Below, one piece after another: positions 1 to 64,000 of a stretch of 64,000 bases of DNA. Every line of letters begins with the position of its first letter. The first letter of the stretch is position 1. Both the position numbers and the translations under genes were made by a program. A model generated the notes under the pieces. That model was given only the letters and a program-made list of their open reading frames with translations. It had not been told where the DNA came from and did no database searches. The DNA is from an uncultured Candidatus Binatia bacterium (GTDB lineage Bacteria; Desulfobacterota; Binatia; Bin18). Where the stretch lies: the NCBI GenBank assembly GCA_965203745.1, contig CBDBDK010000001.1:780400-844399 (forward strand), given 5' to 3'.

Positions 1-10
1 TCCAGCCACG

Positions 11-80
11 CGCCCCTCCCCGGAGGGGCGCTGAAACATCCCCTCTCGGGAGGGGTGCCGCGAAGCGGCGGGGTGGGCTC
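11..80. repeat. REP-like palindromic units (family A) upstream of hsdR
   Basis: GCCCCTCCCCGGAGGGGC hairpin followed by ATCCCCTCTCGGGAGGGGTGCCGCGAAGCGGCGGGGTGGG. The same unit recurs more than 20 times in the window. Confidence 0.75.
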
Positions 81-142
81 TCCCCTTCTGCACGATATAA
101 ACACTCCCGCCCATCCAAAACCAGCATAACAACACCACGGAC

Positions 143-2905
143 ATGGCCAGAGCCAACCAGACCCCGGAACAAGCTGCTCGCGAAAATATTGACAGCTTGC
201 TCACTCAGGCAGGCTGGGCGGTCCAAGACAAAAAGAGCGTCAACTTTAACGCGGGTCTCGGCCTTGCCATACGTGAATATCAAACCGATACTGGCCCGGC
301 CGACTACGTGCTCTTCATCGACCGGAAACCCGTCGGCGTGGTCGAGGCCAAGCCGGAACACTGGGGCCAGAAGATCACGACGGTTGAGGAGCAATCCGGG
401 CGCTACGCGTCCGCAAAACTCAAGTGGGTGAGTAACAGCCAGCCCTTACCCTTCGTGTACGAAAGCACCGGCGTACTCACCCGTTTCACCGACGGACGCG
501 ACCCAAGACCGCGCTCCCGCGAGGTGTTCAATTTTCCTCGGCCGGAGACCATGCAGAACTGGTACACCCGGTCGGCCACGCTCCGCGCACGGCTCCAGGC
601 GCTGCCGAGTTTAGACCCCACCGGATTGAGAGGGTGCCAGGTCAACGCCATCGAGCAGCTCGAAGCCTCCTTCAAAGCTGACCGCCCGCGCGCCCTCATT
701 CAAATGGCGACCGGCTCGGGCAAGACCTACACCGCCATCACCTCGATCTACCGGCTGCTCAAACACGCGGACGCCAGGCGCATCCTCTTTCTGGTGGATA
801 CCAAAAACCTGGGTGAACAGGCCGAGCAGGAATTCATGGCCTACGTGCCCGGTGACGACAACCGCAAGTTCACCGAGCTGTACAGCGTCCAGCGCCTCAC
901 CTCGTCCTTTGTCGCCAGGGATAGCCAGGTCTGCATCAGCACCATCCAGCGCATGTACTCGCTGCTGAAGGACCAGGAGCTGGACGAAGCTCTGGAGCAG
1001 ACCCACCCGGCGGAGACATTGCTCAAACAACCAACGCCGGTCGTCTACAACGCCAGGATTCCGCCCGAATTCTTTGACTTCATCATCATCGACGAATGCC
1101 ACCGCTCGATCTACAACCTGTGGCGTCAGGTTCTGGAATACTTCGACGCTTATCTCATCGGCCTGACCGCCACCCCGGACAACCGCACCTATGGCTTCTT
1201 CAAAACGAACGTCGTCAGCGAATACGACCATGAGCAGGCCGTCGCCGACGGTGTCAACGTCGGCAATGAAGTCTACGTCATCGATACGGAAAGAACCAGG
1301 CACGGCGGGCAACTCAGGGCCGAACAGCAGGTTGAAAAGCGCGAGCGCCTGACGCGCCGCAAGCGCTGGGAGATTCAGGACGAGGACCTCGCCTATACCG
1401 CCCAGGAGCTTGACCATGCCGTGGTCAACCCCGACCAGATTCGCACCGTCGTCCGTACCTTTCGCGACAAACTGCCGGAGATATTCCCCGGCCGCAGCGA
1501 AGTGCCCAAAACGCTTGTCTTCGCCAAGACCGACAGCCACGCCGACGACATCATCCAGACCGTACGCGAGGAATTCGCCCAAGGCAACGAGTTCTGCAAG
1601 AAGGTCACCTACAAGACCGCAGAAGACCCGAAATCCGTCCTGGCCCAGTTCCGCAACGACTACCACCCGCGCATCGCCGTGACCGTGGACATGATCGCCA
1701 CCGGCACCGATGTCAAGCCGCTCGAATGCCTGCTCTTCATGCGCGACGTGAGGAGCCGCAACTATTTCGAGCAGATGAAGGGCCGCGGCACCCGCACCCT
1801 CGACCATGACGATCTCAAGAAAGTCTCGCCCTCCGCGGTCAGCGGCAAGACCCACTATGTGATCGTGGACGCCGTCGGCGTCACCACATCGCTCAAGACC
1901 GCCAGCCAACCGCTCATCACCAAACCCTCCGTACCGCTCAAGGACCTCGCCATGGGCGTGATGATGGGCGCACACGACGAAGACACCGTGAGTTCCCTTG
2001 CCGGCCGTCTCGCCCGGCTCAACCACCAACTTGACCCCGCCGAGCAGGAACGTATCCGGGAAAAGACCGGCGGCATCGCACTCACGCAAATCGTCGGCAA
2101 TCTATTGGAAGCCATCGACCCCGACCGCATTCAGGAAAAGGCCCGTGCAATCGAGTCCGTGCCCGACGGTGCCGAGCCGTCACCGGCCGCACGCAAACAA
2201 GCCCAGGAACAGTTGGTCCGCGACGCCGCCGGCGTGTTCAACGGCGAGTTGATCGAGCTGATCGACTCGATTCGCCGCGACAAGGAGCAGACCATCGACC
2301 ACGACAGCCTGGACACCGTGCTGCGCGCCGAATGGGAAGGCGACGCACACGAGAACGCTGAAGCTATGGCGCGGGACTTCCGGCAGTATCTGGAAGCCAA
2401 TCGCGATGAAATCGAGGCCCTGACCATCTTCTACGCCCAACCGCACCGTCGCCGCGAGTTGACCTACGCCATGATCCGCGAGGTGTGCGACAGACTGAAG
2501 AACGACCAGCCCCGATTGTCTCCTTTGCGGGTCTGGCAGGCGTATGTCGTGCTGGATGAGTATAAGGGCAGCCAGCCGGTCAGCGAACTGACCGCGCTCG
2601 TGGCGTTGATTCGCCGCGTCTGCGGCATTGACGCGACAATTTCACCCTATGCGGAAACCGTGCGCCGCAATTTTCAGCAGTGGATCATGACGCACCACAG
2701 CGGCAGCGGAGAGAAGTTCAACGAGGAGCAGATGGACTGGCTGCGCATGATCCGCGACCACATCATCACCTCGTTTCATCTGGACCGCGACGATCTGGAC
2801 ATGGCTCCGTTCGACGGCAAGGGCGGCCTGGGGCAGATGTATAAGCTCTTCGGAGAGCGGATGGATAGTGTGATTGATGAGTTGAATGAGGCGTTGGCGG
2901 CGTGA
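143..2905 (+). CDS. hsdR: Type I restriction enzyme R subunit (HsdR, EcoEI-R-like C-terminus)
   Basis: 920-aa ORF. N-terminal restriction-enzyme region, helicase Walker A MATGSGKTYT and motif II IIIDECHRS. Long C-terminal domain typical of EcoEI-type R subunits. Operon context with hsdS and hsdM. Confidence 0.93.
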   Translation: MARANQTPEQAARENIDSLLTQAGWAVQDKKSVNFNAGLGLAIREYQTDTGPADYVLFIDRKPVGVVEAKPEHWGQKITTVEEQSGRYASAKLKWVSNSQPLPFVYESTGVLTRFTDGRDPRPRSREVFNFPRPETMQNWYTRSATLRARLQALPSLDPTGLRGCQVNAIEQLEASFKADRPRALIQMATGSGKTYTAITSIYRLLKHADARRILFLVDTKNLGEQAEQEFMAYVPGDDNRKFTELYSVQRLTSSFVARDSQVCISTIQRMYSLLKDQELDEALEQTHPAETLLKQPTPVVYNARIPPEFFDFIIIDECHRSIYNLWRQVLEYFDAYLIGLTATPDNRTYGFFKTNVVSEYDHEQAVADGVNVGNEVYVIDTERTRHGGQLRAEQQVEKRERLTRRKRWEIQDEDLAYTAQELDHAVVNPDQIRTVVRTFRDKLPEIFPGRSEVPKTLVFAKTDSHADDIIQTVREEFAQGNEFCKKVTYKTAEDPKSVLAQFRNDYHPRIAVTVDMIATGTDVKPLECLLFMRDVRSRNYFEQMKGRGTRTLDHDDLKKVSPSAVSGKTHYVIVDAVGVTTSLKTASQPLITKPSVPLKDLAMGVMMGAHDEDTVSSLAGRLARLNHQLDPAEQERIREKTGGIALTQIVGNLLEAIDPDRIQEKARAIESVPDGAEPSPAARKQAQEQLVRDAAGVFNGELIELIDSIRRDKEQTIDHDSLDTVLRAEWEGDAHENAEAMARDFRQYLEANRDEIEALTIFYAQPHRRRELTYAMIREVCDRLKNDQPRLSPLRVWQAYVVLDEYKGSQPVSELTALVALIRRVCGIDATISPYAETVRRNFQQWIMTHHSGSGEKFNEEQMDWLRMIRDHIITSFHLDRDDLDMAPFDGKGGLGQMYKLFGERMDSVIDELNEALAA

Positions 2906-3114
2906 AGGCAGAAGGGAGAAGGAAAAAGGAAGAAGTGGCGGACCTTCGGACTCGGACGAAGGAGTTTGCACTGCGGATCATTCGCCTTTACTCAGGTCTT
3001 CCCAAGCGGACCGAGGCTCAAGTAATAGGCAGACAAATTATTCGTTCTGGAACGTCTGTGGGGGCGAATTACCGGGAGGCGTATCGCGCGCGGAGCAAGG
3101 CGGAGTTCATCTCT
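2902..3114 (+). pseudogene. 5' fragment of a four-helix-bundle (23S rRNA intervening-sequence type) protein gene
   Basis: The first ~71 codons (..FALRIIRLYSGLPKRTEAQVIGRQIIRSGTSVGANYREAYRARSKAEFIS) look like this family. Similarity ends near 3114 and the ORF then reads through unrelated DNA. The GTG start overlaps the hsdR stop. Confidence 0.55.
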
Positions 3115-3341
3115 TCCTTCTGCCTTCCTCCTTTTGCCTTTTCAGACGTTTGCGAAGCGCGACGATCCGCTCAGCATTGGGGTTGTCTACGATCCGGCAG
3201 GAAAGCGCTGTCTCACCGCGCACATGGGCGAGCACTTCGCCCAGGGCTGTTTCAATCTCTTGGCCGATGTTGGTGTGTTCGTTCATTTGAAAGCAGCTTG
3301 CGAATGGCACGTTCATAGGTGCGGGTGAAGTACAGATGCAT
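3107..3341 (-). pseudogene. Remnant of a toxin-antitoxin pair (toxin reduced to 18 codons, HTH antitoxin N-terminal part only)
   Basis: MHLYFTRTYERAIRKLLS (toxin-like N-terminus) runs directly into MNEHTNIGQEIETALGEVLAHVRGETALSCRIVDNPNAERIVALRKRL (N-terminus typical of HigA/XRE-type antitoxins). Both are truncated. Confidence 0.4.
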
Positions 3342-3377
3342 GAATTGTCTATCATGTGGCATTGCCGCAGAGCGTGC

Positions 3378-3440
3378 AAGCTCTTCGGAGAGCGGATGGA
3401 TAGCGTCATTGACGAACTGAATGAGGCGTTGGCGGCGTAA
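3378..3440 (+). repeat. Duplicate of the last 63 nt of hsdR (second, diverged allele)
   Basis: 57/63 identical to 2843-2905. Five differences are synonymous (both encode KLFGERMDSVIDELNEALAA). The sixth changes the stop from TGA to TAA. This copy carries the TAATG overlap with the hsdS start. Confidence 0.9.
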
Positions 3441-4699
3441 TGGGACTTGAAGCTGCAAGAATCCCAGATGGCTGGGCTCATACATCGCTCGAAGCTGTGT
3501 GTCAGATTCTCGATTCCAGGCGTATCCCGTTAAACAGCAGCGAACGCTCGCGGCGTATCGCCGGTAAGTCCGCTGATGATCTCTACCCCTACTACGGCGC
3601 CACAGGTCAGGTCGGTGTGATTGACGACTTCATCTTCAACGGCGAGCACATTCTACTGGGCGAAGACGGCGCCCCATTTCTTGATCCTTTCAAGGTCAAA
3701 TCCTATCTAGTGAGTGGAAAATTTTGGGTCAACAATCATGCCCATATTCTCAGATCAACAGTCTCGAACAAATACATTTGTCATTACCTGAATCACGTTG
3801 ATTATTCAGATCACGTCACAGGAACAACCAGACTCAAGCTCACCCAAAATGCGCTCAAGAGTATTCCCATTTGTGTTGCGCCAGCAGCGGAGCAACACCG
3901 CATCGTCGCCAAGATTGAGGAACTGTTTTCCGAACTGGACAAGGGCATCGAAAGCCTGAAAACCGCTCAGACGCAACTCAAGGTCTATCGTCAGGCGGTG
4001 CTCAAGCACGCCTTCGAAGGCAAGCTCACGGCGCAGTGGCGCGAAGAGAATAAAGACAAGCTTGAGACGCCTGAGCAATTACTCGCTCGCATCAAGCAGG
4101 AGCGGGAGGCGCGCTACGAGCAGCAACTCCAGGAGTGGAAGGCTGCTGTAAAGGAATGGGAGGAGAGCGGTAAGTCAGGCAAGAAGCCAGCTAAGCCGAA
4201 GCGGCCACATGATGTCGCTCCACTCCAACATCGCGAGAAGGAAAAACTACCATCACTACCCCCGGAATGGGCGTTTAGCCGTATGGGTGTATATATCGGC
4301 CAGATTGAGGCCGGTAAGAGTTTCAAATGCCTTGAAACGGAACCTTCAGCCGATCAGGTCGGGGTCGCCAAAGTCAGTGCAGTGACTTGGGGAGAGTACG
4401 ACGAGACGGAAAGCAAGACATGTCTGGACGCCGACAAGATCAATGAGAACCTCTTCATTCGGGAAGGCGATTTCCTACTGAGCCGCGCGAACACTATCGA
4501 GTTGGTCGGCGCATCTGTAATCGCGAAGACCGTCACCAAACGGATCATGCTTAGCGACAAGACTCTACGTATCCATTTCACTCCGGAGGATCACCGCTTC
4601 TTCCTTTACTACCTGAGGAGCCCCTACGGTCGCACCGAGATAGAGGCTCGTTCAACCGGCAATCAGGAGAGTATGCGGAATATCGGACAAGTCGGGTAG
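3440..4699 (+). CDS. hsdS: Type I R-M specificity subunit HsdS, truncated by group II intron insertion (authentic exon part 3440-4690)
   Basis: TRD with WVNNHAHIL motif, and central conserved helix ..PICVAPAAEQHRIVAKIEELFSELDKGIESLKTAQTQLKVYRQAVLKHAF... A second TRD follows. The ORF stops at a TAG (4697-4699) that lies inside intron DNA. Confidence 0.88.
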   Translation: MGLEAARIPDGWAHTSLEAVCQILDSRRIPLNSSERSRRIAGKSADDLYPYYGATGQVGVIDDFIFNGEHILLGEDGAPFLDPFKVKSYLVSGKFWVNNHAHILRSTVSNKYICHYLNHVDYSDHVTGTTRLKLTQNALKSIPICVAPAAEQHRIVAKIEELFSELDKGIESLKTAQTQLKVYRQAVLKHAFEGKLTAQWREENKDKLETPEQLLARIKQEREARYEQQLQEWKAAVKEWEESGKSGKKPAKPKRPHDVAPLQHREKEKLPSLPPEWAFSRMGVYIGQIEAGKSFKCLETEPSADQVGVAKVSAVTWGEYDETESKTCLDADKINENLFIREGDFLLSRANTIELVGASVIAKTVTKRIMLSDKTLRIHFTPEDHRFFLYYLRSPYGRTEIEARSTGNQESMRNIGQVG

Positions 4700-4765
4700 G
4701 TCAGGCCCATTGCTGGGCCTTTCCCCCCTAAGAACCGTGCGTGCCACTTTCACGGCACACGGCTC
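4691..4765 (-). ncRNA. Group II intron domains V and VI
   Basis: Domain V is GAGCCGUGUGCCGUGAAAGUGGCACGCACGGUUC (34 nt, GAAA loop). Domain VI is GGGGGGAAAGGCCCAGCAAUGGGCCUGACCU-A-CCCGAC, with the bulged A 7 nt from the 3' end. Confidence 0.85.
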
Positions 4766-6441
4766 AAGCTCGTTGTAATTGCTCCACTGTGAATCTGTTG
4801 GTGACAGTATAAGTGTGTGAGTTTGAGATTAGATAGTGCATTGCTACCTCCTTCTGACCGTTTATGGATATGATGTACATGTAGCTCCTCACCGTTCGTG
4901 AGGTGTTGTTGACAGACTGGGCAATGGTTCCCTTGTCGTCGTGCCAGTTCTTTCCATCGGCTTTGGGGTAGTAGCTCTGTTTTTCTCTGCTCTCGTTCTT
5001 CCCAGTAGTCTTTTAAGTCTGGGTCATCTGGTGAAGAGTTGTAAGATACCAGAATGTGTCTCTTGATGGGTATCCATGAGAGTTTCGGTAAGTAGGCTTC
5101 AGGTGTTCCGAATACCCATTTATCTTTTGACCCTTTCTTAAATTGCCCGAAGTATCGCTTCACTCTCCATTTTATTCCCTTATTAGGGTGTGTTTGCCTG
5201 CACCATTGCATGCAATGTTCCCATATAAAGGCGTCCAGGTTGTGGAAGGTCGTTTTTGCTACGCTTCCTCTAAAATAGTTGCCCCATCCGCGTATAATCG
5301 GTTTTAATCTTTGGATGATTGCATAGGCGTTCCATCCTTTGAGATTATGCCATTCTTGGTTGAGTCGGTGTTTTATGGCTTTGACCGCTTTATTACTCGG
5401 AGTAATAAGGAGCTTCCATCCTGTTCTTGCTGCCTGGATTGGGTACTGTTTGATTGTGAATCCGAGAAAGTCGAATCCTTCCGAGATATGCCGAATATGG
5501 GTTTTCTCTGGTGAGAGTTCAAGTCCTCTATGTCCTAGCCATATGCGTATCTCTTCGAGTGCCTGTTTTGCTTCTTCTTTTGTTTCTGTACAGATAACAA
5601 AATCATCTGCATATCTCACAAGCGCTCGTGTACCGTTGAGGTATTTTCGTGTGGAGTATGTGACCCCTATTGCGCTTTCCATGCCGTGTAAGGCGATGTT
5701 GGCGAGTAACGGGGAGACGACTCCCCCCTGTGGGGTTCCTTCTTCGGGTTGGACCTTCTGTTGTTTTTCCATTATCCCTGCTTTTAACCATGCCTTGATG
5801 AGTTTCTGACCAGGAAAGCCCTGGATGGCTTCAAGGATGGTATGGTGTTGGATATGGTCGAAGGCTCCTGTGATGTCAGCATCCACAATCCACTTTTTAT
5901 TTCGATGTGGGCGGTAAATACTGTACAGTCGTGCTATGGCGTCGTGACAACTGCGTCCAGGTCGGAACCCATAAGAACAGGGCTCGAATTTGGCTTCCCA
6001 CTCCGGTTCTAAGGCATTCTTGACGATTGCCTGCATTACCCGGTCTCGAATGGTCGGGATGCCGAGGGGACGTTTCTTGCCGTTAGCCTTGGGAATATAG
6101 ACTCGTCTGACCGGCTGTGCTTTCCATGGCTCGTAGGTGGCAATTTCTTGCATGAGTGCAGTTCTAGCTGCCGGGGTTTTGACTATCACCTTGTCAACAC
6201 CTGGCGTGCTTCGTCCGGCGTTAATCTGCGTTACCCTTCGGATACTCGTCTCACGGTTGGCTGTGCATTTCAGCATCAGACGTTGCAGGGAACGGACCTT
6301 GCGGCGGTTCCCTTGCCGTGAAGCTCGAAAGATTCTCTGCCTCAGGTTGCGCACGATTTTGGCGTTTTCGCACCAGTCGATGCTATTCCAGTCACGCGCT
6401 ACAACCTCGCTGGCAGTTTCCTGTCTCTTCGCGTCAGTCAT
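4750..6441 (-). CDS. Group II intron-encoded protein (reverse transcriptase / maturase / HNH endonuclease)
   Basis: 563 aa. RT blocks RPLGIPTIRDRVMQ, GTPQGGVVSPLLANI and YADDFV. Maturase region RGWGNYF. C-terminal CPVCQ..HVHHI..SNLKLTHLYCHQQIH HNH motif. Confidence 0.95.
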   Translation of the reverse strand: MTDAKRQETASEVVARDWNSIDWCENAKIVRNLRQRIFRASRQGNRRKVRSLQRLMLKCTANRETSIRRVTQINAGRSTPGVDKVIVKTPAARTALMQEIATYEPWKAQPVRRVYIPKANGKKRPLGIPTIRDRVMQAIVKNALEPEWEAKFEPCSYGFRPGRSCHDAIARLYSIYRPHRNKKWIVDADITGAFDHIQHHTILEAIQGFPGQKLIKAWLKAGIMEKQQKVQPEEGTPQGGVVSPLLANIALHGMESAIGVTYSTRKYLNGTRALVRYADDFVICTETKEEAKQALEEIRIWLGHRGLELSPEKTHIRHISEGFDFLGFTIKQYPIQAARTGWKLLITPSNKAVKAIKHRLNQEWHNLKGWNAYAIIQRLKPIIRGWGNYFRGSVAKTTFHNLDAFIWEHCMQWCRQTHPNKGIKWRVKRYFGQFKKGSKDKWVFGTPEAYLPKLSWIPIKRHILVSYNSSPDDPDLKDYWEEREQRKTELLPQSRWKELARRQGNHCPVCQQHLTNGEELHVHHIHKRSEGGSNALSNLKLTHLYCHQQIHSGAITTSLSRVP

Positions 6442-6797
6442 AGTGTGCTCCCTTTACAAAGTTCTTTGGACAACGAACCAGCCCCACGTCAGCAGGCTTT
6501 CGCCTTGGGTATTGCCCTATCCAGTTGGTTATGTCATACGGTTGCCCGTATGTGAGAGGATGTATGAGAGACTATAATCCTGTGTATGAGCCAAAGCCGA
6601 AGCCTCAGCCGAGCAAACTCTGGTGGGTTTTTACCTGGCCAGTGTTTCTTATTGCTCTGACACTGATTCTTTGTCTTATTTACCTACTGTCGTAGGTATT
6701 TCCATCCTCTGCGTTTCCCGTTGCCTTTCGGCTACTGGCATTCGCTTCTTGGGGCGTCCTACACCCACTGAAGGATTCGGCCTTCCTTACGGTTGGC

Positions 6798-7229
6798 TTA
6801 CTCGTATCCGTCTGGATTTTTGGTAGGGTCTCTTTTGAAGAGGAATGGTCGGAGTATGATTTGCACTATTTTACACAGTTGTTCATGAGGAAACTTGATT
6901 GGTTCTGGTGTTGCTCCTGTGAGTACTACCAGACATCTCGCTGTTTCTTCTTCCCAGTCTGTTGTTATGGTGCAATTCTTGGATGGGTTTTCTATCTCTA
7001 CATCTATGCCTTCTGAGGTGAGTTTGAATTCGCACTTTTTCTCGTGTTGGCCTGAGACTGTGCGCCCAAGAAGGATGTTTGTACTTTCCCTTTTGTGTGG
7101 GTAGTATTTGAATTCTATTCCTTCTCGTTTTGCCTCGGAGAGTTCTTTGCGGTTCTCAATATCCTGTTCAACGTGTTTATTGAGTTCCTCAAAGAAGTAA
7201 GGCATGTTGCATTTTGCGTATTGTTCCAC
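6798..7229 (-). CDS. Hypothetical 143-aa protein encoded inside the 5' ribozyme half of the group II intron
   Basis: Uninterrupted ORF in the AT-richest part of the intron, where random ORFs of this length are unlikely. It lies on the same strand as the intron and has protein-like composition. No family recognised. Start uncertain (GTG at 7229 or ATG at 7205). Confidence 0.45.
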   Translation of the reverse strand: MEQYAKCNMPYFFEELNKHVEQDIENRKELSEAKREGIEFKYYPHKRESTNILLGRTVSGQHEKKCEFKLTSEGIDVEIENPSKNCTITTDWEEETARCLVVLTGATPEPIKFPHEQLCKIVQIILRPFLFKRDPTKNPDGYE

Positions 7230-7693
7230 CCAATTTTTATGGACTTCCTCTATCCTTCTTTTTTATATTTTTACCCTTGGTTTGTCCATACGTTTCTAAG
7301 ACTCCATTGGGGTTATCACGTTCCGCATAGAAAATATGACGATTGGGTTAGGTGCCCTCTTTACGCCGGAGACGAGGTGTACTCGAAAGGAACTAAAAGA
7401 CTTTCCTTTCCTTTACTCATATACCAATCACATATGAGCCTTTTATGTCTCGTTTCTTCTGTGTCAACCACCTTTCAGAAGTTCCTAGTAACGACGCTTG
7501 TGAGGATTCACTTTCGTTCACCTTACCAATCTTTACCTCTTGCCCTGGTTCGGGATGTGGTTTCCGTTCCCATTAGGCTTTCATCCCAGCTTCACACCCC
7601 CGGATTACTCCAAACGCATGTGGGAAGTGAGGAAAGCTTGTACACTAGCTTTAGTACCTAAGTACCTGTTTTCTATGCGACTTCGTGTCGCAC

Positions 7694-7996
7694 GATCGGA
7701 TCAAGGGTATAATCCTGCCCGTCTGCACCGAAGTTGAGCAGGCCGAGATCGTTCGCACCCTCAACGCCTGCCTTGAAGCCGCCGAGGCTCTGGAGGCCGA
7801 GATCGACGCTGCCTCCACCCGCGCCGATGCGCTCCGCCAATCAATCCTGAAAAAAGCTTTCTCCGGCCAACTCGTCCCGCAGGACCCACACGACGAACCG
7901 GCCTCGGTTCTTCTGGATCGAATCAGGGTCGAAAGAGAGAAGGCGGTGAAGAACAACCACTCCAAGAAAACAAAGAAGAGAAAGACGACCGCATGA
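7694..7996 (+). pseudogene. hsdS: hsdS 3' part (C-terminal conserved helix), separated from the 5' part by the intron
   Basis: DRIKGIILPVCTEVEQAEIVRTLNACLEAAEALEAEIDAASTRADALRQSILKKAFSGQLV. This is the distal conserved region of HsdS. It is in the same reading frame as 3440-4690 once 3003 nt are removed. Confidence 0.88.
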
Positions 7997-8027
7997 ATAC
8001 CGCTCTCAGTGTCTCCACAGTCTGGAG
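7993..8027 (+). repeat. Relic of the first 35 nt of hsdM, in ATGA overlap with the hsdS stop
   Basis: ATGAATACCGCTCTCAGTGTCTCCACAGTCTGGAG versus the hsdM start at 13202-13236 (30/35 identical). Confidence 0.8.
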
Positions 8028-8030
8028 ATA

Positions 8031-8072
8031 ACCTACCCCGCCACTAACGCGGCAGCCCTCCAAGGAGGGAAT
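8031..8072. repeat. REP family A unit (degenerate, reverse orientation)
   Basis: ACCTACCCCGCCACTAACGCGGCAGCCCTCCAAGGAGGGAAT matches the AACCCACCCCGCCGCT..GCGGCACCCCTCC..GGAGGGGAT consensus. Confidence 0.7.
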
Positions 8073-8198
8073 TATATACGATCTTACCCAAATGTCACTA
8101 AATATGTTGTTGTAAAGGGGCGACCACAACACAAAACTGGACTTTTGTTAATGGGAGAGCCTCCCCTTTTTCCTCTCCTTTTCATATGGAAGAGATGC

Positions 8199-8227
8199 TT
8201 GTCAAATAATAGGGAACAACGTATAAC
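8199..8227 (+). promoter_or_regulatory. Candidate sigma70-type promoter of the SIR2-like gene
   Basis: TTGTCA, a 17-nt spacer, then TATAAC. It lies about 30 nt upstream of the ATG at 8259. Sequence pattern only. Confidence 0.35.
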
Positions 8228-8258
8228 ACAGCCCCGATTTTACAAAAAAAGGGAACAT

Positions 8259-9320
8259 ATGATTCTCGTATTTGTTGGTGCGGGCGGCTCAGCCGCCGTG
8301 GACCCAAAGCAGTACCCGACGACCCTAGAATTTTTCAATCTTCTTCCAGACAGTATTACAACTAATACTTTGTTTACTTCAGTGAAGGGTTTTCTCACGG
8401 GGCCGAAAAAGAAAGAGAAGGGAACCATTGATATTGAGGATGTATTGGAAACCTTAAACGAACTCCAAGTGAATGGCCAAAGAGCAATTGATAAAACGAA
8501 GATTCTAGGATGGACCTTAGGAGGGGAACTAGGATTTATTAGCGGAGTCTCTTTTGATGCCCTTGCTCAGTCTATGGAGCAGTTGATTAAAACGCATGCC
8601 GCCCCACTTGCCTCCGAAATTCATAGGCAAGTGTATGATCTCTATGCAGAAGAGCCCGACCCCACTCAGTTGAAGGATTGGGTAAGTCTTCTTTCGGGAT
8701 TAGCAGAAATCGATCCCGCTATCGAAATCTTTACAACAAATTATGACCTCGTGTTGGAAAGCCTGATTCCACTGGTAAAACCAGATATAAAAACGGGCCG
8801 TGATTCCACCAGTGGTATTCAAACACGGCTCGATATCACCCCTTGGCTACTTTCCATGCCAGACGATCCGAGTCGTCCTAGTGGACTCCTCACTAAGCTC
8901 CATGGGTCGGTTGATTGGCAAAGGGGCAGGAAAGGAAAAATCAACATAAGCGACACCGACACCGGAAGTGACGATAAACATTGCATTCTCTATCCAGGCC
9001 ATAAAGGAGAACCGACTGAAGAGCCGTTCAAGGTGTTTCATGAATATTTTCGTCGGGTTATACGGTCCCGGACTCTATCCGCTGCCGTCTTTGTCGGGTT
9101 TGCTTTCCGAGATGAGTATATTAACTTCCTTCTGGCCGATCTTCCTAAAGATACTCCTACGGTTTTTGTAACCAAAGATAATATAATCCATCTTGATAGG
9201 AGTGGCCCCCCAACCGGTGCTCCTGCCGTCAACAGTTTTATACATATCTCAGCAGGCTTGACATCGCATACGCCCGAGCTATGCCTCGAATATTTAAGAG
9301 AGAATAAGCGTAAGAAGTAG
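8259..9320 (+). CDS. SIR2_2-like (sirtuin-fold, putative NADase) stand-alone protein
   Basis: 353 aa from ATG 8259 (purine-rich AAAGGGA just upstream). Motif order ILVFVGAGGS, FTTNYDLVLE, LTKLHGSVDW, VFVGFAFRDEYI. Visibly AT-richer than its flanks. The longer start at 8145 was rejected. Confidence 0.75.
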   Translation: MILVFVGAGGSAAVDPKQYPTTLEFFNLLPDSITTNTLFTSVKGFLTGPKKKEKGTIDIEDVLETLNELQVNGQRAIDKTKILGWTLGGELGFISGVSFDALAQSMEQLIKTHAAPLASEIHRQVYDLYAEEPDPTQLKDWVSLLSGLAEIDPAIEIFTTNYDLVLESLIPLVKPDIKTGRDSTSGIQTRLDITPWLLSMPDDPSRPSGLLTKLHGSVDWQRGRKGKINISDTDTGSDDKHCILYPGHKGEPTEEPFKVFHEYFRRVIRSRTLSAAVFVGFAFRDEYINFLLADLPKDTPTVFVTKDNIIHLDRSGPPTGAPAVNSFIHISAGLTSHTPELCLEYLRENKRKK

Positions 9321-9621
9321 TTTCATACCCTGCCCGTTTTGGGTATCCAGGTATATAAGTCCCTCCACGGAGGGGATAGAAGAAGTTCCTGTCTTCAGCA
9401 GGCGCCCCGACAGAGAGCGGGCACTGCTGGGAATGCAGGTATTGAAGAGAGGCCAAGGAGAGAATATATTCCGGCTCGACAGCAGGAGACGATATGAGCG
9501 AAACGAGGGCGGTGCCCACCGGGCATAGAACGCTGTTTCAGATGGCTGACTTTGAATTGGTGATTGGACCACCATTGTGCAAGGGCGCTGCCTGCGTCGC
9601 CCCTCATATCGGTCGTATAAG

Positions 9622-9747
9622 CCCCCAAATTACGTCTAAAAAGACAAATTACGGTTCAATACACCCCCCAATTACGCACAAAAAGGCATTTAACGGTTCA
9701 ATACGCCACCGAATTGTGCACAAAAAGACCCTTCATGGTTCAATAAG
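9622..9747 (+). repeat. Three tandem 42-bp direct repeats
   Basis: Units at 9622-9663, 9664-9705 and 9706-9747. They share the boxes AATTACGCACAAAAAGAC and ACGGTTCAATAC. Confidence 0.85.
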
Positions 9748-10142
9748 TTATTGATTTCATTGCATTCAGGTCAGAGACCCCTCCTATATTTTTTTCGGGA
9801 GGCGTTTGTTAGAGAAGAACAGGGTTTGATAGTAAGCGTTCCAATGGCACCCCGCAGACACGATACAACCGGGGCGCTCCCTTCTCCTCCCCGCTTGGGA
9901 CGGGTGAGGCGTATTGCCGCGTCAGCCGGGGAAGAGGGGGCAAAGGCCACGGCGGGCTGGCCGAAGAGGGGGGGGAGCCAGTGGCCGAGATTGATGGCGG
10001 CGCGCTTGGCGGCCAGTCGGGGCAACCAGCCCTGGGGGCTACGGGTGCCCGGCCAAGGCAAGCCTAGCCTAGCCTCGACACGCTCCTTCTACAGTGCTCC
10101 CTCATCTGCATCGCGCGTCTCGGAGGGGATCAAGAGGGATGT

Positions 10143-10328
10143 ATGACTACACAGCCCATCGTCCCCAAAGTCTGGAGCTTCTGCACCACCCTGCGCGATG
10201 ACGGGGTGAGCTATGGCGACTACCTGGAACAACTCACCTATCCGATCTTCCTCAAGATGGCCGACGAGTACGCCAAACCACCGTACAACCGTGATGTCGG
10301 CATCCCTGCCGAATACGACTGGAGCCCC
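10143..10328 (+). pseudogene. hsdM: 5' stump of a second hsdM allele (about 62 codons)
   Basis: MTTQPIVPKVWSFCTTLRDDGVSYGDYLEQLTYPIFLKMADEYAKPPYNRDVGIPAEYDW parallels resident HsdM residues 1-60. Similarity ends near 10328. Confidence 0.85.
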
Positions 10329-10359
10329 TTATTCGTGTCTTGGTGTGGCAGGCGTGGCG

Positions 10360-10653
10360 TCACACCGCTTTTGGGGCGACGGTGAGACGGACCCCGAGCG
10401 CCCCCAGCACCTTCATCACCGTGCCGATGCGGGGGTCGCGCTCGCCGGACAGCGCCTTGTACAGGCTGGGCCGGCCCAGGTGGGTTTCGTGGGCGACGGC
10501 GGTCATGCCCATAGCGCGTGCCACGGTGCCGACCGCCTTGACGAAAAATTCCGGGTCGTTTTCTTCGAGCGCGGCTTTCAAGTATTCGAGCCGGGCTTCG
10601 TCATCTCCCAAAAACTCGGCACTGTCCCACGGGGTATACGTTTCTTTTTCCAT
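10360..10653 (-). CDS. Addiction-module antidote protein (HTH antitoxin, HigA-related family)
   Basis: 97 aa. The segments DSAEFLGDDEARLEYLKAALEENDPEFFVKAVGTVARAMGMT..THLGRPSLYKALSGERDPRIGTVMKVLGALG are typical of the antidote partner of killer proteins. Confidence 0.8.
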   Translation of the reverse strand: MEKETYTPWDSAEFLGDDEARLEYLKAALEENDPEFFVKAVGTVARAMGMTAVAHETHLGRPSLYKALSGERDPRIGTVMKVLGALGVRLTVAPKAV

Positions 10654-10662
10654 GTCGCCTCC

Positions 10663-10946
10663 CTAGAGTGCGCGCGCCATGCGTTGCGCGCGGCGGATGT
10701 CCTGTTGTTGGCTCGTCTTATCGCCACCACACAGCAGGAGAACCACGGTCTTGTCCTGGATCGTGTAATAAACGCGATAGCCTTGGGCCACGTTGATCCG
10801 CAGCTCGCTGACCCCCTGGCCCACGCTCCGGTGGTCGCCAAAATTACCCGGTCTAGGCGCACCGCAATCCGCGCCTGTGCCTGACGGTCCCGCAGTGCTT
10901 TCATCCAGCGGCGGAAGGTCTCGCTCTGGATGACCGTATATGTCAT
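10663..10946 (-). pseudogene. Addiction-module killer protein (RelE/HigB-like), frameshifted
   Basis: MTYTVIQSETFRRWMKALRDRQAQARIAVRLDR continues in another frame as GNFGDHRSVGQGVSELRINVAQGYRVYYTIQDKTVVLLLCGGDKTSQQQDIRRAQRMARAL. The span is 284 nt, not a multiple of 3. The shift lies near 10846-10850. Confidence 0.75.
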
Positions 10947-10956
10947 ACCGAGAGTT

Positions 10957-10972
10957 GTATCCAATTGGATAC
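10957..10972. promoter_or_regulatory. Perfect 16-bp palindrome, candidate TA operator
   Basis: GTATCCAATTGGATAC, 10 nt upstream of the killer-gene start codon. Confidence 0.4.
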
Positions 10973-11105
10973 AGACGATCAAGGCTGAACGCGATGTCTG
11001 CCAGAACTTGAAACTGCGGGCCGGAGCAATCTGCGTAATATAAAGGATGAACACCGCCAACCGGCGCTTGCGGCCATCTTCCGAATACTGATATCGGGTG
11101 AATCC

Positions 11106-11354
11106 ATGAGCAAAGGGCTTGTCAGAACAGTGATTAGCCTGGATGACGAACAGAAAGCGTGGCTGGACCAGCAGGTCGCGTTGCGCCGCGTGTCCATGGC
11201 CGCGCTGATTCGCCAGGCGGTCAGCGAATTTCAGAGACGGGAACAGCGCGGCGCGGCCGTGTCGTTTCAAGAGGTGCTCAAGCAGACGGCGGACATCTGG
11301 CAGGGTGGGGACGGGCTTGGGTACCAGGAGCGTATTCGCCAGGAATGGCCGTGA
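11106..11354 (+). CDS. Ribbon-helix-helix (CopG-type) antitoxin-like protein, no cognate toxin adjacent
   Basis: 82 aa. VISLDDEQKAWLDQQVALRRVSMAALIRQAV is an RHH signature. Confidence 0.65.
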   Translation: MSKGLVRTVISLDDEQKAWLDQQVALRRVSMAALIRQAVSEFQRREQRGAAVSFQEVLKQTADIWQGGDGLGYQERIRQEWP

Positions 11355-11365
11355 GGGTCTGTACC

Positions 11366-11487
11366 ATCCCCTCTTGGGAGGGGTGGCCCGAAGGGCCGGG
11401 GTGGGTTCCTCCTCCGGTCGATTGTCTCCGCTCCTGGAGAGGGCAACCCACCCCGCCGCTGACGCGGCACCCCTCCAAGGAGGGGAT
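11366..11487. repeat. REP family A dimer (inverted pair, GGCCC-type plus CCGC-type units)
   Basis: ATCCCCTCTTGGGAGGGGTGGCCCGAAGGGCCGGGGTGGGTT, a 37-nt spacer, then AACCCACCCCGCCGCTGACGCGGCACCCCTCCAAGGAGGGGAT. Confidence 0.85.
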
Positions 11488-11499
11488 CAAGAAGGAAGT

Positions 11500-11658
11500 A
11501 TGACTACACAGCCCATCGTTTCCAAAGTCTGGAGCTTCTGCACCACCCTGCGTGACGAACCGACCTCGGTTCTTCTGGACCGAATCAGGGCCGAAAGAGA
11601 GAAGACAACGAAGAACAACCACGCCAAGAAAACAAGGAAGAGAAAGACGAGGGCATGA
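11500..11658 (+). pseudogene. Chimeric relic: hsdM allele-2 codons 1-19 fused to the last ~33 codons of an hsdS allele-2
   Basis: MTTQPIVSKVWSFCTTLRD joined to EPTSVLLDRIRAEREKTTKNNHAKKTRKRKTRA. Compare the HsdS end DEPASVLLDRIRVEREKAVKNNHSKKTKKRKTTA at 7888-7996. Confidence 0.85.
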
Positions 11659-13193
11659 CTGGCAAACTGCCCATCAACATCAACCACCTGCTTCTCCAGC
11701 GTACCATTGAAGGCGAGCGCGTCGAGTACAAGGCGGGTTGGAATCCGCAGAGCGTGCTGCACACCGTCTGCGCCTTCGCCAACGACTTCCACAATCTGGG
11801 TGGCGGTTACGTCGTCCTGGGCGTCAAGGAGCGCGACGGTCGCCCCGTGCTGCCGCCCAAGGGCATTCCGCCGGATTCCGTCGACGCGATCCAGAAGGAA
11901 CTGTTGAATCTGGGCAATTCGGCCATACAGCCCTATTACCACCCGCTTACGGGGACCTACGCTATTGACGGCCGGACCATACTCGTGCTGTGGGTACCCG
12001 GTGGCGAAACCCGCCCTTACAAAGCCAAAGTACATCTCACCAAAGGGCGCTCGGAGTGGGCCTACTTCGTCCGCAAACACACAAGCACCGTCCGTGCGAG
12101 AGGCCGGGATGAACGCGAGTTGCTCAGCTTGGCGGCTACTGTGCCCTTTGATGACAGGTATCGCCAGACGGCTTCGCTTGATGACCTGTCGCGTCGGCTT
12201 ATCCAAGAATTCCTGCGCAACATCGGCAGCGACCTCGCCGCTGAGGCAGCCGGTCTCTCGATTGAGAGCCTGGGCCAGCGCATGAACATTGTCGGCGGTC
12301 CTCCCGAAGCAATGTTCCCCAAGAACGCCGGCTTGCTGTTTTTCAACGACCGACCGCACGACTTCTTTCCGGCAACCCAGATTGACGTTGTCTGGTTCCC
12401 GGACGGCCCGGGCGGAGACCACTTCGAGGAGAAGGAGTTTCGTGGTCCACTGTCGATCATCCTCGGCGAGGCGATCAGCTACATCGGGCGGAACTACCTG
12501 AAGGAAACGGTTGTCAAGCATCCACACAAACCCGAAGCAGAGCGATTCTGGAACTTTCCGATTGGTGCCATCGAAGAGGCCCTGGTGAATGCGATTTATC
12601 ACCGCTCATACGAGGAACGGGAGCCGGTCGAGGTCCGCATTACCCCGGAAGAGTTGGTGGTCTTGAGCTTTCCCGGTGCCGACCGGTCCATCCGCATGGA
12701 AGATTTCAAGAACGGGCAAGCCGTCAGCCGTCGCTACCGCAATCGCCGCATTGGCGAGTTTCTCAAGGAACTCGAACTGGCCGAGGGCAGGTCAACCGGA
12801 GTCCCCAAGATTCTGCGAGCCATGCGGCAGAACGGCTCCCCGGAGCCGGTCTTTGAGAGCGACGAGGACCGCACCTGGTTTCTGGTCCGGCTGCCGGCGC
12901 ATGAACGGGCGTCACTTGGCGCAACCGCACATGAGACCACACATGAGGCCGAACATGTTACCGAACATGTTGAGCGCCTAATTACGGCCCTTACGAGAGA
13001 AATGAACCGCCCCCAGTTGCAGGATGCGCTAGGTGTGAATCACCGGCAACATTTCGTCGCGGCGTACCTCAGTCCTGCCCTCAAAGCAGGCCTGATCGAG
13101 ATGACCCTCCCGGACAAGCCGACCAGCCGGAACCAGCGTTACCGCCGCACGGCGGCCGGAGAGTCTTTGGCGCAAGAAATCAAAGAGAAGTAA
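11655..13193 (+). CDS. AlbA_2 (Schlafen-like) / HATPase_c_4 / wHTH protein (often annotated RecG-like or putative transcriptional regulator)
   Basis: 512 aa. N-terminal ERVEYKAGWNP..VCAFANDFHNLGGGYVVLGV. Central EEALVNAIYHRSY. C-terminal winged-helix-like tail. The ATG overlaps the stop of the upstream relic (GCATGA), taking the slot normally held by hsdM. Confidence 0.75.
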   Translation: MTGKLPININHLLLQRTIEGERVEYKAGWNPQSVLHTVCAFANDFHNLGGGYVVLGVKERDGRPVLPPKGIPPDSVDAIQKELLNLGNSAIQPYYHPLTGTYAIDGRTILVLWVPGGETRPYKAKVHLTKGRSEWAYFVRKHTSTVRARGRDERELLSLAATVPFDDRYRQTASLDDLSRRLIQEFLRNIGSDLAAEAAGLSIESLGQRMNIVGGPPEAMFPKNAGLLFFNDRPHDFFPATQIDVVWFPDGPGGDHFEEKEFRGPLSIILGEAISYIGRNYLKETVVKHPHKPEAERFWNFPIGAIEEALVNAIYHRSYEEREPVEVRITPEELVVLSFPGADRSIRMEDFKNGQAVSRRYRNRRIGEFLKELELAEGRSTGVPKILRAMRQNGSPEPVFESDEDRTWFLVRLPAHERASLGATAHETTHEAEHVTEHVERLITALTREMNRPQLQDALGVNHRQHFVAAYLSPALKAGLIEMTLPDKPTSRNQRYRRTAAGESLAQEIKEK

Positions 13194-13201
13194 GCCTACA
13201 T

Positions 13202-14686
13202 ATGAATACCGCCCCCATCGTCTCCAAAGTCTGGAGCTTCTGCACCACCCTGCGCGATGACGGGGTGAGCTATGGCGACTACCTGGAACAGCTCACCTAC
13301 CTGATCTTCCTCAAGATGGCCGACGAGTACGCCCAACCACTGCACAACCGCGATGTCGGCATCCCGGCCGAATATAACTGGCGGAGCCTGAAGTCGAAGA
13401 GTGGAGCGGAACTCGAAAGCCACTACGTCACCCTGCTTCGCGAACTCGGCACCAAAAAAGACATGTTGGGTCAGATTTTTACCAAGGCCCAGAACAAGAT
13501 TCAGGACCCGGCCAAGCTGTTCCGCCTTATCGATATGGTGGACGACACCGAATGGGTGAGCATGGGTGCCGACGTAAAAGGCGATATTTACGAAGGGCTG
13601 CTTGAAAAGAACGCCGAAGATACCAAGTCGGGCGCGGGCCAGTATTTCACGCCGCGCGCCCTCATCCGCGCGATAGTCGAATGCGTCCGGCCCGAACCGG
13701 GCAGACTCATTGCCGACCCGGCCTGCGGGACAGGCGGTTTCTTTCTGGCCGCCTACGACTTCATCAACAACTCGGACAACTTTAGGCTCGATAAACCGCA
13801 GAAGGCGTTCCTGAAGCACGAGGCATTTCACGGCAACGAGATCGTCGCCAACACGCGCCGGTTGTGCCTGATGAATATGTTCCTGCACAACATTGGTGAG
13901 ATAGACGGCGGCGCGCCCATTTCGTCAAACGATTCGCTGGTGGCCGATGCCGGTCAGCGCTTTGACTACGTGCTGGCGAACCCGCCTTTCGGCAAGAAGA
14001 GTTCCATGAGCTTCACCAACGAGGAGGGAGAACAGGAAAAAGAGGACCTGACCTATAACCGGCAGGACTTCTGGGCGACCACCTCGAACAAGCAGCTCAA
14101 TTTCGTGCAGCACATTCGCACCATGCTCAAGACCACCGGCCGTGCCGCCGTTGTCGTGCCGGACAACGTGCTGTTTGAAGGCGGTGCCGGCGAGACGATT
14201 CGCAAGAAGCTGCTGGACAACACCGACCTGCACACCATCCTGCGCCTGCCGACCGGTGTGTTCTACGCCCAAGGGGTCAAGGCCAACGTGATTTTCTTCG
14301 ACAACCACGAAGCCAGCCCGAATCCCTGGACGAAGCAGGTCTGGTACTACGACTACCGCACCAATATCCACCACACGCTCAAGAAAAAGCCCCTCCGCTT
14401 TGAAGACCTCCAGGATTTTATCCAGTGCTATCACCCGCAAAACCGTTGGGAGCGGACGGAAACCTGGGACGCGGAAGCCCACCCCAAGGGGCGGTGGCGA
14501 GTGTTCTCGTATGACGAGGTTCTCGCTCGGGATAAGACCAGCCTGGATATTTTCTGGCTCAAGGACAAAAGCCTGGCCGATCTCGATAATCTGCCTGAGC
14601 CGGACGAGCTGGCAGCCGAAATCATTGAAAACCTGGAGTCCGGGCTTGCCCGTTTTCGAGAGATTGTGACGGCGTTGGAGCGGTGA
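13202..14686 (+). CDS. hsdM: Type I R-M DNA methyltransferase subunit HsdM
   Basis: 494 aa. HsdM N-terminal domain, AdoMet motif ADPACGTGGF and catalytic NPPFG. Confidence 0.95.
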   Translation: MNTAPIVSKVWSFCTTLRDDGVSYGDYLEQLTYLIFLKMADEYAQPLHNRDVGIPAEYNWRSLKSKSGAELESHYVTLLRELGTKKDMLGQIFTKAQNKIQDPAKLFRLIDMVDDTEWVSMGADVKGDIYEGLLEKNAEDTKSGAGQYFTPRALIRAIVECVRPEPGRLIADPACGTGGFFLAAYDFINNSDNFRLDKPQKAFLKHEAFHGNEIVANTRRLCLMNMFLHNIGEIDGGAPISSNDSLVADAGQRFDYVLANPPFGKKSSMSFTNEEGEQEKEDLTYNRQDFWATTSNKQLNFVQHIRTMLKTTGRAAVVVPDNVLFEGGAGETIRKKLLDNTDLHTILRLPTGVFYAQGVKANVIFFDNHEASPNPWTKQVWYYDYRTNIHHTLKKKPLRFEDLQDFIQCYHPQNRWERTETWDAEAHPKGRWRVFSYDEVLARDKTSLDIFWLKDKSLADLDNLPEPDELAAEIIENLESGLARFREIVTALER

Positions 14687-14703
14687 GAAGAGAAGGGGCA
14701 GGA

Positions 14704-14745
14704 AACCCACCCCGCCGCTATGCGGCACCCCTCCGGGGAGGGGAT
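14704..14745. repeat. REP family A unit
   Basis: AACCCACCCCGCCGCTATGCGGCACCCCTCCGGGGAGGGGAT. Confidence 0.85.
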
Positions 14746-14801
14746 GGTGGGCGCCCATCTCGGAACTCTGTGCCCCCTCCGAGTGGAGGGGGGCTATGAA
14801 A

Positions 14802-14949
14802 CTAGAGCAAATAACGATGATGTGTAGCCGTCCGTCATTCCTGCGGAAGCAGGAATCCAGGTCTCCAGCCTCCCGGCCTCTGGATGCCGGATCACGTCCG
14901 GCATGACGCAAGCGTACTGGCACGGCTACAACGTATCGTGAAACGCGCT
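14802..14949 (+). repeat. MITE-like repeat family B, short copy
   Basis: CTAGAGCAAATAACGATG..CGTCATTCCTGCGGAAGCAGGAATCC..CCGGCATGACG..GGCTACAACGTATCGTGAAACGCGCT. A second, longer copy lies at 42374-42570. Confidence 0.8.
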
Positions 14950-15334
14950 AATGCGTTGGCAGGGGAGAAAAGTGGGCGCTGACGATTTTCCACTGGCCGT
15001 CTTCTTTGCCGAAGACGAGGGTGGTCCGTCCGTTTAAGGTGCTGACCTGACCGTCCTTCCCCACCGAGGTAAACGTATCATACCCATTTGCTACGCCGGC
15101 ACTGTCTCCGACCATTCGGCAGGACAGTTGACGCAGGCCGGAGTTGGCCGAGGCAATGCCTGCCATCGCCCCTCGCAAAAAATCAGCGAACTCCGCTTTG
15201 CTGTCAAACCGATAGGGAACGTGATCAATTACCTCAAGGTCCTCGGACAGCATGCCAATCGCCTTTTCCACGTCCAATTGCGTAAAGGCGTCAAAGAAGC
15301 CCCTGGCCGCGGCTTCGATTTCCTGTGCACTCAT
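14948..15334 (-). CDS. NTF2-like / SnoaL-like (DUF4440-type) protein
   Basis: 128 aa. ARGFFDAFTQLDVEKAIGMLSEDLEV..GRTTLVFGKEDGQWKIVSAHFS is the typical pattern. Confidence 0.65.
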   Translation of the reverse strand: MSAQEIEAAARGFFDAFTQLDVEKAIGMLSEDLEVIDHVPYRFDSKAEFADFLRGAMAGIASANSGLRQLSCRMVGDSAGVANGYDTFTSVGKDGQVSTLNGRTTLVFGKEDGQWKIVSAHFSPLPTH

Positions 15335-15499
15335 GTCTGATCCCTCCTCTATGGATTATACTTGCCCGTCTGCTTAGCGGGACTGATAAAGAGATGCAAG
15401 CCGGTCTGGCCCTTCAGGGGCAGTGGTTGCGGAATTGCGCGTTCTCAGGCAGAAAGAGGCTCGATAACGAAGGCCAGCAGTACTCCGGCTCCGGAGGGG

Positions 15500-16858
15500 A
15501 TGTCAAGAGTAAACGTATCCTCCATAGATATGAGATGCTGGACACGTTTACTCTTTTTGGGCTGGGGCTTTCTCAGGGGAAACCGCGTGACAAGTATTTT
15601 TCGTGGGGGGTGTGTCCTCCTGTGCTGCCTGGTGTCCTGGGTCGTGTTCGGGCCTTTTGCCTCGGTTGCCCAGGCGCAAGAGGGCGAACGTGAGCGCATT
15701 CTTGAAAATTTTTCCCTCTATCGAGACGGGCCGCTGGAGGTGGAGGGCATTCAGCCCGGCCTGAAACTTGATGCCACCAACGCTTCAGTCGCTTCTGGGG
15801 TCCTGCCGCCGGAGATTCTGACCTATCTGGCGGCGGGTGACTTTTCGATTACCGTGCAGGAGACCACGGACCTGCCGCTTCGACAGTCCTTTATTGACGC
15901 AACGCTTCAACACTACCGTGGAGTCGTGGTCGGGGAGGGCGACCTCCAGAATTATGTGGCCGGCCAGCCTTTTCCCGTGCTTCAGGCGGACGACCCGCAG
16001 GCCGGTCTGAAAGCGGCCTGGAATCTGCGCTACCGCGACCAGGGCGACGACGCGCAAATGTGGGCGACGAATAGCCTGGTCAACAGCAATGGTAATACGG
16101 AACGCTCGCAGACCTTTGCCTTTTTCTCGCTCTACGGCATGCATCGCCCCGACAGCGCAAAAAACCTCCCGCGCTGGGAGAAACACGGCATTTACACCAA
16201 ACAGTACACCCGCATGCTGGCGCCGTCCGACAGCGAGGGCAATCAAATCCTGGCCGTGCAGCCCGACAACGATTTCCTGCCGCACGACCAGTGGGCCTAC
16301 GATCCCAAGACGCGCCGTACCCGTAAAATTGTTTATATGCCCTACATCTCGCCTGGGCGGGGCGTGGTGCTGATCGAGGACCGCTCCGGCTTTCTGGGCT
16401 ATATTCACGCCTATGACTGGAAATATCTGCGCGAGCAGACGGTCCTGACACCAGGGCCGATCCGAGCCAGTGCCCCCACTTGGGGCGGGCGTGGGAATTG
16501 GTATCTGGTTGACCCCTGGGAGCTGCGCCGGGCCGTGGTGGTTGAGGCGACGCCGAAAAATTCTCATCCCCTGTACAGCAAGCGCATCCTGTATATCGAT
16601 GTTCAGACCTCTCTGCCCTTATTTGCCTTCACGTATGACCACGAGGGGCAGCATAAACGGAGTTTTCTGGTGGTCGCCCGGCATCCCGAATTCAACCCGT
16701 GGGGCAATAAGGACTGGGTGGCGCAGATTGCCGCCCAGGGCTCGATTGACTATCAGCTTGAGCGGGCCAACAATTTCCAGATTACCAAGTTTCTCCTGAA
16801 TCGGGACCTCCCCCCGACTCAATTTACTGTCATGACCCTCATGTTGCGCGGGAAGTAA
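15500..16858 (+). CDS. DUF1329 family protein (outer-membrane lipoprotein-sorting-like)
   Basis: About 450 aa with a signal-like segment ending ..FASVAQAQE. Paired with a downstream DUF1302 gene, as usual for this family. Start uncertain (15500 or 15530); the ORF is open from 15362. Confidence 0.7.
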   Translation: MSRVNVSSIDMRCWTRLLFLGWGFLRGNRVTSIFRGGCVLLCCLVSWVVFGPFASVAQAQEGERERILENFSLYRDGPLEVEGIQPGLKLDATNASVASGVLPPEILTYLAAGDFSITVQETTDLPLRQSFIDATLQHYRGVVVGEGDLQNYVAGQPFPVLQADDPQAGLKAAWNLRYRDQGDDAQMWATNSLVNSNGNTERSQTFAFFSLYGMHRPDSAKNLPRWEKHGIYTKQYTRMLAPSDSEGNQILAVQPDNDFLPHDQWAYDPKTRRTRKIVYMPYISPGRGVVLIEDRSGFLGYIHAYDWKYLREQTVLTPGPIRASAPTWGGRGNWYLVDPWELRRAVVVEATPKNSHPLYSKRILYIDVQTSLPLFAFTYDHEGQHKRSFLVVARHPEFNPWGNKDWVAQIAAQGSIDYQLERANNFQITKFLLNRDLPPTQFTVMTLMLRGK

Positions 16859-16865
16859 GGCAGGA

Positions 16866-18668
16866 ATGTATATTCCACAGGACGTTGAGATGCTGGCCGG
16901 TCTGCCGAGAAAAAAGTTGTGGGTCGGCCTGCTGGCTGGCGTGCTGCTGGGTTTGCAGTCCGGTCTGGCCTGGGCGGTTTTTCTCGATCAGGACGAAAGC
17001 CTGCGCTTCAGCGGACGGGTGTATAACCGTACCGCTTTCTCGGTCGAGCGGGCGGCGGAGAATACGCGCCTCCAGACTCCGTATAACGACTGGAATATGC
17101 TCCAGAACCGGACCTTTATTCAGGGCGAGTTGAGTCATGACCTGACCGGTCTGGTAGCGGGGAATACGACCGGCCTGCTGGCACCGCTGCAAGCGCTCTT
17201 CGCTCCTCTGCGGCTGCTGAGAGCGGATACTCTCGACTATTTTGTGACCTACCGAGGGGAATACGACGGGGTATGGGACTACGGCCCGGCCGTTTTTCGG
17301 GAGCGCTATCCGCTGTTTGCGGACTGCGACCCGCCGACCAAGGCAAAACGTTCCCATCCCCGGCGCTTTGGCTGTCGTCACGCCGACCCGCGTCAGCGCT
17401 TGCGGCACCGGCATCGTTTGTTTGAAGCCTATGTGAACTATGCCTATGGGCCGTTCTTCCTGCGGGTCGGACGCCAGAACCTGTCGTGGGGTGAGACTGA
17501 TGTGTTTCGCCTCCTGGATCAGATCAATCCACTCGACGCCGGTTTTGGCGGCTTTCTGGTTTCGCTCGACGAGCGGCGGGTGCCGCTCGATATGGCCCGG
17601 GTGGTATATGGGTTCGGCGGCATGGGGCCGCTGTCTGAGCTCAACCTTGAAGGCTTTCTGGTCTTTGACGATAAAATTGCCGCGCCCGTGCCGACCGGCT
17701 CTCCCTGGTCCACACCCAACCCGCCGGGGGTTACCGGTCAAATCAAAAAACCCTCAAAGAATTTCGCGGACGCGCGCGGGGGCGGGCGTATTGTTGGCGT
17801 GTGGGGCGAGGTCATGTTCAGCCTAGCCCACTACGCCACCTATCTGGACACGCCTGTGCTGCGCATCGTAACGCCGACCAACCGACCCGTCAGTCTGGGC
17901 GCTTTTGAGGCCGCGGTACAGGCCGGTGACACGGGTCGCTTTTTGACCGACCACTTCCGGGCCGAGGCGCTGTATCCGAAAATACAGATCAGCGGCGGCT
18001 CGCTCACTTTCGGTGTGCCCCGCATCTCGTCCATTCTCCGTGGCGAGTTCGCCTATTTTCACTCCGAGCCGTTTTTTCACAATTCCGCCTCGGACCAGCT
18101 TTTGGGACCGGCCTTAACGGGCGGAATCACGCCTGGCTTCCAACAGGTCGGCACCGACCCGGACACGGGTCGCCCTCTGATTCGCTACCGGAATAAGATC
18201 ACCCGATCCGACGTGGTGCGCTGGTCTCTCGGATTGGATATGACCCGCTATATCAGCCTGCTGAACCCGAACGAATCCTTTCTCATCAGCAGCCAGATTT
18301 TTGGGCGACACATCCTGGACTTCAACGACACGCCGGTCTCGGCGGTGGCGGGCTCATACGGCTTCGGACATTTTGCCGCGCCGATCTTCGAGCCCAACCG
18401 GGACAATCAGAGCTTTGTCAACATCGATCAGCATCAACTGATTCAAACCCTGTTGATCTCGACCGCCTATTTCTCGGGCAGGGTCGAGCCCAAGCTGATT
18501 TTTTTGTACGACTGGCAGGGGTCCTGGCTGGTCCAGCCCGAAATCACCTTTATTCGCGATCCGTTTCGCTTCACCGTGCAGTATAATTATCTGGATGGTC
18601 AGTATAACGGTATTGGTTTTCTGCGCGATCGCGACAACGTCATCATCCAATTAGAGGCGGTTATTTAA
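16866..18668 (+). CDS. DUF1302 family outer-membrane protein
   Basis: 600 aa with signal peptide ..GLQSGLAWA. Beta-barrel-like composition. Canonical partner of DUF1329. Confidence 0.7.
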   Translation: MYIPQDVEMLAGLPRKKLWVGLLAGVLLGLQSGLAWAVFLDQDESLRFSGRVYNRTAFSVERAAENTRLQTPYNDWNMLQNRTFIQGELSHDLTGLVAGNTTGLLAPLQALFAPLRLLRADTLDYFVTYRGEYDGVWDYGPAVFRERYPLFADCDPPTKAKRSHPRRFGCRHADPRQRLRHRHRLFEAYVNYAYGPFFLRVGRQNLSWGETDVFRLLDQINPLDAGFGGFLVSLDERRVPLDMARVVYGFGGMGPLSELNLEGFLVFDDKIAAPVPTGSPWSTPNPPGVTGQIKKPSKNFADARGGGRIVGVWGEVMFSLAHYATYLDTPVLRIVTPTNRPVSLGAFEAAVQAGDTGRFLTDHFRAEALYPKIQISGGSLTFGVPRISSILRGEFAYFHSEPFFHNSASDQLLGPALTGGITPGFQQVGTDPDTGRPLIRYRNKITRSDVVRWSLGLDMTRYISLLNPNESFLISSQIFGRHILDFNDTPVSAVAGSYGFGHFAAPIFEPNRDNQSFVNIDQHQLIQTLLISTAYFSGRVEPKLIFLYDWQGSWLVQPEITFIRDPFRFTVQYNYLDGQYNGIGFLRDRDNVIIQLEAVI

Positions 18669-18672
18669 TCCC

Positions 18673-19080
18673 TTACGCATCGAAATGATACATATTCTGG
18701 TCAAATCGGTCGCAGGCGAGGCAGAACACAAAAACCAGCGGCTCGGTACCGGTGCAGCGGACGGTATGCTTCGCGTTAGACGGGATATAGACTGCTGAGC
18801 CTGGGCCGAGAGATGTCTCGGAATCGTCAACCGTAACGTGACCGGAGCCGCTGACGATATAATAGTTCTCCTCAGGTTCGTGGTGATGGAGGGGAAGCGC
18901 CGCGCCGGGCGGCAGTTCCGCTATCCCGCTGACGAGTCCGCTACTTGCATCGCGTTCGCCCGTGACGAGCAGCTTCCAGCGACACGGACTCTTCGCGGCA
19001 AGGTCCGGGTCCGTCCAGCCCTCCCAGTCCAGTTCGTCTTGATTGCGAATAACAGGTTTGTGTACAGGCATATATGACAC
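18673..19080 (-). CDS. Cupin domain protein
   Basis: LPLHHHEPEENYYIVSGSG and GSAVYIPSNAKH are the two cupin motifs. Confidence 0.8.
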   Translation of the reverse strand: MSYMPVHKPVIRNQDELDWEGWTDPDLAAKSPCRWKLLVTGERDASSGLVSGIAELPPGAALPLHHHEPEENYYIVSGSGHVTVDDSETSLGPGSAVYIPSNAKHTVRCTGTEPLVFVFCLACDRFDQNMYHFDA

Positions 19081-19097
19081 CGGCCCAGCCTTCGTCT

Positions 19098-19550
19098 TTA
19101 CGCTTCAAGGTCCAGTGGGTCGAGGGCGTTGGCGTCTCCGCGACGCATGCGCTCCAGACCATCTTCGCCAACATCGTAGTACAACTCGAACTGATTGCCC
19201 TCGGGATCAAGAAAATAGATGCTCTTGGTGATGCCGTGGTCAATTGTGGCGGTGATCTTCACATCGTGGGCCTTGAGTGTCCGATAGCTCTCTTTTAACT
19301 CGCCAAAGTCCTCAACCTGGAGGGCGACGTGGTGCAGGCCGACCTGCTTGTTTTTCACCGGTTCTGCCTCCGGCGGCACTTCCAGGACGGCCAGGTCGTG
19401 ATGTTGCTCACCCAGGGTGAAGAATACGCCCCGTGGCCGTTTGAGCCGGGTGACCACCTCAAAGCCCAGCACCTCGGTGTAAAACTGCTCGAAGCGGGTC
19501 AGGTCACACGCTTTGAGCACGACATGGCCGACTTTTTTCGGGCGAATCAT
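19098..19550 (-). CDS. VOC family protein (glyoxalase / extradiol dioxygenase fold)
   Basis: 150 aa. VGHVVLKACDL..FYTEVLGF..GLHHVALQV..SIYFLDPEGNQFELY. Confidence 0.8.
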   Translation of the reverse strand: MIRPKKVGHVVLKACDLTRFEQFYTEVLGFEVVTRLKRPRGVFFTLGEQHHDLAVLEVPPEAEPVKNKQVGLHHVALQVEDFGELKESYRTLKAHDVKITATIDHGITKSIYFLDPEGNQFELYYDVGEDGLERMRRGDANALDPLDLEA

Positions 19551-19681
19551 GGCAGGCCCTCCTTCTTTCTATACGCCTCCCATACCACGAGCATCCCAAT
19601 ACCGTAAAGCTTGCAGCAAAGGCTGTGGTTGACACAGGACAAAACCCCACGGTATGCCCAGTGCATTATGGAGGAGGGGAT

Positions 19682-20803
19682 ATGACGACGGGGCGCTATG
19701 TGTCCGCCGACGGGCATGTGGTGGAACCCGCGGACCTGTGGACCACCAGAATGGATCAACAGTTTCGCGACCGGGCGCCACGGGTCGAGTCCCGCCCGGA
19801 GGCCGATTACTACATCATTGATGGCCTGTCTCCCTTCCCGGTCGGTCTTGAAGGCGCGACCATGGAAGACAAGATTGCCGGAGAGATTACCACGGTAGTC
19901 GGCCATCGGCACGGCGAAACTCGTCCCGGTGCGTGGGACCCCCACGCGCGTCTGGTGGATCAGGACATGGACCACCTCAAGGCGGAGGTGATTTATCCCG
20001 GTCTTTTTGGTTTACAGTTCTGGACCGCGCCCGATGTTGCCTATCAGCGTGCGTGTTGGCGGGTATATAACGATTGGCTGAGCGAATTCTGCGCGGCGGC
20101 CCCGGAGCGGCTCATCGGGGCCGGATTCTTGCCCATGAAAGGCCCGATGGAGTGGGCGATTGAAGAGGCGCGGCGCATTGCCCGCAAGCCGGGTTTGCGT
20201 TCGATCTCGATTCCGGCCGAGGTCGCAGACCGCTCGTACCGGCAGGCGGAATTCGACCCTCTGTGGGAAGTGCTCCAGGATATCGGCCTGCCCGTGTCCA
20301 TCCATTCCGGGACAAGCACGGGCGAGCCCTTTGCCACAAAGTTTGAGCGGCTGGGAATGGGTATGGGGGTGGTGGACACCAAGATTGCCTTACCCATGCA
20401 CGCCCTGGCCGACCTCATCTGGGGAGCCGTACCGCGCCGCTATCCCAAACTCAGGTTTGTGATTGTCGAGGGTGGCATCGGCTGGATTGCCGCCCTGCTG
20501 CGGCTGATGGACCACTGGTGGGCCGACCATCATCGCTGGATGGAGCCGCGGCTGGACGAAGCGCCGAGTACGTATTTCAAGCGGCAGTTCTGGGCCACGT
20601 TTGAGGATGACCGGGCCGGCATTCTGACCCGAGAGCTGCTGGGGACGGACCGGCTGATGTGGGGCTCGGACTATCCGCACACCGAGGGGACCTTCCCATA
20701 TTCCCGGCAGCAAATCGCGCAGGACTTTGTGGGTGTGCCCGAGTCTGAAGTGTATCAAATGGTGGTCAGTAATGCGGCTGGCCTGTACGGTTTGAGCGTA
20801 TAG
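19682..20803 (+). CDS. Amidohydrolase-2 family protein
   Basis: The start MTTGRYVSADGHVVEP has a GGAGG RBS. C-terminal WGSDYPH motif. Confidence 0.8.
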   Translation: MTTGRYVSADGHVVEPADLWTTRMDQQFRDRAPRVESRPEADYYIIDGLSPFPVGLEGATMEDKIAGEITTVVGHRHGETRPGAWDPHARLVDQDMDHLKAEVIYPGLFGLQFWTAPDVAYQRACWRVYNDWLSEFCAAAPERLIGAGFLPMKGPMEWAIEEARRIARKPGLRSISIPAEVADRSYRQAEFDPLWEVLQDIGLPVSIHSGTSTGEPFATKFERLGMGMGVVDTKIALPMHALADLIWGAVPRRYPKLRFVIVEGGIGWIAALLRLMDHWWADHHRWMEPRLDEAPSTYFKRQFWATFEDDRAGILTRELLGTDRLMWGSDYPHTEGTFPYSRQQIAQDFVGVPESEVYQMVVSNAAGLYGLSV

Positions 20804-20839
20804 CAACAGCCCCGAGAGATATCATAAGGAGGAGAACCC

Positions 20840-21496
20840 ATGGCAGAAGCAACAGAAGCCGGTATCTTTGAAATCATGTACTCGACCCGCGCGATGCGGA
20901 GACTCAAACCCGACCCCATTCCGGAAGAAACTCTCAAGAAAATTATTGACGCCGGCATCCGGGCGCCCAGCGGCGGCAATATGCAGGACTGGGCATTTAT
21001 CCTGGTCCGTGAGACCGAGCGGAAACGTTTTATCCGCGACTATTACTGGAATACCTGGCAGAAGCTCATGGGCGAGCGTGGCATCCCTGATGACATGCCG
21101 CCCGCGCAGCAACGCATGCTGAACGCGGCCGCGCATCTGGCCGTGCATCTGGACGAAGCGCCGGTGCTGCTCCTGGCCTGTGCGAAAACGGAATATCCGC
21201 CGCTGGCCGCAATGAACCACGATCGCGCCAATGCCGCGGTTATCCACGGCACGATCTATCCGGCGGTTCAGAACATTCTGCTGGCCTGCCGCGCCCTGGG
21301 TGTTGGGGCCACGCTGACGACCATCCATTGTTTCTTTGAGGAAGAGCTGAAACAGCGCTTCGATATCCCGGCGGACATGGAAGTCTCGGCGCTGATTCCC
21401 ATGGGCTATCCGCAGGGCAAATTCGGACCGGTCTCACGCGCGCCGGTCGAAGATGTCATCCATTGGGATGCCTGGGATGACAAGCAGACAGAGTGA
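20840..21496 (+). CDS. Nitroreductase family protein
   Basis: RAMRRLKPDPIPEETLKKIIDAGIRAPSGGNMQDWAFILV. Confidence 0.85.
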   Translation: MAEATEAGIFEIMYSTRAMRRLKPDPIPEETLKKIIDAGIRAPSGGNMQDWAFILVRETERKRFIRDYYWNTWQKLMGERGIPDDMPPAQQRMLNAAAHLAVHLDEAPVLLLACAKTEYPPLAAMNHDRANAAVIHGTIYPAVQNILLACRALGVGATLTTIHCFFEEELKQRFDIPADMEVSALIPMGYPQGKFGPVSRAPVEDVIHWDAWDDKQTE

Positions 21497-21511
21497 GAAA
21501 AGGAGGAGCGT

Positions 21512-21910
21512 ATGGGAGCTGCTGAAAACAAAAAATTGATCCAAGCCGCTTTCGATGCCTGGGCTGCTGGAGACGGCGCGGCGTTCTTTAATATTCTGGC
21601 CGAGGATGTCCAATGGACGGTGATCGGTTCCGGTCCCGTCTCGCGGGCCTATACCAGCCGTCAGGCATTTCTGGACGGTGCGGCCAAGCCGTTGAACGCC
21701 AAGCTGGCCGGGCCCATTCAGCCCACGGTGGTGAATATTATTGCCGAAGGAGACAACGTCGTCTTGCAATGGGAAGGCACGGCCACGGCCAAATCCGGGA
21801 AACCCTATAACAACAGTTATTGTTGGGTAATGCGGGTCGCGGATGGCAAGGTGCGGGAAGGCACGGCCTATATTGATACGGCGCTGGTGGCTGACCTGTG
21901 GCAGTCATAG
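21512..21910 (+). CDS. SnoaL-like / ketosteroid-isomerase-like protein
   Basis: 132 aa. NKKLIQAAFDAWAAGD..FFNILAEDVQWTV..NSYCWVMRVADGKV. Confidence 0.7.
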   Translation: MGAAENKKLIQAAFDAWAAGDGAAFFNILAEDVQWTVIGSGPVSRAYTSRQAFLDGAAKPLNAKLAGPIQPTVVNIIAEGDNVVLQWEGTATAKSGKPYNNSYCWVMRVADGKVREGTAYIDTALVADLWQS

Positions 21911-21928
21911 CGCATGTTTGAAGAGCCT

Positions 21929-21956
21929 GTAGGGGCAATTCATGAATTGCCCCTAC
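21929..21956. terminator. Perfect 28-bp palindromic hairpin between convergent genes
   Basis: GTAGGGGCAATTCATGAATTGCCCCTAC. It is a relative of the GTAGGGGCGACC..GGTCGCCCCTAC family. Confidence 0.5.
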
Positions 21957-21972
21957 GTTAGGGGTAGGGCGT

Positions 21973-23163
21973 TCATGCCCAAATCGCGTCGTCATCCATC
22001 AGCGGGATGCCAAAGGCCGTCTTGCCCAGCAGCTCTAAGGTCTGGTCTGTACTAACGGGATGAAACAGGGCGGCCCGTACGTCGCGGTAATACCGCTCCA
22101 GGGGGAAACGCTTGAAATACGAGGCTCCCCCAACCGCTCGTAAGGCCAGATCGACGACCCGGACCGCATTCTCCATCGCAACGGTGCGCGCCGCTACGCT
22201 TTTGCGTACCCACGTCTGCGGGTCTTCGATGTCTGCCTCGGCCGCGGCCTTCCACACGATGGCGCGTGCGCTCTCGATCAGCAGGTCCATCTCTCCGACC
22301 TTGTTATACACGCTGGGCAGATGGCTCATGGGGGTTTTGAGCGGAAAGCGAGGACGGTCACGCATGAATTCGACCACGAAATCTCGCGCGGCAACGGCAA
22401 TGCCGAGGTAGGGCGCGGCAATGGTAAACGGTGCTCTGAGAAAAAGATTCGTAATTCCGCCACGGGTAAAGGCTGGCCGTTGCAGGGTCACGGCCGACTC
22501 TGGAACAAACGCCTGTGTGAGGGTAGTACTCCGTGACGCCGTTGCGCGCATCCCCAGGGTATACCAGTCGTCCTTGAAGATAAGACCCGGCGTGTCAGGC
22601 AGGATGAGGAAGGAGATAATGGTTTCCCCTTCAGGACCGTCTTGCCACAACGCTTCGCTGAAATAGCGGTCCAGCGCAATACTCTGGGTACTGAAGATTT
22701 TCCGGCCACTGACCTGCCAGCCACCGTCTACCCGTTCCGCAACAGCCCGAGGTCGTAAAACAGGAATGGCATTATCCGGCTCAGACGCCGAACCACCGCA
22801 GATCAACCGCTCATGGGCAATACCTCGCAGGATATCGGCCCGTTTGGAATCGTGGAACCTGCGCCATAAATCGACCAGCAGGCCAATAACATTAAAGTGC
22901 ATGTTAATAGCCAGGGCAGTCGGCGCACAGCCTTGGCCGAGACGTTCCTGGGCCTTGATCCGTTCCAACAGACTCGCGCCACCACCTCCTAGCTCTTCGG
23001 GGATAGTCATGATGGTGTAGCCGCTCTCCTTGAGACGAGCGTAGTTTTCGTACGGAAAAGACCCCTCCTCATCATGCTGGGCCGCACGTTGGGCAAAGTC
23101 ATCGGCCAGTGATGCCGCAAGGTCAATAAATTGTTGCTCGCGTGGTGTATGGAACTGGTTCAT
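21973..23163 (-). CDS. Acyl-CoA dehydrogenase family protein
   Basis: The start MNQFHTPREQQFIDLA has a GGAAGGGGG RBS. ACAD-like middle and C-terminal regions (..GGASYFKRFPLERYYRDVRA..). Confidence 0.85.
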   Translation of the reverse strand: MNQFHTPREQQFIDLAASLADDFAQRAAQHDEEGSFPYENYARLKESGYTIMTIPEELGGGGASLLERIKAQERLGQGCAPTALAINMHFNVIGLLVDLWRRFHDSKRADILRGIAHERLICGGSASEPDNAIPVLRPRAVAERVDGGWQVSGRKIFSTQSIALDRYFSEALWQDGPEGETIISFLILPDTPGLIFKDDWYTLGMRATASRSTTLTQAFVPESAVTLQRPAFTRGGITNLFLRAPFTIAAPYLGIAVAARDFVVEFMRDRPRFPLKTPMSHLPSVYNKVGEMDLLIESARAIVWKAAAEADIEDPQTWVRKSVAARTVAMENAVRVVDLALRAVGGASYFKRFPLERYYRDVRAALFHPVSTDQTLELLGKTAFGIPLMDDDAIWA

Positions 23164-23334
23164 GGCTGCCCCCTTCCGTACGGCGGTCTGGACGAATCTG
23201 TGTGTTCGGTGCCACACTCTACCAGCCCCAGTCCTGGCTTTGCCATATGTGACCACCTCTTGTATTCTCGGCGATTCTCACGGAAAAGGTCTCAAAAGAG
23301 GAATATTGCACCGGAGAGAAAAGGAGGCGGGATC

Positions 23335-24252
23335 ATGAAACTCTACCGTTCGACCATGTTTGTGCCGGGGAATCGCCCCGACTGGATAGACAAGGCTCCC
23401 AAATACGGTCCCGATGCGCTGCTGCTGGACCTTGAAGACGCGGTGCCGATTGCCAACAAGGTTGAGGCACGGCAGATCGTCCGCACCGGCATTGAAGGCT
23501 TGCGCGGCAGAGGCGTGGGTGTCTTTGTACGTCTGAACGGCGTGGATACCGGTCTGACCGGCGAGGATATCGAAGCCATTGTGACCGAAGGCCTCGACGC
23601 GGTGGCCGTACCCAAGCTGGAAACGGTCGAGGAGGTCCTCAAGGTTGACGCCTGGCTGGAGCTGTTTGAGCGTAAGGCCGGTCTGCCCATCGGCACAATC
23701 GAGATCATGGCCCTGCCCGAAACCGCCCGTGGCATCATGGACGCCTATAAACTGGCCACGGCCTGCCCGCGGGTCGGGAATATCATCGGCGGCGTTGGTG
23801 CCCGGTCCGGAGACGTGACCAAGGCCATTGGCTATAAGTGGACGCGCCAGGGCCTGGAAACGCTGTATATGGCGTCGCATATTCTCCTGGCCGCGCGAGC
23901 CGCGGGTATTGAATATCCGATTGGCGGCGGCTCGCTCGAAGTCGGCGATATCGAGCTGGTACGGGCGCAAATCCAGCGCGGGCGGGAAGTCGGCTTTCGC
24001 GGCTGCCTGCTCATTCATCCGTCTGCCGTGCCCATTGCCAACGAGATTTTCGCGCCCTCTCAGGAAGAGATTGAATGGAATAAGGGTGTGATGCAGGCCA
24101 TGGCCGACGCCGAAAAAGCGGGCAAAGCGGCGGTCACGTACGACGGCATGATGATCGACTACGCTCACGTCCGCAACGCCCTGGAATTGCTCCAGCAGGC
24201 GGAATCGTTCGGGATTGAAGTCGGCGAGTACGCCGATGTGAAGGCGCTGTAG
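23335..24252 (+). CDS. HpcH/HpaI aldolase / citrate lyase beta (CitE)-like protein
   Basis: MKLYRSTMFVPGNRPDWIDKAPKYGPDALLLDLEDAV, with an AAGGAGG RBS. Confidence 0.85.
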   Translation: MKLYRSTMFVPGNRPDWIDKAPKYGPDALLLDLEDAVPIANKVEARQIVRTGIEGLRGRGVGVFVRLNGVDTGLTGEDIEAIVTEGLDAVAVPKLETVEEVLKVDAWLELFERKAGLPIGTIEIMALPETARGIMDAYKLATACPRVGNIIGGVGARSGDVTKAIGYKWTRQGLETLYMASHILLAARAAGIEYPIGGGSLEVGDIELVRAQIQRGREVGFRGCLLIHPSAVPIANEIFAPSQEEIEWNKGVMQAMADAEKAGKAAVTYDGMMIDYAHVRNALELLQQAESFGIEVGEYADVKAL

Positions 24253-24260
24253 GAGTAAGC

Positions 24261-24683
24261 GTGCGATTTGCTGGAAGAATGTATAGAGCTGGGAAGTTCT
24301 GGCTCGCGGAAATCCCTATCCTTGACGCCATGACTCAAGGATATACACGCAAGGAAACGTTCGAGATGGTCGCGGATTTAGTCGAGACCTTAGCCGATCA
24401 AGACGGATTTTCCGTGACTGTCCACGCGGGAAAAAACGGTACCTTTGAGGTGAGCTCATCCGACACCCGGACCATGGTCAGCTTACTCCTTCAGCGGCAG
24501 CGGGAACTGAGTGGACTGTCGTTAGCGCAAGTCGCAAACCGCCTCGGCGTCAGCTCCAAAAATGCCTATGCGCGCTACGAACGAGGCTCCTCAGTTCCGA
24601 CCGTGGAGAAGCTGAATGAGTTGCTTCATGCGGTTGCGCCCGACAGAGATTTTGTTTTGACGGAAAGTCAGGCGCACACCTAG
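24261..24683 (+). CDS. hicB: HicB-family antitoxin with C-terminal XRE-type HTH (no hicA adjacent)
   Basis: YRAGKFWLAEIPILDAMTQGYTRKETFEMVADLVETL, plus LSLAQVANRLGVSSKNAYARYERG. GTG start. Confidence 0.7.
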   Translation: MRFAGRMYRAGKFWLAEIPILDAMTQGYTRKETFEMVADLVETLADQDGFSVTVHAGKNGTFEVSSSDTRTMVSLLLQRQRELSGLSLAQVANRLGVSSKNAYARYERGSSVPTVEKLNELLHAVAPDRDFVLTESQAHT

Positions 24684-24704
24684 GCTGACCTATTTCATCA
24701 GCCT
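24682..24704. terminator. Short hairpin between convergent hicB and shc
   Basis: AGGCTGA, a 9-nt loop, then TCAGCCT. No U-tract, so this is weak. Confidence 0.25.
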
Positions 24705-26708
24705 CTATCCTCCAGCCAAATACGTCCGCGCTCTGCCCAGCGCCATGAGTGGAAAGTAGTGCCGGTACAGATTGTAGTTGATCATAAATCCGCGCTGGAG
24801 TTCGGTGCCCTGCATGAAGCGTCTTTTCATCTCCTGGACGTGCAGGTTCGTGCGGGCGCCCGTACCATAGCCGGGAAAACCGGTGCCGGTGTAATGGGGC
24901 TCGTCCCAGGTGCCGTCCTGTTGCGTGCGGAGCAGGTAGTCGAGTCCGGTGTGAATCGCGTCGTCAAAACGATGGCCCTCAATGGACAGCAAAGCCAGTA
25001 AGGCCCAGGCCGTCTGCGAGGCCGTGCTTGGCCCCGTGCCGCGCAAGCGGTCGTCCATATAGGACGCGCAGGTCTCCCCCCATCCCCCGTCCGCGTTTTG
25101 ATGCTCGGCCAGCCACCGGCCCGCCTTGTGTACATAGGCCGCGCTCATGTCTTGGCCGATGGCTCTCAAGGCCGGCAGGACTGCCGCGGTCCCATAGATA
25201 TGATTGACCCCCCAGCGACCGAACCAACTGCCTTCCGGCTCCTGCTCGGCCAGGACGTAGTCGAGTGCGCGGCGCAGGGCCGGGTGGGAGGCGTCATACC
25301 CGAGCACACCAAAGGCTTCGAGCACATGCGCGGTGACATCAACGCTGGGCGGGTCGAGCGCCTCACCGAAATCGCAGAACGGAATCTTGGTCAGCAGGTC
25401 TTTATCGTTGTTCTTGTCAAACGCGCCCCAGCCGCCGTTGTCCGACTGCATGGCCAGGACCCAGGCCTTTGCGCGTTCAATCGGCGCGTCAAAACGAGTG
25501 TCGCCAGGATTTTGCGCACGGAGGTGGGCCAAGACAATCAGGGCTACCGCGGTGTCGTCCACGTCCGGATAGGCGGCGTTCTCATGCTCAAAAGCCCAGC
25601 CGCCGGGACGGACGGTAGGGACTTTGACCTGCCAGTCGCCGACCGTATCCACTTCCTTGCTGAGCACCCACCGGAGCGCCTGTTGCATGGGTTCCGACTG
25701 CTGTAACTGGAAACCGCAGTCGGTCAGAGCCAGCAGGGCCAGCAGGGTATCCCAGATGGGGGATTCGCTGGCCTGAATGTGCAGGCTGCCGTTGCGCTCA
25801 TAGGACCAGTGGTCATCGAGAGCGGACAGCCCCTTGGCCATAACCGGATGCGACAGATGATAGCCCTCGACATTGAGGGCCATCAGGCTATAAATCCACG
25901 GCGGCTGAATCCCACCCCAGGCTCCGTCCGCATCCTGGTGGCGGACAATCCATTCCACACTCTGCCGGATGGCGATCTCACGGCCGGGTAAAACTCCGAT
26001 ATTCTGATAGGTGTGCAGGAATTTGTCAGCCGCAAAAAAGAACGATTGCCACAACCCGCTCCGGGCCGGCAGATCGTAGTTCATGTGCTCACGACCCTCG
26101 GGAAACAGCTCGTCCAAGCGACAGTCCGGCGGCAGGGGACGGACCACGTGCCGGGCGGACAGAATAGTCAGAGGGAGAATCGTCGCCCGTGCCCATGAGG
26201 CGAAATTATAGATGTTAAACGGAAACCAGGTGGGGAAGAATATGACCTCAGGCGGCAGGTTGGGCGTTTTCTGCCACGGCCACTCGCCGATCAGCGCAAA
26301 CCAATAGCGGGTAAACACCCGTACCGCACTCAGCCCACCATGGGCAAAAATCCATTCCCTGGCTGTACGCAGCCGCTCATCATCCGGGGCAAAGCCGTTC
26401 GCGCGCAGGGCTGCATAACATTCAACCGTGGTGTTAATGTCTCCATCCGGAGCGTCATAGTAAATCTCCCACGAGCCGTCCTCGCGCTGGGCGTTGAGCA
26501 GGGTCTGCACGATCTGCTGTTTGTGGGGATGCTCATAGCCCAGGAAGTGCATGGCCAGAAGCCACTGCGCTTCCATACAGCAGTTGGATTCCAGCATCCC
26601 AGCCCAGTATCCGTCCTCGGCCTGATCCCGATACAGCCATGCCGTTGCGGTGTTAATGGCCTCATCGAGACGCGGCACGACATCGGGCTCAGCAGCGCCA
26701 GCAGGCAT
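24705..26708 (-). CDS. shc: Squalene-hopene cyclase
   Basis: 667 aa with repeated QW motifs (..DGSWE.., ..DGGWG..). VDDTAV-type catalytic aspartate motif (DVDDTAVAL). Confidence 0.93.
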   Translation of the reverse strand: MPAGAAEPDVVPRLDEAINTATAWLYRDQAEDGYWAGMLESNCCMEAQWLLAMHFLGYEHPHKQQIVQTLLNAQREDGSWEIYYDAPDGDINTTVECYAALRANGFAPDDERLRTAREWIFAHGGLSAVRVFTRYWFALIGEWPWQKTPNLPPEVIFFPTWFPFNIYNFASWARATILPLTILSARHVVRPLPPDCRLDELFPEGREHMNYDLPARSGLWQSFFFAADKFLHTYQNIGVLPGREIAIRQSVEWIVRHQDADGAWGGIQPPWIYSLMALNVEGYHLSHPVMAKGLSALDDHWSYERNGSLHIQASESPIWDTLLALLALTDCGFQLQQSEPMQQALRWVLSKEVDTVGDWQVKVPTVRPGGWAFEHENAAYPDVDDTAVALIVLAHLRAQNPGDTRFDAPIERAKAWVLAMQSDNGGWGAFDKNNDKDLLTKIPFCDFGEALDPPSVDVTAHVLEAFGVLGYDASHPALRRALDYVLAEQEPEGSWFGRWGVNHIYGTAAVLPALRAIGQDMSAAYVHKAGRWLAEHQNADGGWGETCASYMDDRLRGTGPSTASQTAWALLALLSIEGHRFDDAIHTGLDYLLRTQQDGTWDEPHYTGTGFPGYGTGARTNLHVQEMKRRFMQGTELQRGFMINYNLYRHYFPLMALGRARTYLAGG

Positions 26709-26903
26709 CGTGATTCCACCCTCCAGTTTTCCCGGTCAGCAAGAATGCGAATTATGACATAGCCGTCTGGAGGCTGCCAGCGCTCAAGACCACTGTCCGA
26801 AGACGCCAATTCCTCTGAGGAATGGGGCGACCGCAGAGTGTGACGATCTTGCTTCTGCAGAGCAATCCGACGTAACATGCCAAGCGCAGAAAAGGGGGGT
26901 ATT

Positions 26904-27731
26904 ATGACCCGAGCCGCACGAGAAGCATTCGAGCCGTATCGGTTTCAGACGCGCAATATCAACGAAGGCGAGAATAAGGCGCACACTAGAGAAGGCGCTC
27001 AGGCGCTTGGTTTTCGTGGCTCCATCGTTGGGGGGGCGATTGTGTATGGCCAGATGATCCGCCCGCTCATTGAGCGCTATGGCGAAGTCTGGCTGGGCTG
27101 CCACTGGTTTGATTTACGCTTTACGGCACCGGCTTTTGATGAGGATTGGGTCACGTCTCACATTACGCCAGATGCGGAGAGCGACCAGCCGCACGCTTTC
27201 TCTGTCCGAGCCAGCAATGAAGAGGGCCAGGAACTGATTGTTATGCGGACGCATATGCCTGACAGCCCTCCGCCGGTGGATGCGCTGGCGTCGCTGGAGC
27301 CTGTTGATTGGGAGGGAGAGAGGGAGTTGGGGACCTGGGAGCGCATGGCACTCAACACACCGTTTCGTCGCTTTCGCTGGAGGCTCACCATGTCTCAGCA
27401 TCTCTCGTACTGCGACAAAACAAACGAAGTGTTGGAGATATTCCGGCAGGGCGATACTCCGCCTGTCCACCCCGGCCTGGTGATGGCGTATGGCAGTTTT
27501 GCTGTCCAAAACCAGTTCAAGATGCCGTTTTGGATACACGCCGGCAGCACGCTGCTGACGCGTGGCCTGATCCGTGTCGGTGATGAGGTGGAACTGCGCT
27601 GTGTGCCCATTGAAAAATGGAAGCGCGGAGAAAACGAGTGGGTCAAATTCTATCAAGTGTATATCGTAAACGATCAACCCGTGGTTGAGGTCTGGAAGTC
27701 CTCAATCATAAAATTCGTCCCGCGTGGCTGA
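26904..27731 (+). CDS. Hotdog-fold (MaoC-dehydratase-like) protein, tentative
   Basis: About 275 aa. N-terminal ..NKAHTREGAQALGFRGSIVGGAIVYG.. resembles MaoC-like dehydratases. Weak call. Confidence 0.4.
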   Translation: MTRAAREAFEPYRFQTRNINEGENKAHTREGAQALGFRGSIVGGAIVYGQMIRPLIERYGEVWLGCHWFDLRFTAPAFDEDWVTSHITPDAESDQPHAFSVRASNEEGQELIVMRTHMPDSPPPVDALASLEPVDWEGERELGTWERMALNTPFRRFRWRLTMSQHLSYCDKTNEVLEIFRQGDTPPVHPGLVMAYGSFAVQNQFKMPFWIHAGSTLLTRGLIRVGDEVELRCVPIEKWKRGENEWVKFYQVYIVNDQPVVEVWKSSIIKFVPRG

Positions 27732-27760
27732 GTGACGCCCTATGCCGTGTAAAGCGAAGC

Positions 27761-28531
27761 TTACGATCCGCGCTTTTCATCGTCCCGCGCGGCATGGACA
27801 ATGTGCAGGCCGACCAGACGCGCGACCAGGATGGCAATATACAACTGGCCCATGACTGCCTCGAAGGCGGCCAGGTTCCGCGCCAGCGGAGTCACCGGCG
27901 TAATATCCCCGTACCCGAGCGTGGTGAGCGTGACCAGGCTGTAGTACATGAAGACGGACAGGCGACGGACCTCCATGGCCGCGAGGTCAATAGGATCGAC
28001 CGAAAGCTCGGGCAGATTGAACGACCCAGGTTGGAGTACCTCAAGCAGGGAAAACATGAATGCCCAGGCCAGGCCAACCAGCATATACACACACACCGCG
28101 CCATTGACGATATCTCCCGTCACGCGGACCGGACGCAGCACGTTGAGGAGAATCGCCACAGCCGTAAAAGCCAGAAAGAGGAAGCCGAAACAGTGGCTGA
28201 AGATAGACAGCCAGTCGCTATAGACCGCGTATGAGACCCACCGCCCGGCTATGGCCGGAACGGCAAAGACCGCCGCGACGAGCAGCACCCTTTTGCTGCG
28301 ATGCACCTCATAGGTGACGACCAACAGCGTTGTGGAGACCAGCAGGTCGAGCAGAATCAGACCCGGACGACTCGAAAAGAATGCCTGGACGAACGGATTG
28401 ATGATGTAGAGCGAGAGCAGCGTGACCAGCAGTACCGCATGTCGGGGCACTCGGGCCGCTAGTCTCCTTCGTGCAGCCCGCTCCGTACGGGGCTGGTTCT
28501 CTACTGTGAAAGACTGCTGCTTCTCTGGCAT
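27761..28531 (-). CDS. Potassium channel family protein
   Basis: Several TM segments and the selectivity filter TLTTLGYGDITP. Confidence 0.88.
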   Translation of the reverse strand: MPEKQQSFTVENQPRTERAARRRLAARVPRHAVLLVTLLSLYIINPFVQAFFSSRPGLILLDLLVSTTLLVVTYEVHRSKRVLLVAAVFAVPAIAGRWVSYAVYSDWLSIFSHCFGFLFLAFTAVAILLNVLRPVRVTGDIVNGAVCVYMLVGLAWAFMFSLLEVLQPGSFNLPELSVDPIDLAAMEVRRLSVFMYYSLVTLTTLGYGDITPVTPLARNLAAFEAVMGQLYIAILVARLVGLHIVHAARDDEKRGS

Positions 28532-28596
28532 CGAATCCGTCCGTGCTTTAGGCTATGACATTGCCGGTAAAAAAACAAAAGACGAGGAGCCGAACG

Positions 28597-28735
28597 TTGC
28601 AGTGTCCAAAATGTCCCAACAGCCCCCTGGTTGCAACGCAGATGCAGGCCACTCAAGTAGACCGTTGCAAGGCGTGGGGGAATCTGGCTGGACGGCGGAG
28701 AATTTGACACCCCGCTCAAAGGGGTGGCTCGATAA
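28597..28735 (+). pseudogene. Small zinc-ribbon (zf-TFIIB-like) gene with a frame disruption
   Basis: TTG start with a GAGGAG RBS. LQCPKCPNSPLVATQMQATQVDRCKA, then after a G5 run (28676-28680) the family-typical GIWLDGGEFDTPL continues in another frame. The span is 139 nt. Confidence 0.35.
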
Positions 28736-28746
28736 GGAGGGGGAAG

Positions 28747-29118
28747 ATGGTTTTCCTTGCCATGGCTCTGTCGGTTCTGATCGCCGGTTTCGGTGTCTGG
28801 GGTATTATTTCTCCGGCCTCGCTCCTGACCTTTCTGTCCCGCTGGCAAACCCGTGAGGGACTCTGGACTGGTGCGGCCATTCGCCTCATATTCGGGCTTG
28901 CTCTATGGTTTGCTGCCCCTCTCTCACGCTTCCCGACCACATTACAGGTCGTCGGCGTGATATCCGTCGTGGCGGGCATCGCCGTGCCGTTCATCGGGTT
29001 GGCCCGTTTCAAGAGTATGGTTGCCTGGTGGCTCAACAAACCGCCCTCCTTCACCCGCATCTGGGCGGTGGCGACGCTTGCCCTGGGCGTGTTTTTCGTC
29101 TGGGCCGTTATAGGCTGA
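28747..29118 (+). CDS. Small integral membrane protein, unknown function
   Basis: 123 aa, four hydrophobic segments, AAGGAGG RBS. Confidence 0.6.
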   Translation: MVFLAMALSVLIAGFGVWGIISPASLLTFLSRWQTREGLWTGAAIRLIFGLALWFAAPLSRFPTTLQVVGVISVVAGIAVPFIGLARFKSMVAWWLNKPPSFTRIWAVATLALGVFFVWAVIG

Positions 29119-29222
29119 GCCGAAGGGGCGGGACGCTCTTTTGAGGGACGAACACCGGGCAAGGCAGAGGGCGCGGCGTTCAGCGCTGCTGTCCAAAAGG
29201 TCCGAGGATCAAGGCCCCCGCC

Positions 29223-29672
29223 TCATCCTCCTTCATCTTGGACATACGCCTCCTGTAACAGCTCGCCCTCCGTGGCTTCATGTTGGCCAAGCTGGTCGAA
29301 CAGGCGCTCGACGTTCTCGCGAATGGGAAGGAATTGCTGACGACTTGACACCGCCATCCCTTTCAGCTCATTGATGGCCTGACCCAGTTGAGCCGATAGG
29401 GTCTTATGTTCTGCCTCCAGCCTGTTCACCGCTTGGTGATGTTGCGGTGCGACTTCCAGGACACTGCTCAGAAAGCCTCCTTCCTCTTCCAGGTCAAAAT
29501 GCTTGTGCAGGTCGTTGGAAAAATCCCGCAGTGCCCAGAGCAGTTCAAGTCGCCAGCTCGGAAAGTCTGCCTGAGGCACCTCCTTGGAGAGTAAGGCGGT
29601 AATTGTGCCAATGTCCGCCTTGAGGGCGGCGTGTTGTTGTCGAAGCTTTGTCCCGACGTCTTGGGATTCCAT
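29223..29672 (-). CDS. Hemerythrin-like domain protein
   Basis: 149 aa. Helical, with H/E-rich motifs (DLHKHFDLEEE, HEATEGELL). Confidence 0.6.
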   Translation of the reverse strand: MESQDVGTKLRQQHAALKADIGTITALLSKEVPQADFPSWRLELLWALRDFSNDLHKHFDLEEEGGFLSSVLEVAPQHHQAVNRLEAEHKTLSAQLGQAINELKGMAVSSRQQFLPIRENVERLFDQLGQHEATEGELLQEAYVQDEGG

Positions 29673-29847
29673 CAGAATCTCCTCCTCTTCGGTGTGGCTT
29701 TTTCCTTATCTCATAACCCCTCCTCGTACCAGACCACGCCGAGCGGCTTTTCCCGCTGTCCCAACGGTAAGAAACCCATCCTCCGACTGATAGAGACTCC
29801 CTTGCCAGGAGGTTTGCCTGTCCGATAGTATCCGGTGCCACGACCTT

Positions 29848-29931
29848 GCCGGGATGGCGGAATTGGCAGACGCAGTGGACTCAAAATCCACCGCTGGCGA
29901 CAGCGTGCGAGTTCGAGTCTCGCTCCCGGCA
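29848..29931 (+). tRNA. tRNA-Leu (anticodon CAA)
   Basis: GCCGGGATGGCGGAATTGGCAGACGCAGTGGACTCAAAATCCACCGCTGGCGACAGCGTGCGAGTTCGAGTCTCGCTCCCGGCA. Long variable arm. All four stems pair. Confidence 0.92.
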
Positions 29932-30295
29932 TATTTTCCCTGACCCTCCTTGTTCCCGCTCGTTCCCTGACAGGCCCGACAATACACCAGCAGGTCGCCC
30001 TCAAACCGCACGGGCACACAGTCATCCCGGCGTTTTTCGCACACGAGACACATGCCGCGCAGGCTCATCGTGCTCTTCCTTCCCGGCCGCCCCCCTGGGT
30101 TGATCTCTCTGGTTGGAGCAGGGGGGCGACCGCCGAGGCCACGCGCCGTGGTGGCAACGCAGCAACGCGCGGCCTCGCGGCCCCGACTCTGGCAAGAGAA
30201 CCGAGCCGGGGCCAAGGGAGTTTTCAGGGCGCAACGTTCTTCCTCATCCTCTATCAAGTAAGATTTGAGGCATCCTACGGCAGCTGGCTGCTCTT

Positions 30296-30838
30296 GTCCC
30301 TAATCATTTGATTAGGTTCAGAAAAAAATATGAGGAGGGGCCGCCTCCGTTCCTGCCTGGCGCCAGGATGCGGCGTTCAAGGCAAGAGTCAGCCTCACCT
30401 GTCCCCGCGGGCTCTCGAACGGAAGGGATGGGCGTTGCCGGAGCGGGGAAGACAGAAAGTCAAAGGGAGACACGACCTGGTCGTTACAGGCGTATGAAGG
30501 ACACATGGCATCTCATACACTTCTTGTAATAGGGATTATCTCTCTATACCGGTACTGTCCTGTTTTAGACTGTAAGCCCCTGTTTTTGTTAAGGGAAAAA
30601 CCTCAAATCAGGACAGCACCTCTATACCGATAGAAATACTGCCATGCCCCACGCCCCTGCTCCCTCTCGTACAAGCTTTGGGAATCCCAGAACGTAACGC
30701 GCCCCACAGGCCCGGAGCCCCGCTCTTCCCTCACCGAGCGCTTTTGGGTGGGCAAGGGGATGCCCCTTTCGCCTTGAGCACCGAGGACGGGAGCAAGGCC
30801 GACGCAGGGGCATCCAACCTAATCATTTGATTAGGGAC
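30296..30838. mobile_element. MITE with the termini of the IS4-type element (non-autonomous)
   Basis: The terminal inverted repeats are GTCCCTAATCATTTGATTAGG and CCTAATCATTTGATTAGGGAC. The right-end interior (GAGCACCGAGGACGGGAGCAAGGCCGACGCAGGGG) recurs at 46601-46664. No credible ORF. Confidence 0.75.
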
Positions 30839-31017
30839 AACCGGCTGGCAGTTGTGTAGGAAAGGATACGAGACGATTGGATCCATAATCATTTGATGAG
30901 GAAAAGGGTTGATCGATCAGTGTACGAAAGGCGTTACACAGAACGACAGCAAGGATGGAGCACGAAATCTCGTGCGCCAGTATCGTCCGTTAGGGGAGAT
31001 CGTCAGGAAGGGCCAGT

Positions 31018-32154
31018 ATGAGTGACCAAGACGCGTTTGAACGGATTCTGGCGTCGTTGTACGACGCCATGCTCGACGACGCCGAGTGGCCGGTCACCTC
31101 GGCCCTGATCGATGAGGCCTGCGGCACGGTGGGCAACACGCTGTTGGTCGGCGAAGACCCGCCGGACGATATCGGGGTCCACTTCGTCGGGCTCTACAAG
31201 CGGGGGCAGCGCGACGAAGCCCTGGAACGCGAGTGGCTCGAAGTGTACTACCCCATCGACGAATGTGTGCCGCGGTTCCAGCAACTGCCCGACAGCCACG
31301 TGGTCCCCGTCGCCAGCCTGTACACCGCTGAGGAGTTGAAGACCTCGCGCGCCTATAACGAGTGGTTGCGTCGGGTCGGCGCTCAGCAGGGCGTGACGGC
31401 GCGTCTGGACGGGCCGCCGGGCTACACCATCGCCTGGGCCAGCGGCGACCCCGTCGGCGCGGGGGGCTGGGCGGCTCCGCAGCTCACGCTGCTCAAGGGG
31501 CTCCTGCCCCATATACGCCAATTTGTCCGCGTCCGGCAGGCGTTGGTCAGCGCCGGGGCGCTGGGCGTGTCGGTGACCGACCTGCTCGACAACACTCGGC
31601 TCGGGGTCATCCACCTGGACCGGCGGGGGCGAGTCGTGGAGGCCAATGACCGGGCTCGGTATATTCTGCGCCACGGTGATGGGCTGTCGGATTGGAATGG
31701 GCAGCTGCGCGCGTATAACCCGGCCGCCCGGGCGCAGTTTGCGCGGCTCTTGGCCGGGGCGCTGCCCTCCTCCGGGACGGTCGCGGTCAGTGGGTCCATG
31801 ACGCTCCCCCGGGCGTTCGGGTTGCTCCCGTTCGTAGTGCACGTCAAACCCGTCCCGATTTTTTGGATGGACTTCGGCGCCCAGCGCGTGGCCGCGCTGG
31901 TGCTGATTGTCGAGCCGGGGAATCGCTCACGGATCGATCCGGGCCTGGTGGCCGAGACCCTGGGGCTCTCCCCGGCGGAAGGCCAAATCGCGGTCTGGGT
32001 GGCGGAAGGCCGGACCGTGCGCGAGATTGCCACGGCGACGGGGCGCACGGAGACCGCCATCCGTTACCACTTGCATCAGATCTTCCAGAAGCGGGGAATC
32101 GCCCGGCAAGCCGACCTGATCCGGCTGGTGCTGTCGCTCGCCGAGTGGGGGTGA
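31018..32154 (+). CDS. LuxR-family transcriptional regulator
   Basis: 378 aa. C-terminal HTH LSPAEGQIAVWVAEGRTVREIATATGRTETAIRYHLHQIFQKRGI. Confidence 0.88.
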   Translation: MSDQDAFERILASLYDAMLDDAEWPVTSALIDEACGTVGNTLLVGEDPPDDIGVHFVGLYKRGQRDEALEREWLEVYYPIDECVPRFQQLPDSHVVPVASLYTAEELKTSRAYNEWLRRVGAQQGVTARLDGPPGYTIAWASGDPVGAGGWAAPQLTLLKGLLPHIRQFVRVRQALVSAGALGVSVTDLLDNTRLGVIHLDRRGRVVEANDRARYILRHGDGLSDWNGQLRAYNPAARAQFARLLAGALPSSGTVAVSGSMTLPRAFGLLPFVVHVKPVPIFWMDFGAQRVAALVLIVEPGNRSRIDPGLVAETLGLSPAEGQIAVWVAEGRTVREIATATGRTETAIRYHLHQIFQKRGIARQADLIRLVLSLAEWG

Positions 32155-32323
32155 CCTCGACGGCACCCGGCCCCCTGGGTGCGTCGCTACGCTGGCTGCC
32201 CACTTCCTCCCTCCTGTCCCATAGGGGGGACTCCCCGCCTGGGAGGGCGGTCATCCTGGCCGCCTGCGGGCTGGAATCCCGCACTCCTCAAGGAGGCGTG
32301 AGCGGCGCGCGATACCACCGCGT

Positions 32324-32351
32324 GTAGGGGCGACCGGCCGGTCGCCCCTAC
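32324..32351. repeat. Palindromic hairpin GTAGGGGCGACCGGCCGGTCGCCCCTAC overlapping the stop codon of the domain-X gene
   Basis: Perfect 28-bp palindrome. Identical copies lie at 38503, 42333 and 43439, with a variant at 43734. Confidence 0.9.
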
Positions 32352-32848
32352 TGCACCCCGGTCATGACAAAATTCTGACTATTCTGCTGCCACTCCAAGG
32401 TCACCCGCCGGCCGGGGTCAGGAAAGTCCTCCACGACACACATTCCCGCCGCGTCCGGCAGAAACTCTTCCTCGTCCCCCTCGCCCACCGTCGTCACCCG
32501 CACCACGGCCCGGCCTAACTCCTCGCCATCCACCCAGGCGCTGACCGTATGCTCCCCCGCCCCCAACCGGTTCCAGTTGAACAACAACCCAAACCCATTG
32601 TCCGTGTCCCCACAGTCGGGGTCCGTATCCAGCCGCTCCGTGCCGTAACTCGCCGCATACCGCTCCACCGTGCCGCGCTCGGTCTCGATCTCGATCTCTA
32701 CGCGGTCCGCCTCACACACCCACCCCGAGATGACCCCAATGCCACTCTGAAAGGAGTTGCCGCCCGGATTCTCCAAGTATCCCACCCCGGCAGTCCCGGC
32801 CCCGACCGAGGCCGGAGAACCCAGCCGGGGCAACTGTTTATTCGTCAT
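32348..32848 (-). CDS. Uncharacterised domain-X protein (no signal peptide in this frame)
   Basis: 166 aa. YLENPGGNSFQSGIGVISGWVCEA..CGDTDNGFGLLFNWNRLGAGEHTV..VTTVGE..EEFL..LEWQQNSQNFV. It is homologous to the C-terminus of the 38527-40110 product. Confidence 0.65.
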   Translation of the reverse strand: MTNKQLPRLGSPASVGAGTAGVGYLENPGGNSFQSGIGVISGWVCEADRVEIEIETERGTVERYAASYGTERLDTDPDCGDTDNGFGLLFNWNRLGAGEHTVSAWVDGEELGRAVVRVTTVGEGDEEEFLPDAAGMCVVEDFPDPGRRVTLEWQQNSQNFVMTGVQ

Positions 32849-33125
32849 CGCTGCTGTCGCCATACATCTCAACGGCCGCGCAACACTCCTCCGTCTCATC
32901 ATCCACACACGGCACGATAGAGTTGGGCGGCCGACACCCCTCCTCCTCTCTCTCCCGTTGCGCTCTTTCCGCTTCGAAGGCTTGCCGGGCGCGCTCCCGC
33001 GCCTCCTCGGACCAGGGCACGCCTTTGGTGTGCAGGACGCCTCTCTCATCGAAGACGCCCGTACGGACCATCCAGGTGCTGCTCAGCACGAAGAGCAGGA
33101 AGAGAAGAGCCATCCATCGCCACAT
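32838..33125 (-). CDS. Small signal-anchored, Cys/acidic-rich protein (possibly the detached N-terminus of the domain-X gene)
   Basis: 95 aa. MWRWMALLFLLFVLSSTWMV hydrophobic N-terminus. The stop overlaps the ATG of the next ORF (ATGACGAATAA). Confidence 0.45.
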   Translation of the reverse strand: MWRWMALLFLLFVLSSTWMVRTGVFDERGVLHTKGVPWSEEARERARQAFEAERAQREREEEGCRPPNSIVPCVDDETEECCAAVEMYGDSSDDE

Positions 33126-33265
33126 TTCTTACCTCCTCTTTGCCCTGGCAACTCGGCGGATCGCAGGTGTGCGTGGAGGGCGCGCGTACGCCCCTCTTGC
33201 CCGTCTGTGCGGCGGTGTGTGAGCGCCAGGTTGCAGCCTTGCATGGAAACGCCCGGCTCTCCTCA

Positions 33266-35923
33266 CTACCACTCAAAGCCGGCCCGGAAGTAGTAAAACC
33301 CGCCGTTGTAGCCATACGGTGAGGCGACCGGGTACTTCTGGCCGGCATCATACGCATTGCGATGCAGACGTCCGACCTTGGTCGGATAGGTGTCGAGCAG
33401 GTTGTCCGCACCAGCCGCCACCGTCATCCCGAAGGCGAACGTGTACGACGCTTCCAGGTCAAGCAAGGCCCGGGCCTTGGGGCGGAGGGAAGGACTGATA
33501 AAATAATCCTGGTACGGCTCGGTGAACTGATCGTAGTAGTGCAGCCGCAGCAGGCCCCGCCAGGCTCCCCAGGTGTGGTCCGCCATGAGCGAGAAGCGGA
33601 ACTCCGGCTCGATCTCCTCGACCTGGACTTTCCGCACCGAGTTGATGACCTGCGAATTGATCGAATCGAGATTGAGCTTGGTGTCGTTCCAGTTGCCGGC
33701 GAAGGTCAACATGGTCGTACCGTAGCGGTCGCCGAACCACCGCAGGGGATAGGTTGCCACCAAATCAACCCCTTGGGTGTAGGTCTCGAACGCATTGGTA
33801 AAAAAGTTCACCGTGGTCACGCGCGTGGCGACGCCGCGGGCCGCCAGGGCGGCCTTGTCTTCAGCGGTGATGGCCTGGGGGGCGGTCAGTCCAATCCGGT
33901 TTCTGACTTCGATGTTGTAATAGTCCAGGGTGACGGACAGCTCGCCCAGGGTGAGCACCGTGCCGAGGGAAAAGGAAAAGGAGGTCTCGGGCGTAAGCGG
34001 CTTGGCCCCCTTCTGCTGCGCCACCGGGTCACTCGCCGGCAGCGTGGGCTGTTCGATGAGAATGCCGTCGGCATCCAGGCCGAAGGTCGTATCCCGGTAG
34101 ATGGCCTGTCCCACGGTCGGCGCCCGAAAGCCGGTGCCGAACGAACCGCGTAGCGCCAGGTAGTCTTCAAGCAGGTTCCAGCGGGCCGCCAGCTTGCCGT
34201 CCAAAGACTCGCCGACGCCTTCATGATGCTCGAAGCGGCCGGCGGCGGTGAGCAGTACCTGCTCGATAACGTCGGCCTCCAGGTCGAGATACGCGCCAAA
34301 GCTGCCCCGGTTGGCCTCCACGGCATTCTCCGGCCGGATGCCGGGATAGGCCTGACCGCCGATGTCAAACCCCTGGGCCGCGAGGCCGTGCTCCTTCGGC
34401 TGCCCGTCGCACTCTCCCTGGTCGTCAATGCACCAGCCGTTTTTCTCGCCGGCTTCGATCTCGTACTCTTCCTCACGATACTCCAGCCCGAAGGCCACGT
34501 TCAGCGGGGAATAGAACAGGCCGGTATCGAACAGCCGGGAGAGGTCGAGGTTGAAGATCATGTCCCGCTCCTCGTAGGCGCGCCCGAAGTATTCCGTCGG
34601 CATGGCCTCTCTGAGGCGCAGGAGCTGCGGGTTGACGGTATTCCAGATGAAGTATGTCGTGCGGTGCTGTCCGAACACGGCGCTCATGTCGTAGTGCCAG
34701 CCGTCAAAGAGCGCATACCCGCTCCTCACATCGCCGCGGAGCCCAAAGGCGAGGCTCCAGTCTTCGACGTTGCCGCGCATCCGCGGCGTAAACCCGCCCG
34801 GCAAGTCCTGGGCCAACGCGTAGCAGTGCGGGTTGCCGTGCAGCGGGGCCAGCGCGGCCACGCCGTTCTGCGCCAGCTCGCTCGATGGGATGGTCGGACA
34901 GTTGCCGGACCTGCCGTCGGGCGACAGGTCGGCGACCAGCACGTTCCCGCCATCTTCATAGACCCCGCCTATCGAGGCCGGCGACCCATACTGGGCAGTT
35001 GGGGAGCGGAAATACCACGAATCCAGAATCTCGCGTTCGGCCCAGTTGCCGAAGGCGTAGAGGTGATGGTCGCCCAGGTCAAGGCCGAGGTTGCCGAAGA
35101 ACTTGTAATCATACGGCACATCCGGCGCACCCCAGATCATCGCCGGGGATTTGACGGGCAGGCCGGCTGCTCTCAGCGATTTCTCCGAGTCGAGCGCATA
35201 GCTGCGGTCGGTCGAGTCCGAGTTGGTGAACTCGAAGCTGAAGTTGGCAAAGCCGGCGTCGGTCAGCGGCAGGCCGATGTTGGCCGCCGTGCTCACCATG
35301 TCGCCGTCGCCCTGATAATACTGGCCCCAGCGGGCTTCGACCGTCCCGCCCTCGGGCGCGTCGCGCAGCACGAAATTCATCACCCCGGCCACCGCGTCGG
35401 AGCCGTACTGGGCACCCGCGCCGTCGCGCAGCACTTCAACGCGTTTGAGAGCAATGGACGGGATCGAGCGAATGTCGGCGCCGTGCGCCCCCTGCGCCTG
35501 CCCAAAGGTGAAGATGCTGATGGCGGACGAGCGGTGGCGGCGTTTGCCGTTGACCAGCACCAGGGTCGAGTCCGGCGGCAGGCCGCGCAGCTTGGCCGGG
35601 CGGACCAGCGCGTTGGCGTCACCGATGGAGTGCTGGGTGACATTATAGGACGGAACAGTCGCGGCCAGCAGGTTGTTCAGGTCGCGGACGCCATAATTCC
35701 TGAAGTTGTCGCCGTCAATGACGTCCACCGGCACCGGCGAGTCTTCGGCCGAGCGGCCGGGCGAGCGAGAGCCGACCACTTGGAATACATCCAACTCCAG
35801 GAGTTGCTGTTCCTGCTCAGCCTCTGGCGCGTCAGCCTGCTCCGCGTCTTGTGCCGTGGCCAGCGGGGTGCTCATCAAGACCAAGAGCGACACCAGGAAA
35901 CCACATTGTCCCAATTTCTTCAT
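33266..35923 (-). CDS. TonB-dependent receptor
   Basis: 885 aa. Signal peptide ending ..ATAQD, plug region (DVIDGDNFRNYGVRDLNNLL), C-terminal ..YYFRAGFEW. Confidence 0.92.
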   Translation of the reverse strand: MKKLGQCGFLVSLLVLMSTPLATAQDAEQADAPEAEQEQQLLELDVFQVVGSRSPGRSAEDSPVPVDVIDGDNFRNYGVRDLNNLLAATVPSYNVTQHSIGDANALVRPAKLRGLPPDSTLVLVNGKRRHRSSAISIFTFGQAQGAHGADIRSIPSIALKRVEVLRDGAGAQYGSDAVAGVMNFVLRDAPEGGTVEARWGQYYQGDGDMVSTAANIGLPLTDAGFANFSFEFTNSDSTDRSYALDSEKSLRAAGLPVKSPAMIWGAPDVPYDYKFFGNLGLDLGDHHLYAFGNWAEREILDSWYFRSPTAQYGSPASIGGVYEDGGNVLVADLSPDGRSGNCPTIPSSELAQNGVAALAPLHGNPHCYALAQDLPGGFTPRMRGNVEDWSLAFGLRGDVRSGYALFDGWHYDMSAVFGQHRTTYFIWNTVNPQLLRLREAMPTEYFGRAYEERDMIFNLDLSRLFDTGLFYSPLNVAFGLEYREEEYEIEAGEKNGWCIDDQGECDGQPKEHGLAAQGFDIGGQAYPGIRPENAVEANRGSFGAYLDLEADVIEQVLLTAAGRFEHHEGVGESLDGKLAARWNLLEDYLALRGSFGTGFRAPTVGQAIYRDTTFGLDADGILIEQPTLPASDPVAQQKGAKPLTPETSFSFSLGTVLTLGELSVTLDYYNIEVRNRIGLTAPQAITAEDKAALAARGVATRVTTVNFFTNAFETYTQGVDLVATYPLRWFGDRYGTTMLTFAGNWNDTKLNLDSINSQVINSVRKVQVEEIEPEFRFSLMADHTWGAWRGLLRLHYYDQFTEPYQDYFISPSLRPKARALLDLEASYTFAFGMTVAAGADNLLDTYPTKVGRLHRNAYDAGQKYPVASPYGYNGGFYYFRAGFEW

Positions 35924-35963
35924 ACCAGTCCTTCCTCTCCTGTCGGGTGTTCCGATACCCCCA

Positions 35964-38300
35964 TCAGACGCCTGTAAAATGATAGGTCAATTCCAGGCCG
36001 TAGACGCGGCCTTTTGACAACGGCGAGAAGCCACCGACACCGTTGCGGGGATTGCGGGAAACAAAGTTGATACCGTGGCCGACCTCATCCAGCAGGTTCT
36101 TGCCGTACAGGCCGACCACCCACTGGCTGTTGTTCATGTGCAGGTTCAGACCGGCCTCCACCTTCTTGATCTGTCGGTTGTACAGTGAGTTGTTGTCCTG
36201 AGAATATTCTCTGTCCCGGTAGGCGTACTGGATACGCGAGTCGAGCCGGTAGCGGGAGCCGAGAGGCAAACTGTGACGCACCCCCAGGCTGTACGTCCAG
36301 ACCGGGGCGCGGATCAGGTCGAGGTCCTTATCTTTGTCGTCCGTAATCCCGTCACCACTAATGTCATACCAGATGTCAGTATAGTGCGCGTCCAGGAAAC
36401 CCATTGCGCCCTGGAGAACGAGCGTATCCACCAGTACGTAGGAACCGTCCAGTTCGACGCCGAATATCTCGGCATCAGCGGTATTGGCAATGTCTTGCAC
36501 CGTGCCGCTCGGACCACCGGGGATCAACACATCGCGCTGCATGTCTTTGATGATATTGAAGAAGACCGCGCCGTTGAGCCGCGCGCGGGCGCCGAGCGTC
36601 GTCTTGAACCCCACCTCGAAATTATCGACCTGCTCTGCATCGGACGGGCCTTCCTGGTCCGCAGACCGGATGCCCGTAATGCGGACATTGTAGTTGCCGG
36701 ACCGGAAGCCGCGCGTCCAGTGCCAGTACAGCATGATCTGGTCAACCGGTCGCAGGGTCAGGCCGATCTTGGGCGAGAGCGTGTTCCAGCTTGCATCGTC
36801 CGAGGAGTCGATCGGGCAGCGGGGACCGCGCAGCATATGGCAGCCGGGGTTGTCCGAGTCATTGATGACCTGGTTATTTGGCAAATACGCGAGAGCGGCT
36901 TCCTTTTCCTCGTGGGTGTAACGCAGTCCGCCGGTCAGGGTCAGCCAGTCGGTCAGGTCATAGTCCAGGTTCAGAAACAACCCCACCGTATCCACGTCGT
37001 AATAGCCACCGCCGAATTGATGAATGAGCGGACCGTTTGCAAACCCCAGTTGTCGCATTTCAAAGTAATCGAGAGCGTTGGTGAAATAGTAGGTACCGGT
37101 GGTCATTTGTAAACGGTTGAAAAACCTCCCAACGTAACGCAACTCGTTGCTGAACTGCTCCGCTTTCAGATCAACCCCGCCATGGAATTGGCTGAGGGGG
37201 TGTACGGAGTTCTCCGGCTGCCCGTCAGCATCGATAATAGAGTCGCCCCGCGTGTTGCGCCAGGCGAAGATATCGGTAATTGTTCCGTTCCCGAATGCCA
37301 CCTCCCAGTCCGCCCGGGCGTTGAAGAAATGCGTCTCGGCGTCGTGATGGCCATCTTCGTCAACATAAAATTTGTGGCTTCGGCGGTCGTAGTAATCGAC
37401 ATTCTGGGCCGCCGGTCCGTCGGATTCAATGTGCTGGTATTCATAGCGCAGCGTCAGGTCAAAATTCTCGGTGGGCCGCCAACTGAAGACCGGCCGCAGC
37501 ATCAGCGCATCCTGAGCACCAAAGGCCCTGCCGTCGCGCTGGTTTTTAAACCAGCCCTGGTCCTGTTTGGAATGCACCGTAAGGCGGGCCGCCAGGGTAT
37601 TGGTCAGCGGAGCATTCAGGGTGGCCGAGTTGAAGAAATTGGGGGCTTTGCCGCCGCCTTCGACCGCGCTGCGGAGCGTGGCTTCAAACTGGTCGGTCGG
37701 GGTTCTGGTATTGAGCAAGACCGCGCCGCCGACCACGTTGCGGCCGAACAGCACGCCCTGCGGCCCGCGCAAGACCTCAATGCTCTCCAGGTCAAACGTG
37801 TCGTACAGCAGCAGTGTGTTCGTCCCCATGTAGACGCCATCGATGAACATGCCAACCGTCGGGTCAAGGGACGGAATGGAACTGTTGATGCCCATGCCGC
37901 GGATCGAAAAATTCGCGGTCCCCGGCAAGCTGCCGCTGTCATCAAGGCCCACGTTGGGGATACCGATGGTCAGGTCTTGCAGGTCGCGGAGTTTCGTGGC
38001 TTCCAACTGCTCGGCGTCGAAGGCCATCATCGACATAGGCACGTCCTGTATGCGCTGCTCGCGTTTCTGGGCAGTGACGACAACATCTTCCAGCAGCGTG
38101 GCAGCTTCAGGCGCGGTGTTTTCAGAGACGGGCTCCCCCTGATCCGCAGGGCCGGAATCCTGGGCAATAGCCGGCGCGGCCACAACCCCGAGGAGCAGAA
38201 CCATGCCGAGCGCGAGCCGGTGCAGGCTGGTTCGCGCTGAAGCGATGAGACCCTCCGAGTGTTTCAGTTGATATTCAGCCACTCCGTCAATGAGGGACAT
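35964..38300 (-). CDS. TonB-dependent receptor
   Basis: 778 aa. VVVTAQKREQRIQDVPMSM plug start and beta-barrel repeats. The true start may be downstream of 38300. Confidence 0.9.
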   Translation of the reverse strand: MSLIDGVAEYQLKHSEGLIASARTSLHRLALGMVLLLGVVAAPAIAQDSGPADQGEPVSENTAPEAATLLEDVVVTAQKREQRIQDVPMSMMAFDAEQLEATKLRDLQDLTIGIPNVGLDDSGSLPGTANFSIRGMGINSSIPSLDPTVGMFIDGVYMGTNTLLLYDTFDLESIEVLRGPQGVLFGRNVVGGAVLLNTRTPTDQFEATLRSAVEGGGKAPNFFNSATLNAPLTNTLAARLTVHSKQDQGWFKNQRDGRAFGAQDALMLRPVFSWRPTENFDLTLRYEYQHIESDGPAAQNVDYYDRRSHKFYVDEDGHHDAETHFFNARADWEVAFGNGTITDIFAWRNTRGDSIIDADGQPENSVHPLSQFHGGVDLKAEQFSNELRYVGRFFNRLQMTTGTYYFTNALDYFEMRQLGFANGPLIHQFGGGYYDVDTVGLFLNLDYDLTDWLTLTGGLRYTHEEKEAALAYLPNNQVINDSDNPGCHMLRGPRCPIDSSDDASWNTLSPKIGLTLRPVDQIMLYWHWTRGFRSGNYNVRITGIRSADQEGPSDAEQVDNFEVGFKTTLGARARLNGAVFFNIIKDMQRDVLIPGGPSGTVQDIANTADAEIFGVELDGSYVLVDTLVLQGAMGFLDAHYTDIWYDISGDGITDDKDKDLDLIRAPVWTYSLGVRHSLPLGSRYRLDSRIQYAYRDREYSQDNNSLYNRQIKKVEAGLNLHMNNSQWVVGLYGKNLLDEVGHGINFVSRNPRNGVGGFSPLSKGRVYGLELTYHFTGV

Positions 38301-38502
38301 GCTTCCTCCATCCTCCTCCGCGTGAACATCCGAGAGATTCGAGAGAAAAGCTCCCGACGCGCAAGATAAGAATCGACCTGCTCTAAGAGTTCGTTGTCAA
38401 CTTCCGTCGTTCGCCTGCCGGTTGTTGGGTCGGCCTTGCAGCGGGTGCCGCCCTCCTCGCGCTGCTCCTTAAGGAGGCGAGAGCGGCGCGACACCACCGC
38501 GT

Positions 38503-38530
38503 GTAGGGGCGACCGGCCGGTCGCCCCTAC
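38503..38530. repeat. Palindromic hairpin GTAGGGGCGACCGGCCGGTCGCCCCTAC
   Basis: Identical to 32324-32351. It overlaps the stop codon of the 38527-40110 gene. The 3' flank CTCCTTAAGGAGGCGAGAGCGGCGCG..CACCGCGT is also conserved. Confidence 0.9.
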
Positions 38531-40110
38531 TGCACCTCCGTAATGACGAAGTTCTGACTCTCTTGCTGCCACTCCAACCGGGTACGCTGCCCCAGCATCG
38601 GAAAGTCCTCCGCCACACATTCCCCCTCAACCCCCCGCAGAAACTCTTCCTCTGCCCCTTCCCCCACCGTCGTCACCCGCACCGTCGCCCGGCCCAGTTC
38701 CATCCCATCGACCAGGGCGGTGACCATGTGTTCCCCCGCGCCCAACCGGTTCCAGTTGAACAACAACACAAAGCCATTATCCGTGTCCCCACAGATATCC
38801 TGCGTATCCAGCCGCTCCATGCCATACATCGCTGTGTACGGTTCGACCTCCCCCTGCGCGGTCTTAATCTCTATTTCCACCATTTCCGCGTCGCACACCC
38901 AGCCCCACAGCGCCCGCACCCCACTCTGAAACGAGTTTGGCCCCGGATTCTCCAGCACCCCCCTCAGCCCCACATCTGCTGAGGTCAGATAAAACCCCGA
39001 ATTGATGATGAAGTCGATTGTGTATGTGGTTCCGTCCGGCCTCGGGAAGTGGGCGGTGAACACGCGGGCGTAGCCCACCTTGGGGATGTCGGCGCTGTCG
39101 GTATCGTCGGCGGGGTTGTCAAAGTGATACTCCCAGAAGTCACCTTCCGGGCCACTTTCCGCGGCGGCGATGAGCTGATCCACGATGAGTTCGCCGGTCA
39201 CGGCGTCACGGGAAATTCCTCCGCGGCGCAGCTCGAACCGGTCCGGAAACCCGCCATGAAACACGATCAGCTTGCTGGTACGTTCCATGATGGCGACGTA
39301 CACGGGGCCGTGTCGCCACGGCCCGGTCGGATCTCGTAGGGCGACTCTGGCTTTCGAGGTAGCGGCCGGATCGCCGGACTCCAGGAGTGATACGAAGTAC
39401 TCCCCCGCGGCCGTGACGAAGTCCTTCAAGGTGGGCCGATCCACCACGTCCCTGGCGGTAATGGCCGGTTCGACGTGCGCGATGTCTTCTTCGGCCAGGT
39501 GCGATCTGTCGAGATCGAATCCGGCGAGCAGCACGAAGGGTTGCCGCAAAACCGTGAGATATGTGGTGGCATAGCCGGACGCGCCCGGGATACCGGGCAC
39601 GTTGAACGGGCCGCCATCCCCGGTGGCGGCATCCTCGAAGGCGGCTTGGGCCGCCGCCGGGTCGGTCGGGTCGATGCCCACTGCTTCAAGGATCGCTCCA
39701 TAAATCACGGGGGTGAGCAGCCGGCCGGACAAGGCCATGTCCTTGGCGTGAATGAACACCCGGCCGTCGGGCGTCAACTGTACGAGGTAGGTGGACCCGG
39801 AACGCCAGGGACTGCCCTCCTGCCTGAGGAGACATCTCAGGTATACCGTCTGCGCTGCGGTCGTGGTTCTCTGGGCCTCGCTCACAAATTGGTCGCGCGC
39901 GGCCAGCGCGAAGTCCATCAGGCTGGCGCTGCCGTTTTCCACCTGTTGCGCCGTCACGGGTGGGTCTGCGGGCGGCGTCACGCCGGCCGGCAGTGGACAA
40001 TCGAGCGGCGTCTGCGCCAAGGCCGGGCGTACATCGGAAAAGACGCCGGCCAGCACCAGCAGGCCGCTCAGCATCAGCGTTGTCGGGGTCAGCCAGGGTC
40101 CAGTTTGCAT
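38527..40110 (-). CDS. Secreted protein: duplicated Cache-like N-terminal region plus C-terminal domain X
   Basis: 527 aa with a signal peptide. Internal duplication (GSPWRSGSTYLVQLTPDGRVFIH versus TGPWRHGPVYVAIMERTSKLIVFH), plus FWEYHFDNP..KVGYARVF. The C-terminal ~150 aa are homologous to 32348-32848. The Cache assignment is tentative. Confidence 0.6.
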   Translation of the reverse strand: MQTGPWLTPTTLMLSGLLVLAGVFSDVRPALAQTPLDCPLPAGVTPPADPPVTAQQVENGSASLMDFALAARDQFVSEAQRTTTAAQTVYLRCLLRQEGSPWRSGSTYLVQLTPDGRVFIHAKDMALSGRLLTPVIYGAILEAVGIDPTDPAAAQAAFEDAATGDGGPFNVPGIPGASGYATTYLTVLRQPFVLLAGFDLDRSHLAEEDIAHVEPAITARDVVDRPTLKDFVTAAGEYFVSLLESGDPAATSKARVALRDPTGPWRHGPVYVAIMERTSKLIVFHGGFPDRFELRRGGISRDAVTGELIVDQLIAAAESGPEGDFWEYHFDNPADDTDSADIPKVGYARVFTAHFPRPDGTTYTIDFIINSGFYLTSADVGLRGVLENPGPNSFQSGVRALWGWVCDAEMVEIEIKTAQGEVEPYTAMYGMERLDTQDICGDTDNGFVLLFNWNRLGAGEHMVTALVDGMELGRATVRVTTVGEGAEEEFLRGVEGECVAEDFPMLGQRTRLEWQQESQNFVITEVQ

Positions 40111-40526
40111 CTTCGGGTTCTCCTCTACTCACAGACTGCCGGAGGCAGGTTCGGGGTTTCCCGCTCGCCGTCTCGTGGGCGAGCAGATTAAGGGAGCCCA
40201 GAATAGAGCCTAACCCGTCCTACCCAGAGACGGCGCGGTTGTCCCTAGTCAAATGATAGGATTGAGGCGTTTTTTTGGGGGGGGAGCGAGACGCCCGCCC
40301 GCGTCCCTCCTGGGACGGGTGCTGCATATTGTGTCGATTGTCCCCTCCGGGCCGTCCGCGCGCGCCCTCACCCGGCCCTGCGGGCCCCCGCTCCCTCTGG
40401 GCTCACGGCCCAACAGTTTGACGGAAGCGAGGGCCGGGGCCTGTCCCATCCCCTCTTGGGAGCTCAGAGGGGGAGGTAAACGGGCGGGGCGGTAGGCAAG
40501 CGCACGGGCTCGCGGCATCATTCGGA

Positions 40527-41735
40527 GTGCGGAAACTCGAAGGATGTCGGAGGAGGTCCATGCGCTTGCCCCGGGAATGTTATCAGATGGAAGAGCAGCT
40601 TGCCCAGTATTTGCCGGTCTTACGGCCGGCCCAGCGGCGGGGGTTAGCCCTGTGGGTGTATGGGACCGTGTTAGCCCAGAGTGCGTGTCAGAACGCGGTG
40701 GTGAGTGCGTTATTGGCGGTTGGCGGCTTTCACACGGTCCGGCAATATCTGCGGGAATGGTTGTACGATGGGGCGGATAAAGCGGCGCCGTGTCAGGCGC
40801 AAGTGGAGGTGGGGCACTGTTTCGGGCCGTTGCTGGGCTGGGTCTTAGCTTGGTGGCAAGGGCGGGAGTTAGCCTTGGCCGTCGATGCGACCTTACACGG
40901 GCAGCGGGTGGCGGCGTTAGTGGTCAGCGTCTTGTATCGCGGGAGTGCCATCCCGGTGGCGTGGCATATTCTGCGGGCCAATCGGCCAGGGGCGTGGCTG
41001 CGCCCCCTCGGGCGCTTGCTGCGCCAGTTGCGCCCGGCCATTCCCAAGGAGATGCAGGTGGTGGTGTTCGCGGACCGGGGGCTGTGGAGCCCCCGGCTGT
41101 GGCGGACGATTCGGGCCGGGGGCTGGCATCCGGTGATGCGGGTGCGCCAAGCGAGTGCCTTCCAGCCCTTTGGCGGCCCGCGCCAGCCAGCCGCCACCTT
41201 GGTCCGGGCCCCGGGGGAAGGCTGGGTCGGGCGCGGGGTGCTGTTTCGGGAGCGCCAGCGCCAACGGGTGGGCACACTCGTGGTGGTCTGGGGCGTGGGG
41301 CAACAGGAGCCGTGGGTGGTCATCACCGATCTCGCCCCGGCCCAGGTGGGGCTGTGTTGGTACGGCTTACGGATGTGGATTGAATGCGGCTTCCGCGCCC
41401 TCAAAGGCGTGGGCTGGCAATGGCAGCACACCCGCCGGACCGACCCCGCGCGCGTGGCGCGCCACTGGTTAGTGTTGGCGGTCGCCACCTTGTGGGTGGT
41501 GGCCTATGGCACCCGCAGTGAGGACGCCCAGACGCAGGGGGTGCCGCCCGCCCGCTTACGGACGCCGCGGGACCCGCCGCCGCCCGGCCGCCGCCCCCTC
41601 AGTGTCTTCCGCCAAGGGCTGGTGTGGTTCGCCCGCCAACTCCTCCAGGGCCGGTTGTGGCGCAGCTTGTGGCTCCTGCCGGAACCCTGGCCGCAGCCGC
41701 CCCCCCAACTCCAGGTCACCTATGGCCCCCCATGA
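40527..41735 (+). CDS. IS4-family DDE transposase
   Basis: Candidate DDE residues in LAVDAT, VFADRG and WIECGF. YGLRMWIECGFRALK fits the Y(2)R(3)E(6)K signature. Start uncertain (40527, 40560 or 40587). Confidence 0.85.
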   Translation: MRKLEGCRRRSMRLPRECYQMEEQLAQYLPVLRPAQRRGLALWVYGTVLAQSACQNAVVSALLAVGGFHTVRQYLREWLYDGADKAAPCQAQVEVGHCFGPLLGWVLAWWQGRELALAVDATLHGQRVAALVVSVLYRGSAIPVAWHILRANRPGAWLRPLGRLLRQLRPAIPKEMQVVVFADRGLWSPRLWRTIRAGGWHPVMRVRQASAFQPFGGPRQPAATLVRAPGEGWVGRGVLFRERQRQRVGTLVVVWGVGQQEPWVVITDLAPAQVGLCWYGLRMWIECGFRALKGVGWQWQHTRRTDPARVARHWLVLAVATLWVVAYGTRSEDAQTQGVPPARLRTPRDPPPPGRRPLSVFRQGLVWFARQLLQGRLWRSLWLLPEPWPQPPPQLQVTYGPP

Positions 41736-41760
41736 CGTGGCCTTTACCTACCCTTGTCAG

Positions 41761-41861
41761 CTCTTGGGAGGGGTGGCCGCAGGCCGGGGTGGGTTTCCTC
41801 AGGCCCGGCCCCGTCGAAGAACCCACCCCGCCGCTTTGCGGCACCCCTCCAAGGAGGGGAT
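41761..41861. repeat. REP family A dimer lodged inside the IS, just after the transposase stop
   Basis: CTCTTGGGAGGGGTGGCCGCAGGCCGGGGTGGGTT, a spacer, then AACCCACCCCGCCGCTTTGCGGCACCCCTCCAAGGAGGGGAT. Absent from the MITE copy at 45015-45700. Confidence 0.85.
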
Positions 41862-42332
41862 GTGCTTCGGACCTGCTGACAAACTCCTGCTTTTATTCAG
41901 GTTTTTCACGGGAACGCCCCAGGTTCCTTGCTGAGGTCGGTCCGGCAAGGAACCTGGGGCGCTGAGGAAAATGCCTCCCAGGACTCAAGAGGGCTTGTCC
42001 GCTGGGTCCCGGTGGCGGGCCTTTTGTGGTGGTGCGCGAACCTGCGTCCGCCGGCGGGTCGGGCTAGACCGGGTGCAGGTAGCGGGCCGGGCGAGGGCGG
42101 GCCGGGCGGGCCTGCTGCCGGGTGGGACAGCAGAGCCCCCTGCGGCGTGCCCAGGCAAAGCCGGACGCGCCTTGTCCGGGAGAGAAAACGCCCCAGCCGG
42201 AGAAGGGTCCCGCAAAAAGACGACAAAATATGATCCCACCTAATCATTTGATTAGGTGGAGACGTTTTTTCTGATGGAACGAGGCGCGCCCGCCCTCCTT
42301 AAGGAGGCGAGAGCGGCGCTACCCAACCGCGA

Positions 42333-42360
42333 GTAGGGGCGACCGGCCGGTCGCCCCTAC
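42333..42360. repeat. Palindromic hairpin GTAGGGGCGACCGGCCGGTCGCCCCTAC (orphan copy, no domain-X gene attached)
   Basis: Identical palindrome, with the conserved flank CTCCTTAAGGAGGCGAGAGCGGCG upstream. Confidence 0.9.
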
Positions 42361-42373
42361 TTTTTTGGTCAGC

Positions 42374-42570
42374 CTAGAGCAAATAACGATGCTATGTAGT
42401 CGCCCGTCATTCCTGCGCAAGAACGTCACCCCTGTGAAAACAGGGGCAGGAAGCCAGGTCCCCAGCCTCCCGACCTCTGGAGGCCTGATCAAAGCCTGCC
42501 CCGGACATGATCCGGGGTCCGGCATGACGAGCGCGTACTGGTACGGCTACAACGTATCGTGAAACGCGCT
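42374..42570 (+). repeat. MITE-like repeat family B, long copy
   Basis: Same termini as 14802-14949 (CTAGAGCAAATAACGATG and GGCTACAACGTATCGTGAAACGCGCT), with about 50 extra internal bp. Confidence 0.8.
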
Positions 42571-42736
42571 CGTGTCTGCACCAGGACGCCCGCGATATGC
42601 CCTCAGCCTCCCACGGTCGGGTCTGTGCATTGCTTCCTTGGTAGCAGGTGGCTCCGCTCTGCTTGCCACGGCCCGACTGCACGCGCAGGCATCCTCGTGT
42701 CCGTCTCGCACGAAGCGTGGGCACCGGCGAAGCGGC

Positions 42737-43069
42737 CTACGTGATGATGGTGGCGAGGCGGGCAAGCACCTCATCCATGAGAGGCTCCGGGACGGTTTCG
42801 AGGTGTTTCCCATGCCGGGCAGCGAGGTCGAGGACGCGCGGCTGGTCGCAGCGAATCACTCCCCTCGTGCGGGTGCCCGCGTCTTCGAGGGACACCGCGA
42901 AACCTCGCCGGCGCGCGAAGCTCCCGCCGGTGGTGATGGGCAGGACCAGCGGCGTCCCGGTCAAGTCGTTGAACGCGGCAGGGGACACGATCACGACCGG
43001 CCGGGTCCCCTGTTGTTCATGGCCGGCAGTGGGATCGAGGCTGACGAGCCAGATGTCGCCCCGCTGCAT
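42737..43069 (-). CDS. mazF: MazF/PemK-family endoribonuclease toxin
   Basis: MQRGDIWLVSLDPTAGHEQQGTRPVVIVSPAAFN..PLVLPITT. Confidence 0.9.
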   Translation of the reverse strand: MQRGDIWLVSLDPTAGHEQQGTRPVVIVSPAAFNDLTGTPLVLPITTGGSFARRRGFAVSLEDAGTRTRGVIRCDQPRVLDLAARHGKHLETVPEPLMDEVLARLATIIT

Positions 43070-43332
43070 TACAACAGTTCGTGGCCGACCGGCTTCGCGT
43101 CAATCCAGGCGCGATCTCCGGCCGCCGCTGGGGCGGTCTCGTCGCATTGGGCCAGCAGCTCATCAAGCGAGTACCGTGGACGTGTCCTGGGCGTCACCAC
43201 CAAGCGGCCGTCCTCAATGCGGATATCCACGCTGGCACCGACCCCGAGCTGCAGGAGCTCAAGAAGGGCCGGGGGCACGGCGAGCATGACGGAACCGCCA
43301 ACCTTGCGCAGATTCGTGGTATGCATGAACAC
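43069..43332 (-). CDS. mazE: AbrB/MazE-family antitoxin
   Basis: TNLRKVGGSVMLAVPPALLELLQLGVGASVDIRIEDGRLVV is a SpoVT/AbrB fold signature. It overlaps the mazF start. The start may be at 43326. Confidence 0.85.
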   Translation of the reverse strand: MFMHTTNLRKVGGSVMLAVPPALLELLQLGVGASVDIRIEDGRLVVTPRTRPRYSLDELLAQCDETAPAAAGDRAWIDAKPVGHELL

Positions 43333-43438
43333 CTCTTACATTATATTAAAATATAATAAAGGGCGACTCGCCGCGCAAGGTGGTCCTGCCCTAATTCGGC
43401 CGTCATTATGGAAAACCTAGGGCCGGGAACCGCCCACA

Positions 43439-43466
43439 GTAGGGGCGACCGGCCGGTCGCCCCTAC
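43439..43466. repeat. Palindromic hairpin GTAGGGGCGACCGGCCGGTCGCCCCTAC
   Basis: Identical palindrome, abutting the truncated 5' end of the domain-X fragment. Confidence 0.9.
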
Positions 43467-43469
43467 TCA

Positions 43470-43733
43470 GGCTGGCACTGTACTGCCTAATCGATAAGAA
43501 TTGAGCTGACCAACGGAAATACCGGACAAGTCGTCACCACCAAGGCGGGTGCGGGAACTTCCCGAGCAGATACGCAAAGTGTCTGTGGTGGCAAGAGCGA
43601 CACCGGGTTTGAACTGTTGTGGAACTGGAATATCCTGGGAGATGGTTGGCATACCGTCAGGGCCTACGCCGATCAGGAAACAGAACCCTTTTCCTGGAGC
43701 AAGGTGTTTGTGACAACCCTGGGACAGGAGACC
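43470..43733 (+). pseudogene. Domain-X gene fragment (5'-truncated, internal stop at 43488)
   Basis: GWHCTA*SIRIELTNGNTGQVVTTKAGAGTSRADTQSVCGGKSDTGFELLWNWNILGDGWHTVRAYADQETEPFSWSKVFVTTLGQE aligns with GWVCEA..CGDTDNGFGLLFNWNRLGAGEHTV..VTTVGE. Confidence 0.75.
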
Positions 43734-43761
43734 GTAGGGGCGACGCATGCGTCGCCCCTAC
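43734..43761. repeat. Variant palindromic hairpin GTAGGGGCGACGCATGCGTCGCCCCTAC
   Basis: Perfect 28-bp palindrome. Same arms as the main family, different centre. Confidence 0.9.
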
Positions 43762-43883
43762 GGCACATCCGTGATGACAAAATTCTGCTGCCCCTGCTGC
43801 CACTCCACCGTCGTGGTCTGCCCCGCTGCCGGGAAGTCCGCTATCTCATGCGTCTTCCGCAGCCCCCGGCGGAACTCCTCCCC
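43758..43883 (-). pseudogene. Domain-X gene fragment: last 41 codons, inverted relative to 43470-43733
   Basis: GEEFRRGLRKTHEIADFPAAGQTTTVEWQQGQQNFVITDVP* aligns with EEFLRGVEGECVAEDFPMLGQRTRLEWQQESQNFVITEVQ*. There is an in-frame stop immediately upstream. Confidence 0.75.
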
Positions 43884-44016
43884 TAGAGGGTGTTAGGCAC
43901 TTTTGGGGTGCCGGCGCGGGGGACCCCCCGGCACCGTACAACATAGAGTCGTGCGAACTGCCTTCGGAGGGGAAGGTACCTCTGAGGCCGGATTGCCTCT
44001 CCCCCAATACGGCTAC

Positions 44017-44121
44017 TCAGGAAAAGAAGAGCACGACGACCACCAGCAGCACCACCGCAATGAGGAAGGTGCGGCTGATGGTCTCGGCCAAACGCGGGCC
44101 GGTGCTCCGTTCGATCTTCAT
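44017..44121 (-). CDS. Possible 34-aa single-TM peptide
   Basis: MKIERSTGPRLAETISRTFLIAVVLLVVVVLFFS, immediately downstream of the 44131-44553 ORF. Below the ORF-track cut-off and speculative. Confidence 0.25.
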   Translation of the reverse strand: MKIERSTGPRLAETISRTFLIAVVLLVVVVLFFS

Positions 44122-44130
44122 GTTGTCGTG

Positions 44131-44553
44131 CTATTTGCTCAACAGCGCGCGCGTCACGTCCGCCGCAGTGATGTTATTCTCCGCGCTCCGCACGATCTCC
44201 CGGAAATGGTCGTGCATGACATCCCACCACTCAGGCAAGCGTTCATCCGCCAGGCCCGCGCTGCTAATTAGGGAGAAATCATGTTTCAAATCGCTCGCCG
44301 GTACTTCCAGGAAATAAATACGGCGTGCCGTGGCGCGCACCAGAAACCGGCGGTCGCCACATTCAAGCAAGGCGGCCTTCTCCCCGACTTCCGGGGCGAG
44401 GTGCACGCCGTAATACTCGGCACTCAGATCATGGGCATTCGGCGGCGAACAGGCAATGCCGGCGGCAATCGCCGCATGGCCGATATGAGCGCCCTCTTCA
44501 TCGGCATCCTTGAGAATGTCGATTCCTTCGACCTTATTGCCCAGTATAGACAT
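44131..44553 (-). CDS. Hypothetical protein. A signal peptide is encoded just upstream in another frame.
   Basis: 140 aa from MSILGNKVEG... The segment 44632-44534 encodes MKKLVLTGVFALGLLGFALPVQAEGLYVYTGQ* in a different frame that overlaps this start. Confidence 0.5.
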   Translation of the reverse strand: MSILGNKVEGIDILKDADEEGAHIGHAAIAAGIACSPPNAHDLSAEYYGVHLAPEVGEKAALLECGDRRFLVRATARRIYFLEVPASDLKHDFSLISSAGLADERLPEWWDVMHDHFREIVRSAENNITAADVTRALLSK

Positions 44554-45014
44554 AGAGTCCCTCTGCCTGGACAGGGAGCGCAAAGCCCAGCAGTCCGAGC
44601 GCGAACACGCCTGTGAGTACCAACTTCTTCATACCGACCTCCTTCTCGCAGTGCCCGGTGAGATTCTTGTAATGGGCACCGCGTCTTTCTTACTCCATTC
44701 TCATGAGTCATCCTCATCCTGAGAAGTTCGGCGTCCTGGATGGGGATGAACGGGTTCCTTCCGACCAAATTGCAGTGTATTCAGCATTTCCATCAGCCCA
44801 ACGAGACGCTGGGAATCTTCCTTGGTTTCTGGTTCAATGTGGACGCCACCTTGCCACCAATAAATACGCATTTTCACGCCTTAACGGTGAGGCAACACCC
44901 CTTAGACGGTACGGGAAGAATCCCCGTTGTAATGTCGTTTCTCTTCCAAAGCCTTCAGTATCTCCTCGGCTTCTTCTTCCAAGGAGCGACGCATGCTACT
45001 GCACTGCTGGCCGG

Positions 45015-45700
45015 TTGTCCCTAGTCAAATGATAGGATTGAGGCGTTTTTGGAGGGGAGCGAGACGCCCGCCCCTCTTGGGACGGGTGATGCATATTGTG
45101 TCGATTGTCCCCTCCGGGCCGTCCGCTCGCGCCCTCACCCGGCCCTGCGGGCCACCCTCTCCCAGAGGGCGAGGGTAAAAAAGCCCCTCTCCATCTGGGA
45201 GAGGGGTTGGGGTGAGGGCCAAACCCTCACGGCCGTGCGCCGGGCCGCTGTGCCCGGTGCTGGCGCGATGCTCCAACCACCCGGAGCGGGCCTTCACAGC
45301 GGGCGAGAGCGTGTTCGGACCTGCTGACAAGCCCCTGCTTTTCCTCAGGTTTTTCACGGGAACGCCCCAGGTTCCTTGCTGAGGGCGGTCCGGCAAGTCA
45401 GGGAGGGCGCTGCGGAAAAAGCATCCCAGGAAACAGAGGACTTCTCCTCTGGGTCCCGGTGGCGGGCCTTTTGTGGTGGGGCGCGACACTGCGTCTGCCG
45501 ACTGGTCGGGCTAAGACCGGTTGCAGGTAGCAGGCCGGGCGCGGGGGGGCCTGCTTCTGGGTGCGGCAGCAGAGCCCCCTTCGGCTTGCCCAGGCAAAGC
45601 CGGACGCGCCTTGTCCGGGACAGAAACCGCCCCAGCCGGCGCATGGTCCTACAAAAATCCGACAAAAAACGCCTCAATCCTATCATTTGATTAGGGACAA
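45015..45700. mobile_element. Internally deleted (non-autonomous) derivative of the IS4-type element
   Basis: The termini are TTGTCCCTAGTCAAATGATAGGATTGAGGCGTTTTT and AAAAACGCCTCAATCCTATCATTTGATTAGGGACAA. The left ~130 bp and right ~400 bp are colinear with 40239-40380 and 41862-42230. No transposase. Confidence 0.85.
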
Positions 45701-46035
45701 TCGGGGTGAACTGGTGTATGGCACGTCCTGCTGGTTGGCCATACATCAAATCTCACAGGCCAACGCAGACAGGGGGAGGACATGATTGCATCACCCTTCA
45801 CGAGGAGAAGGCCCATGAGAACCGCCCATTCCATAATCAGAGAGTAAGGGCCGTTTACGCGGGAAAAAAGCTGAAATGGGCGTGAAATTTTCACCTTTCA
45901 TGAAAAACGGTAAGTCTTTGCTCTATAAGGATTTTTTCCGATTTCAGCCAAAATGAACATGAAATTTCTCTACTTTTCTCTACTTTTGGGGAAAGGGCGG
46001 CGCTGACTTTTGGAAAACCACAAAAGGAGCAATAC

Positions 46036-46146
46036 ATGCCGGACTGGACACGCGTGCGCCTGAATCTGCGTTATCACTGGAAGGCGCTCATGCTGGTGGG
46101 ACTCGCCCTCGGCGCGGCCCTGTTGATCTTGCTATTCGGAGCGTAA
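46036..46146 (+). CDS. Possible 36-aa membrane peptide
   Basis: MPDWTRVRLNLRYHWKALMLVGLALGAALLILLFGA, with an AAAGGAG RBS 6 nt upstream. Speculative. Confidence 0.3.
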   Translation: MPDWTRVRLNLRYHWKALMLVGLALGAALLILLFGA

Positions 46147-46600
46147 CCGGAGCAGGGAGGATACCGTGAAAAACGGCCTACCTCGAATTTCCAGACGGCC
46201 TGATGAGGACAGTACCTATGTGTCTTGACAGGGAAAACGTGACTACGGTAATGCCGTGCCGCCAGGGAAGGGGGAATCGCGGATGAACCCGGCAAACGAG
46301 CCGCTCCGAGAGGCCAATCGCGCGTATCAGCGCCGGCGGAGAAAGCGCTGGCGGTGGCAGAGACTCGTGCTGGTGGGCGCGTTGCTGTTCGTTGCGGGAT
46401 GGCTGACGGGCGGGCTGCTGGCGGAAATTCTGGTCGGATTCGTGCTGGAGATTCTGGTCACGGGAAGCTCTGGCCTATAGGTCCCCCCGTTATTGCATCG
46501 TTCAGCCTTCTGGTTGTTTCCGATTCTGCCATGCTGCCACTCCTTCCATGAAGGGAATTATATACTGGATCAGTCGGGCAGCGGCTTTTTTCCCGCCTTA

Positions 46601-46664
46601 GAGCGCCGAGGACCGGAGCAAGGCCGACGCAAGGGCGTCCGGCTTAGTCATTTGACTAGGGACA
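46601..46664. repeat. Solo right-end relic of the IS4-type MITE
   Basis: GAGCGCCGAGGACCGGAGCAAGGCCGACGCAAGGGCGTCCGGCTTAGTCATTTGACTAGGGACA parallels 30775-30838. Confidence 0.7.
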
Positions 46665-46775
46665 GACGGGCGGCGGTCGTGTTAGGGGAGTTACTTGCTC
46701 CCCGCAGGCGGTTGTTTCCGCGCCGGTTTTACTGTAGGCAGAGAGCCTGTTTTTCTACCGATCTGAGGGTGCGTT

Positions 46776-48443
46776 ATGAGCAATGCAAAGACGGTGACAA
46801 CAGCCCGAAACGCCTGGGAGGACTCCGTTCTCAAGAAGGCCCTGTCGCGGTCTGCGGAGCGTAAAGAACGCTTTGAGACTACGTCGGGCATAGAGATCAA
46901 GCGGGTGTATACCAGCGAGGATACCCAGGACGGCGACTACCAGGAAAAGCTCGACTTTCCCGGCCAGTATCCCTTTACCCGTGGCGTCCAGCCCACCATG
47001 TATCGCGGTCGTTTCTGGACCATGCGTCAGTATGCCGGTTTTGGCACGGCCGAGGAGTCCAACCGGCGCTACCGCTACCTGCTTGAGCAGGGCCAGACCG
47101 GCCTGTCCGTGGCCTTTGATTTACCCACGCAGATGGGCCGGGATTCCGACCATGCGATGGCCGCCGGAGAAGTCGGGCGGGCCGGCGTGGCCATCGACTC
47201 GCTGGCGGACATGGAAACCCTGCTGGACGGTATTCCGCTGGACAAGGTCAGCACCTCCATGACCATCAACGCCACTGCGTCCATTCTACTGGCGCTCTAT
47301 CTGGCGGTGGCGGAAAAACAGGGCGTACCCTGGAATAAGGTCAACGGCACCATTCAGAACGACCTGCTCAAAGAGTACATCGCTCGCGGCACGTATATTT
47401 ATCCGCCCGGCCCGTCCCTGCGGATCATCACGGATATTTTCGGCTTTTGCGCCGATCAGGTCCCGAACTGGAACACGATTTCGATCTCCGGCTACCACAT
47501 CCGTGAGGCCGGCTCGACCGCAGCCCAGGAAATTGCGTTTACCCTGGCCGACGGGATCGCCTATGTTGAAGCCGCGCAGTCCGTCGGTCTCGATGTCGAT
47601 CGGTTTGCTTCCCGGCTGTCGTTCTTTTTCAATGTGCATAATAATTTCTTTGAGGAAGTGGCCAAGTTCCGGGCGGCCCGGCGATTGTGGGCCAAAATCA
47701 TGAAGGAGCGCTTTGAGGCTAAAAACCCGCGCTCGTGGATGCTGCGCACCCATGCTCAAACGGCAGGATCGACGTTGACAGCCCAGCAGCCGGACAATAA
47801 CATCATCCGGGTGACCCTTCAGGCCCTGGCCGCGGCCCTGGGCGGGACCAACTCGCTGCACACCAACTCAAAAGACGAAGCCCTGGCCCTGCCGACCGAA
47901 GACGCCGTACGGGTTGCGCTCCGCACCCAGCAGGTCATCGCCTACGAGTCCGGGGCCGCGGACACCATCGATCCCCTGGCGGGCTCGTATTTTATCGAAT
48001 CCCTGACGGACGAGTTGGAGGCCAAGGCGGTCGAGTATATCGACCGGATCGACAAGCTGGGCGGAGCCGTCCAGGCCATTGAGAACGGCTATCAGCAGCG
48101 CGAGATTCACGACGCCGCGTTCCGCTATCAGCAGGCCATTGAAACCAAGCAGCAGATCATTGTGGGGGTGAACGATTTCACGGTCGAAGAAGACCACCAC
48201 GACGAACTGCTGAAGGTCGATCTGGCCCTGGAAGAACGCCAGAAGGAGCGGGTGGCCGGGGTACGCGCCGAGCGCAACCAGGCCGCGGCCCAGGCCGCGC
48301 TCGACCGGGTTGGACAGCTGGCGCGGGATGGGGGCAATCTGATGCCGGCCATTATCGATGCCGTGCGGGCCTACGTCACCCTGGGTGAAATCTCGGACGC
48401 GCTGCGCAACGAGTTTGGCGAGTATCGACCGCCGACATTCTGA
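46776..48443 (+). CDS. Methylmalonyl-CoA mutase family, catalytic (large, N-terminal) subunit
   Basis: 555 aa. [59 protein letters not shown]. No B12-binding domain in this ORF. Confidence 0.92.
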
Positions 48444-48503
48444 ATCCCCCCAGCTCCCCTTATCAAAGGGGGAGTGAGAGGGGATACGAACAGGAGGGGC
48501 ATT

Positions 48504-49586
48504 ATGAAGGGGACCGTCAGTTTTATTCCCAAGGCGCGCACCATAGAGTTTTTTGAGTACGACCTGCCAGAGGTCGCCGAGGGCGCCATTCTGGCCGAGG
48601 TGAGTCGCACCAATGTGTGTGGCTCCGAGGTCCATATGTGGCGCGGCGAGTTCGGCCGGCGTGGTGTCATGCCCGGCCATGAGATGGTGGGCCAGGTGTA
48701 TAAGCTGGGCAAGGGTGTCACCCATGACACGGCCGGTCAGCCCCTAAAAGAGGGTGACCGGATTGCGCCGGTCTATTACGAGACCTGCGGCAACTGTGTG
48801 AACTGTCGAGCCGGCAACGCGGCGGCCTGCGTGGTGCTGGGTATTCGCGCCCGGCGCGTCGGGCCGCACGACCCGCCGCATTTTCATACCCCGTTTGCCA
48901 CGCACTACTACATCCATCCCGGCCAGCACGTCTACAAAGTGCCCGACAACGTGCCCGACCACGCCGCCTCGGCCGCCAACTGCGCCCTGTCCGAGGTTTT
49001 CTTTGGTCTGGATCAAGCCCGGCTCGGCTATGAAGAAACCCTGGTGGTACAGGGTGCCGGCGGGCTCGGCCTGCACGCCATGGCCGTGGCAAAAGCCCGG
49101 GGCGCTCGGGTCATTGCCATTGACGGCGTGGACCTGCGTCTCCAGCGGGCCAAAGCCTTTGGCGCGGACGAGATCGTTGACATGCGCGAGTATACCGACA
49201 CCAAAGCGCGAGTCGTGCAGGTACGGGAGCTGACCGGCGGCCTTGGCGCCGATGTGGTCCTGGAGGTGGCCGGCGTGCCTCAGGCGTTTCTGGAAGCCAT
49301 CAATCTGGTACGCAGCGGTGGGCGGGTCATTGAGATCGGCAATATCTCCCTTGGGCTGACCGTCGAGGTCCCGCCGGCCCTCATTACCTTCAAGTCGCCC
49401 CAGATCATTGGCGTGGCCACCTATAACCCACACTATCTGCACAAGGCGCTGAACTTTCTGTCCGCGCATATGGATACCTATCCCTATCACGAGTTGGTGG
49501 ACGCCGAGTTCCCGCTTGCGCAGGCGGGCGAAGCCCTGGAGAAATCAGACCGCAAGGAAATCACCCGCGCCTCGCTGCTGCCGTAG
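48504..49586 (+). CDS. Zinc-dependent alcohol dehydrogenase family protein
   Basis: The start MKGTVSF has an AGGAGG RBS. GHEMVGQV zinc motif and a GAGGLG nucleotide-binding motif. Confidence 0.85.
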   Translation: MKGTVSFIPKARTIEFFEYDLPEVAEGAILAEVSRTNVCGSEVHMWRGEFGRRGVMPGHEMVGQVYKLGKGVTHDTAGQPLKEGDRIAPVYYETCGNCVNCRAGNAAACVVLGIRARRVGPHDPPHFHTPFATHYYIHPGQHVYKVPDNVPDHAASAANCALSEVFFGLDQARLGYEETLVVQGAGGLGLHAMAVAKARGARVIAIDGVDLRLQRAKAFGADEIVDMREYTDTKARVVQVRELTGGLGADVVLEVAGVPQAFLEAINLVRSGGRVIEIGNISLGLTVEVPPALITFKSPQIIGVATYNPHYLHKALNFLSAHMDTYPYHELVDAEFPLAQAGEALEKSDRKEITRASLLP

Positions 49587-49611
49587 ATGCGACTCGCGCG
49601 TGGAGGAAGGC

Positions 49612-49992
49612 ATGAAAGACACACTCAGAACTGGCATGATCTTTGAGCAGACCATTACGACCACACCCGAGATGGGCATTGTGCATCTCGGGCCGGACGC
49701 GCCGCGCATGTATTCCACGCCGGCCATGATTCAGTTGATGGAAGGCACCTGCGTGCGGTTTCTCACTCCCTATATGGACGAGGGCGAGCAGACGGTCGGC
49801 TTCCACGTGGATGTCCGGCATCTGGCGCCCACCCAGATTGGCCAGCGGGTGACCGGCAGAGTCCGGTTGGAGGAAATCAAGGGTCGGCGGCTCAAGTTCA
49901 CGGTTGAGGCGTACAACGAGGATGCCACCAAGATTGGTGAGGGTCTGCACGAGCGCGCGGTGATTGATATCAACCGTTTCTCCGAGTCCTGA
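49612..49992 (+). CDS. Hotdog-fold thioesterase family protein
   Basis: 126 aa. EQTVGFHVDVRHLAPTQIGQRVTGRVRLEEIKGRRLKFTVEAY. GGAGGA RBS. Confidence 0.75.
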   Translation: MKDTLRTGMIFEQTITTTPEMGIVHLGPDAPRMYSTPAMIQLMEGTCVRFLTPYMDEGEQTVGFHVDVRHLAPTQIGQRVTGRVRLEEIKGRRLKFTVEAYNEDATKIGEGLHERAVIDINRFSES

Positions 49993-50070
49993 TCTTCATC
50001 CCCTCCCGAGAAGAGATTGGGGTGGTGATGTGTCGTTTTGCCTATTCTCCCTCACCCCGGCCCTCTCTCC

Positions 50071-50394
50071 CTACCGGACCTGCGAGCCGACCCGCACTCG
50101 TTTCTCCGGGCGTAAGACGATGACCTGCTCGCCATCCGAGGCGGCCAGGAGCATGCCCTGGCTCTCGACCCCGCGCAGTTTTGCCGGCTGAAGATTGGCG
50201 ACCACCACAAGCTGCCGACCGACGAGTTCCTCCGGGCTGTAATGCGCCCGGATGCCCGCCACGAGTTGGCGTTCGGTCTCTTCGCCAATATCGACCGTGA
50301 GGACCAGCAGGCGGTCGGCGTTCGGGTGGGGCTTTGCCGAGGTGACGGTTCCCACCCGCAAATCCATTTTGCTGAACTCTTCAATCGTGACCAT
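50071..50394 (-). CDS. tRNA-binding protein (CsaA/EMAP-type domain)
   Basis: 107 aa. FSKMDLRVGTVTSAKPHPNADRLLVLTVDIGEE..VANLQPAKLRGVESQGMLLAA. AAGGAG RBS. The long upstream extension runs through repeats and was rejected. Confidence 0.88.
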   Translation of the reverse strand: MVTIEEFSKMDLRVGTVTSAKPHPNADRLLVLTVDIGEETERQLVAGIRAHYSPEELVGRQLVVVANLQPAKLRGVESQGMLLAASDGEQVIVLRPEKRVRVGSQVR

Positions 50395-50473
50395 ACGACG
50401 CCGCTCCTTTTTGAAATGCATGCCACTATAGCTGGGCCGGAAGAAAGAGCAACGAGGGGCAAGTTGCATCCCC

Positions 50474-50606
50474 CTCACCCCAGCCCTCTCCCTCTGGGGG
50501 AGAGGGCTGGGGTGAGTCCCCTCCACGGAGCGGCGGGGTGGGTTGTGTTTGCAGGTACGCTCCAGGAACCCACCCCGGCCTTCGGCCACCCCTCCCGAGA
50601 GGGGAT
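50474..50606. repeat. Long perfect hairpin (CTCACCCCAGCCCTCTCCC / GGGAGAGGGCTGGGGTGAG) followed by a REP family A dimer
   Basis: Related half-sites occur at 45140-45230 and 50040-50075. The REP units are ..GGAGCGGCGGGGTGGGTT and AACCCACCCCGGCCTTCGGCCACCCCTCCCGAGAGGGGAT. Confidence 0.8.
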
Positions 50607-50883
50607 AGGAGAGGAGGTTACGCAATGAGTAGTTATAGGCTTTTCCCCAACACAGATTCTTAAATCTTTCTTGCTTTTCCCTTCCCTTTCTGAAAGTCTC
50701 AGCCCATCCACGTTTAGCGATGTACCCGCCTCGTCGGGTCACTTGCTGAATACAACAGTCGCGTGCAGATCAAGGAGTAGCTACCTTGGTTGCGGCGAAT
50801 AGGCAGGGCCTCACTATCGGTACATCGTTGTGACGTGGATATGGCCCGGCAACTCCGGGCGAATCAACCGTAGGGGGTGCCAC

Positions 50884-51318
50884 ATGCGTGTGCTGCTGTA
50901 TGTTCTCGGGTTCTGGGGCGGCTGGGTGGTTGGAGTCATTGCGGGGATGGCGTTGCTCGGGTCGCAGGGTGAGTCCTTTATGCTCTTTGGCCTGATTGGC
51001 TCAGGCGTGGGTATCTGGATTGTGCGAAAGGGGTATCATCCAGACCCGTCCCCTCCTCGCTATGAGTCCCAACAGCCCCAGACCACCTACAACGACAACC
51101 GAAGCATCGACAATCGGCGCGTGTTCAACATCATCGCCCAAGACAAAGACGAGGCGGCGCAGATTCTCCGGCAGTTGGAGCAGGGGGACGAGCCAGCAGC
51201 CATTGAAATGGACGATGTGCGCCACAAGATGCTGGAGAGGAAGGACAAGGAGGGCCGGGCATGGCCGGGGTACAGCGATGCAGATGACGGAAAATGGCCA
51301 GGATATAGCAAGGACTAG
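50884..51318 (+). CDS. Hypothetical membrane protein
   Basis: 144 aa from MRVLLYVLGFWGGWVVGVIAGMALL. Two TM segments, then a polar tail. Confidence 0.5.
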   Translation: MRVLLYVLGFWGGWVVGVIAGMALLGSQGESFMLFGLIGSGVGIWIVRKGYHPDPSPPRYESQQPQTTYNDNRSIDNRRVFNIIAQDKDEAAQILRQLEQGDEPAAIEMDDVRHKMLERKDKEGRAWPGYSDADDGKWPGYSKD

Positions 51319-51439
51319 GCTCTTGCCTTGTAACTGAAAATTATCCTGACAGCACAACCACTTAGCAATTTGACTATCCGTTGGGTAGCGGGGCACAAAG
51401 AAAGAGGGAGGCCCCTGGAAAGACCTCCCTCAAAGAACT

Positions 51440-51513
51440 GCTCCCGTAGCTTAATTAGGAAGAGCAGCGCCGTGACGAAGCGCAAGGTGTGGGTTCGACT
51501 CCCACCGGGAGAA
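51440..51513 (+). tRNA. tRNA-Val(GAC)-like gene with G1-A72 and C31-A39 mismatches
   Basis: Cloverleaf by hand: acceptor GCTCCCG/CGGGAGA, D arm GCTT-AATTAGGAA-GAGC, anticodon arm GCGCC-GTGACGA-AGCGC, T arm GTGGG-TTCGACT-CCCAC. U8, A14, A21, U33, G53, C61 and A58 are present. Confidence 0.5.
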
Positions 51514-51587
51514 CCGAATATCTAGTCAGACTCTTACACGTCCTCGCACAAATAGTCAAACCACCCGATAGTGGGTCGGTTTGAAAA

Positions 51588-51827
51588 CTACTCCATCAAG
51601 GCTCCTATGAACTGTGCTAGGAATTTCTTACATATCTTCAGACATTTCGGGTGAAATTTATCTCTGTGTATGAGTCTGTTCTTGTCGAACCAAAAACAGA
51701 GAATTGTCTTTTCATCAATGACTTCCTGCACAATCATAACAGGGCTTCGAGAAAGGTTTTCTACTACCACGACCGTTTCCCATTCGATAAATTGAGAGAG
51801 ATCGGCCATCTTCTGTTTTCTCGGCAT
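51588..51827 (-). CDS. DUF2158 (YodC-like) small protein
   Basis: 79 aa. VVVVENLSRSPVMIVQEVIDEKTILCFWFDKNRLIHRDKF matches the DUF2158 pattern. AT-rich. Confidence 0.5.
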   Translation of the reverse strand: MPRKQKMADLSQFIEWETVVVVENLSRSPVMIVQEVIDEKTILCFWFDKNRLIHRDKFHPKCLKICKKFLAQFIGALME

Positions 51828-51838
51828 CCGAGTCCTCC

Positions 51839-52708
51839 CTACCCAAACAAACCCCGCAGGATAGTATCAAAAGCGTTCGGGTCCTTCCGCCGATTGTACT
51901 TCCAGCTTGCTTCATTCAAGTACAGCGGCATGTACTTCTTGGTGTAGTGATGGTGCGTGCCGTACCACGCTCGCTTGACGAGACTCCAGAAGCCTTCAAT
52001 CGTGTTGGTGTGGGTCTCTCCGATAGCAAACACGCGACTGTGGTTGATGACTTGGTGCTCGTACAGAGGCTCTAATTCATTGTAGCCACCAAACTCGTCC
52101 GTCATCAAAGTTGTGCCCTCTGGTTTGACAGCCGAGCGGATGAACTTGACTAATGTCTCACCGTCTACCCGCTTCGCCATCATCGTCTTGACTTTGCCGC
52201 CCCGCTCTACAGCGCCCAGTACGGCTGTTTTGGGTCCTCTATTCCCTCTATGGTGACTCCGGTCTTCCTTCTTGTTCTCCTTGCGAGGACGGCCACCCAC
52301 ATACGTCTCGTCTGCTTCGACAATGCCCTTCAGCAGGGTGTCTTTCTTGCCCATGGCCTTGCGAATACGCTGGAGGATGTACCAAGCGGTCTTCTGGTTG
52401 AGTCTGAGGTCACGGGAGAGCTGGTGACTGGACAGGCTTTTCTTGGCGTTGACAACCAGGGAGATGGCAGCAAACCACTTCTGAAGGGGGACGCGGGTCT
52501 TCTCGAAGATCGTGCCGGAGAGCACGTTGAAGGAGGAGGTACACTCATGGCAGTTCCAGCGGCCTATGAGCTTGTTTTCCTTCTTGCGCTGCACGTCTTT
52601 TGAGTGGCAGTAGGGGCACTCGGGCTCGCCATTCCAGCGGATATCTTCTAAGTGAGTGATGCAGGCCAGTTGGTCAGGGAAGGTGTCGAGCAGATCAAAC
52701 AGATTCAT
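51839..52708 (-). CDS. IS1595-family (ISXO2-like) transposase
   Basis: N-terminal zinc ribbon CPYCHS..WNCHECTSSF. DDE region IVEADETYVGG. The start is taken at MNLFDLLD (52708); the ORF is open to 52771. Confidence 0.85.
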   Translation of the reverse strand: MNLFDLLDTFPDQLACITHLEDIRWNGEPECPYCHSKDVQRKKENKLIGRWNCHECTSSFNVLSGTIFEKTRVPLQKWFAAISLVVNAKKSLSSHQLSRDLRLNQKTAWYILQRIRKAMGKKDTLLKGIVEADETYVGGRPRKENKKEDRSHHRGNRGPKTAVLGAVERGGKVKTMMAKRVDGETLVKFIRSAVKPEGTTLMTDEFGGYNELEPLYEHQVINHSRVFAIGETHTNTIEGFWSLVKRAWYGTHHHYTKKYMPLYLNEASWKYNRRKDPNAFDTILRGLFG

Positions 52709-52758
52709 CGTCTTTCTCCCTGTATCTTCTTTCGATACAGAGAGTTTATAGAATCTGT

Positions 52759-52817
52759 GTAAAAAAGTCAAGCCTGTAACTACTCATTGCGGGAGGTTAG
52801 CATTTTGACTTTTTTAC
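52759..52817. repeat. 13-bp perfect inverted repeat (GTAAAAAAGTCAA / TTGACTTTTTTAC) with a 33-nt loop
   Basis: Lies between the IS1595 transposase start and the MPN gene. A 10-nt relative (AAATAGTCAA) at 51551-51560 could be the other IS end. Confidence 0.6.
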
Positions 52818-52866
52818 GGGAGACAGCCATAATCCGAGGGTTACGCGACGAGAAGGAAACGCTGGA

Positions 52867-53385
52867 GTGGTACAGCTTACGTCCGAGACACACGCGGCCC
52901 TGAGTCAGCACGCGCGGGAGACTTTTCCGGAGGAGTGCTGTGGGGCCATTATGCGGATGGACGGACGTGAGGAAGTCCGCCGCATTGCCAATGTTCAAAA
53001 CGCCATGCACGCCAAGGACCCGCGCACCTATCCGCGGGATGCCACGATTGCGTATCTCATGGAGCCCACGGAACTGCTGGCCGTGCTCAAAGCGGTCGAT
53101 GCCGGGGCCGAGCTGACGGCATTCTACCATTCCCATCCTAACCATGACGCCTATTTTTCCGCTGAAGATAAAGCCCAAGCCATGTTCGGTGATGAACCGT
53201 CCTACCCGGATGCCTCGTATCTGGTGATCTCCATCTATGAACGTGAGGTCAGAACCATCAAGGCGTTTGGTTGGGACGACATTAGCAGGGATTTTATTGA
53301 AACCGAGTGTCAGGTCTTGGGAGAGAACGGATCGCCTGCTCCAGCCCAAGGAAGGGGACGCATAAAGAAGGAGAGAACAGGATGA
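52867..53385 (+). CDS. MPN/JAB (JAMM) metalloprotease-fold protein
   Basis: EECCGAI and the HSHPNHDAYFSAED JAMM motif. Confidence 0.85.
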   Translation: MVQLTSETHAALSQHARETFPEECCGAIMRMDGREEVRRIANVQNAMHAKDPRTYPRDATIAYLMEPTELLAVLKAVDAGAELTAFYHSHPNHDAYFSAEDKAQAMFGDEPSYPDASYLVISIYEREVRTIKAFGWDDISRDFIETECQVLGENGSPAPAQGRGRIKKERTG

Positions 53386-54014
53386 CGATAAAACAGGTGA
53401 AACGCGGGCTGTGTGCCCTGGTCGCGGCGGGCGGGATGCTGGGCTTCGTGACTTCCGCTGGCTGGGCGAACGATTTACCCAAGGCGGGCACGTGGTCGCT
53501 CGGGATGCAGTCCGGCTATACCATCAGCGCAGACTCCGGGTCCCGGAAAATCGAAAAAGTCCCGGTGCATCTCCGCATCGGCTATACGGCCTTTCAGGGC
53601 TCCAAATGGTTTCTACCCAAAGGCGCGCTCGAAATCGCCACCGAGCCCTTTGGTTCCATAATAACCCAGAAATCACGGGGCCGAGGACTTGAGCGCCACA
53701 GAGGCTCTTTTGAGGTTGGCCTGATGCTGCCGGTGCTGACCTATCACTTTGATCTCGGCATTCCGTTCTACCCCTATATCGAGGGGGGGCTGGGCGTCAT
53801 GTATCACAACCTTCAGGGCTATGATCTCGGCGGCGGCCTCAATTTTGCTGAAATGGTGGGCGGTGGCGGCACCTATTTTATTGACGATAATCTGGCTATC
53901 AATTTTGGCTATCGTTTCCGGCACGCCTCGAATGCCAGCCTGTATGACGAAAACCGCGGCCTGAATACGCATACCTTTACGGCCGGTTTCTCGTATCTGC
54001 TGCCGGCCCAATAA
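53382..54014 (+). CDS. Acyloxyacyl hydrolase / lipid A deacylase (PagL-like) outer-membrane protein
   Basis: Signal peptide MTIKQVKRGLCALVAAGGMLGFVTSAGWA. C-terminal FRHASNASLYDENRGLN..FSYLL. Confidence 0.75.
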   Translation: MTIKQVKRGLCALVAAGGMLGFVTSAGWANDLPKAGTWSLGMQSGYTISADSGSRKIEKVPVHLRIGYTAFQGSKWFLPKGALEIATEPFGSIITQKSRGRGLERHRGSFEVGLMLPVLTYHFDLGIPFYPYIEGGLGVMYHNLQGYDLGGGLNFAEMVGGGGTYFIDDNLAINFGYRFRHASNASLYDENRGLNTHTFTAGFSYLLPAQ

Positions 54015-54039
54015 TGGCCAGCGCTACGGAAAGAAACGC

Positions 54040-54627
54040 GTGATGGCGGAGCGAAAGAAAAAAGCGCCGAAAGAAAATGAGTGGTGGGTGGAGGAGCACA
54101 AAAGCCGTGAGCGGGCAAACCAGTCCGAACGGCAGGCTCCGGCTGGGGCCTCGTTTTTTAAGACCGTCGAGGACTACGACCAGGTCCAGGCCGAAAAGAA
54201 CCTGACCGACCTGAACGCGCAACTCTTAGCCCAGGCCGACCCCGCGCCCGGCGCGTGGGGCTATGTATCCCTGCTTGAAAAAAAGTCCTCCCAGCGTGAG
54301 ATCGACAAGATCAAACGGTACATGCCCCTCCCGTCCAATCTGCGCGGTGCCATTGTGGACTCCGGTCTGTCGCTGCGCGCCATTGTGGCCGATACCCAGG
54401 AACTAGGGCTCTTGATGGAGTTCAATTTTATTCAGGAAGCCTCGTTCGACTGTTGGATTCGCAACGAATGGGTGAGCGAACAAGTCTTTCGGGGCAAAAA
54501 TGAACTGCTCAAGCGTTCCGAGCGGCTCCTCAGGCGCTATCTGCGCCGCGCGTCGCAGGCCGGCCATGAATTCTTTGACGCCCCCAGTCCGAGTGGGGCC
54601 TTACCGCCGGCGCGAACCGAGTGGTAA
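54040..54627 (+). CDS. Hypothetical protein
   Basis: 195-aa ORF with coding-like composition. No family recognised. Confidence 0.45.
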   Translation: MMAERKKKAPKENEWWVEEHKSRERANQSERQAPAGASFFKTVEDYDQVQAEKNLTDLNAQLLAQADPAPGAWGYVSLLEKKSSQREIDKIKRYMPLPSNLRGAIVDSGLSLRAIVADTQELGLLMEFNFIQEASFDCWIRNEWVSEQVFRGKNELLKRSERLLRRYLRRASQAGHEFFDAPSPSGALPPARTEW

Positions 54628-54728
54628 ACGCCGGGGCTGACACGACGCACTCCTCAAGAAACGTATGACGCAAACAGCGTGTGGTGTCACTAGTCGAAAA
54701 CGGAGCCGGAGTGTACCGGAGTCGGCGG

Positions 54729-54874
54729 AACCCACCCCGCCGCTCCGCGGCGCAAAGAGGAAACGTGTCCTTCAACAGAACCGGCAGATGTTGACACGTT
54801 CCCTCTTTCCCTCCCAAGAGGGGATAAAGAAGCTCCCCTCCTTGGAGGGGTGGCCCGAAGGGCCGGGGTGGGTT
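54729..54874. repeat. REP family A cluster, one unit interrupted by a 55-bp hairpin
   Basis: AACCCACCCCGCCGCTCCGCGGCG, then the insert at 54754-54808, then CTCCCAAGAGGGGAT, then a forward unit CTCCCCTCCTTGGAGGGGTGGCCCGAAGGGCCGGGGTGGGTT. Confidence 0.8.
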
Positions 54875-54920
54875 ACCCTCTGCCAGCAGTCACTTCATAT
54901 GCCCACATAAGGAGGAAGCC

Positions 54921-55763
54921 ATGCCGAGTACTGCATCCCGCCTGCGCGCCATGCTCAACGGCCCGGAGATGGTTGTTGCGCCGTTCATCTTCGATGCGTT
55001 TCAGGCCAAGATTGCCCAAGCCACTGGGTTTGAGGCCGTGTATATGACCGGGTTCGGGACGGCGGCCTCGCGCGGATTTCCCGATGTGGGGCTGCTGACC
55101 ATGGCCGAGATGGTCGAGAATGTGCGTGCCATTGCGGGCGCCATCGATATTCCGCTGGTGTGCGATGCGGACACCGGCTACGGCAACCCGGTGAATGTCT
55201 ACCGGACCGTTCGTGAATATGAAGCGGCGGGAGCGGCGGCGCTGCATATGGAAGACCAGGTGTGGCCCAAGCGCTGCGGGTTTTTATCCGGGAAGCAGGT
55301 CATCCCCATGGCCGACATGATCCCGAAAGTCAAAGCCGCGTGTGATGCCCGACGCAACAAGGACTTCGTGATTATTGCCCGCACCGATGCCCTGGCGGTC
55401 AATGGCTGGGACGATGTTGTCCAACGTGCCAGGGCATATAGAGAGGCGGGCGCCGATCTCATCTTTGTGGACGGGATTAAAACGCACGACGATATCAAGC
55501 GCTACGTCCAGAAGCTTGGCGACCTGCCGCTGCTGTATAACGGGCAACTGCTGCCCGTGCAGGAACTCGCCACATACGGCTTCAAGCTGACGATTTATTC
55601 CGCAACCCTGATGGCCGCCTACATCCGCATGCGCGACGCCATGCAGGAACTCAAAACCACGGGCCGTATTGTGCAGGGCGCAGGCTGGGAGTCGTTTGAG
55701 GAGCTGACGGCACTACTCGGTGTGCCGGAAGCCATGGAACTGGGGAGAAAGTACGAGCAGTAG
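54921..55763 (+). CDS. Isocitrate lyase / PEP mutase family protein
   Basis: 280 aa. IPLVCDADTGYGNPVNVYRTVREYEAAGAAALHMEDQVWPKRCG. Confidence 0.88.
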   Translation: MPSTASRLRAMLNGPEMVVAPFIFDAFQAKIAQATGFEAVYMTGFGTAASRGFPDVGLLTMAEMVENVRAIAGAIDIPLVCDADTGYGNPVNVYRTVREYEAAGAAALHMEDQVWPKRCGFLSGKQVIPMADMIPKVKAACDARRNKDFVIIARTDALAVNGWDDVVQRARAYREAGADLIFVDGIKTHDDIKRYVQKLGDLPLLYNGQLLPVQELATYGFKLTIYSATLMAAYIRMRDAMQELKTTGRIVQGAGWESFEELTALLGVPEAMELGRKYEQ

Positions 55764-55768
55764 CAGAT

Positions 55769-55898
55769 AATCCCCTCCAGGGGGGGAGCAGAATACATCC
55801 CCTCTTGGGAGGGGTGCCGCGTAGCGGCGGGGTGGGTCTAACGGACGGTCGTACCAGGTACCCACCCCGGCCTTCGGCCACCCTTCCAGGGAGGGGAT
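55769..55898. repeat. REP family A dimer (CCGC-type forward, GGCC-type reverse)
   Basis: ATCCCCTCTTGGGAGGGGTGCCGCGTAGCGGCGGGGTGGGT, spacer CTAACGGACGGTCGTACCAGG, then ACCCACCCCGGCCTTCGGCCACCCTTCCAGGGAGGGGAT. The same spacer is seen inverted at 59912-59933. Confidence 0.85.
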
Positions 55899-55916
55899 AG
55901 GATTACGGTTTTTGTT

Positions 55917-56756
55917 CTACCCCACCCGCTGAAAGCCGAACAGCGACAGACGCCGGTGGGTCCTGCCGGCTGGCTTTGCCTTGGAAACCACCTGCTTGAG
56001 AGTTGCTGAAAAATTCTCAAGGTCCACGTGCTTCCGCTCCTCAAACTCTTCAAGCTCACGCTGCCGTTTTGCCTGAAACGCCTCGAAGTCGCTGACCCAC
56101 TGCGCGTGGAAGCTGTCCAGGGCGGTGGCGACATCCTTGAACATGGAGGAATTGACCACGAGAGAGCCGCCACAGTGAGGACAGTAGAAGACGATGCCAA
56201 TCCGAAAATGCCGAAACGGTGCGCTGAATTCCTCGTCGCAACGATGACAGTTAATCGGGACTTCCCATTCGTCTACGCTCGGAATGGAGAGCGAGACAGA
56301 ATCGGCAACCGATGCCGGGGCAGCGGCCGGAGCGGGTTGTGGAGCCGGTGCTGGAGCGGGTTGCGCCGCCGGGGCAGCTTCAGCCCCTGGAGCCTCAACC
56401 GGAGCCGGAGCAGCCTCTCCCCCTTCGCCCTTAAAACGAGAGGGGAAATCATCTCCAAACGTCTGCTCGGGATGGAGTTCCTTGGCCCGCGCCAGTAACA
56501 CGTCCTCCGTCTCGACAATGTCCGGGTTCGGGATACAACAGTCCACCGGACACACCGCCGCACACGCTTCCTGATCGAAAAAGCCGACGCACTCCGTGCA
56601 TTTATCCGGGACGATATAAAAGATGTCATCATCAATGGCGGGATTTGTTGCCCCGTTCAAGTCCCACTCCACCCCGCCTTGATAGATGGCGGTATTGGGA
56701 CACTCGGGCTCACACGCCCCGCAGTTGATACAGTCCTCAGTGATCATCGTCGCCAT
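55917..56756 (-). CDS. 2x[4Fe-4S] ferredoxin fused to an Ala/Pro-rich linker and a C-terminal zinc-ribbon domain
   Basis: N-terminus ITEDCINCGACEPECP..KCTECVGFFDQEACAAVCPVDC. Linker APAPVEAPGAEAAPAAQPAPAPAPQPAPAAAP. C-terminus CHRCDEEF..YCPHCGG. Confidence 0.85.
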   Translation of the reverse strand: MATMITEDCINCGACEPECPNTAIYQGGVEWDLNGATNPAIDDDIFYIVPDKCTECVGFFDQEACAAVCPVDCCIPNPDIVETEDVLLARAKELHPEQTFGDDFPSRFKGEGGEAAPAPVEAPGAEAAPAAQPAPAPAPQPAPAAAPASVADSVSLSIPSVDEWEVPINCHRCDEEFSAPFRHFRIGIVFYCPHCGGSLVVNSSMFKDVATALDSFHAQWVSDFEAFQAKRQRELEEFEERKHVDLENFSATLKQVVSKAKPAGRTHRRLSLFGFQRVG

Positions 56757-56848
56757 TGCCAGTCACTCCCTTTGCCCGTCCGCTCTTGCTGGCGTCGGTT
56801 TCAGTAGGGGTAGCGACCAGTCAGGCGGCTGTCAATAACCCTGATTTT

Positions 56849-56925
56849 ATCCCCTCTCGGGAGGGGTGGCCCGTAGGGCCGGGGTGGGTTCCTGGATCGT
56901 ACCTGCAAACACGACCCCTCCCGGC
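56849..56925. repeat. REP family A unit plus degenerate partner
   Basis: ATCCCCTCTCGGGAGGGGTGGCCCGTAGGGCCGGGGTGGGTT. The spacer CCTGGATCGTACCTGCAAACAC is the inverse of the spacer at 50545-50566. Confidence 0.8.
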
Positions 56926-57015
56926 CGTCCCGTCTTGCAAACCGGAGGGACACAACGGATAATATCACTCACGGTTTGAACCTCGGATCCGCAAAAAACA
57001 GACTGCACTGCTGCC

Positions 57016-58077
57016 ATGAATCCCGCCTTTGTTCCCCGTCTGGTTAACGGGCCGTTTGGCGACCCCGGGCTGTATATTCAACTGCGCTGGGAAGGCCGGG
57101 CCGTCTTGTTCGACCTCGGTCAGAACGACAGCTTCCCTGCCGGGGACCTGTGTCGGGTCAGCCACGTGTGTGTCTCGCACTGCCATATGGATCACTTCAT
57201 TGGGTTTGACCGACTGCTGCGCGTGTTTCTGGGTCGGGACCAGACCCTGTGGCTGTGTGGGCCGCCCGGTATCCTGGACTGTGTTGAGGGTAAACTGCGC
57301 GGCTATACCTGGAATCTGGTGGACGGTTATGGGTTCTCGCTTGAGGTGGCAGAGGTCTGGCCGGATTCGATCCGGCGGGCCGTCTTTCCGGCGGCAAGCG
57401 GTTTTCGGCGGGAGGCGCTGCCTGAACAGCCCTTCCACGGGCTGGTCGTGGATGAGTCGGCATTCTGCATCCGTGCGACCCATCTTGACCACCGCATCTA
57501 CTCCCTGGCGTTCGCGCTGGAAGAGAAGAGCCATCTGAATGTGGATACCATCTACTTGGCACGGCAGGGCGTTCCCCCCGGTCCGTGGCTGTCCGCGCTC
57601 AAGAACGCCCTGCGCAGGGGGGAGCCGGATAGCGCCGTGGTCACGGCCACGTGGCAGGAAAACGGACAGGCCCGTTCTCGGGATTTCAGCCTGGGCACGC
57701 TACGGGGGTCGCTGGTCAAGGAAACACAGGGACAGAAATTTGCCTATGTGGTGGATACGCTCTTCAGCCCGGAGAACACGGAACGCATTGCGGCCCTGGC
57801 CCAGGACGCGGATGTCTTTTTCTGTGAATCTCCATTTCTGGACGCCGATGAAGACCAGGCCACCAAGCGTTATCATCTCACCGCCAAACAGGCCGGCCTC
57901 CTGGGGCGTTCCGCTCACGCCCGGGAGCTGCGGGTTTTCCATTTTTCTCCGCGCTACGCCGGCCGGGCCGAGGAATTATACCGTGAGGCCCAGGCGTCTT
58001 TTTGTGGCGAGTCTCCCCAAGCTGCTCCGCAAGCTGAGCAGAACGAGGCCGCTACGCTGACCCCGGCAGGAAGGTGA
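57016..58077 (+). CDS. MBL-fold metallo-hydrolase (RNase Z-like)
   Basis: VSHCHMDHFIGFDRLLR is an HxHxDH motif. Confidence 0.85.
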   Translation: MNPAFVPRLVNGPFGDPGLYIQLRWEGRAVLFDLGQNDSFPAGDLCRVSHVCVSHCHMDHFIGFDRLLRVFLGRDQTLWLCGPPGILDCVEGKLRGYTWNLVDGYGFSLEVAEVWPDSIRRAVFPAASGFRREALPEQPFHGLVVDESAFCIRATHLDHRIYSLAFALEEKSHLNVDTIYLARQGVPPGPWLSALKNALRRGEPDSAVVTATWQENGQARSRDFSLGTLRGSLVKETQGQKFAYVVDTLFSPENTERIAALAQDADVFFCESPFLDADEDQATKRYHLTAKQAGLLGRSAHARELRVFHFSPRYAGRAEELYREAQASFCGESPQAAPQAEQNEAATLTPAGR

Positions 58078-58086
58078 GCCCGCCGT

Positions 58087-58530
58087 ATGCCCGTCGTGAT
58101 CCCGCAGCCCGTTCAGCGTTTCATCAATGATCACGTGGTTGCCCGCCTGGCGACTGCTGACGCCGCGGGTCAGCCGCACGTGATTCCGTTCTGTTATGCC
58201 TTTGATGGCGAGCACGTCTATTTTGTGGTGGACCACAAACCCAAGCGCCAAACCGGCAAACCCCTCAAGCGCATCCGCAATATGCTGGAAAACCCGCAGG
58301 CGGCCATTGTGATTGACGACTATGACGACGACTGGACCCAGCTCGCCTATGTCCTCATAACCGGCACGACTGCGCTGGTGGATGATGAAGCCGAATACGC
58401 CCGCATCCTGGCCCGGCTGCGCGAACGCTATCCCCAGTATCGCGCCATGGACCTCACTTTCGCCGATAATGCCATGGTCCGCATCTCGCCCACCAAGGTG
58501 CACGCCTGGGGGAAAATCGAGCAGGACTGA
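58087..58530 (+). CDS. PPOX-class (pyridoxamine 5'-phosphate oxidase-like, probably F420-dependent) protein
   Basis: 147 aa. FINDHVVARLATADAAGQPHVIPFCYAFDGEHVYFVVDHKPK. Confidence 0.75.
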   Translation: MPVVIPQPVQRFINDHVVARLATADAAGQPHVIPFCYAFDGEHVYFVVDHKPKRQTGKPLKRIRNMLENPQAAIVIDDYDDDWTQLAYVLITGTTALVDDEAEYARILARLRERYPQYRAMDLTFADNAMVRISPTKVHAWGKIEQD

Positions 58531-58544
58531 GAGCGGCGTCCTGC

Positions 58545-59741
58545 TTAGAGACGCTCCAGCACCTGTTGCATGACCCACACGGCGCGCCCAATCTCTTGCG
58601 AAGAAATCACCAGCGGCGGAGCCAGGCGGACAACCGTATCTTCGTGCAGGGTCCAGCCCAGGACGAGACCCTGGGCAAAGCAGTCCTGCACAAACTGCTG
58701 GGTCAGTTGCGGGCTGGTGAAGTCCAGGCCGATCAGCAAGCCGCATCCCCGCACGGCAGTACACCGGCCGGTCTCGACCAGGGGTTCCAGCCGGCGACAA
58801 AACTCCGCTCCTTTATCTTGGGCCCGCTGGACGAGGCCGTCCTGAAGCAGCACGTCGAGGGCGGCCAGGCCCGCGGCACAGCACACCGGATGCCCGCCGA
58901 ATGTCGTGACATGGGCGAGAGCGGGGTCGTGCGATAAGGTCTCCATGATCTGCGGGGTGCTGATAAACGCCCCGAGAGGCATACCGCCGCCCAGGGCTTT
59001 GGCAACCACCAGGATGTCGGGTGTCACCTGCCAGTGCTCGCCGGCAAACAGCCTGCCGGTCCGCCCGAAGCCGGTAATCACCTCATCAAAAATAAGCAGC
59101 GCCCCGACCTCGGAACAGCGCTGACGGAGTGCCGGCAGATAGTCGTCGTCCGGGATACGGACGCCGCCCTCGCCCTGGATGGGTTCGATAATGACCGCGG
59201 CAACGGTCTCGTCGATGGCGTGCAAGGCCGAGCGATCGTTAAAGGGCAGAAAGGCTGTGGTTGGCAGCAGGGGCTCAAACGGGTCGCGATAGACCGGATT
59301 GCCCCCGACCGACACGGAGCCGAATGTGTCACCGTGAAAGCTGCCAACAAAACTGACAAAACCGGACCGACCGGTATACTTCCGGGCGGTCTTGAGCGCA
59401 CCCTCGACCGCCTCCGTGCCACTATTGGTGAAATAGGTCACCGACAACTCGCCGGGGGTCAGTTCGGCCAGCCGCCGCGCCAGATCGACCTGGGGCTGTT
59501 GGATATATTCACCGTAGACCATGGCGTGCAGATATTGCTCGGCCTGGGCCTGAACAGCCCGGACCACCGCCGGATGGGTATGGCCGATGCCGGTTACGCC
59601 AATGCCGGACAGCAGGTCGAGATATTCCCTGCCGCTGGTGTCTGTCACAACGCAGCCGCGCGACCGCGCGACTTCCACGCCCATGGGGGCGGGCGAGGTC
59701 TGGCTCACATAGCGCAGAAAATCGTCGCGAAGAGAAGCCAT
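58545..59741 (-). CDS. Class-III PLP-dependent aminotransferase (acetylornithine/GABA aminotransferase family)
   Basis: 398 aa from MASLRDDF. NSGTEAVEGALKTARKYTGR, IIEPIQGEGGV, LIFDEVITGFGRTG. The 575-aa ORF extension crosses REP repeats and was rejected. Confidence 0.9.
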   Translation of the reverse strand: MASLRDDFLRYVSQTSPAPMGVEVARSRGCVVTDTSGREYLDLLSGIGVTGIGHTHPAVVRAVQAQAEQYLHAMVYGEYIQQPQVDLARRLAELTPGELSVTYFTNSGTEAVEGALKTARKYTGRSGFVSFVGSFHGDTFGSVSVGGNPVYRDPFEPLLPTTAFLPFNDRSALHAIDETVAAVIIEPIQGEGGVRIPDDDYLPALRQRCSEVGALLIFDEVITGFGRTGRLFAGEHWQVTPDILVVAKALGGGMPLGAFISTPQIMETLSHDPALAHVTTFGGHPVCCAAGLAALDVLLQDGLVQRAQDKGAEFCRRLEPLVETGRCTAVRGCGLLIGLDFTSPQLTQQFVQDCFAQGLVLGWTLHEDTVVRLAPPLVISSQEIGRAVWVMQQVLERL

Positions 59742-59798
59742 GTTCAAAACATATGCGAGCGGGAAGGGTTCAGCAATTCCATACGGCCAGTCGGAAGG

Positions 59799-60022
59799 AA
59801 CCCACCCCGGCCTCCTTCGACTTAGCTCAGGACAGGCCTCCCAAGAGGGGATGTAAAAAAGCTCCCCTCCTTGGAGGGGTGGCCCGGAGGGCCGGGGTGG
59901 GTTCCTGGTACGGCCGTCCGTTAGACCCACCCCGCCGCTACGCGGCACCCCTCCCAAGAGGGGAAGGGGATGTAGAAAAAAGCTCCTCTCCTCTTTGTGC
60001 GACGTCAGCGGCGGGGTGGGTT
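59799..60022. repeat. REP family A cluster (four to five units)
   Basis: Alternating reverse and forward units, including CTCCCCTCCTTGGAGGGGTGGCCCGGAGGGCCGGGGTGGGTT and ACCCACCCCGCCGCTACGCGGCACCCCTCCCAAGAGGGGA. Confidence 0.85.
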
Positions 60023-60096
60023 CCTCGGCCTCTGAGGGTATTTTCTCCGATCGTCGAAATTGGTAGCGTGCGCCCTGGACATACAAGGAGGAACGG

Positions 60097-61188
60097 ATGG
60101 CCAGGAAGAAAGTCTTAGTCGCGGGTGCCTCCGGTCTGGTCGGTTTTGCAGCCGTGCGCCATTTTGCCAGCCTGGACGGATGGGATGTTGTGGGCGTGTC
60201 ACGCCGTATTCCCGATGGCCTTGAGGGCGCTACGCTCATATCCGTTGACCTGCAAGACCGGACCCGTTGCACCGAAGTCTTCAGCCAGATGCACGATGTG
60301 ACCCATGTGGTCTATACCGCACTGTACGAAAAGCCCGGGGTGGTCCAGGGCTGGCGCGAGCGGGATCAGATGGAAACGAATCTGAGAATGCTGGAGAATC
60401 TGTTTGAGCCGCTCAAGGCCGCGGCAACCCAGCTCCAGCACGTGTCGCTGTTGCAGGGCACCAAGGCCTACGGCGCGCATATCGAACCGTTTCCCGCACC
60501 GGCGCGCGAACGCTGGCCGCGCCATCGGCACGAGAATTTTTATTTCCTGCAAGAAGACTATCTGCGCGAGCAGCAGCGGGGAAAAGACTGGCACTGGTCA
60601 ATCTTCCGGCCTCAGCTCATTTTTGGTGAAGCGCTCAAGGGCAACCTCAACGTGCTGCCTGCCATTTGCGTGTACGCCGCACTCCGTAAAGAAGCCGGTC
60701 TGCCGCTCTCATTTCCCGGCGGTCCGCCCTACGTCTTTGAAGCCGTAGACGCCGACCTGCTGGCGCGCTCCTTGGCCTGGGCCGCCACCAGCCCGAATGC
60801 GCGCAACGAGACGTTTAACAGCACCAATGGCGATGTGTTTGTGTGGCAAAATGTCTGGCCGACGATTGCCGATGCCCTGGGCATGGAAGTCGGTCCGCCC
60901 GAGCCGCTATGTCTCACGGAAGAGATGCCCAAGCGCGATGCCGCCTGGGCCGCAATTGTCGATAAGTATCAGCTCAAGGCTCCACGAAAAATGCTGGACT
61001 TTGTGGGCGGCTCGTTCGAGTTGACCGACCTGTCCTTTGCCTACGGCGCGTCAGAGCCGCCACCGCCCATCGTCGTCAGCACGATCAAGATCAGGCAGGC
61101 CGGTTTCCACGAGTGTATGGATACGGAGGATATGTTCCGGAACCTGATTAAGCGTTACCAGGATTTGGGATGGATACCGCCGGTGTAG
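60097..61188 (+). CDS. SDR-family NAD(P)-dependent oxidoreductase (extended/atypical, epimerase-like)
   Basis: KVLVAGASGLVG Rossmann motif. 363 aa. Confidence 0.8.
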   Translation: MARKKVLVAGASGLVGFAAVRHFASLDGWDVVGVSRRIPDGLEGATLISVDLQDRTRCTEVFSQMHDVTHVVYTALYEKPGVVQGWRERDQMETNLRMLENLFEPLKAAATQLQHVSLLQGTKAYGAHIEPFPAPARERWPRHRHENFYFLQEDYLREQQRGKDWHWSIFRPQLIFGEALKGNLNVLPAICVYAALRKEAGLPLSFPGGPPYVFEAVDADLLARSLAWAATSPNARNETFNSTNGDVFVWQNVWPTIADALGMEVGPPEPLCLTEEMPKRDAAWAAIVDKYQLKAPRKMLDFVGGSFELTDLSFAYGASEPPPPIVVSTIKIRQAGFHECMDTEDMFRNLIKRYQDLGWIPPV

Positions 61189-61293
61189 ACGAGCGAATGT
61201 CACTAGGTGTTTTGTCTCTGATCCCCTCCTTCTTTGGGGACCGAGTATCCGACAGTTGTGGAGATGGAAAGCGATGAGATGAGGGAGAGTCTA

Positions 61294-61398
61294 ATCCCCT
61301 CTCGGGAGGGGTGGCCGAAGGCCGGGGTGGGTTTCTCCATTACGGTCCATCCGCAGAACCCACCCCGCCGCTACGCGGCACCCCTCCAAGGAGGGGAT
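61294..61398. repeat. REP family A dimer
   Basis: ATCCCCTCTCGGGAGGGGTGGCCGAAGGCCGGGGTGGGTT, a spacer, then AACCCACCCCGCCGCTACGCGGCACCCCTCCAAGGAGGGGAT. Confidence 0.85.
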
Positions 61399-61613
61399 TT
61401 TCTACTCTGTCATTTTCATATTAATAGCCGGATCAAAGATTTGAAAGGACTCTAACTATGGAATACATAGCTGCCTTTCTCTTAATCGCCGTCCCCTCCC
61501 TGTTTGTCTATCTCGCACTTGATGCGGCGCGACGCTCTAAGTAGACAGGCTGCCAACACAAGAAGGGAGAGGATTTTTCTTATCCTTATTAAGAGGATAC
61601 TCCATCTCGCCAT

Positions 61614-62909
61614 TTACTTCTCAACCCCAACCCACCGCACCAAATCACCAACCCTTGGTCTTCCGCCATGACGCCAACTCAGCGGGGGAAGTTGCATGGT
61701 CCCGATTGGGCACACACGGCTGACACCCAACGCCCCTAATGTATCCGTGAGAGTCGCCAGCCGTTCTGGACCTGCTGCCACCCCCACGGCTTCGAGATAG
61801 GGCTGCCACGCATCAAGAATCTCGCCAAGCTGCGGAATGTTCCGTAACGGCTTCACCCGGATCGTCCGATACAAAGGCGATTGGACGAAGGTCGGGTCGG
61901 CGTCGTACACTACGGTCCAGTCCGTTCCGTTCGGGCTCGCGTGCAGGACCACGTCTTTCCCGGCCAGCGCTTGCCATTCGGCTTCGTCTCTCACCCTTCG
62001 GATGGCGGTGCTGACTTCCGGTGGGACCGGACCGCGCGGCAGTTCGGTTTGCCAATGGGTCAGGCCCGTGGCGAGGAAAGCCGCGAACTCTTTTGGGGTG
62101 ACGGCTCCGCCTTCCTCAATATAGATAAGCTGGGGAGACAGACAGCCCTGCTGGTCGTATAACGCCACGTCATAGGCTGCTTTGTGAGCGATGGCTTTCG
62201 CATCGGTCAGGCTCTCTTTAGTCACCAGACCAAAACTTACTTTGTGCCCGTAGCCGATAAACTGCCCGCGCGTTCGTTTCCGGATTGCCGCGAGGCTCGC
62301 ATCCGCGCCGGAGGCAACAACAATGTCCGCTCGTCCATACGCCAGGTCTTCAAGCGCCGTGTTTCCTCCAGGCCAGGAAACGACGCTGAGACAGGCGCCC
62401 AGGCTTGGGTCGATGTCCTGAATCGAACGGGCGAACAGGGCGGGCAGGACGGGCTCTGCGGACGAGGTTTTGACCAGGGTGGCGGATTTCACCAGCAGAG
62501 AGAAAATGACGCTGTCAAGCCCTGCTCCGGGCACGTTGCCGGCCAGGACGTGCGTTATCAGCGGCGGACCAGAGGCGCGCTTTTGTCCTGAGACGGACGG
62601 GACAAAGCGGTCGAGGACTTCAAGACAACCCAGTTCATCAACGCAGAGCGTTTCTATCTTGGCCGCTCGATATTCCCGAAAAATAAGGGGCAACACATGC
62701 CGGATCATGGCTGGAGAGAGGCCGGTCGTTTCCGGGAGACGGGCTTCGGCTTCCTGGCGTTCTGGTGAGTCGGGGTCGAGCCAGCGTTGCACGGCCTGGT
62801 CTATACAGATCAGGATGTCCCGGGCCGTTCTGGGGACGAGGTGTTGGATGCGGTTGGCGAGCAGGGCGTCAAGCCTTGCGCTCAGGTCGGTCGGGGAGGG
62901 TGACGGCAT
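61614..62909 (-). CDS. luxC: Acyl-CoA reductase, LuxC family
   Basis: 431 aa. GPPLITHVLAGNVPGAGLDSVIFSLLVKSATLVKTSS is typical of LuxC. Confidence 0.8.
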   Translation of the reverse strand: MPSPSPTDLSARLDALLANRIQHLVPRTARDILICIDQAVQRWLDPDSPERQEAEARLPETTGLSPAMIRHVLPLIFREYRAAKIETLCVDELGCLEVLDRFVPSVSGQKRASGPPLITHVLAGNVPGAGLDSVIFSLLVKSATLVKTSSAEPVLPALFARSIQDIDPSLGACLSVVSWPGGNTALEDLAYGRADIVVASGADASLAAIRKRTRGQFIGYGHKVSFGLVTKESLTDAKAIAHKAAYDVALYDQQGCLSPQLIYIEEGGAVTPKEFAAFLATGLTHWQTELPRGPVPPEVSTAIRRVRDEAEWQALAGKDVVLHASPNGTDWTVVYDADPTFVQSPLYRTIRVKPLRNIPQLGEILDAWQPYLEAVGVAAGPERLATLTDTLGALGVSRVCPIGTMQLPPLSWRHGGRPRVGDLVRWVGVEK

Positions 62910-62920
62910 GCCTCTACCCG

Positions 62921-64000
62921 TTACTGGGCGGATAAAAACTCGTCCAGGACCAGCGCGCAGCCGCGTGCTTCCGAGCCTGGGGTCCGGCCGATAATCTCAA
63001 ACCCCTCGCCCGTCAGATAGCCCACATCATCAGTCTGAATCGCCATGACCGAGCCGCAGTTGGCCAGATCAAAGTGCCGCAGGATGCCGTGCTCGCCCGG
63101 CGGCACTTCTTCCAGGGTTTCGGGATGGACGACCAGTGTGCGTGTCCAGGCCGGGCCGATTTTATACCGCGGCTCGTTGCTCTTCCGAAAACGGTTGTAC
63201 AGGACGTGGTCGTAAAACTGCGAGGCCATCTCGGTCATGCCGTATTCGTTCACACAGTAATAGCCGGCGACCTTGAGATATTTCCAGCACGACTGCAAAT
63301 AGCCGTTGCGCGAGAGCGGGCGGCCTTTGCCCTTATTGCCGCCGGTATCCATAATGCGGCTGCTGGAGGGGAGCGCAAAGGTTTTCCGATTGGCGGCGCA
63401 CCAGTCGAAAAAGGCGACTAGGGCCGAGGTAATCGCCAGGACGCAGACCGGCTCGCTCGTCTCCTGGGCGTGGGTGACGTCCGCGGCAAAGGCTTCCAGG
63501 TGAATACCGTCCGCATCAATAAAATACCGGCTGTCAGGGGTTCCCAGCTCACGCATCACCCATTCGGCCATCTGGGTCAGCGACGAGTACGGTTGGGTCT
63601 CAGGATCGGGGATCAGGCTCAAGACCCGCAGCGGACGCTTTTCGGGCAGCACGCACTGTGAGAAATGGGCCAGCGCCGAGGCGTGGTATAACTGCAGATC
63701 GGGGACCAAGTGGCGGCCGCGCTTTTCCTGGCCTTGTGTAGTGCCGCTGGTCAAAAAGACTTTTTCCGGCGGACCGCAGGTCAACTCAAGCTCTTTGAAG
63801 GCAACGGTAGGAACGGCTGGAACAGCCTGCCAGGTTTGGACGGTCTCCGGGGTCTTGTCTCTGGCCAGGCAGAAGCGCTGATACGGAAGGTTCTGCTCGA
63901 ATTGATGGGCGAAGACATCCAGGGCCAGGCTCCCAAAGTCCTTCCTCTCAGGCGCGGCGATGAAATCCAGGACGCGAGTGTCTATGTGGTTTCGTGGTGC
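62921..64000 (-). CDS. luxE: Acyl-protein synthetase, LuxE family (5' end beyond the window)
   Basis: FLTSGTTQG, VNEYGMTEMASQFYD. The frame stays open to the window edge (..LDFIAAPERKDFGSLALDVFAHQFEQN..). Confidence 0.8.
   Translation of the reverse strand, partial: APRNHIDTRVLDFIAAPERKDFGSLALDVFAHQFEQNLPYQRFCLARDKTPETVQTWQAVPAVPTVAFKELELTCGPPEKVFLTSGTTQGQEKRGRHLVPDLQLYHASALAHFSQCVLPEKRPLRVLSLIPDPETQPYSSLTQMAEWVMRELGTPDSRYFIDADGIHLEAFAADVTHAQETSEPVCVLAITSALVAFFDWCAANRKTFALPSSSRIMDTGGNKGKGRPLSRNGYLQSCWKYLKVAGYYCVNEYGMTEMASQFYDHVLYNRFRKSNEPRYKIGPAWTRTLVVHPETLEEVPPGEHGILRHFDLANCGSVMAIQTDDVGYLTGEGFEIIGRTPGSEARGCALVLDEFLSAQ

Follow-up and report, generated by a model that had tools for sequence, protein, structure and literature searches.

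Orphan hsd gene ends beside guest genes in a Candidatus Binatia Type I restriction-modification operon suggest serial, anchored recombination

Introduction

Some Type I restriction-modification (R-M) operons carry embedded defence genes, such as PrrC and the rlo genes of Campylobacter. This embedding has been described for Type I R-M operons (Payne et al. 2024, bioRxiv 10.1101/2024.01.29.577857), and a further example is TgvAB in Vibrio cholerae VPI-2 (PMC11411939); recombination, hotspots and truncation are not mentioned in the term-searched text of the preprint or in the searched passages of the TgvAB paper. Orphan-module arrays that arise by sequential displacement are known for V. cholerae type VI secretion effector-immunity modules, Rhs and CDI orphan toxins (PMC5361080), and a model that combines a homology anchor with an illegitimate join has been proposed for the type VI secretion and Rhs arrays (PMC5361080). 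Homology-facilitated illegitimate recombination (Meier and Wackernagel 2003, as cited in PMC5361080) has been described in naturally transformable bacteria (de Vries and Wackernagel 2002; Prudhomme et al. 2002; both as cited in PMC5361080) and in E. coli conjugation (PMC3240628). Finally, phase-variable Type I systems have silent hsdS copies (PMC7672463).

The locus described here resembles the embedded-defence operons in having non-hsd genes between its hsd genes, mostly on the same strand, and in drawing these guests from defence or toxin-antitoxin families. Unlike them, it contains orphan hsd gene ends from other alleles, and syntenic Binatia loci reveal its turnover stepwise. As in orphan-module arrays, a conserved gene segment beside variable cargo forms a homology anchor, and new modules displace older ones, which persist as a series of partial copies. 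However, the anchor is an R-M enzyme subunit gene rather than a toxin gene, the residue is a non-functional gene end with unrelated cargo rather than a useful immunity gene, and duplication is forced by overlapping reading frames. The locus would share with homology-facilitated illegitimate recombination the insertion of foreign DNA beside an anchor, with one homologous arm and one microhomology joint (4 nt here). Published events of that kind usually delete recipient DNA and do not duplicate it.

Results

An operon with two cargo slots

The window (the whole stretch of 64,000 nucleotides that was analysed) contains a chromosomal Type I R-M operon with the gene order hsdR-hsdS-hsdM, from a relative of Candidatus Binatia. 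The operon family is widespread by horizontal transfer, and its members, fetched from many phyla, keep this order, with adjoining genes that usually overlap by 1-4 nt. Overlapping or abutting hsdR and hsdS genes are found in 37 of 49 family loci, and hsdS and hsdM meet in this way in 32 of 99; the other R-S and S-M junctions are filled with defence or toxin-antitoxin cargo (SIR2, AlbA_2, GmrSD, DarTG, Fic, RhuM and PIN pairs), AlbA_2-type genes being the commonest at the S-M junction (15 of the first 80 loci). These junctions are the two cargo slots of the operon. Both hsdR (143-2905, plus strand; 920 aa; Pfam ResIII, EcoEI_R_C, HSDR_N and Helicase_C) and hsdM (13202-14686, plus strand; 494 aa; Pfam N6_Mtase and HsdM_N) are intact in the window. 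The former has 88% nucleotide identity to the syntenic Binatia locus L001, and the latter, of the resident Binatia type, has 98% amino acid identity to L161 and 95% to L001. The operon also holds one orphan hsdR end, three orphan hsdM starts and one orphan hsdS end, together with fragments of older cargo.

A 3003-nt group II intron on the minus strand (4691-7693), antisense to hsdS, separates hsdS part 1 (3440-4690, plus strand; TRD1, central conserved region and TRD2; Pfam Methylase_S) from part 2 (7694-7996, plus strand; C-terminal conserved region and tail), and the hsdS frame resumes at 7694 after intron removal. The intron has the 5' end GTGCG, matches to Rfam Intron_gpII at 4691-4767 (64 bits against a gathering score of 40) and to D1-D4 at 7566-7652, a reverse transcriptase/maturase/HNH frame at 4750-6441 (Pfam RVT_1, RVT_N, GIIM and HNH) and an extra 143-aa reading frame at 6798-7229; it was inserted without any duplication. 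Because it splits hsdS on the wrong strand, the R-M system of the window is probably inactive.

A duplicated hsdR end at the hsdR-hsdS junction

Self-blastn of positions 1-16500 and a repeat search recovered all of the duplicates claimed in the earlier note, far above chance. The last 63 nt of hsdR (2843-2905) recur at 3378-3440 with 57 of 63 positions identical (2843-2903 vs. 3378-3438: 92% identity, E 3e-18; one perfect run of 26 nt). Both copies have the translation KLFGERMDSVIDELNEALAA, with the stop TGA in the first and TAA in the second. All five coding differences are synonymous (P ~4e-4 if changes fell randomly), and on this ground the proposal that the divergence reflects a functional foreign allele as the source holds. 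The first copy (R3'a, plus strand) is the working hsdR 3' end, continuous with an hsdR 3' region for which L004 is the best match (94-97%), and leads directly into a four-helix-bundle (4HB) gene, as in L081. The second, orphan copy (R3'b, plus strand) is the only one with the TAATG overlap with hsdS; it keeps the hsdS ribosome-binding region and is continuous with an L001-like TRD1 (87-96%).

The 4HB gene (2902-3111, plus strand; PF05635/TIGR02436; Pfam 2e-10, NCBIfam 2e-14) starts in a GTGA overlap with the hsdR stop and is truncated to its 5' 70 codons. An hsdR-4HB-hsdS order is native in L081, L084, L089, L090, L092 and L095, and the last 280 nt of the window hsdR, with the adjoining 4HB gene, resemble loci in which both are naturally contiguous (81% nucleotide identity between the window hsdR-4HB stretch and that of L081). 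The gene is flanked by its own inverted repeats, the right arm of which (partner 2905-2933) is a fragment encoding ISSFCLPPFAF (3107-3140, plus strand), the same sequence as the hsdS TRD1/central-region boundary in 4HB-linked operons. A 59-codon reading frame cut by this arm (3107-3286, minus strand) is probably a gene fragment, with no match in Pfam, NCBIfam or PADLOC and no relative among the fetched loci.

Serial stumps and cargo at the hsdS-hsdM junction

The hsdS-hsdM junction opens with a 35-nt hsdM-start stump (M5'a, 7993-8027, plus strand), in ATGA overlap with the hsdS stop and identical at 30 of 35 positions to 13202-13236. This is the weakest of the duplicates (E 7e-5 over 7963-8027 vs. 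13173-13236), and the stump is present, with an identical break beside a REP element, in the independent genome L161. The REP element (8030-8072, plus strand; repeat search), copies of which are scattered across the whole window, is followed by a low-GC block (8073-9376, plus strand; 43-48% GC) with a SIR2_2 gene at 8145-9320 (Pfam SIR2_2; PADLOC SIR2 models, 1e-20). Hairpin REP repeats of 17 nt (8056-8072 and 9360-9376) flank the block, which is missing from L161, and the spacer that follows (9377-10121, plus strand), with a 42-nt tandem repeat in three copies at 9622-9745, is common to the window and L161 (88%).

Next come a REP tail and M5'b, a 180-nt stump of an MTTQ hsdM allele (10122-10322, plus strand; 10155-10322 vs. 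13214-13381: 93%, E 1e-67 in self-blastn). This long stump, which the earlier note ended at 10328, is real, but its homology ends at 10322 (+180). It joins the HigA block with a 4-nt CTGG microhomology. The intact HigA-like antitoxin gene (10360-10653, minus strand; NCBIfam TIGR02684, 2e-28) has 96-97% amino acid identity to same-junction copies in L163 and L228, where the same HigA block joins an AlbA_2 stump 35 nt further out. Beside it lies a frameshifted gene (10663-10946, minus strand; three-frame translation, with a tblastn relative in L224), putatively assigned to the RelE/ParE toxin type by this reading and by its pairing with the antitoxin. A small reading frame (11106-11354, plus strand) is read as a VapB-like antitoxin, here without a PIN partner; it has 82-84% nucleotide identity to copies in L002 and L012, in both of which a PIN gene is next, and no match in PADLOC or NCBIfam, the two collections scanned.

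Two REP elements (11359-11487, plus strand; repeat search) lead to a further REP tail with M5'c, a 57-nt MTTQ allele stump (11479-11556, plus strand). The two MTTQ stumps align over 10122-10195 and 11479-11552 (95%, E 4e-27), and both are preceded by GGAGGGGATCAAGA. M5'c is fused in frame to S3'b, the last ~102 nt of a foreign hsdS (11554-11658, plus strand), which has an ATGA overlap with AlbA_2. The second hsdS 3' end is thus genuine (7892-7996 vs. 11554-11658: 90%, E 1e-32), with its start at 11554 and not 11557. The AlbA_2/HATPase_c_4/Fic-like_C gene (11655-13193, plus strand; 512 aa; Pfam) completes the cargo. Its end, with an 8-nt spacer (13173-13201, plus strand), bears a weak resemblance to an hsdS tail and may represent the hsdM translation start region; window positions 13173-14744 align with L001 9971-11572.

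Syntenic loci and allelic origins

Five genomes were used for the syntenic Binatia comparison. L001 and L002 share flanks with the window locus, and the empty hsdR-hsdS-hsdM site sought by the earlier note lies at the syntenic position in L001. The six syntenic Binatia loci represent six different S-M junction states, empty and intermediate ones among them, that share modules (HigA, the PIN-paired small gene, AlbA_2 and REP tail-hsdM2). L228 has an intact gene for the MTTQ hsdM allele, preceded by the same REP tail, and both the M5'a-REP joint and the REP tail-M5'(57)::S3'-AlbA_2-hsdM joint recur at ~90% identity in L161, an independent Binatia assembly. The difference between the window and L161 is one block bounded exactly by 80-nt repeats. 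If L161 derived by deletion from a window-like state, the exchange would have fallen in the final few bases of the 80-nt repeat, a position unexpected for a uniform crossover.

An intact hsdR-hsdS-AlbA_2-hsdM operon, of the donor type, occurs in L007, from another lineage. S3'b-AlbA_2 (11554-12938) has 90% identity to L007, and the homology begins exactly at the fusion joint. The locus is therefore a composite of several hsd alleles, as had been suspected: S3'b-AlbA_2 is close to L007, the MTTQ hsdM is intact in L228 and the hsdR end-4HB stretch is contiguous elsewhere. The window-specific joints (R3'a/4HB, M5'b/HigA and SIR2) come from a single assembly.

Variable break points

Break points of the hsdM stumps fall at 35, 49, 57, 58, ~89, 108, 131, 146 and 180, and hsdR stumps range from 21 to 149 nt (sources: the window, L004, L005, L012, L014, L063, L161, L163, L201, L202, L203, L219 and L228). 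The order is stump, cargo, full gene in every case checked, and HsdM codons 6-45, almost invariant across phyla, would make a suitable anchor. Because break points differ among loci, they argue against a site-specific enzyme, and no integrase or transposase turned up among the larger frames scanned across the interval, in agreement with the proposed entry of cargo without a transposase. Two features of the layout first proposed have to be given up: the bracketing of each insertion by hsd duplicates fails at three places (the intron, the SIR2_2 block and the 4HB gene), and the arrangement is mostly serial instead of nested. A stump beside hsdS is absent at 41 of 42 other occupied S-M junctions (first set of loci), which suggests that exchange is as a rule clean, by ordinary double crossover, and that the scarred route is exceptional.

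Discussion

We consider it reasonably likely that the locus was built by a series of recombination events, each anchored on one side in a conserved hsd end and closed on the other by an illegitimate join. The DNA that brings the cargo would stem from a different allele within this operon family. On one side, homologous recombination would take place in a strongly conserved hsd segment (the hsdM 5' end for the S-M slot, the hsdR 3' end for the R-S slot); on the other, an illegitimate, microhomology-type join would fall within the resident copy of that gene end, and the displaced resident end would persist as a stump from a different allele. Because the hsd genes overlap, only junction-duplicating products would keep the genes on either side, and the regions where their translation starts, intact. 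Repeated rounds at both junctions would accumulate orphan ends and older-cargo fragments, and the repeats so created could later serve as substrates for whole-block gain or loss. Host REP elements that entered the interval, the group II intron and the 4HB gene are further agents on top of this process; REP hairpins border the SIR2 block, and the 4HB gene lies between inverted repeats of its own, implying that other routes contribute. The repeats, their allelic origins, the empty and intermediate states and the variable break points are observed, and from these end products we infer the pathway of recombination and the sequence in which events took place.

A different route to the same products is possible but rather unlikely: recombination between flanking hsd-end copies would free a circle with the cargo and one copy, and after transfer a single crossover in the gene end of a related hsd operon would recreate the duplication. 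The predicted end products are identical to those seen, a single repeat-bounded unit accounts exactly for the difference between the window and L161, L004, L005, L202 and L203 all carry a vapBC block together with a copy of the hsdR end (L163 keeps a remnant), and the two hsdR-end copies of the window have the perfect 26-nt run in common. However, the repeats are short (35-180 nt) and ~10% diverged and hence poor substrates for homologous recombination, the homologous vapBC-block stumps vary in length (45-51 nt in L004, L005 and L202; 93 nt in L203), and the M5'::S3' joints require an illegitimate join anyway.

Site-specific insertion, in which an integrase or transposase acting in trans would have duplicated its attachment sites and so produced the repeated gene ends, is very improbable and already largely refuted. 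Insertions do lie at precise gene junctions, blocks are flanked by direct repeats and the 17-nt repeat flanks the SIR2 block, but the larger frames scanned in 1-15000 contain no recombinase domain except the intron reverse transcriptase, and break points range widely within and between loci. Moreover, the copies differ by ~10%, synonymously, which points to different allelic origins, and S3'b-AlbA_2 starts to match a native operon at a point inside hsdS. We likewise see little chance that junction segments were duplicated in tandem in place, drifted and received cargo afterwards. The repeats are direct and near each other, as this would predict, yet the hsdR copies diverge synonymously only, the stumps bear the distinct N-terminal allele (MTTQ) that is intact in L228, and the orphan hsdS end is closest to the foreign lineage L007; these allelic affinities already contradict it.

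It is also highly unlikely that the locus is an artefact of a metagenome-assembled genome in which strains with different hsd loci were merged. The source is apparently an uncultured genome, the exact proteins and a junction 32-mer were found in no collection searched, and related assemblies contain frameshifts. Against this, the joints shared with L161 come from an independent assembly, the HigA block and REP tail-hsdM2 are common to L163 and L228, analogous stumps occur in assemblies of other phyla, and repeats this short and diverged would not collapse an assembly of long reads. Least credible, and already contradicted, is a store of silent specificity cassettes like the inverting hsdS of pneumococci and mycoplasmas, since, although partial hsd copies adjoin a complete Type I operon as in phase-variable systems, here they are direct rather than inverted and span constant gene ends rather than target-recognition domains, one stump meets a stop after 12 codons, and there is no invertase among the reading frames scanned.

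Serial recombination anchored in hsd gene ends thus remains our preferred account. Guest genes in such operons are already known, and the modest addition made here is the scars, which indicate how guest genes probably entered the operon.

Structure of the type I operon and its intron

The two outer genes of the hsd locus are typical of type I restriction-modification (R-M) systems. HsdR (143–2905) has the helicase/ResIII core and the type I C-terminal domain (domain scan: ResIII 1.5e-39, EcoEI_R_C 2.4e-39, HSDR_N, Helicase_C; PADLOC: REase_I), and HsdM (13202–14686) combines an N6 adenine methyltransferase with the HsdM N-terminal domain (domain scan: N6_Mtase 1.6e-73, HsdM_N 1.5e-12; PADLOC: MTase_I 7e-199). 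No HsdS with both recognition domains and both conserved regions in one unbroken frame is present in the window: hsdS starts at 3440 and is interrupted between 4690 and 7694 by a group II intron of 3003 nt on the minus strand (4691–7693). The intron begins with GTGCG at its 5′ end and shows both hallmarks of its class, a domain V/VI RNA (Rfam RF00029, 64 bits vs. a gathering score of 40, with an additional D1 match) and a reading frame for a reverse transcriptase with maturase and HNH domains (RVT_1 2.7e-47, GIIM 1.2e-17, HNH in the domain scan). An extra 143-aa reading frame (6798–7229) upstream of the reverse transcriptase had no family match in the domain and family scans. The hsdS frame reaches a stop codon at 4699, after the intron boundary at 4690, and its halves are in frame with each other once the intron is removed. 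Because the intron is antisense to hsdS, splicing cannot remove it from the hsdS message and the gene is truncated. Given the split hsdS, the R-M system of this genome is probably inactive, as judged from its sequence. The window has no second hsd locus, and exact-sequence look-ups with its AlbA_2 and HsdM proteins returned no match.

Foreign genes and duplicated gene ends between hsdR and hsdM

The non-hsd genes between hsdR and hsdM are a four-helix-bundle (4HB) gene fragment, SIR2_2, a HigA/RelE pair, a VapB-like gene, and AlbA_2. They lie between hsd genes, and their predicted products belong to known or candidate defence families; several of them are fragments. In the hsdR-hsdS interval (2906–3377), only the first 70 codons of the 4HB gene (PF05635/TIGR02436) are left, with the start codon in a GTGA overlap with the hsdR stop. 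This fragment is followed by a 34-nt piece encoding ISSFCLPPFAF and then by a 59-codon minus-strand frame (3107–3286), for which neither a family match in the family scans nor a relative among the fetched loci was found. The last element before hsdS is an orphan hsdR end with the hsdS start region. The hsdR 3′ end and 4HB gene of the window are 81% identical to those of L081, a fetched locus in which hsdR and 4HB are contiguous, as they are in five more loci.

The purine-rich motif after the hsdR stop is neither a mobile-element terminus nor a site of recombination, as had been considered; it represents the 5′ region of the 4HB gene and one arm of that gene's inverted repeat. Genes of this family (PF05635, 23S rRNA intervening-sequence proteins) are usually enclosed by an inverted repeat: in 52 of 70 fetched loci, the purine-rich short-repeat 5′ stretch is matched by a complementary partner, in most of these about 370–470 nt downstream, just past the 4HB stop codon. 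In hsd-linked copies (L081, L090, L092, L095), the distance to the partner is 735–763 nt; it falls within hsdS there and encodes ISSFCLPPFS. The window keeps both arms (2905–2933 and 3112–3140) around an internal deletion.

The hsdS-hsdM interval (7993–13201) is more complex. It begins with a 35-nt hsdM stump (an orphan partial gene end), a REP, a low-GC SIR2_2 block (SIR2 models at 1e-20), and a 745-nt spacer, which is shared with the Binatia locus L161 and includes three tandem copies (9622–9745, ~78% alike) of an iteron-like 42-nt unit. A REP tail with a 180-nt hsdM stump comes next, followed by a HigA-like antitoxin and a frameshifted RelE/ParE-type toxin, both on the minus strand, and a VapB-like small gene without a PIN partner. 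Beyond two further REPs, a REP tail precedes a 57-nt hsdM stump whose frame continues into the final 102 nt of an hsdS, and this fusion overlaps the AlbA_2/Fic-like_C gene by ATGA. The fusion (11500–11658; 1318–1476 in L161) is an open 52-codon frame ending at the AlbA_2 overlap in both loci despite ~10% nucleotide divergence, and may serve to maintain translational coupling of AlbA_2. The REPs are host repeats: a strict pattern matched only two copies, and blastn-short revealed their spread over the whole window.

The duplicated hsd ends listed in the earlier note, which had proposed a self-alignment as a check, were all recovered by repeat search and self-blastn. The pairs comprise the hsdR ends (2843–2903 and 3378–3438; 92%, E 3e-18), the hsdS ends (7892–7996 and 11554–11658; 90%, E 1e-32), the hsdM start with its long stump (10155–10322 and 13214–13381; 93%, E 1e-67) and its short stump (7993–8027 and 13202–13236; 30/35 identical, E 7e-5 over 65 nt), and the two stumps of a second hsdM allele with their REP tails (10122–10195 and 11479–11552; 95%, E 4e-27). 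Two boundaries were revised, the remaining coordinates being unchanged: 10322 is the last position of the long hsdM stump, and the second hsdS end begins at 11554. The hsdM stumps thus begin at 7993, 10143, and 11500, with the complete gene at 13202.

Partial and complete copies come from different alleles. The hsdM stumps include the MTTQ rather than the MNTA N-terminus, the MTTQ allele is intact in the Binatia locus L228, and the orphan hsdS end resembles that of L007. The hsdR ends show five coding differences, each of them synonymous (P ~4e-4 for random changes), which agrees with the earlier proposal that this duplicate descends from a functional foreign allele; the view of the locus as a composite of several hsd alleles is likewise supported.

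Six states of the locus in Candidatus Binatia

Synteny with the window extends to five Candidatus Binatia genomes (81–93% identity in the downstream flank), and together these loci present six states of the hsdS-hsdM junction. In L001, it is compact and empty, the kind of unoccupied site for which the earlier note proposed a comparison with related genomes. L002 has a small gene and a PIN gene between hsdS and hsdM, and L163 a 60-nt AlbA_2 stump and HigA. In L228, an AlbA_2 stump and HigA are followed by a 49-nt hsdM stump, 2.4 kb of other cargo, a REP tail, and the intact MTTQ hsdM. In L161, hsdS is followed by a 35-nt hsdM stump, a REP, and a spacer, then by a REP tail, a 57-nt stump::hsdS end, AlbA_2, and hsdM. 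A scan with the N-terminal part of hsdS recovered no more of the L161 contig, so the comparison with L161 covers its hsdS-hsdM side. The window has the L161 state with three additions: the SIR2_2 block, with 17-nt REP hairpin repeats at its bounds; a block at 10202–11478 between 80-nt repeats of REP tail plus stump; and the intron.

An exact 32-nt probe for the joint had no match in genome and metagenome collections, and a degenerate probe for the hsdM::hsdS joint found L161. Since L161 is an independent assembly, the joints common to both loci are biological and not chimeras. A type of donor for the AlbA_2 block is represented by L007, an intact hsdR-hsdS-AlbA_2-hsdM operon from another lineage that is 90% identical to 11554–12938 of the window, the homology starting exactly at the fusion joint.

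Sister loci show changes of their own. A 114-nt insert in L161 (432–545) breaks the REP hairpin that houses the SIR2 block in the window; with its ACGTGTG/CACACGT ends and CCAAG duplication, it resembles a miniature mobile element. L228 has an hsdR-hsdS deletion (7371–10348) and L163 an hsdM frameshift (11992–13475), which may reflect either true decay or homopolymer errors of long-read sequencing.

A widespread operon family with variable cargo

Using the HsdM protein, we retrieved 80 loci from >10 phyla (73–95% identity), and a later scan added more. This level of protein identity over Binatia, Latescibacterota, Gemmatimonadota, Nitrospirota, Verrucomicrobiota, Cyanobacteriota, Bacillota, and others points to one operon family that has spread very widely by horizontal transfer. 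Gene order is hsdR-hsdS-hsdM in every family locus. Overlapping or abutting genes were found at the hsdR/hsdS boundary in 37 of the 49 loci with both ends placeable and at the hsdS/hsdM boundary in 32 of 99 loci, the remaining 67 carrying 0.1–8.8 kb of cargo. The commonest hsdS-hsdM cargo listed was AlbA_2/HATPase_c_4 (15 loci in the first set); other types include GmrSD (GmrSD_N), RhuM, Fic, SIR2_2 with HerA, DarT with a macro-domain partner, a small gene with a PIN gene, GIY-YIG/DUF4357, a HEPN protein, and a PD-(D/E)XK protein. Cargo at the hsdR-hsdS junction consists of an AbrB-type antitoxin with PIN, a nucleotidyltransferase pair, or the 4HB gene. The cargo mostly shares the strand of the operon, with starts and stops that overlap the neighbouring genes. 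Residues 6–45 of HsdM are almost invariant in ~80 loci from many phyla; this stretch, the best conserved of the protein, is the one that recurs as stumps, and it forms a candidate homology anchor adjoining the variable slot.

The layout of stump, cargo, and complete hsdM was also found in L012 (break at +131), L014 (+108, followed by DarT/DarG), L063 (+58, followed by an AlbA_2-like gene), L161 (+35 and +57), L201 (+146 and ~+89, the second fused to an hsdS end), and L228 (+49). Orphan hsdR ends lie just upstream of hsdS in L004, L005, L202, and L203, all with a homologous vapBC block, and in L219 after a different, unrelated 1.25-kb insert; L163 has a remnant only. Stumps are nevertheless a minority among occupied junctions. 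An hsdM stump adjoining hsdS is absent at 41 of 42 other occupied hsdS-hsdM junctions (first set), so the rule of the earlier note that each insertion is bracketed by hsd ends is not general. Within the window it applies only in part, the SIR2_2 block being bounded by REPs, and the proposed nesting was likewise only partly right.

Two loci deserve separate mention. In L201 (Ferruginibacter; 17165–18532), two serial hsdM stumps, the second with an hsdS end, repeat the pattern of the window in an unrelated phylum. Downstream of the complete operon of L004 (11539–16769), an ATPase and HNH gene pair, putatively Septu-like from its reading, precedes a displaced cassette that has kept both homology arms: 150 nt of an hsdS end, AlbA_2 with a frameshift, and ~370 nt of an hsdM start.

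A model for cargo entry

Most likely, and as the simplest account of these arrangements, DNA from another allele of the operon would enter and be anchored by homologous recombination in a conserved hsd gene end, its opposite side being closed by an illegitimate join. Because the neighbouring genes overlap, an insertion could spare both only if it duplicated the junction together with the translation start region of the downstream gene. Products of the form stump-cargo-gene would be left by selection, or merely by what counts as a recognisable operon. On reading two joints, we found CTGG microhomology at one and a GAYGA-like match at the hsdM::hsdS joint. In L163 and L228, the HigA block of the window meets a different partner, at a joint 35 nt further out.

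We infer that the hsdM stumps mark, from left to right, successively younger events. The difference between the window and L161 shows that repeats, once formed, bound units that are gained or lost; if it arose by deletion, the exchange point would fall within the final few bases of the repeat. Retrohoming of the intron, REP spread, and the 4HB gene clearly contributed as well.

Integration of a circular molecule is a live variant of cassette entry, as it predicts the same end products as anchored recombination with an illegitimate join. Site-specific integration of cassettes at an attachment site was rejected: no integrase or transposase domain occurs in the larger reading frames scanned at 1–15000, and the breaks leave no constant crossover point, ranging from 35 to 180 in hsdM stumps, with hsdR stumps of 21–149 nt. 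Phase variation and in-place duplication were also rejected. The stepwise record points to recombination anchored in conserved hsd ends, rather than to mobile-element enzymes, as the probable route.

A bolder reading, which we consider rather unlikely, is that orphan hsd ends serve as portable homology arms, i.e., an integrase-free cassette system for defence genes. If so, ordinary recombination could copy a block of stump, cargo, and gene start into any of the family's compact operons, the overlapping neighbour genes would survive the insertion, and the in-frame hsdM-start::hsdS-end mini frame would preserve translational coupling into the cargo.

Relation to known systems and implications

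Defence genes within type I R-M operons have already been exploited for finding new systems; to our knowledge, little work has dealt with the route by which guests enter operons whose genes are so closely packed and overlap. Guest genes inside type I operons are documented by Payne et al. 2024 (10.1101/2024.01.29.577857) and in the work on TgvAB (PMC11411939). Anchoring with an illegitimate join has also been put forward to explain the orphan arrays of type VI secretion and Rhs loci (PMC5361080), and these sequential-displacement arrays share with the window a conserved anchor, serial partial copies with cargo, and one complete final copy. The embedding of guest genes is known. What the window adds to the displacement arrays is modest and consists of the pattern of scars, the series of six states, and the part played by overlapping junctions.

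The steps recorded in the window and its five syntenic relatives are an unoccupied site, one cargo, stumps that have been displaced, and blocks gained or lost between repeats. Should this pattern prove general, it would explain how one operon family holds dozens of cargo types across phyla, and orphan gene ends would be a sequence signature with which acquisitions can be dated and ordered. It would also suggest that the cargo owes its exchangeability to the conserved hsd ends.

Follow-up and report, generated by a model that had tools for sequence, protein, structure and literature searches.

A stand-alone SIR2_2 gene within a mosaic type I restriction-modification locus of an uncultured Binatia bacterium and the separable linkage of its family to restriction-modification genes

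The locus around the SIR2 gene

We have analyzed a stretch of 64,000 nucleotides (hereafter, the window) from the genome of an uncultured Candidatus Binatia bacterium, in which a stand-alone SIR2_2 gene is found inside a type I restriction-modification (R-M) locus. The gene is intact (8259-9320, + strand) and codes for 353 amino acids. A longer listed ORF contains it (8145-9320, TTG start, 391 aa); the alignment shows that the Met encoded at 8259 is the start in all homologues. The ATG at this position is directly preceded by AAAAAGGGAAC and the product begins MILVFVGAGGS. The features of the locus are the following.

143-2905, + strand: hsdR, 920 aa, apparently intact, EcoAI/EcoEI type
2843-2908 and 3378-3443: 66-nt duplication of the hsdR 3' end, bracketing the four-helix-bundle gene
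2902-3318, + strand: four-helix-bundle gene (23S_rRNA_IVP / TIGR02436), inserted between hsdR and hsdS
3440-4690, + strand: 5' part of hsdS, 417 codons up to the intron insertion point
4691-7693, - strand: group II intron, 3003 bp, antisense in hsdS, exon junction in frame
4750-6441: RT/maturase/HNH ORF of the group II intron
7694-7996, + strand: 3' part of hsdS, 101 codons, C-terminal conserved region
7993-8027, + strand: remnant of the hsdM 5' end, 35 nt, 86% identical to the true hsdM start, its ATG overlapping the hsdS stop
8030-8072: REP-like palindromic element upstream of SIR2
8259-9320, + strand: SIR2 gene
9360-9375: REP-like hairpin 40 nt past the SIR2 stop, a possible terminator or cassette boundary
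9622-9745: 42-bp tandem repeat, about 2.6-3 copies
10143-10322, + strand: 5'-end fragment of a second hsdM allele, 181 nt, 91% identical to the true hsdM, preceded by an RBS region
10340-10944, - strand: toxin-antitoxin pair, toxin frameshifted, TIGR02684 antidote at 10360-10653
11106-11354, + strand: 82-aa ORF resembling a ribbon-helix-helix (CopG-like) antitoxin on sequence reading, with no model match
11500-11658, + strand: hsdM 5' fragment (59 nt) fused to a duplicate of the hsdS 3' end (105 nt)
11655-13193, + strand: AlbA_2/Schlafen - HATPase_c_4 - Fic-like_C gene, further embedded cargo
13202-14686, + strand: hsdM, 494 aa, apparently intact

The SIR2 gene starts 262 nt past the hsdS stop (7996) and on the same strand, matching the placement of prrC, as the preliminary description of this DNA had pointed out. 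That description located the gene in the gap between hsdS and hsdM. The hsdS side of this statement is correct, but hsdS is split by the intron and the intact hsdM starts only at 13202, beyond the toxin-antitoxin pair, the ribbon-helix-helix gene and the AlbA_2/Fic-like_C gene. The locus has hsdM 5' fragments in four places and hsdS 3' ends in two; it is a mosaic, decaying and partly broken. With this antisense interruption of hsdS, the R-M complex encoded here might fail to assemble normally. The start of the AlbA_2/Schlafen gene overlaps the stop of the 105-nt hsdS 3'-end duplicate. Two further ORFs (9494-9754, 86 aa, and 9751-10146, 131 aa), with no family match and no homologue at other loci, were taken as non-coding.

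The GC content of the SIR2 gene is 46.0%, compared with 58.6% in the flanks, which confirms the AT-richer composition described before, and at 17/17 homologous loci, as in the window, the gene is about 5-18 GC points under its flanks. The promoter proposed earlier fared differently. The string TTGTCA-17-TATAAC is present at 8199-8227 (+ strand), but its -10 hexamer lacks the final T, a consensus scan did not report it and the number of promoter-like sites was that expected by chance (3 vs 2.1 +/- 1.3), so we regard this promoter as unsupported. The 42-bp repeat tract, suggested as an alternative trigger for the SIR2 protein, has no counterpart at any homologous locus, and the search against Rfam gave nothing meaningful (one chance-level match inside the SIR2 ORF, E=0.18); being unique to the window, the repeats were discarded as part of the SIR2 system. 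Conserved cassette flanks were discarded as well: DNA similarity to the closest homologue (L050) begins exactly at the ATG and stops inside the ORF, and no promoter, repeat tract or mobile-element ends are shared with it.

Family, fold and absence of a partner gene

The four SIR2_2 motifs listed in the preliminary description are all present and in the order given there, ILVFVGAGGS at residues 2-11, TTNYD at 159-163, KLHGS at 213-217 and VGFAFRDEYI at 279-288. In an alignment of 30 sequences the residues G7, G9, S11, T159, T160, N161, Y162, D163, L214, H215, G216 and S217 are invariant and K213 nearly so. The Asn and the His that had been proposed as catalytic, N161 and H215, are thus invariant across the homologues and are candidate catalytic residues, an assignment for which we presume likeness to ThsA and DSR2; the gene product is a predicted NAD+ glycohydrolase. 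There is no CxxC zinc module, as C243 and C342 are the only cysteines of the protein, and the lack of such a module is typical of SIR2_2 NADases (PMC12700824).

The Pfam search gave a significant match to SIR2_2 (PF13289; E=5.8e-11, 43.1 bits, cut-off 24.5), as anticipated from the motifs. The SIR2-type models of PADLOC also recognized the protein, the best being Aga_SIR2 (8.5e-21), which covers the SIR2 core alone (residues 112-294), and SIR2 (6.6e-20). Altogether 21 PADLOC models match, and those below 0.01 are 19 SIR2/Aga_SIR2 models plus ThsA, the latter (E=0.0023) over 36 residues only. None of the curated defense families searched was matched, neither the PADLOC PDC models nor the NCBIfam SIR2_antiphage equivalog NF042942 (27.6 bits vs a cut-off of 500). 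An AF2 model of the protein (pLDDT 85, pTM 0.85) was compared with known structures by Foldseek, and the top 36 matches were all to the Sir2 of Sir2-HerA systems (TM 0.55-0.60), followed by DSR2 (weak fold match, E=2.1e-4, TMt 0.17), FAM118B (rank 38, weak) and the canonical sirtuins SIRT1-3. The family profile matched PsSIR2 (8w9l) with E=2.5e-18, with TTNYD and LHGS aligned. With the family HMM, the GAGxS loop together with the Asn and His, and a Rossmann-type sirtuin fold that includes a helical subdomain and no zinc module, this is a real and intact SIR2-type enzyme belonging to an uncharacterized family.

As claimed before, no sensor is fused or adjacent. The protein has a single SIR2 domain, and SLOG, TIR, APAZ/Piwi, HerA and STAND domains are absent from all the genes found from 143 to 18668 of the window. 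The gene maps of 11 homologous loci gave the same picture, with no HerA, Ago, TIR, SLOG or STAND gene beside SIR2 and no neighbor that recurs, which speaks against the possibility, considered in the preliminary description, of a constant adjacent partner that had been deleted in the window. A conserved 427-aa protein (no Pfam match, no PADLOC match) is located downstream of SIR2 in three Binatia loci. It was rejected as an obligate partner, being missing from the window and from the majority of the family's loci, among them L002, L005, L008 and L050-L052.

To our knowledge, all the characterized bacterial SIR2 immune effectors act with a sensor, be it HerA, SLOG, pAgo, STAND or a repeat domain. 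The sensor is a HEAT-like C-terminal domain in DSR2, SLOG/Macro in ThsA, APAZ plus pAgo in SPARSA and STAND in Avs5. The protein described here shares with DSR2, ThsA, the SIR2-APAZ of SPARSA and Avs5 the SIR2_2 catalytic core and the expected output of NAD+ depletion. However, it has no fused SLOG/Macro and no TIR gene nearby, unlike Thoeris (ThsA/ThsB), and no fused APAZ or adjacent short Argonaute, unlike SPARSA. DSR1 and DSR2 are about 1000 aa long with a C-terminal repeat sensor, compared with 353 aa here, and Avs5 has a STAND NTPase fused to SIR2 whereas there is no NTPase domain in this protein. The best profile and fold matches are to Sir2-HerA (Nezha; PDB 8sub, 8su9, 8j4u, 8w9l, 8wld, 8yhx), whose Sir2 is likewise a single-domain SIR2_2 protein of about 340-430 aa in which TTNYD and LHGS align and the zinc module is absent, and NAD+ depletion would be common to both. 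The identity is only 16-20%, though, and whereas the Sir2 and HerA genes are adjacent operon partners in the described systems, HerA is not adjacent to SIR2 either in the window or in the 11 mapped loci. Human FAM118A/B are SIR2_2 proteins of about 350 aa that have no sensor and are controlled by self-assembly (PMC12700824); they form a distant vertebrate clade and serve solely as a precedent for assembly-based control.

Spread of the family and its linkage to R-M genes

Members of this SIR2 family (about 340-360 aa) are found in Binatia, Latescibacterota, Chloroflexota and Acidobacteria, the relatives being mostly from Binatia. The three homologues most similar to the gene of the window (67%, 54% and 52% identity) stand alone among metabolic genes. 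At other loci the neighbors include PDC-S58, AAA_15+DUF3226, ApeA, a caspase-like protein and toxin-antitoxin genes, and in some relatives only there is a C-terminal TPR array directly after SIR2. A phage origin was discarded, as only two distant relatives (26-27% identity) appeared in 2.9 million viral contigs. The dN/dS values ranged from 0.23 to 0.61, and between the gene of the window and its closest homologue the value was 0.44. When closely related loci were compared, the SIR2 segment was much more divergent than its surroundings, 75% identical against flanks of 95-97% in one pair (L003 and L059) and 85% against 96-98% in another (L051 and L052). Both SIR2 and the adjacent TRD region are hypervariable in an operon that is otherwise 97% identical. 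The patchy distribution, low GC and allele turnover of the gene are typical of defense genes, and its family has the behavior of an accessory module that is mobile and evolves fast.

We analyzed the linkage in a small sample of 21 independent loci, which were found by sequence patterns and come almost all from MAGs and metagenome contigs. Nine of them are or were formerly linked to R-M genes and the strand was always shared, a strong enrichment that upholds the link proposed in the preliminary description. Three R-M architectures are involved, the classical type I of the window, an operon with the order R / PDDEXK_3 / fused MS / SIR2 that appears in three phyla (L002, L003, L005, L008 and L059), and type IIG. 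In the last case (L007) SIR2 is located directly 5' of the enzyme with a gap of 10 nt. In five complete R/MS operons, one relic and the window, SIR2 is located directly 3' of the specificity module, and in two loci with called genes (L053 and L054) the gap between MS and SIR2 is 44-61 nt. The two type I families in which this happens are only about 26-28% identical to each other. This repeated placement in two unrelated families is more specific than the clustering in defense islands, and it could reflect a physical interaction with HsdS/HsdM.

Linkage is not obligatory, however, and the two components are genetically separable. About 57% of the SIR2 loci have no adjacent R-M genes. In one Binatia lineage (L138, L139 and L140) the R-M operon has been almost wholly deleted, with about 32-35 hsdR codons remaining, and SIR2 is kept in at least three genomes with a dN/dS of 0.31, indicating purifying selection. 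The TPR repeats are a later addition to SIR2 in the Binatia lineage that lost the R-M genes; L140 carries the TPR form and L139 the short one. The converse allele, in which R-M is retained but SIR2 is missing, is found in the same hotspot (L143). Besides, the R family comprises at least 8000 clusters versus at least 498 for SIR2. R-M loci of this family are mostly devoid of SIR2, and at other loci the slot after MS is occupied by PIN_4, other genes or nothing. The preliminary description had suggested the surrounding R-M complex as the trigger of the SIR2 protein. The solitary closest homologues, the retention of SIR2 after deletion of R-M, the rarity of SIR2 in the R-M family and the intron in the hsdS of the window all argue against this. 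Surviving without R-M genes, SIR2 looks like a swappable immune add-on rather than a part dependent on R-M.

Proposed mode of action and significance

The embedding of defense genes in type I R-M, BREX and DISARM loci is a described principle, 'guilt-by-embedding' (Payne et al., 2024). One such embedded cargo, TgvAB in VPI-2 of Vibrio cholerae, is an independent defense gene between hsd genes that is co-inherited with them, as here. The suggestion that this was a new architecture has to be divided in consequence: embedding as such had already been described, and we found no paper with such a SIR2. SIR2 is mentioned neither in the main text of Payne et al. (2024) nor in the supplements searched, and the literature searched gave no specific description of SIR2 embedded in or coupled to R-M. 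PrrC of the EcoprrI type I locus is similar in that the effector gene directly follows hsdS inside the hsd operon and in the idea of an abortive infection layer that backs up restriction. However, PrrC is an ABC-ATPase/anticodon nuclease found almost exclusively embedded in hsd loci (Payne et al., 2024), while SIR2 is of NADase type, has an R-M context in about 40% of its loci (9/21 linked or formerly linked, short of the exclusive embedding of PrrC) and persists after R-M loss. In Ronin the effector is also genetically tied to HsdM/HsdS. RonA is a 61-aa membrane peptide whose overexpression kills the cell when HsdMS is not expressed with it (Silas et al., 2023, bioRxiv). SIR2, unlike RonA, is evidently tolerated without R-M genes, and Ronin has no hsdR whereas hsdR is present at the locus of the window.

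The reading that we favor, with a probability of roughly 55%, is that SIR2 is an autonomous NAD-depleting abortive infection effector carried as swappable cargo of R-M loci. The NADase activity and the defensive role are suggested by analogy with other SIR2_2 proteins. The protein would be self-contained and, when activated, would hydrolyze NAD+ and abort the phage infection; activation may occur by oligomerization or by direct sensing of a phage product. The family would work without HerA in spite of the fact that its nearest solved relatives are the Sir2 of Sir2-HerA. Within R-M operons it preferentially takes the final position, next to the gene or domain for specificity, so that it would travel and be co-transcribed with the R-M genes. 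The copy in the window probably arrived by recombination at the hsdS/hsdM junction of the type I locus, which has since become mosaic and partly broken.

A closer bond with R-M is a possibility that we consider unlikely but worth weighing. SIR2 would be an NADase analogue of PrrC and Ronin, bound and kept inactive by HsdM/HsdS or MS; when R-M is put out of action by a phage anti-restriction protein like Ocr, ArdA or Stp, as in the uncaging described for Ronin, SIR2 would be freed and NAD+ depleted. For the solitary members one would have to assume that the R-M complex is encoded elsewhere in the genome or that a replacement sensor acts in the TPR-fused forms. The constant strand in the nine linked loci, the placement after the specificity module in two type I families, the type IIG enzyme as a third linked architecture and the joint hypervariability of SIR2 and the TRD region all speak for such a bond, the TPR repeats in the lineage devoid of R-M are consistent with replacement of the sensor, and PrrC-EcoprrI and RonA-HsdMS are precedents. 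On the other hand, the majority of loci, among them the three closest homologues, have no adjacent R-M, PrrC, by contrast, is almost never found outside hsd loci, the gene stays under purifying selection once R-M is deleted, very few loci of that R-M family contain it, and the hsdS of the window is disrupted. A bolder version, slightly less probable, is that a minimal SIR2 NADase guards R-M, docked on the specificity/methylase core of enzymes of the type I, split type I-like and type IIG kinds and firing once phage anti-restriction proteins disable them, and that descendants without R-M have swapped this sensor for a fused TPR array.

Two other explanations appear much less probable than either. 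Given the patchwork around it, with its split hsdS, frameshifted toxin and gene fragments, the SIR2 gene might be a silent relic in a decaying locus, or else a non-immune SIR2_2 enzyme, for instance one modifying proteins or nucleic acids with NAD; the location of several homologues among metabolic genes and the unsupported promoter would fit with this. We consider it improbable because the ORF is intact with all the family-invariant residues, the dN/dS against the closest homologue is 0.44, the zinc module for deacylase chemistry is absent, and the distribution, low GC and allele turnover are those of defense genes. Slightly less probable is that SIR2 is inert alone and needs a partner, a HerA-like ATPase or other oligomeric scaffold, encoded elsewhere or deleted here. 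The closest solved relatives function only in complex with HerA, the local patchwork contains deletions and pseudogenes, and the 427-aa protein is conserved in three Binatia loci. Yet this last gene is absent from the window and the six other loci named above, no partner recurs across the family, none of the 11 gene maps has a HerA/DUF87-type ATPase beside SIR2, and in the described pairs Sir2 and HerA adjoin in one operon.

This family of bare SIR2 proteins, about 350 aa long, is both conserved and fast-evolving, and it therefore raises the question of how a sensor-less NADase stays off and gets switched on. As the last gene in three kinds of R-M operon it offers natural paired test material, and a single Binatia hotspot contains R-M without SIR2, SIR2 without R-M and SIR2 fused to TPR. 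These paired alleles allow a direct test of whether R-M acts as an infection sensor for abortive infection effectors beyond PrrC and Ronin. If SIR2 does guard R-M, PrrC and Ronin would have an NADase equivalent, and no earlier SIR2 effector would have had an R-M enzyme as its sensor. If it is simply autonomous, it would be a compact means of NAD depletion by a single gene, from soil phyla that have been little studied, and would also illustrate the 'embedding' route by which defense genes spread.

The SIR2 gene and its predicted fold

The SIR2 gene encodes an intact SIR2_2 fold in which the residues of the NAD site are conserved. The ORF was listed as 8145-9320 (+), with a TTG start and 391 aa. 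An ATG at 8259, with a purine-rich stretch 5' of it, gives a protein (MILVFVGAGGS...) of exactly the 353 aa claimed in the preliminary description, and this Met is the start in every homologue of a 30-sequence alignment. The same alignment shows no variation at G7, G9, S11, T159, T160, N161, Y162, D163, L214, H215, G216 and S217, and hardly any at K213. The four motifs quoted before were all found, in the same order, and Pfam assigned the protein to SIR2_2, as had been expected (PF13289, 43.1 bits over a cut-off of 24.5, E=5.8e-11). PADLOC gave matches to 21 models (19 SIR2/Aga_SIR2, plus ThsA; best Aga_SIR2, 8.5e-21). Its candidate (PDC) models did not match the protein, and the NCBIfam SIR2_antiphage equivalog was not reached (27.6 bits against 500).

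We built an AF2 model from the family alignment (pLDDT 85, pTM 0.85), and it has the SIR2 fold. The best 36 Foldseek matches in the PDB were all Sir2 subunits of Sir2-HerA/Nezha (TM 0.5-0.6, 16-20% identity), followed by DSR2, human FAM118B and canonical sirtuins. A profile search against PDB sequences agrees that the Sir2 of Sir2-HerA is nearest (8w9l 2.5e-18, 8yhx 5.3e-17, 8j4u 1.1e-10), with TTNYD and LHGS aligned. The protein has two cysteines only and thus no zinc module, a SIR2_2 pattern that is associated with NADase and not deacylase activity (PMC12700824).

The preliminary observations were confirmed, including the AT-richness of the gene (46.0% GC, flanks 58.6%), with the exception of the promoter. 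The proposed TTGTCA-17-TATAAC exists at 8199-8227, but its -10 lacks the conserved final T and the consensus scan was silent on it, promoter-like sites not being in excess in that scan (3 against 2.1 +/- 1.3 expected).

A rearranged type I locus

The gene is surrounded by a type I R-M locus of order R-S-M, heavily rearranged, with the following features in the window:

143-2905, hsdR, EcoAI/EcoEI type, 920 aa
2902-3318, four-helix-bundle "23S rRNA IVP" gene, between hsdR and hsdS
3440-4690, hsdS 5' part
4691-7693 (-), group II intron, 3003 bp (RT/maturase/HNH ORF 4750-6441; Rfam domain V-VI 4691-4767; GTGCG 5' end at 7693)
7694-7996, hsdS 3' part
7993-8027, hsdM start remnant, 35 nt
8030-8072, REP-like palindrome
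8259-9320 (+), SIR2
9360-9375, REP-like hairpin
9622-9745, 42-bp tandem repeat
10143-10322, 181-nt hsdM 5' fragment, second allele
10340-10944 (-), TA pair, frameshifted toxin and intact TIGR02684 antidote gene
11106-11354 (+), small RHH-like ORF, separate from the TA pair
11359-11487, further REP elements
11500-11658, 59-nt hsdM fragment fused to a 105-nt hsdS 3'-end duplicate
11655-13193, AlbA_2/Schlafen - HATPase_c_4 - Fic-like_C gene, 512 aa, immediately upstream of hsdM
13202-14686, hsdM, intact

The hsdS halves join in frame (...NIGQ|DRIKGIILPV...). The intron looks complete; it is antisense to hsdS and so cannot be spliced from the hsdS mRNA, leaving HsdS truncated or split. The hsdM 5' end occurs four times, whole or as a fragment and in two allele types (7993-8027, 10143-10322, 11500-11558, 13202-), and the hsdS 3' end twice (7892-7996, 11554-11658), a sign that recombination at the S/M junction has swapped cargo blocks more than once. 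A foreign hsdM allele, represented by its ribosome-binding region and first 181 nt, follows the SIR2 block; this suggests that the block already preceded an hsdM gene in the donor. The AlbA_2/HATPase_c_4/Fic-like_C gene, whose start overlaps the stop of the duplicated hsdS 3' end, is probably the gene that was embedded here originally. The TA pair and the RHH-like ORF also lie within the hsdS-hsdM interval.

The REP-like palindrome CCCCTCCNNGGAGGGG has 17 sites in the window, against 0.03 expected (e.g. 13-55, 9360-9375, 11368-11485, 14728-14743, 41844, 50518-61396). Copies are found at the boundaries of the cargo blocks, on both sides of SIR2 included, and inverted copies (37-77 and 14706-14746, 90% complementary) enclose the hsd locus as a whole. 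The 23S rRNA IVP gene lies between two copies, 89% identical, of a 66-nt stretch from the hsdR 3' end (2843-3443). The equivalent slot of Binatia-type R-M operons holds a PDDEXK_3/GxxExxY gene; both families are known too from rRNA intervening sequences. The 42-bp repeat, 300 nt downstream of SIR2, has about 2.6-3 copies with 78% matches. It had been considered as a possible trigger of SIR2, a role not favored by its lack of any counterpart at homologous loci; it has no Rfam match and no other copy in the window.

R-M linkage across the family

The protein search gave 498 clusters, mostly of 335-370 aa, a minority having a C-terminal TPR array (450-600 aa). Genome matches came from MAGs of Binatia, Latescibacterota, Chloroflexota and one acidobacterium; viral contigs held two distant relatives only. 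Our survey covered 21 independent loci whose flanks could be used; they had been retrieved with peptide patterns, and nearly all came from MAGs and metagenome contigs. The enrichment near R-M genes predicted from the preliminary description was found, with 9/21 loci linked or formerly linked; horizontal movement of the operon as a unit makes these less independent of each other. These loci occupy three clades of a neighbour-joining tree. With a handful of R-M methylases per ~4000 genes, adjacency has a chance roughly estimated at well under 1%, so that even three independent associations are far above expectation.

Five complete loci in three phyla (L002, L003=L053, L005=L054, L008 and L058/59) carry an operon of an HsdR-like gene (R, 837 aa), PDDEXK_3 (GxxExxY; missing in L008), a fused methylase-specificity gene (MS, ~835 aa) and SIR2, the last 44-61 nt after MS in L053 and L054. 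The same R-M genes in L018 are accompanied by only a 34-codon fragment of SIR2, and four further SIR2 proteins come from contigs equal in length to those of HsdR homologues of this type and may lie near them. At another locus, L007, a type IIG restriction-methylase of 1027 aa begins 10 nt after SIR2. The window carries a classical three-subunit type I system, its subunits only ~26-28% identical to those of the operon.

R and MS form a two-gene type I-like family that is extremely widespread (L053 4414-9956; also L002, L005, L008, L059, L142-L144), and R proteins from Binatia, Latescibacterota, Chloroflexota and Nitrospirota share 73-98% identity. HsdR of this type has at least 8000 clusters, the best 120 listed all being at least 80% identical. 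In three loci sampled irrespective of SIR2, the slot after MS held a PIN_4-domain protein of 286 aa directly 3' of MS (L142, 13694-14554), HicB with unrelated genes (L143) or a pair of small unknown genes (L144), and the first case suggests that toxic effectors, PIN_4 or SIR2, are interchangeable there. The slot between R and MS varies likewise (PDDEXK_3, HicAB or empty). SIR2 is accessory to these operons and does not belong to their core.

The population genetics of SIR2 resembles that of a defence gene. It is hypervariable relative to the operon: L003 and L059 share 97% identity in the R-M 5' part and 95% downstream, against 75% in SIR2, and the TRD region cannot be aligned; L051 and L052 have flanks 96-98% identical and SIR2 85%. 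Its dN/dS was 0.23-0.61 (0.31 between the R-M-less orthologues L004 and L010), and its GC lies about 5-18 points under the flanks in 17/17 homologous loci checked.

R-M linkage is preferential but dispensable. By tblastn with few queries and limited HMM scans, 12/21 loci had no adjacent R-M genes, among them the three closest homologues (67%, 54% and 52% identity), single genes amid metabolic genes. Some others had defence-type neighbours (PDC-S58, AAA_15+DUF3226, ApeA, a caspase-like protein and, on the opposite strand, a type IIG-like methylase); SIR2 has no recurrent partner among the family loci. In the syntenic loci L138, L139 and L140/141 of three Binatia genomes, a 36-codon ORF 5' of SIR2 is the N-terminus of the operon-type HsdR. 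L143 and L139 are reciprocal alleles of one chromosomal hotspot: the former keeps R, PDDEXK_3 and an internally deleted MS without SIR2, in the latter hsdR breaks off after 64 nt and SIR2 follows, and the two match again from the downstream HicB gene. The SIR2 C-terminus has gained one TPR unit in L138 and several in L140. Downstream of SIR2, three Binatia-type loci encode a conserved 427-428-aa protein (L139 11750-13033, L053 13636-14922, L059 11681-12964; 84-92% identity) without Pfam or PADLOC match and absent at the other family loci.

Mode of action

Sir2-HerA, Thoeris, SPARSA, DSR and Avs5 each need a partner or a fused sensor. As had been noted, the SIR2 of the window has neither, and it thus fails the defining features of these systems. 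That a missing partner is encoded in trans seems very improbable to us, and we give only slightly more credit to a silent or non-immune gene. The prrC-like position was borne out, although the near-exclusive embedding of PrrC is not shared.

The main rival is that SIR2 guards the R-M complex in the manner of PrrC or Ronin (RonA and HsdMS). Arguing for it is the place that SIR2 takes in two unrelated type I families, a very specific one directly 3' of the specificity module. SIR2 also varies together with the TRD region, and TPR repeats were gained once the R-M genes had been lost, both again in its favour. However, the closest relatives are solitary, SIR2 survived under selection after R-M deletion, it is rare among R-M loci of the R / PDDEXK_3 / MS family and the hsdS of the window is disrupted, so that we consider a guard unlikely. 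Of the earlier proposal that the R-M complex is the trigger, the recurrent linkage stands, and the same solitary homologues, retention after deletion and broken hsdS speak against the rest.

Our best estimate, with a probability of about 0.55, is that SIR2 is an autonomous effector. NAD+ depletion aborts infection in DSR2, ThsA, Sir2-HerA and SPARSA, and SIR2, once activated, would do the same. Its activity would probably be governed by self-assembly or by a phage product that it senses directly, through the helical subdomain or the C-terminal region that some relatives extend with TPR. In the literature searched we found no SIR2 described as an effector either embedded in an R-M locus or coupled to one. 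The family would be one of minimal SIR2 effectors that act without a partner and are repeatedly linked to R-M genes; embedding would let them be transferred and expressed together with these genes, as in the principle already described for defence genes in R-M loci (Payne et al., 2024).
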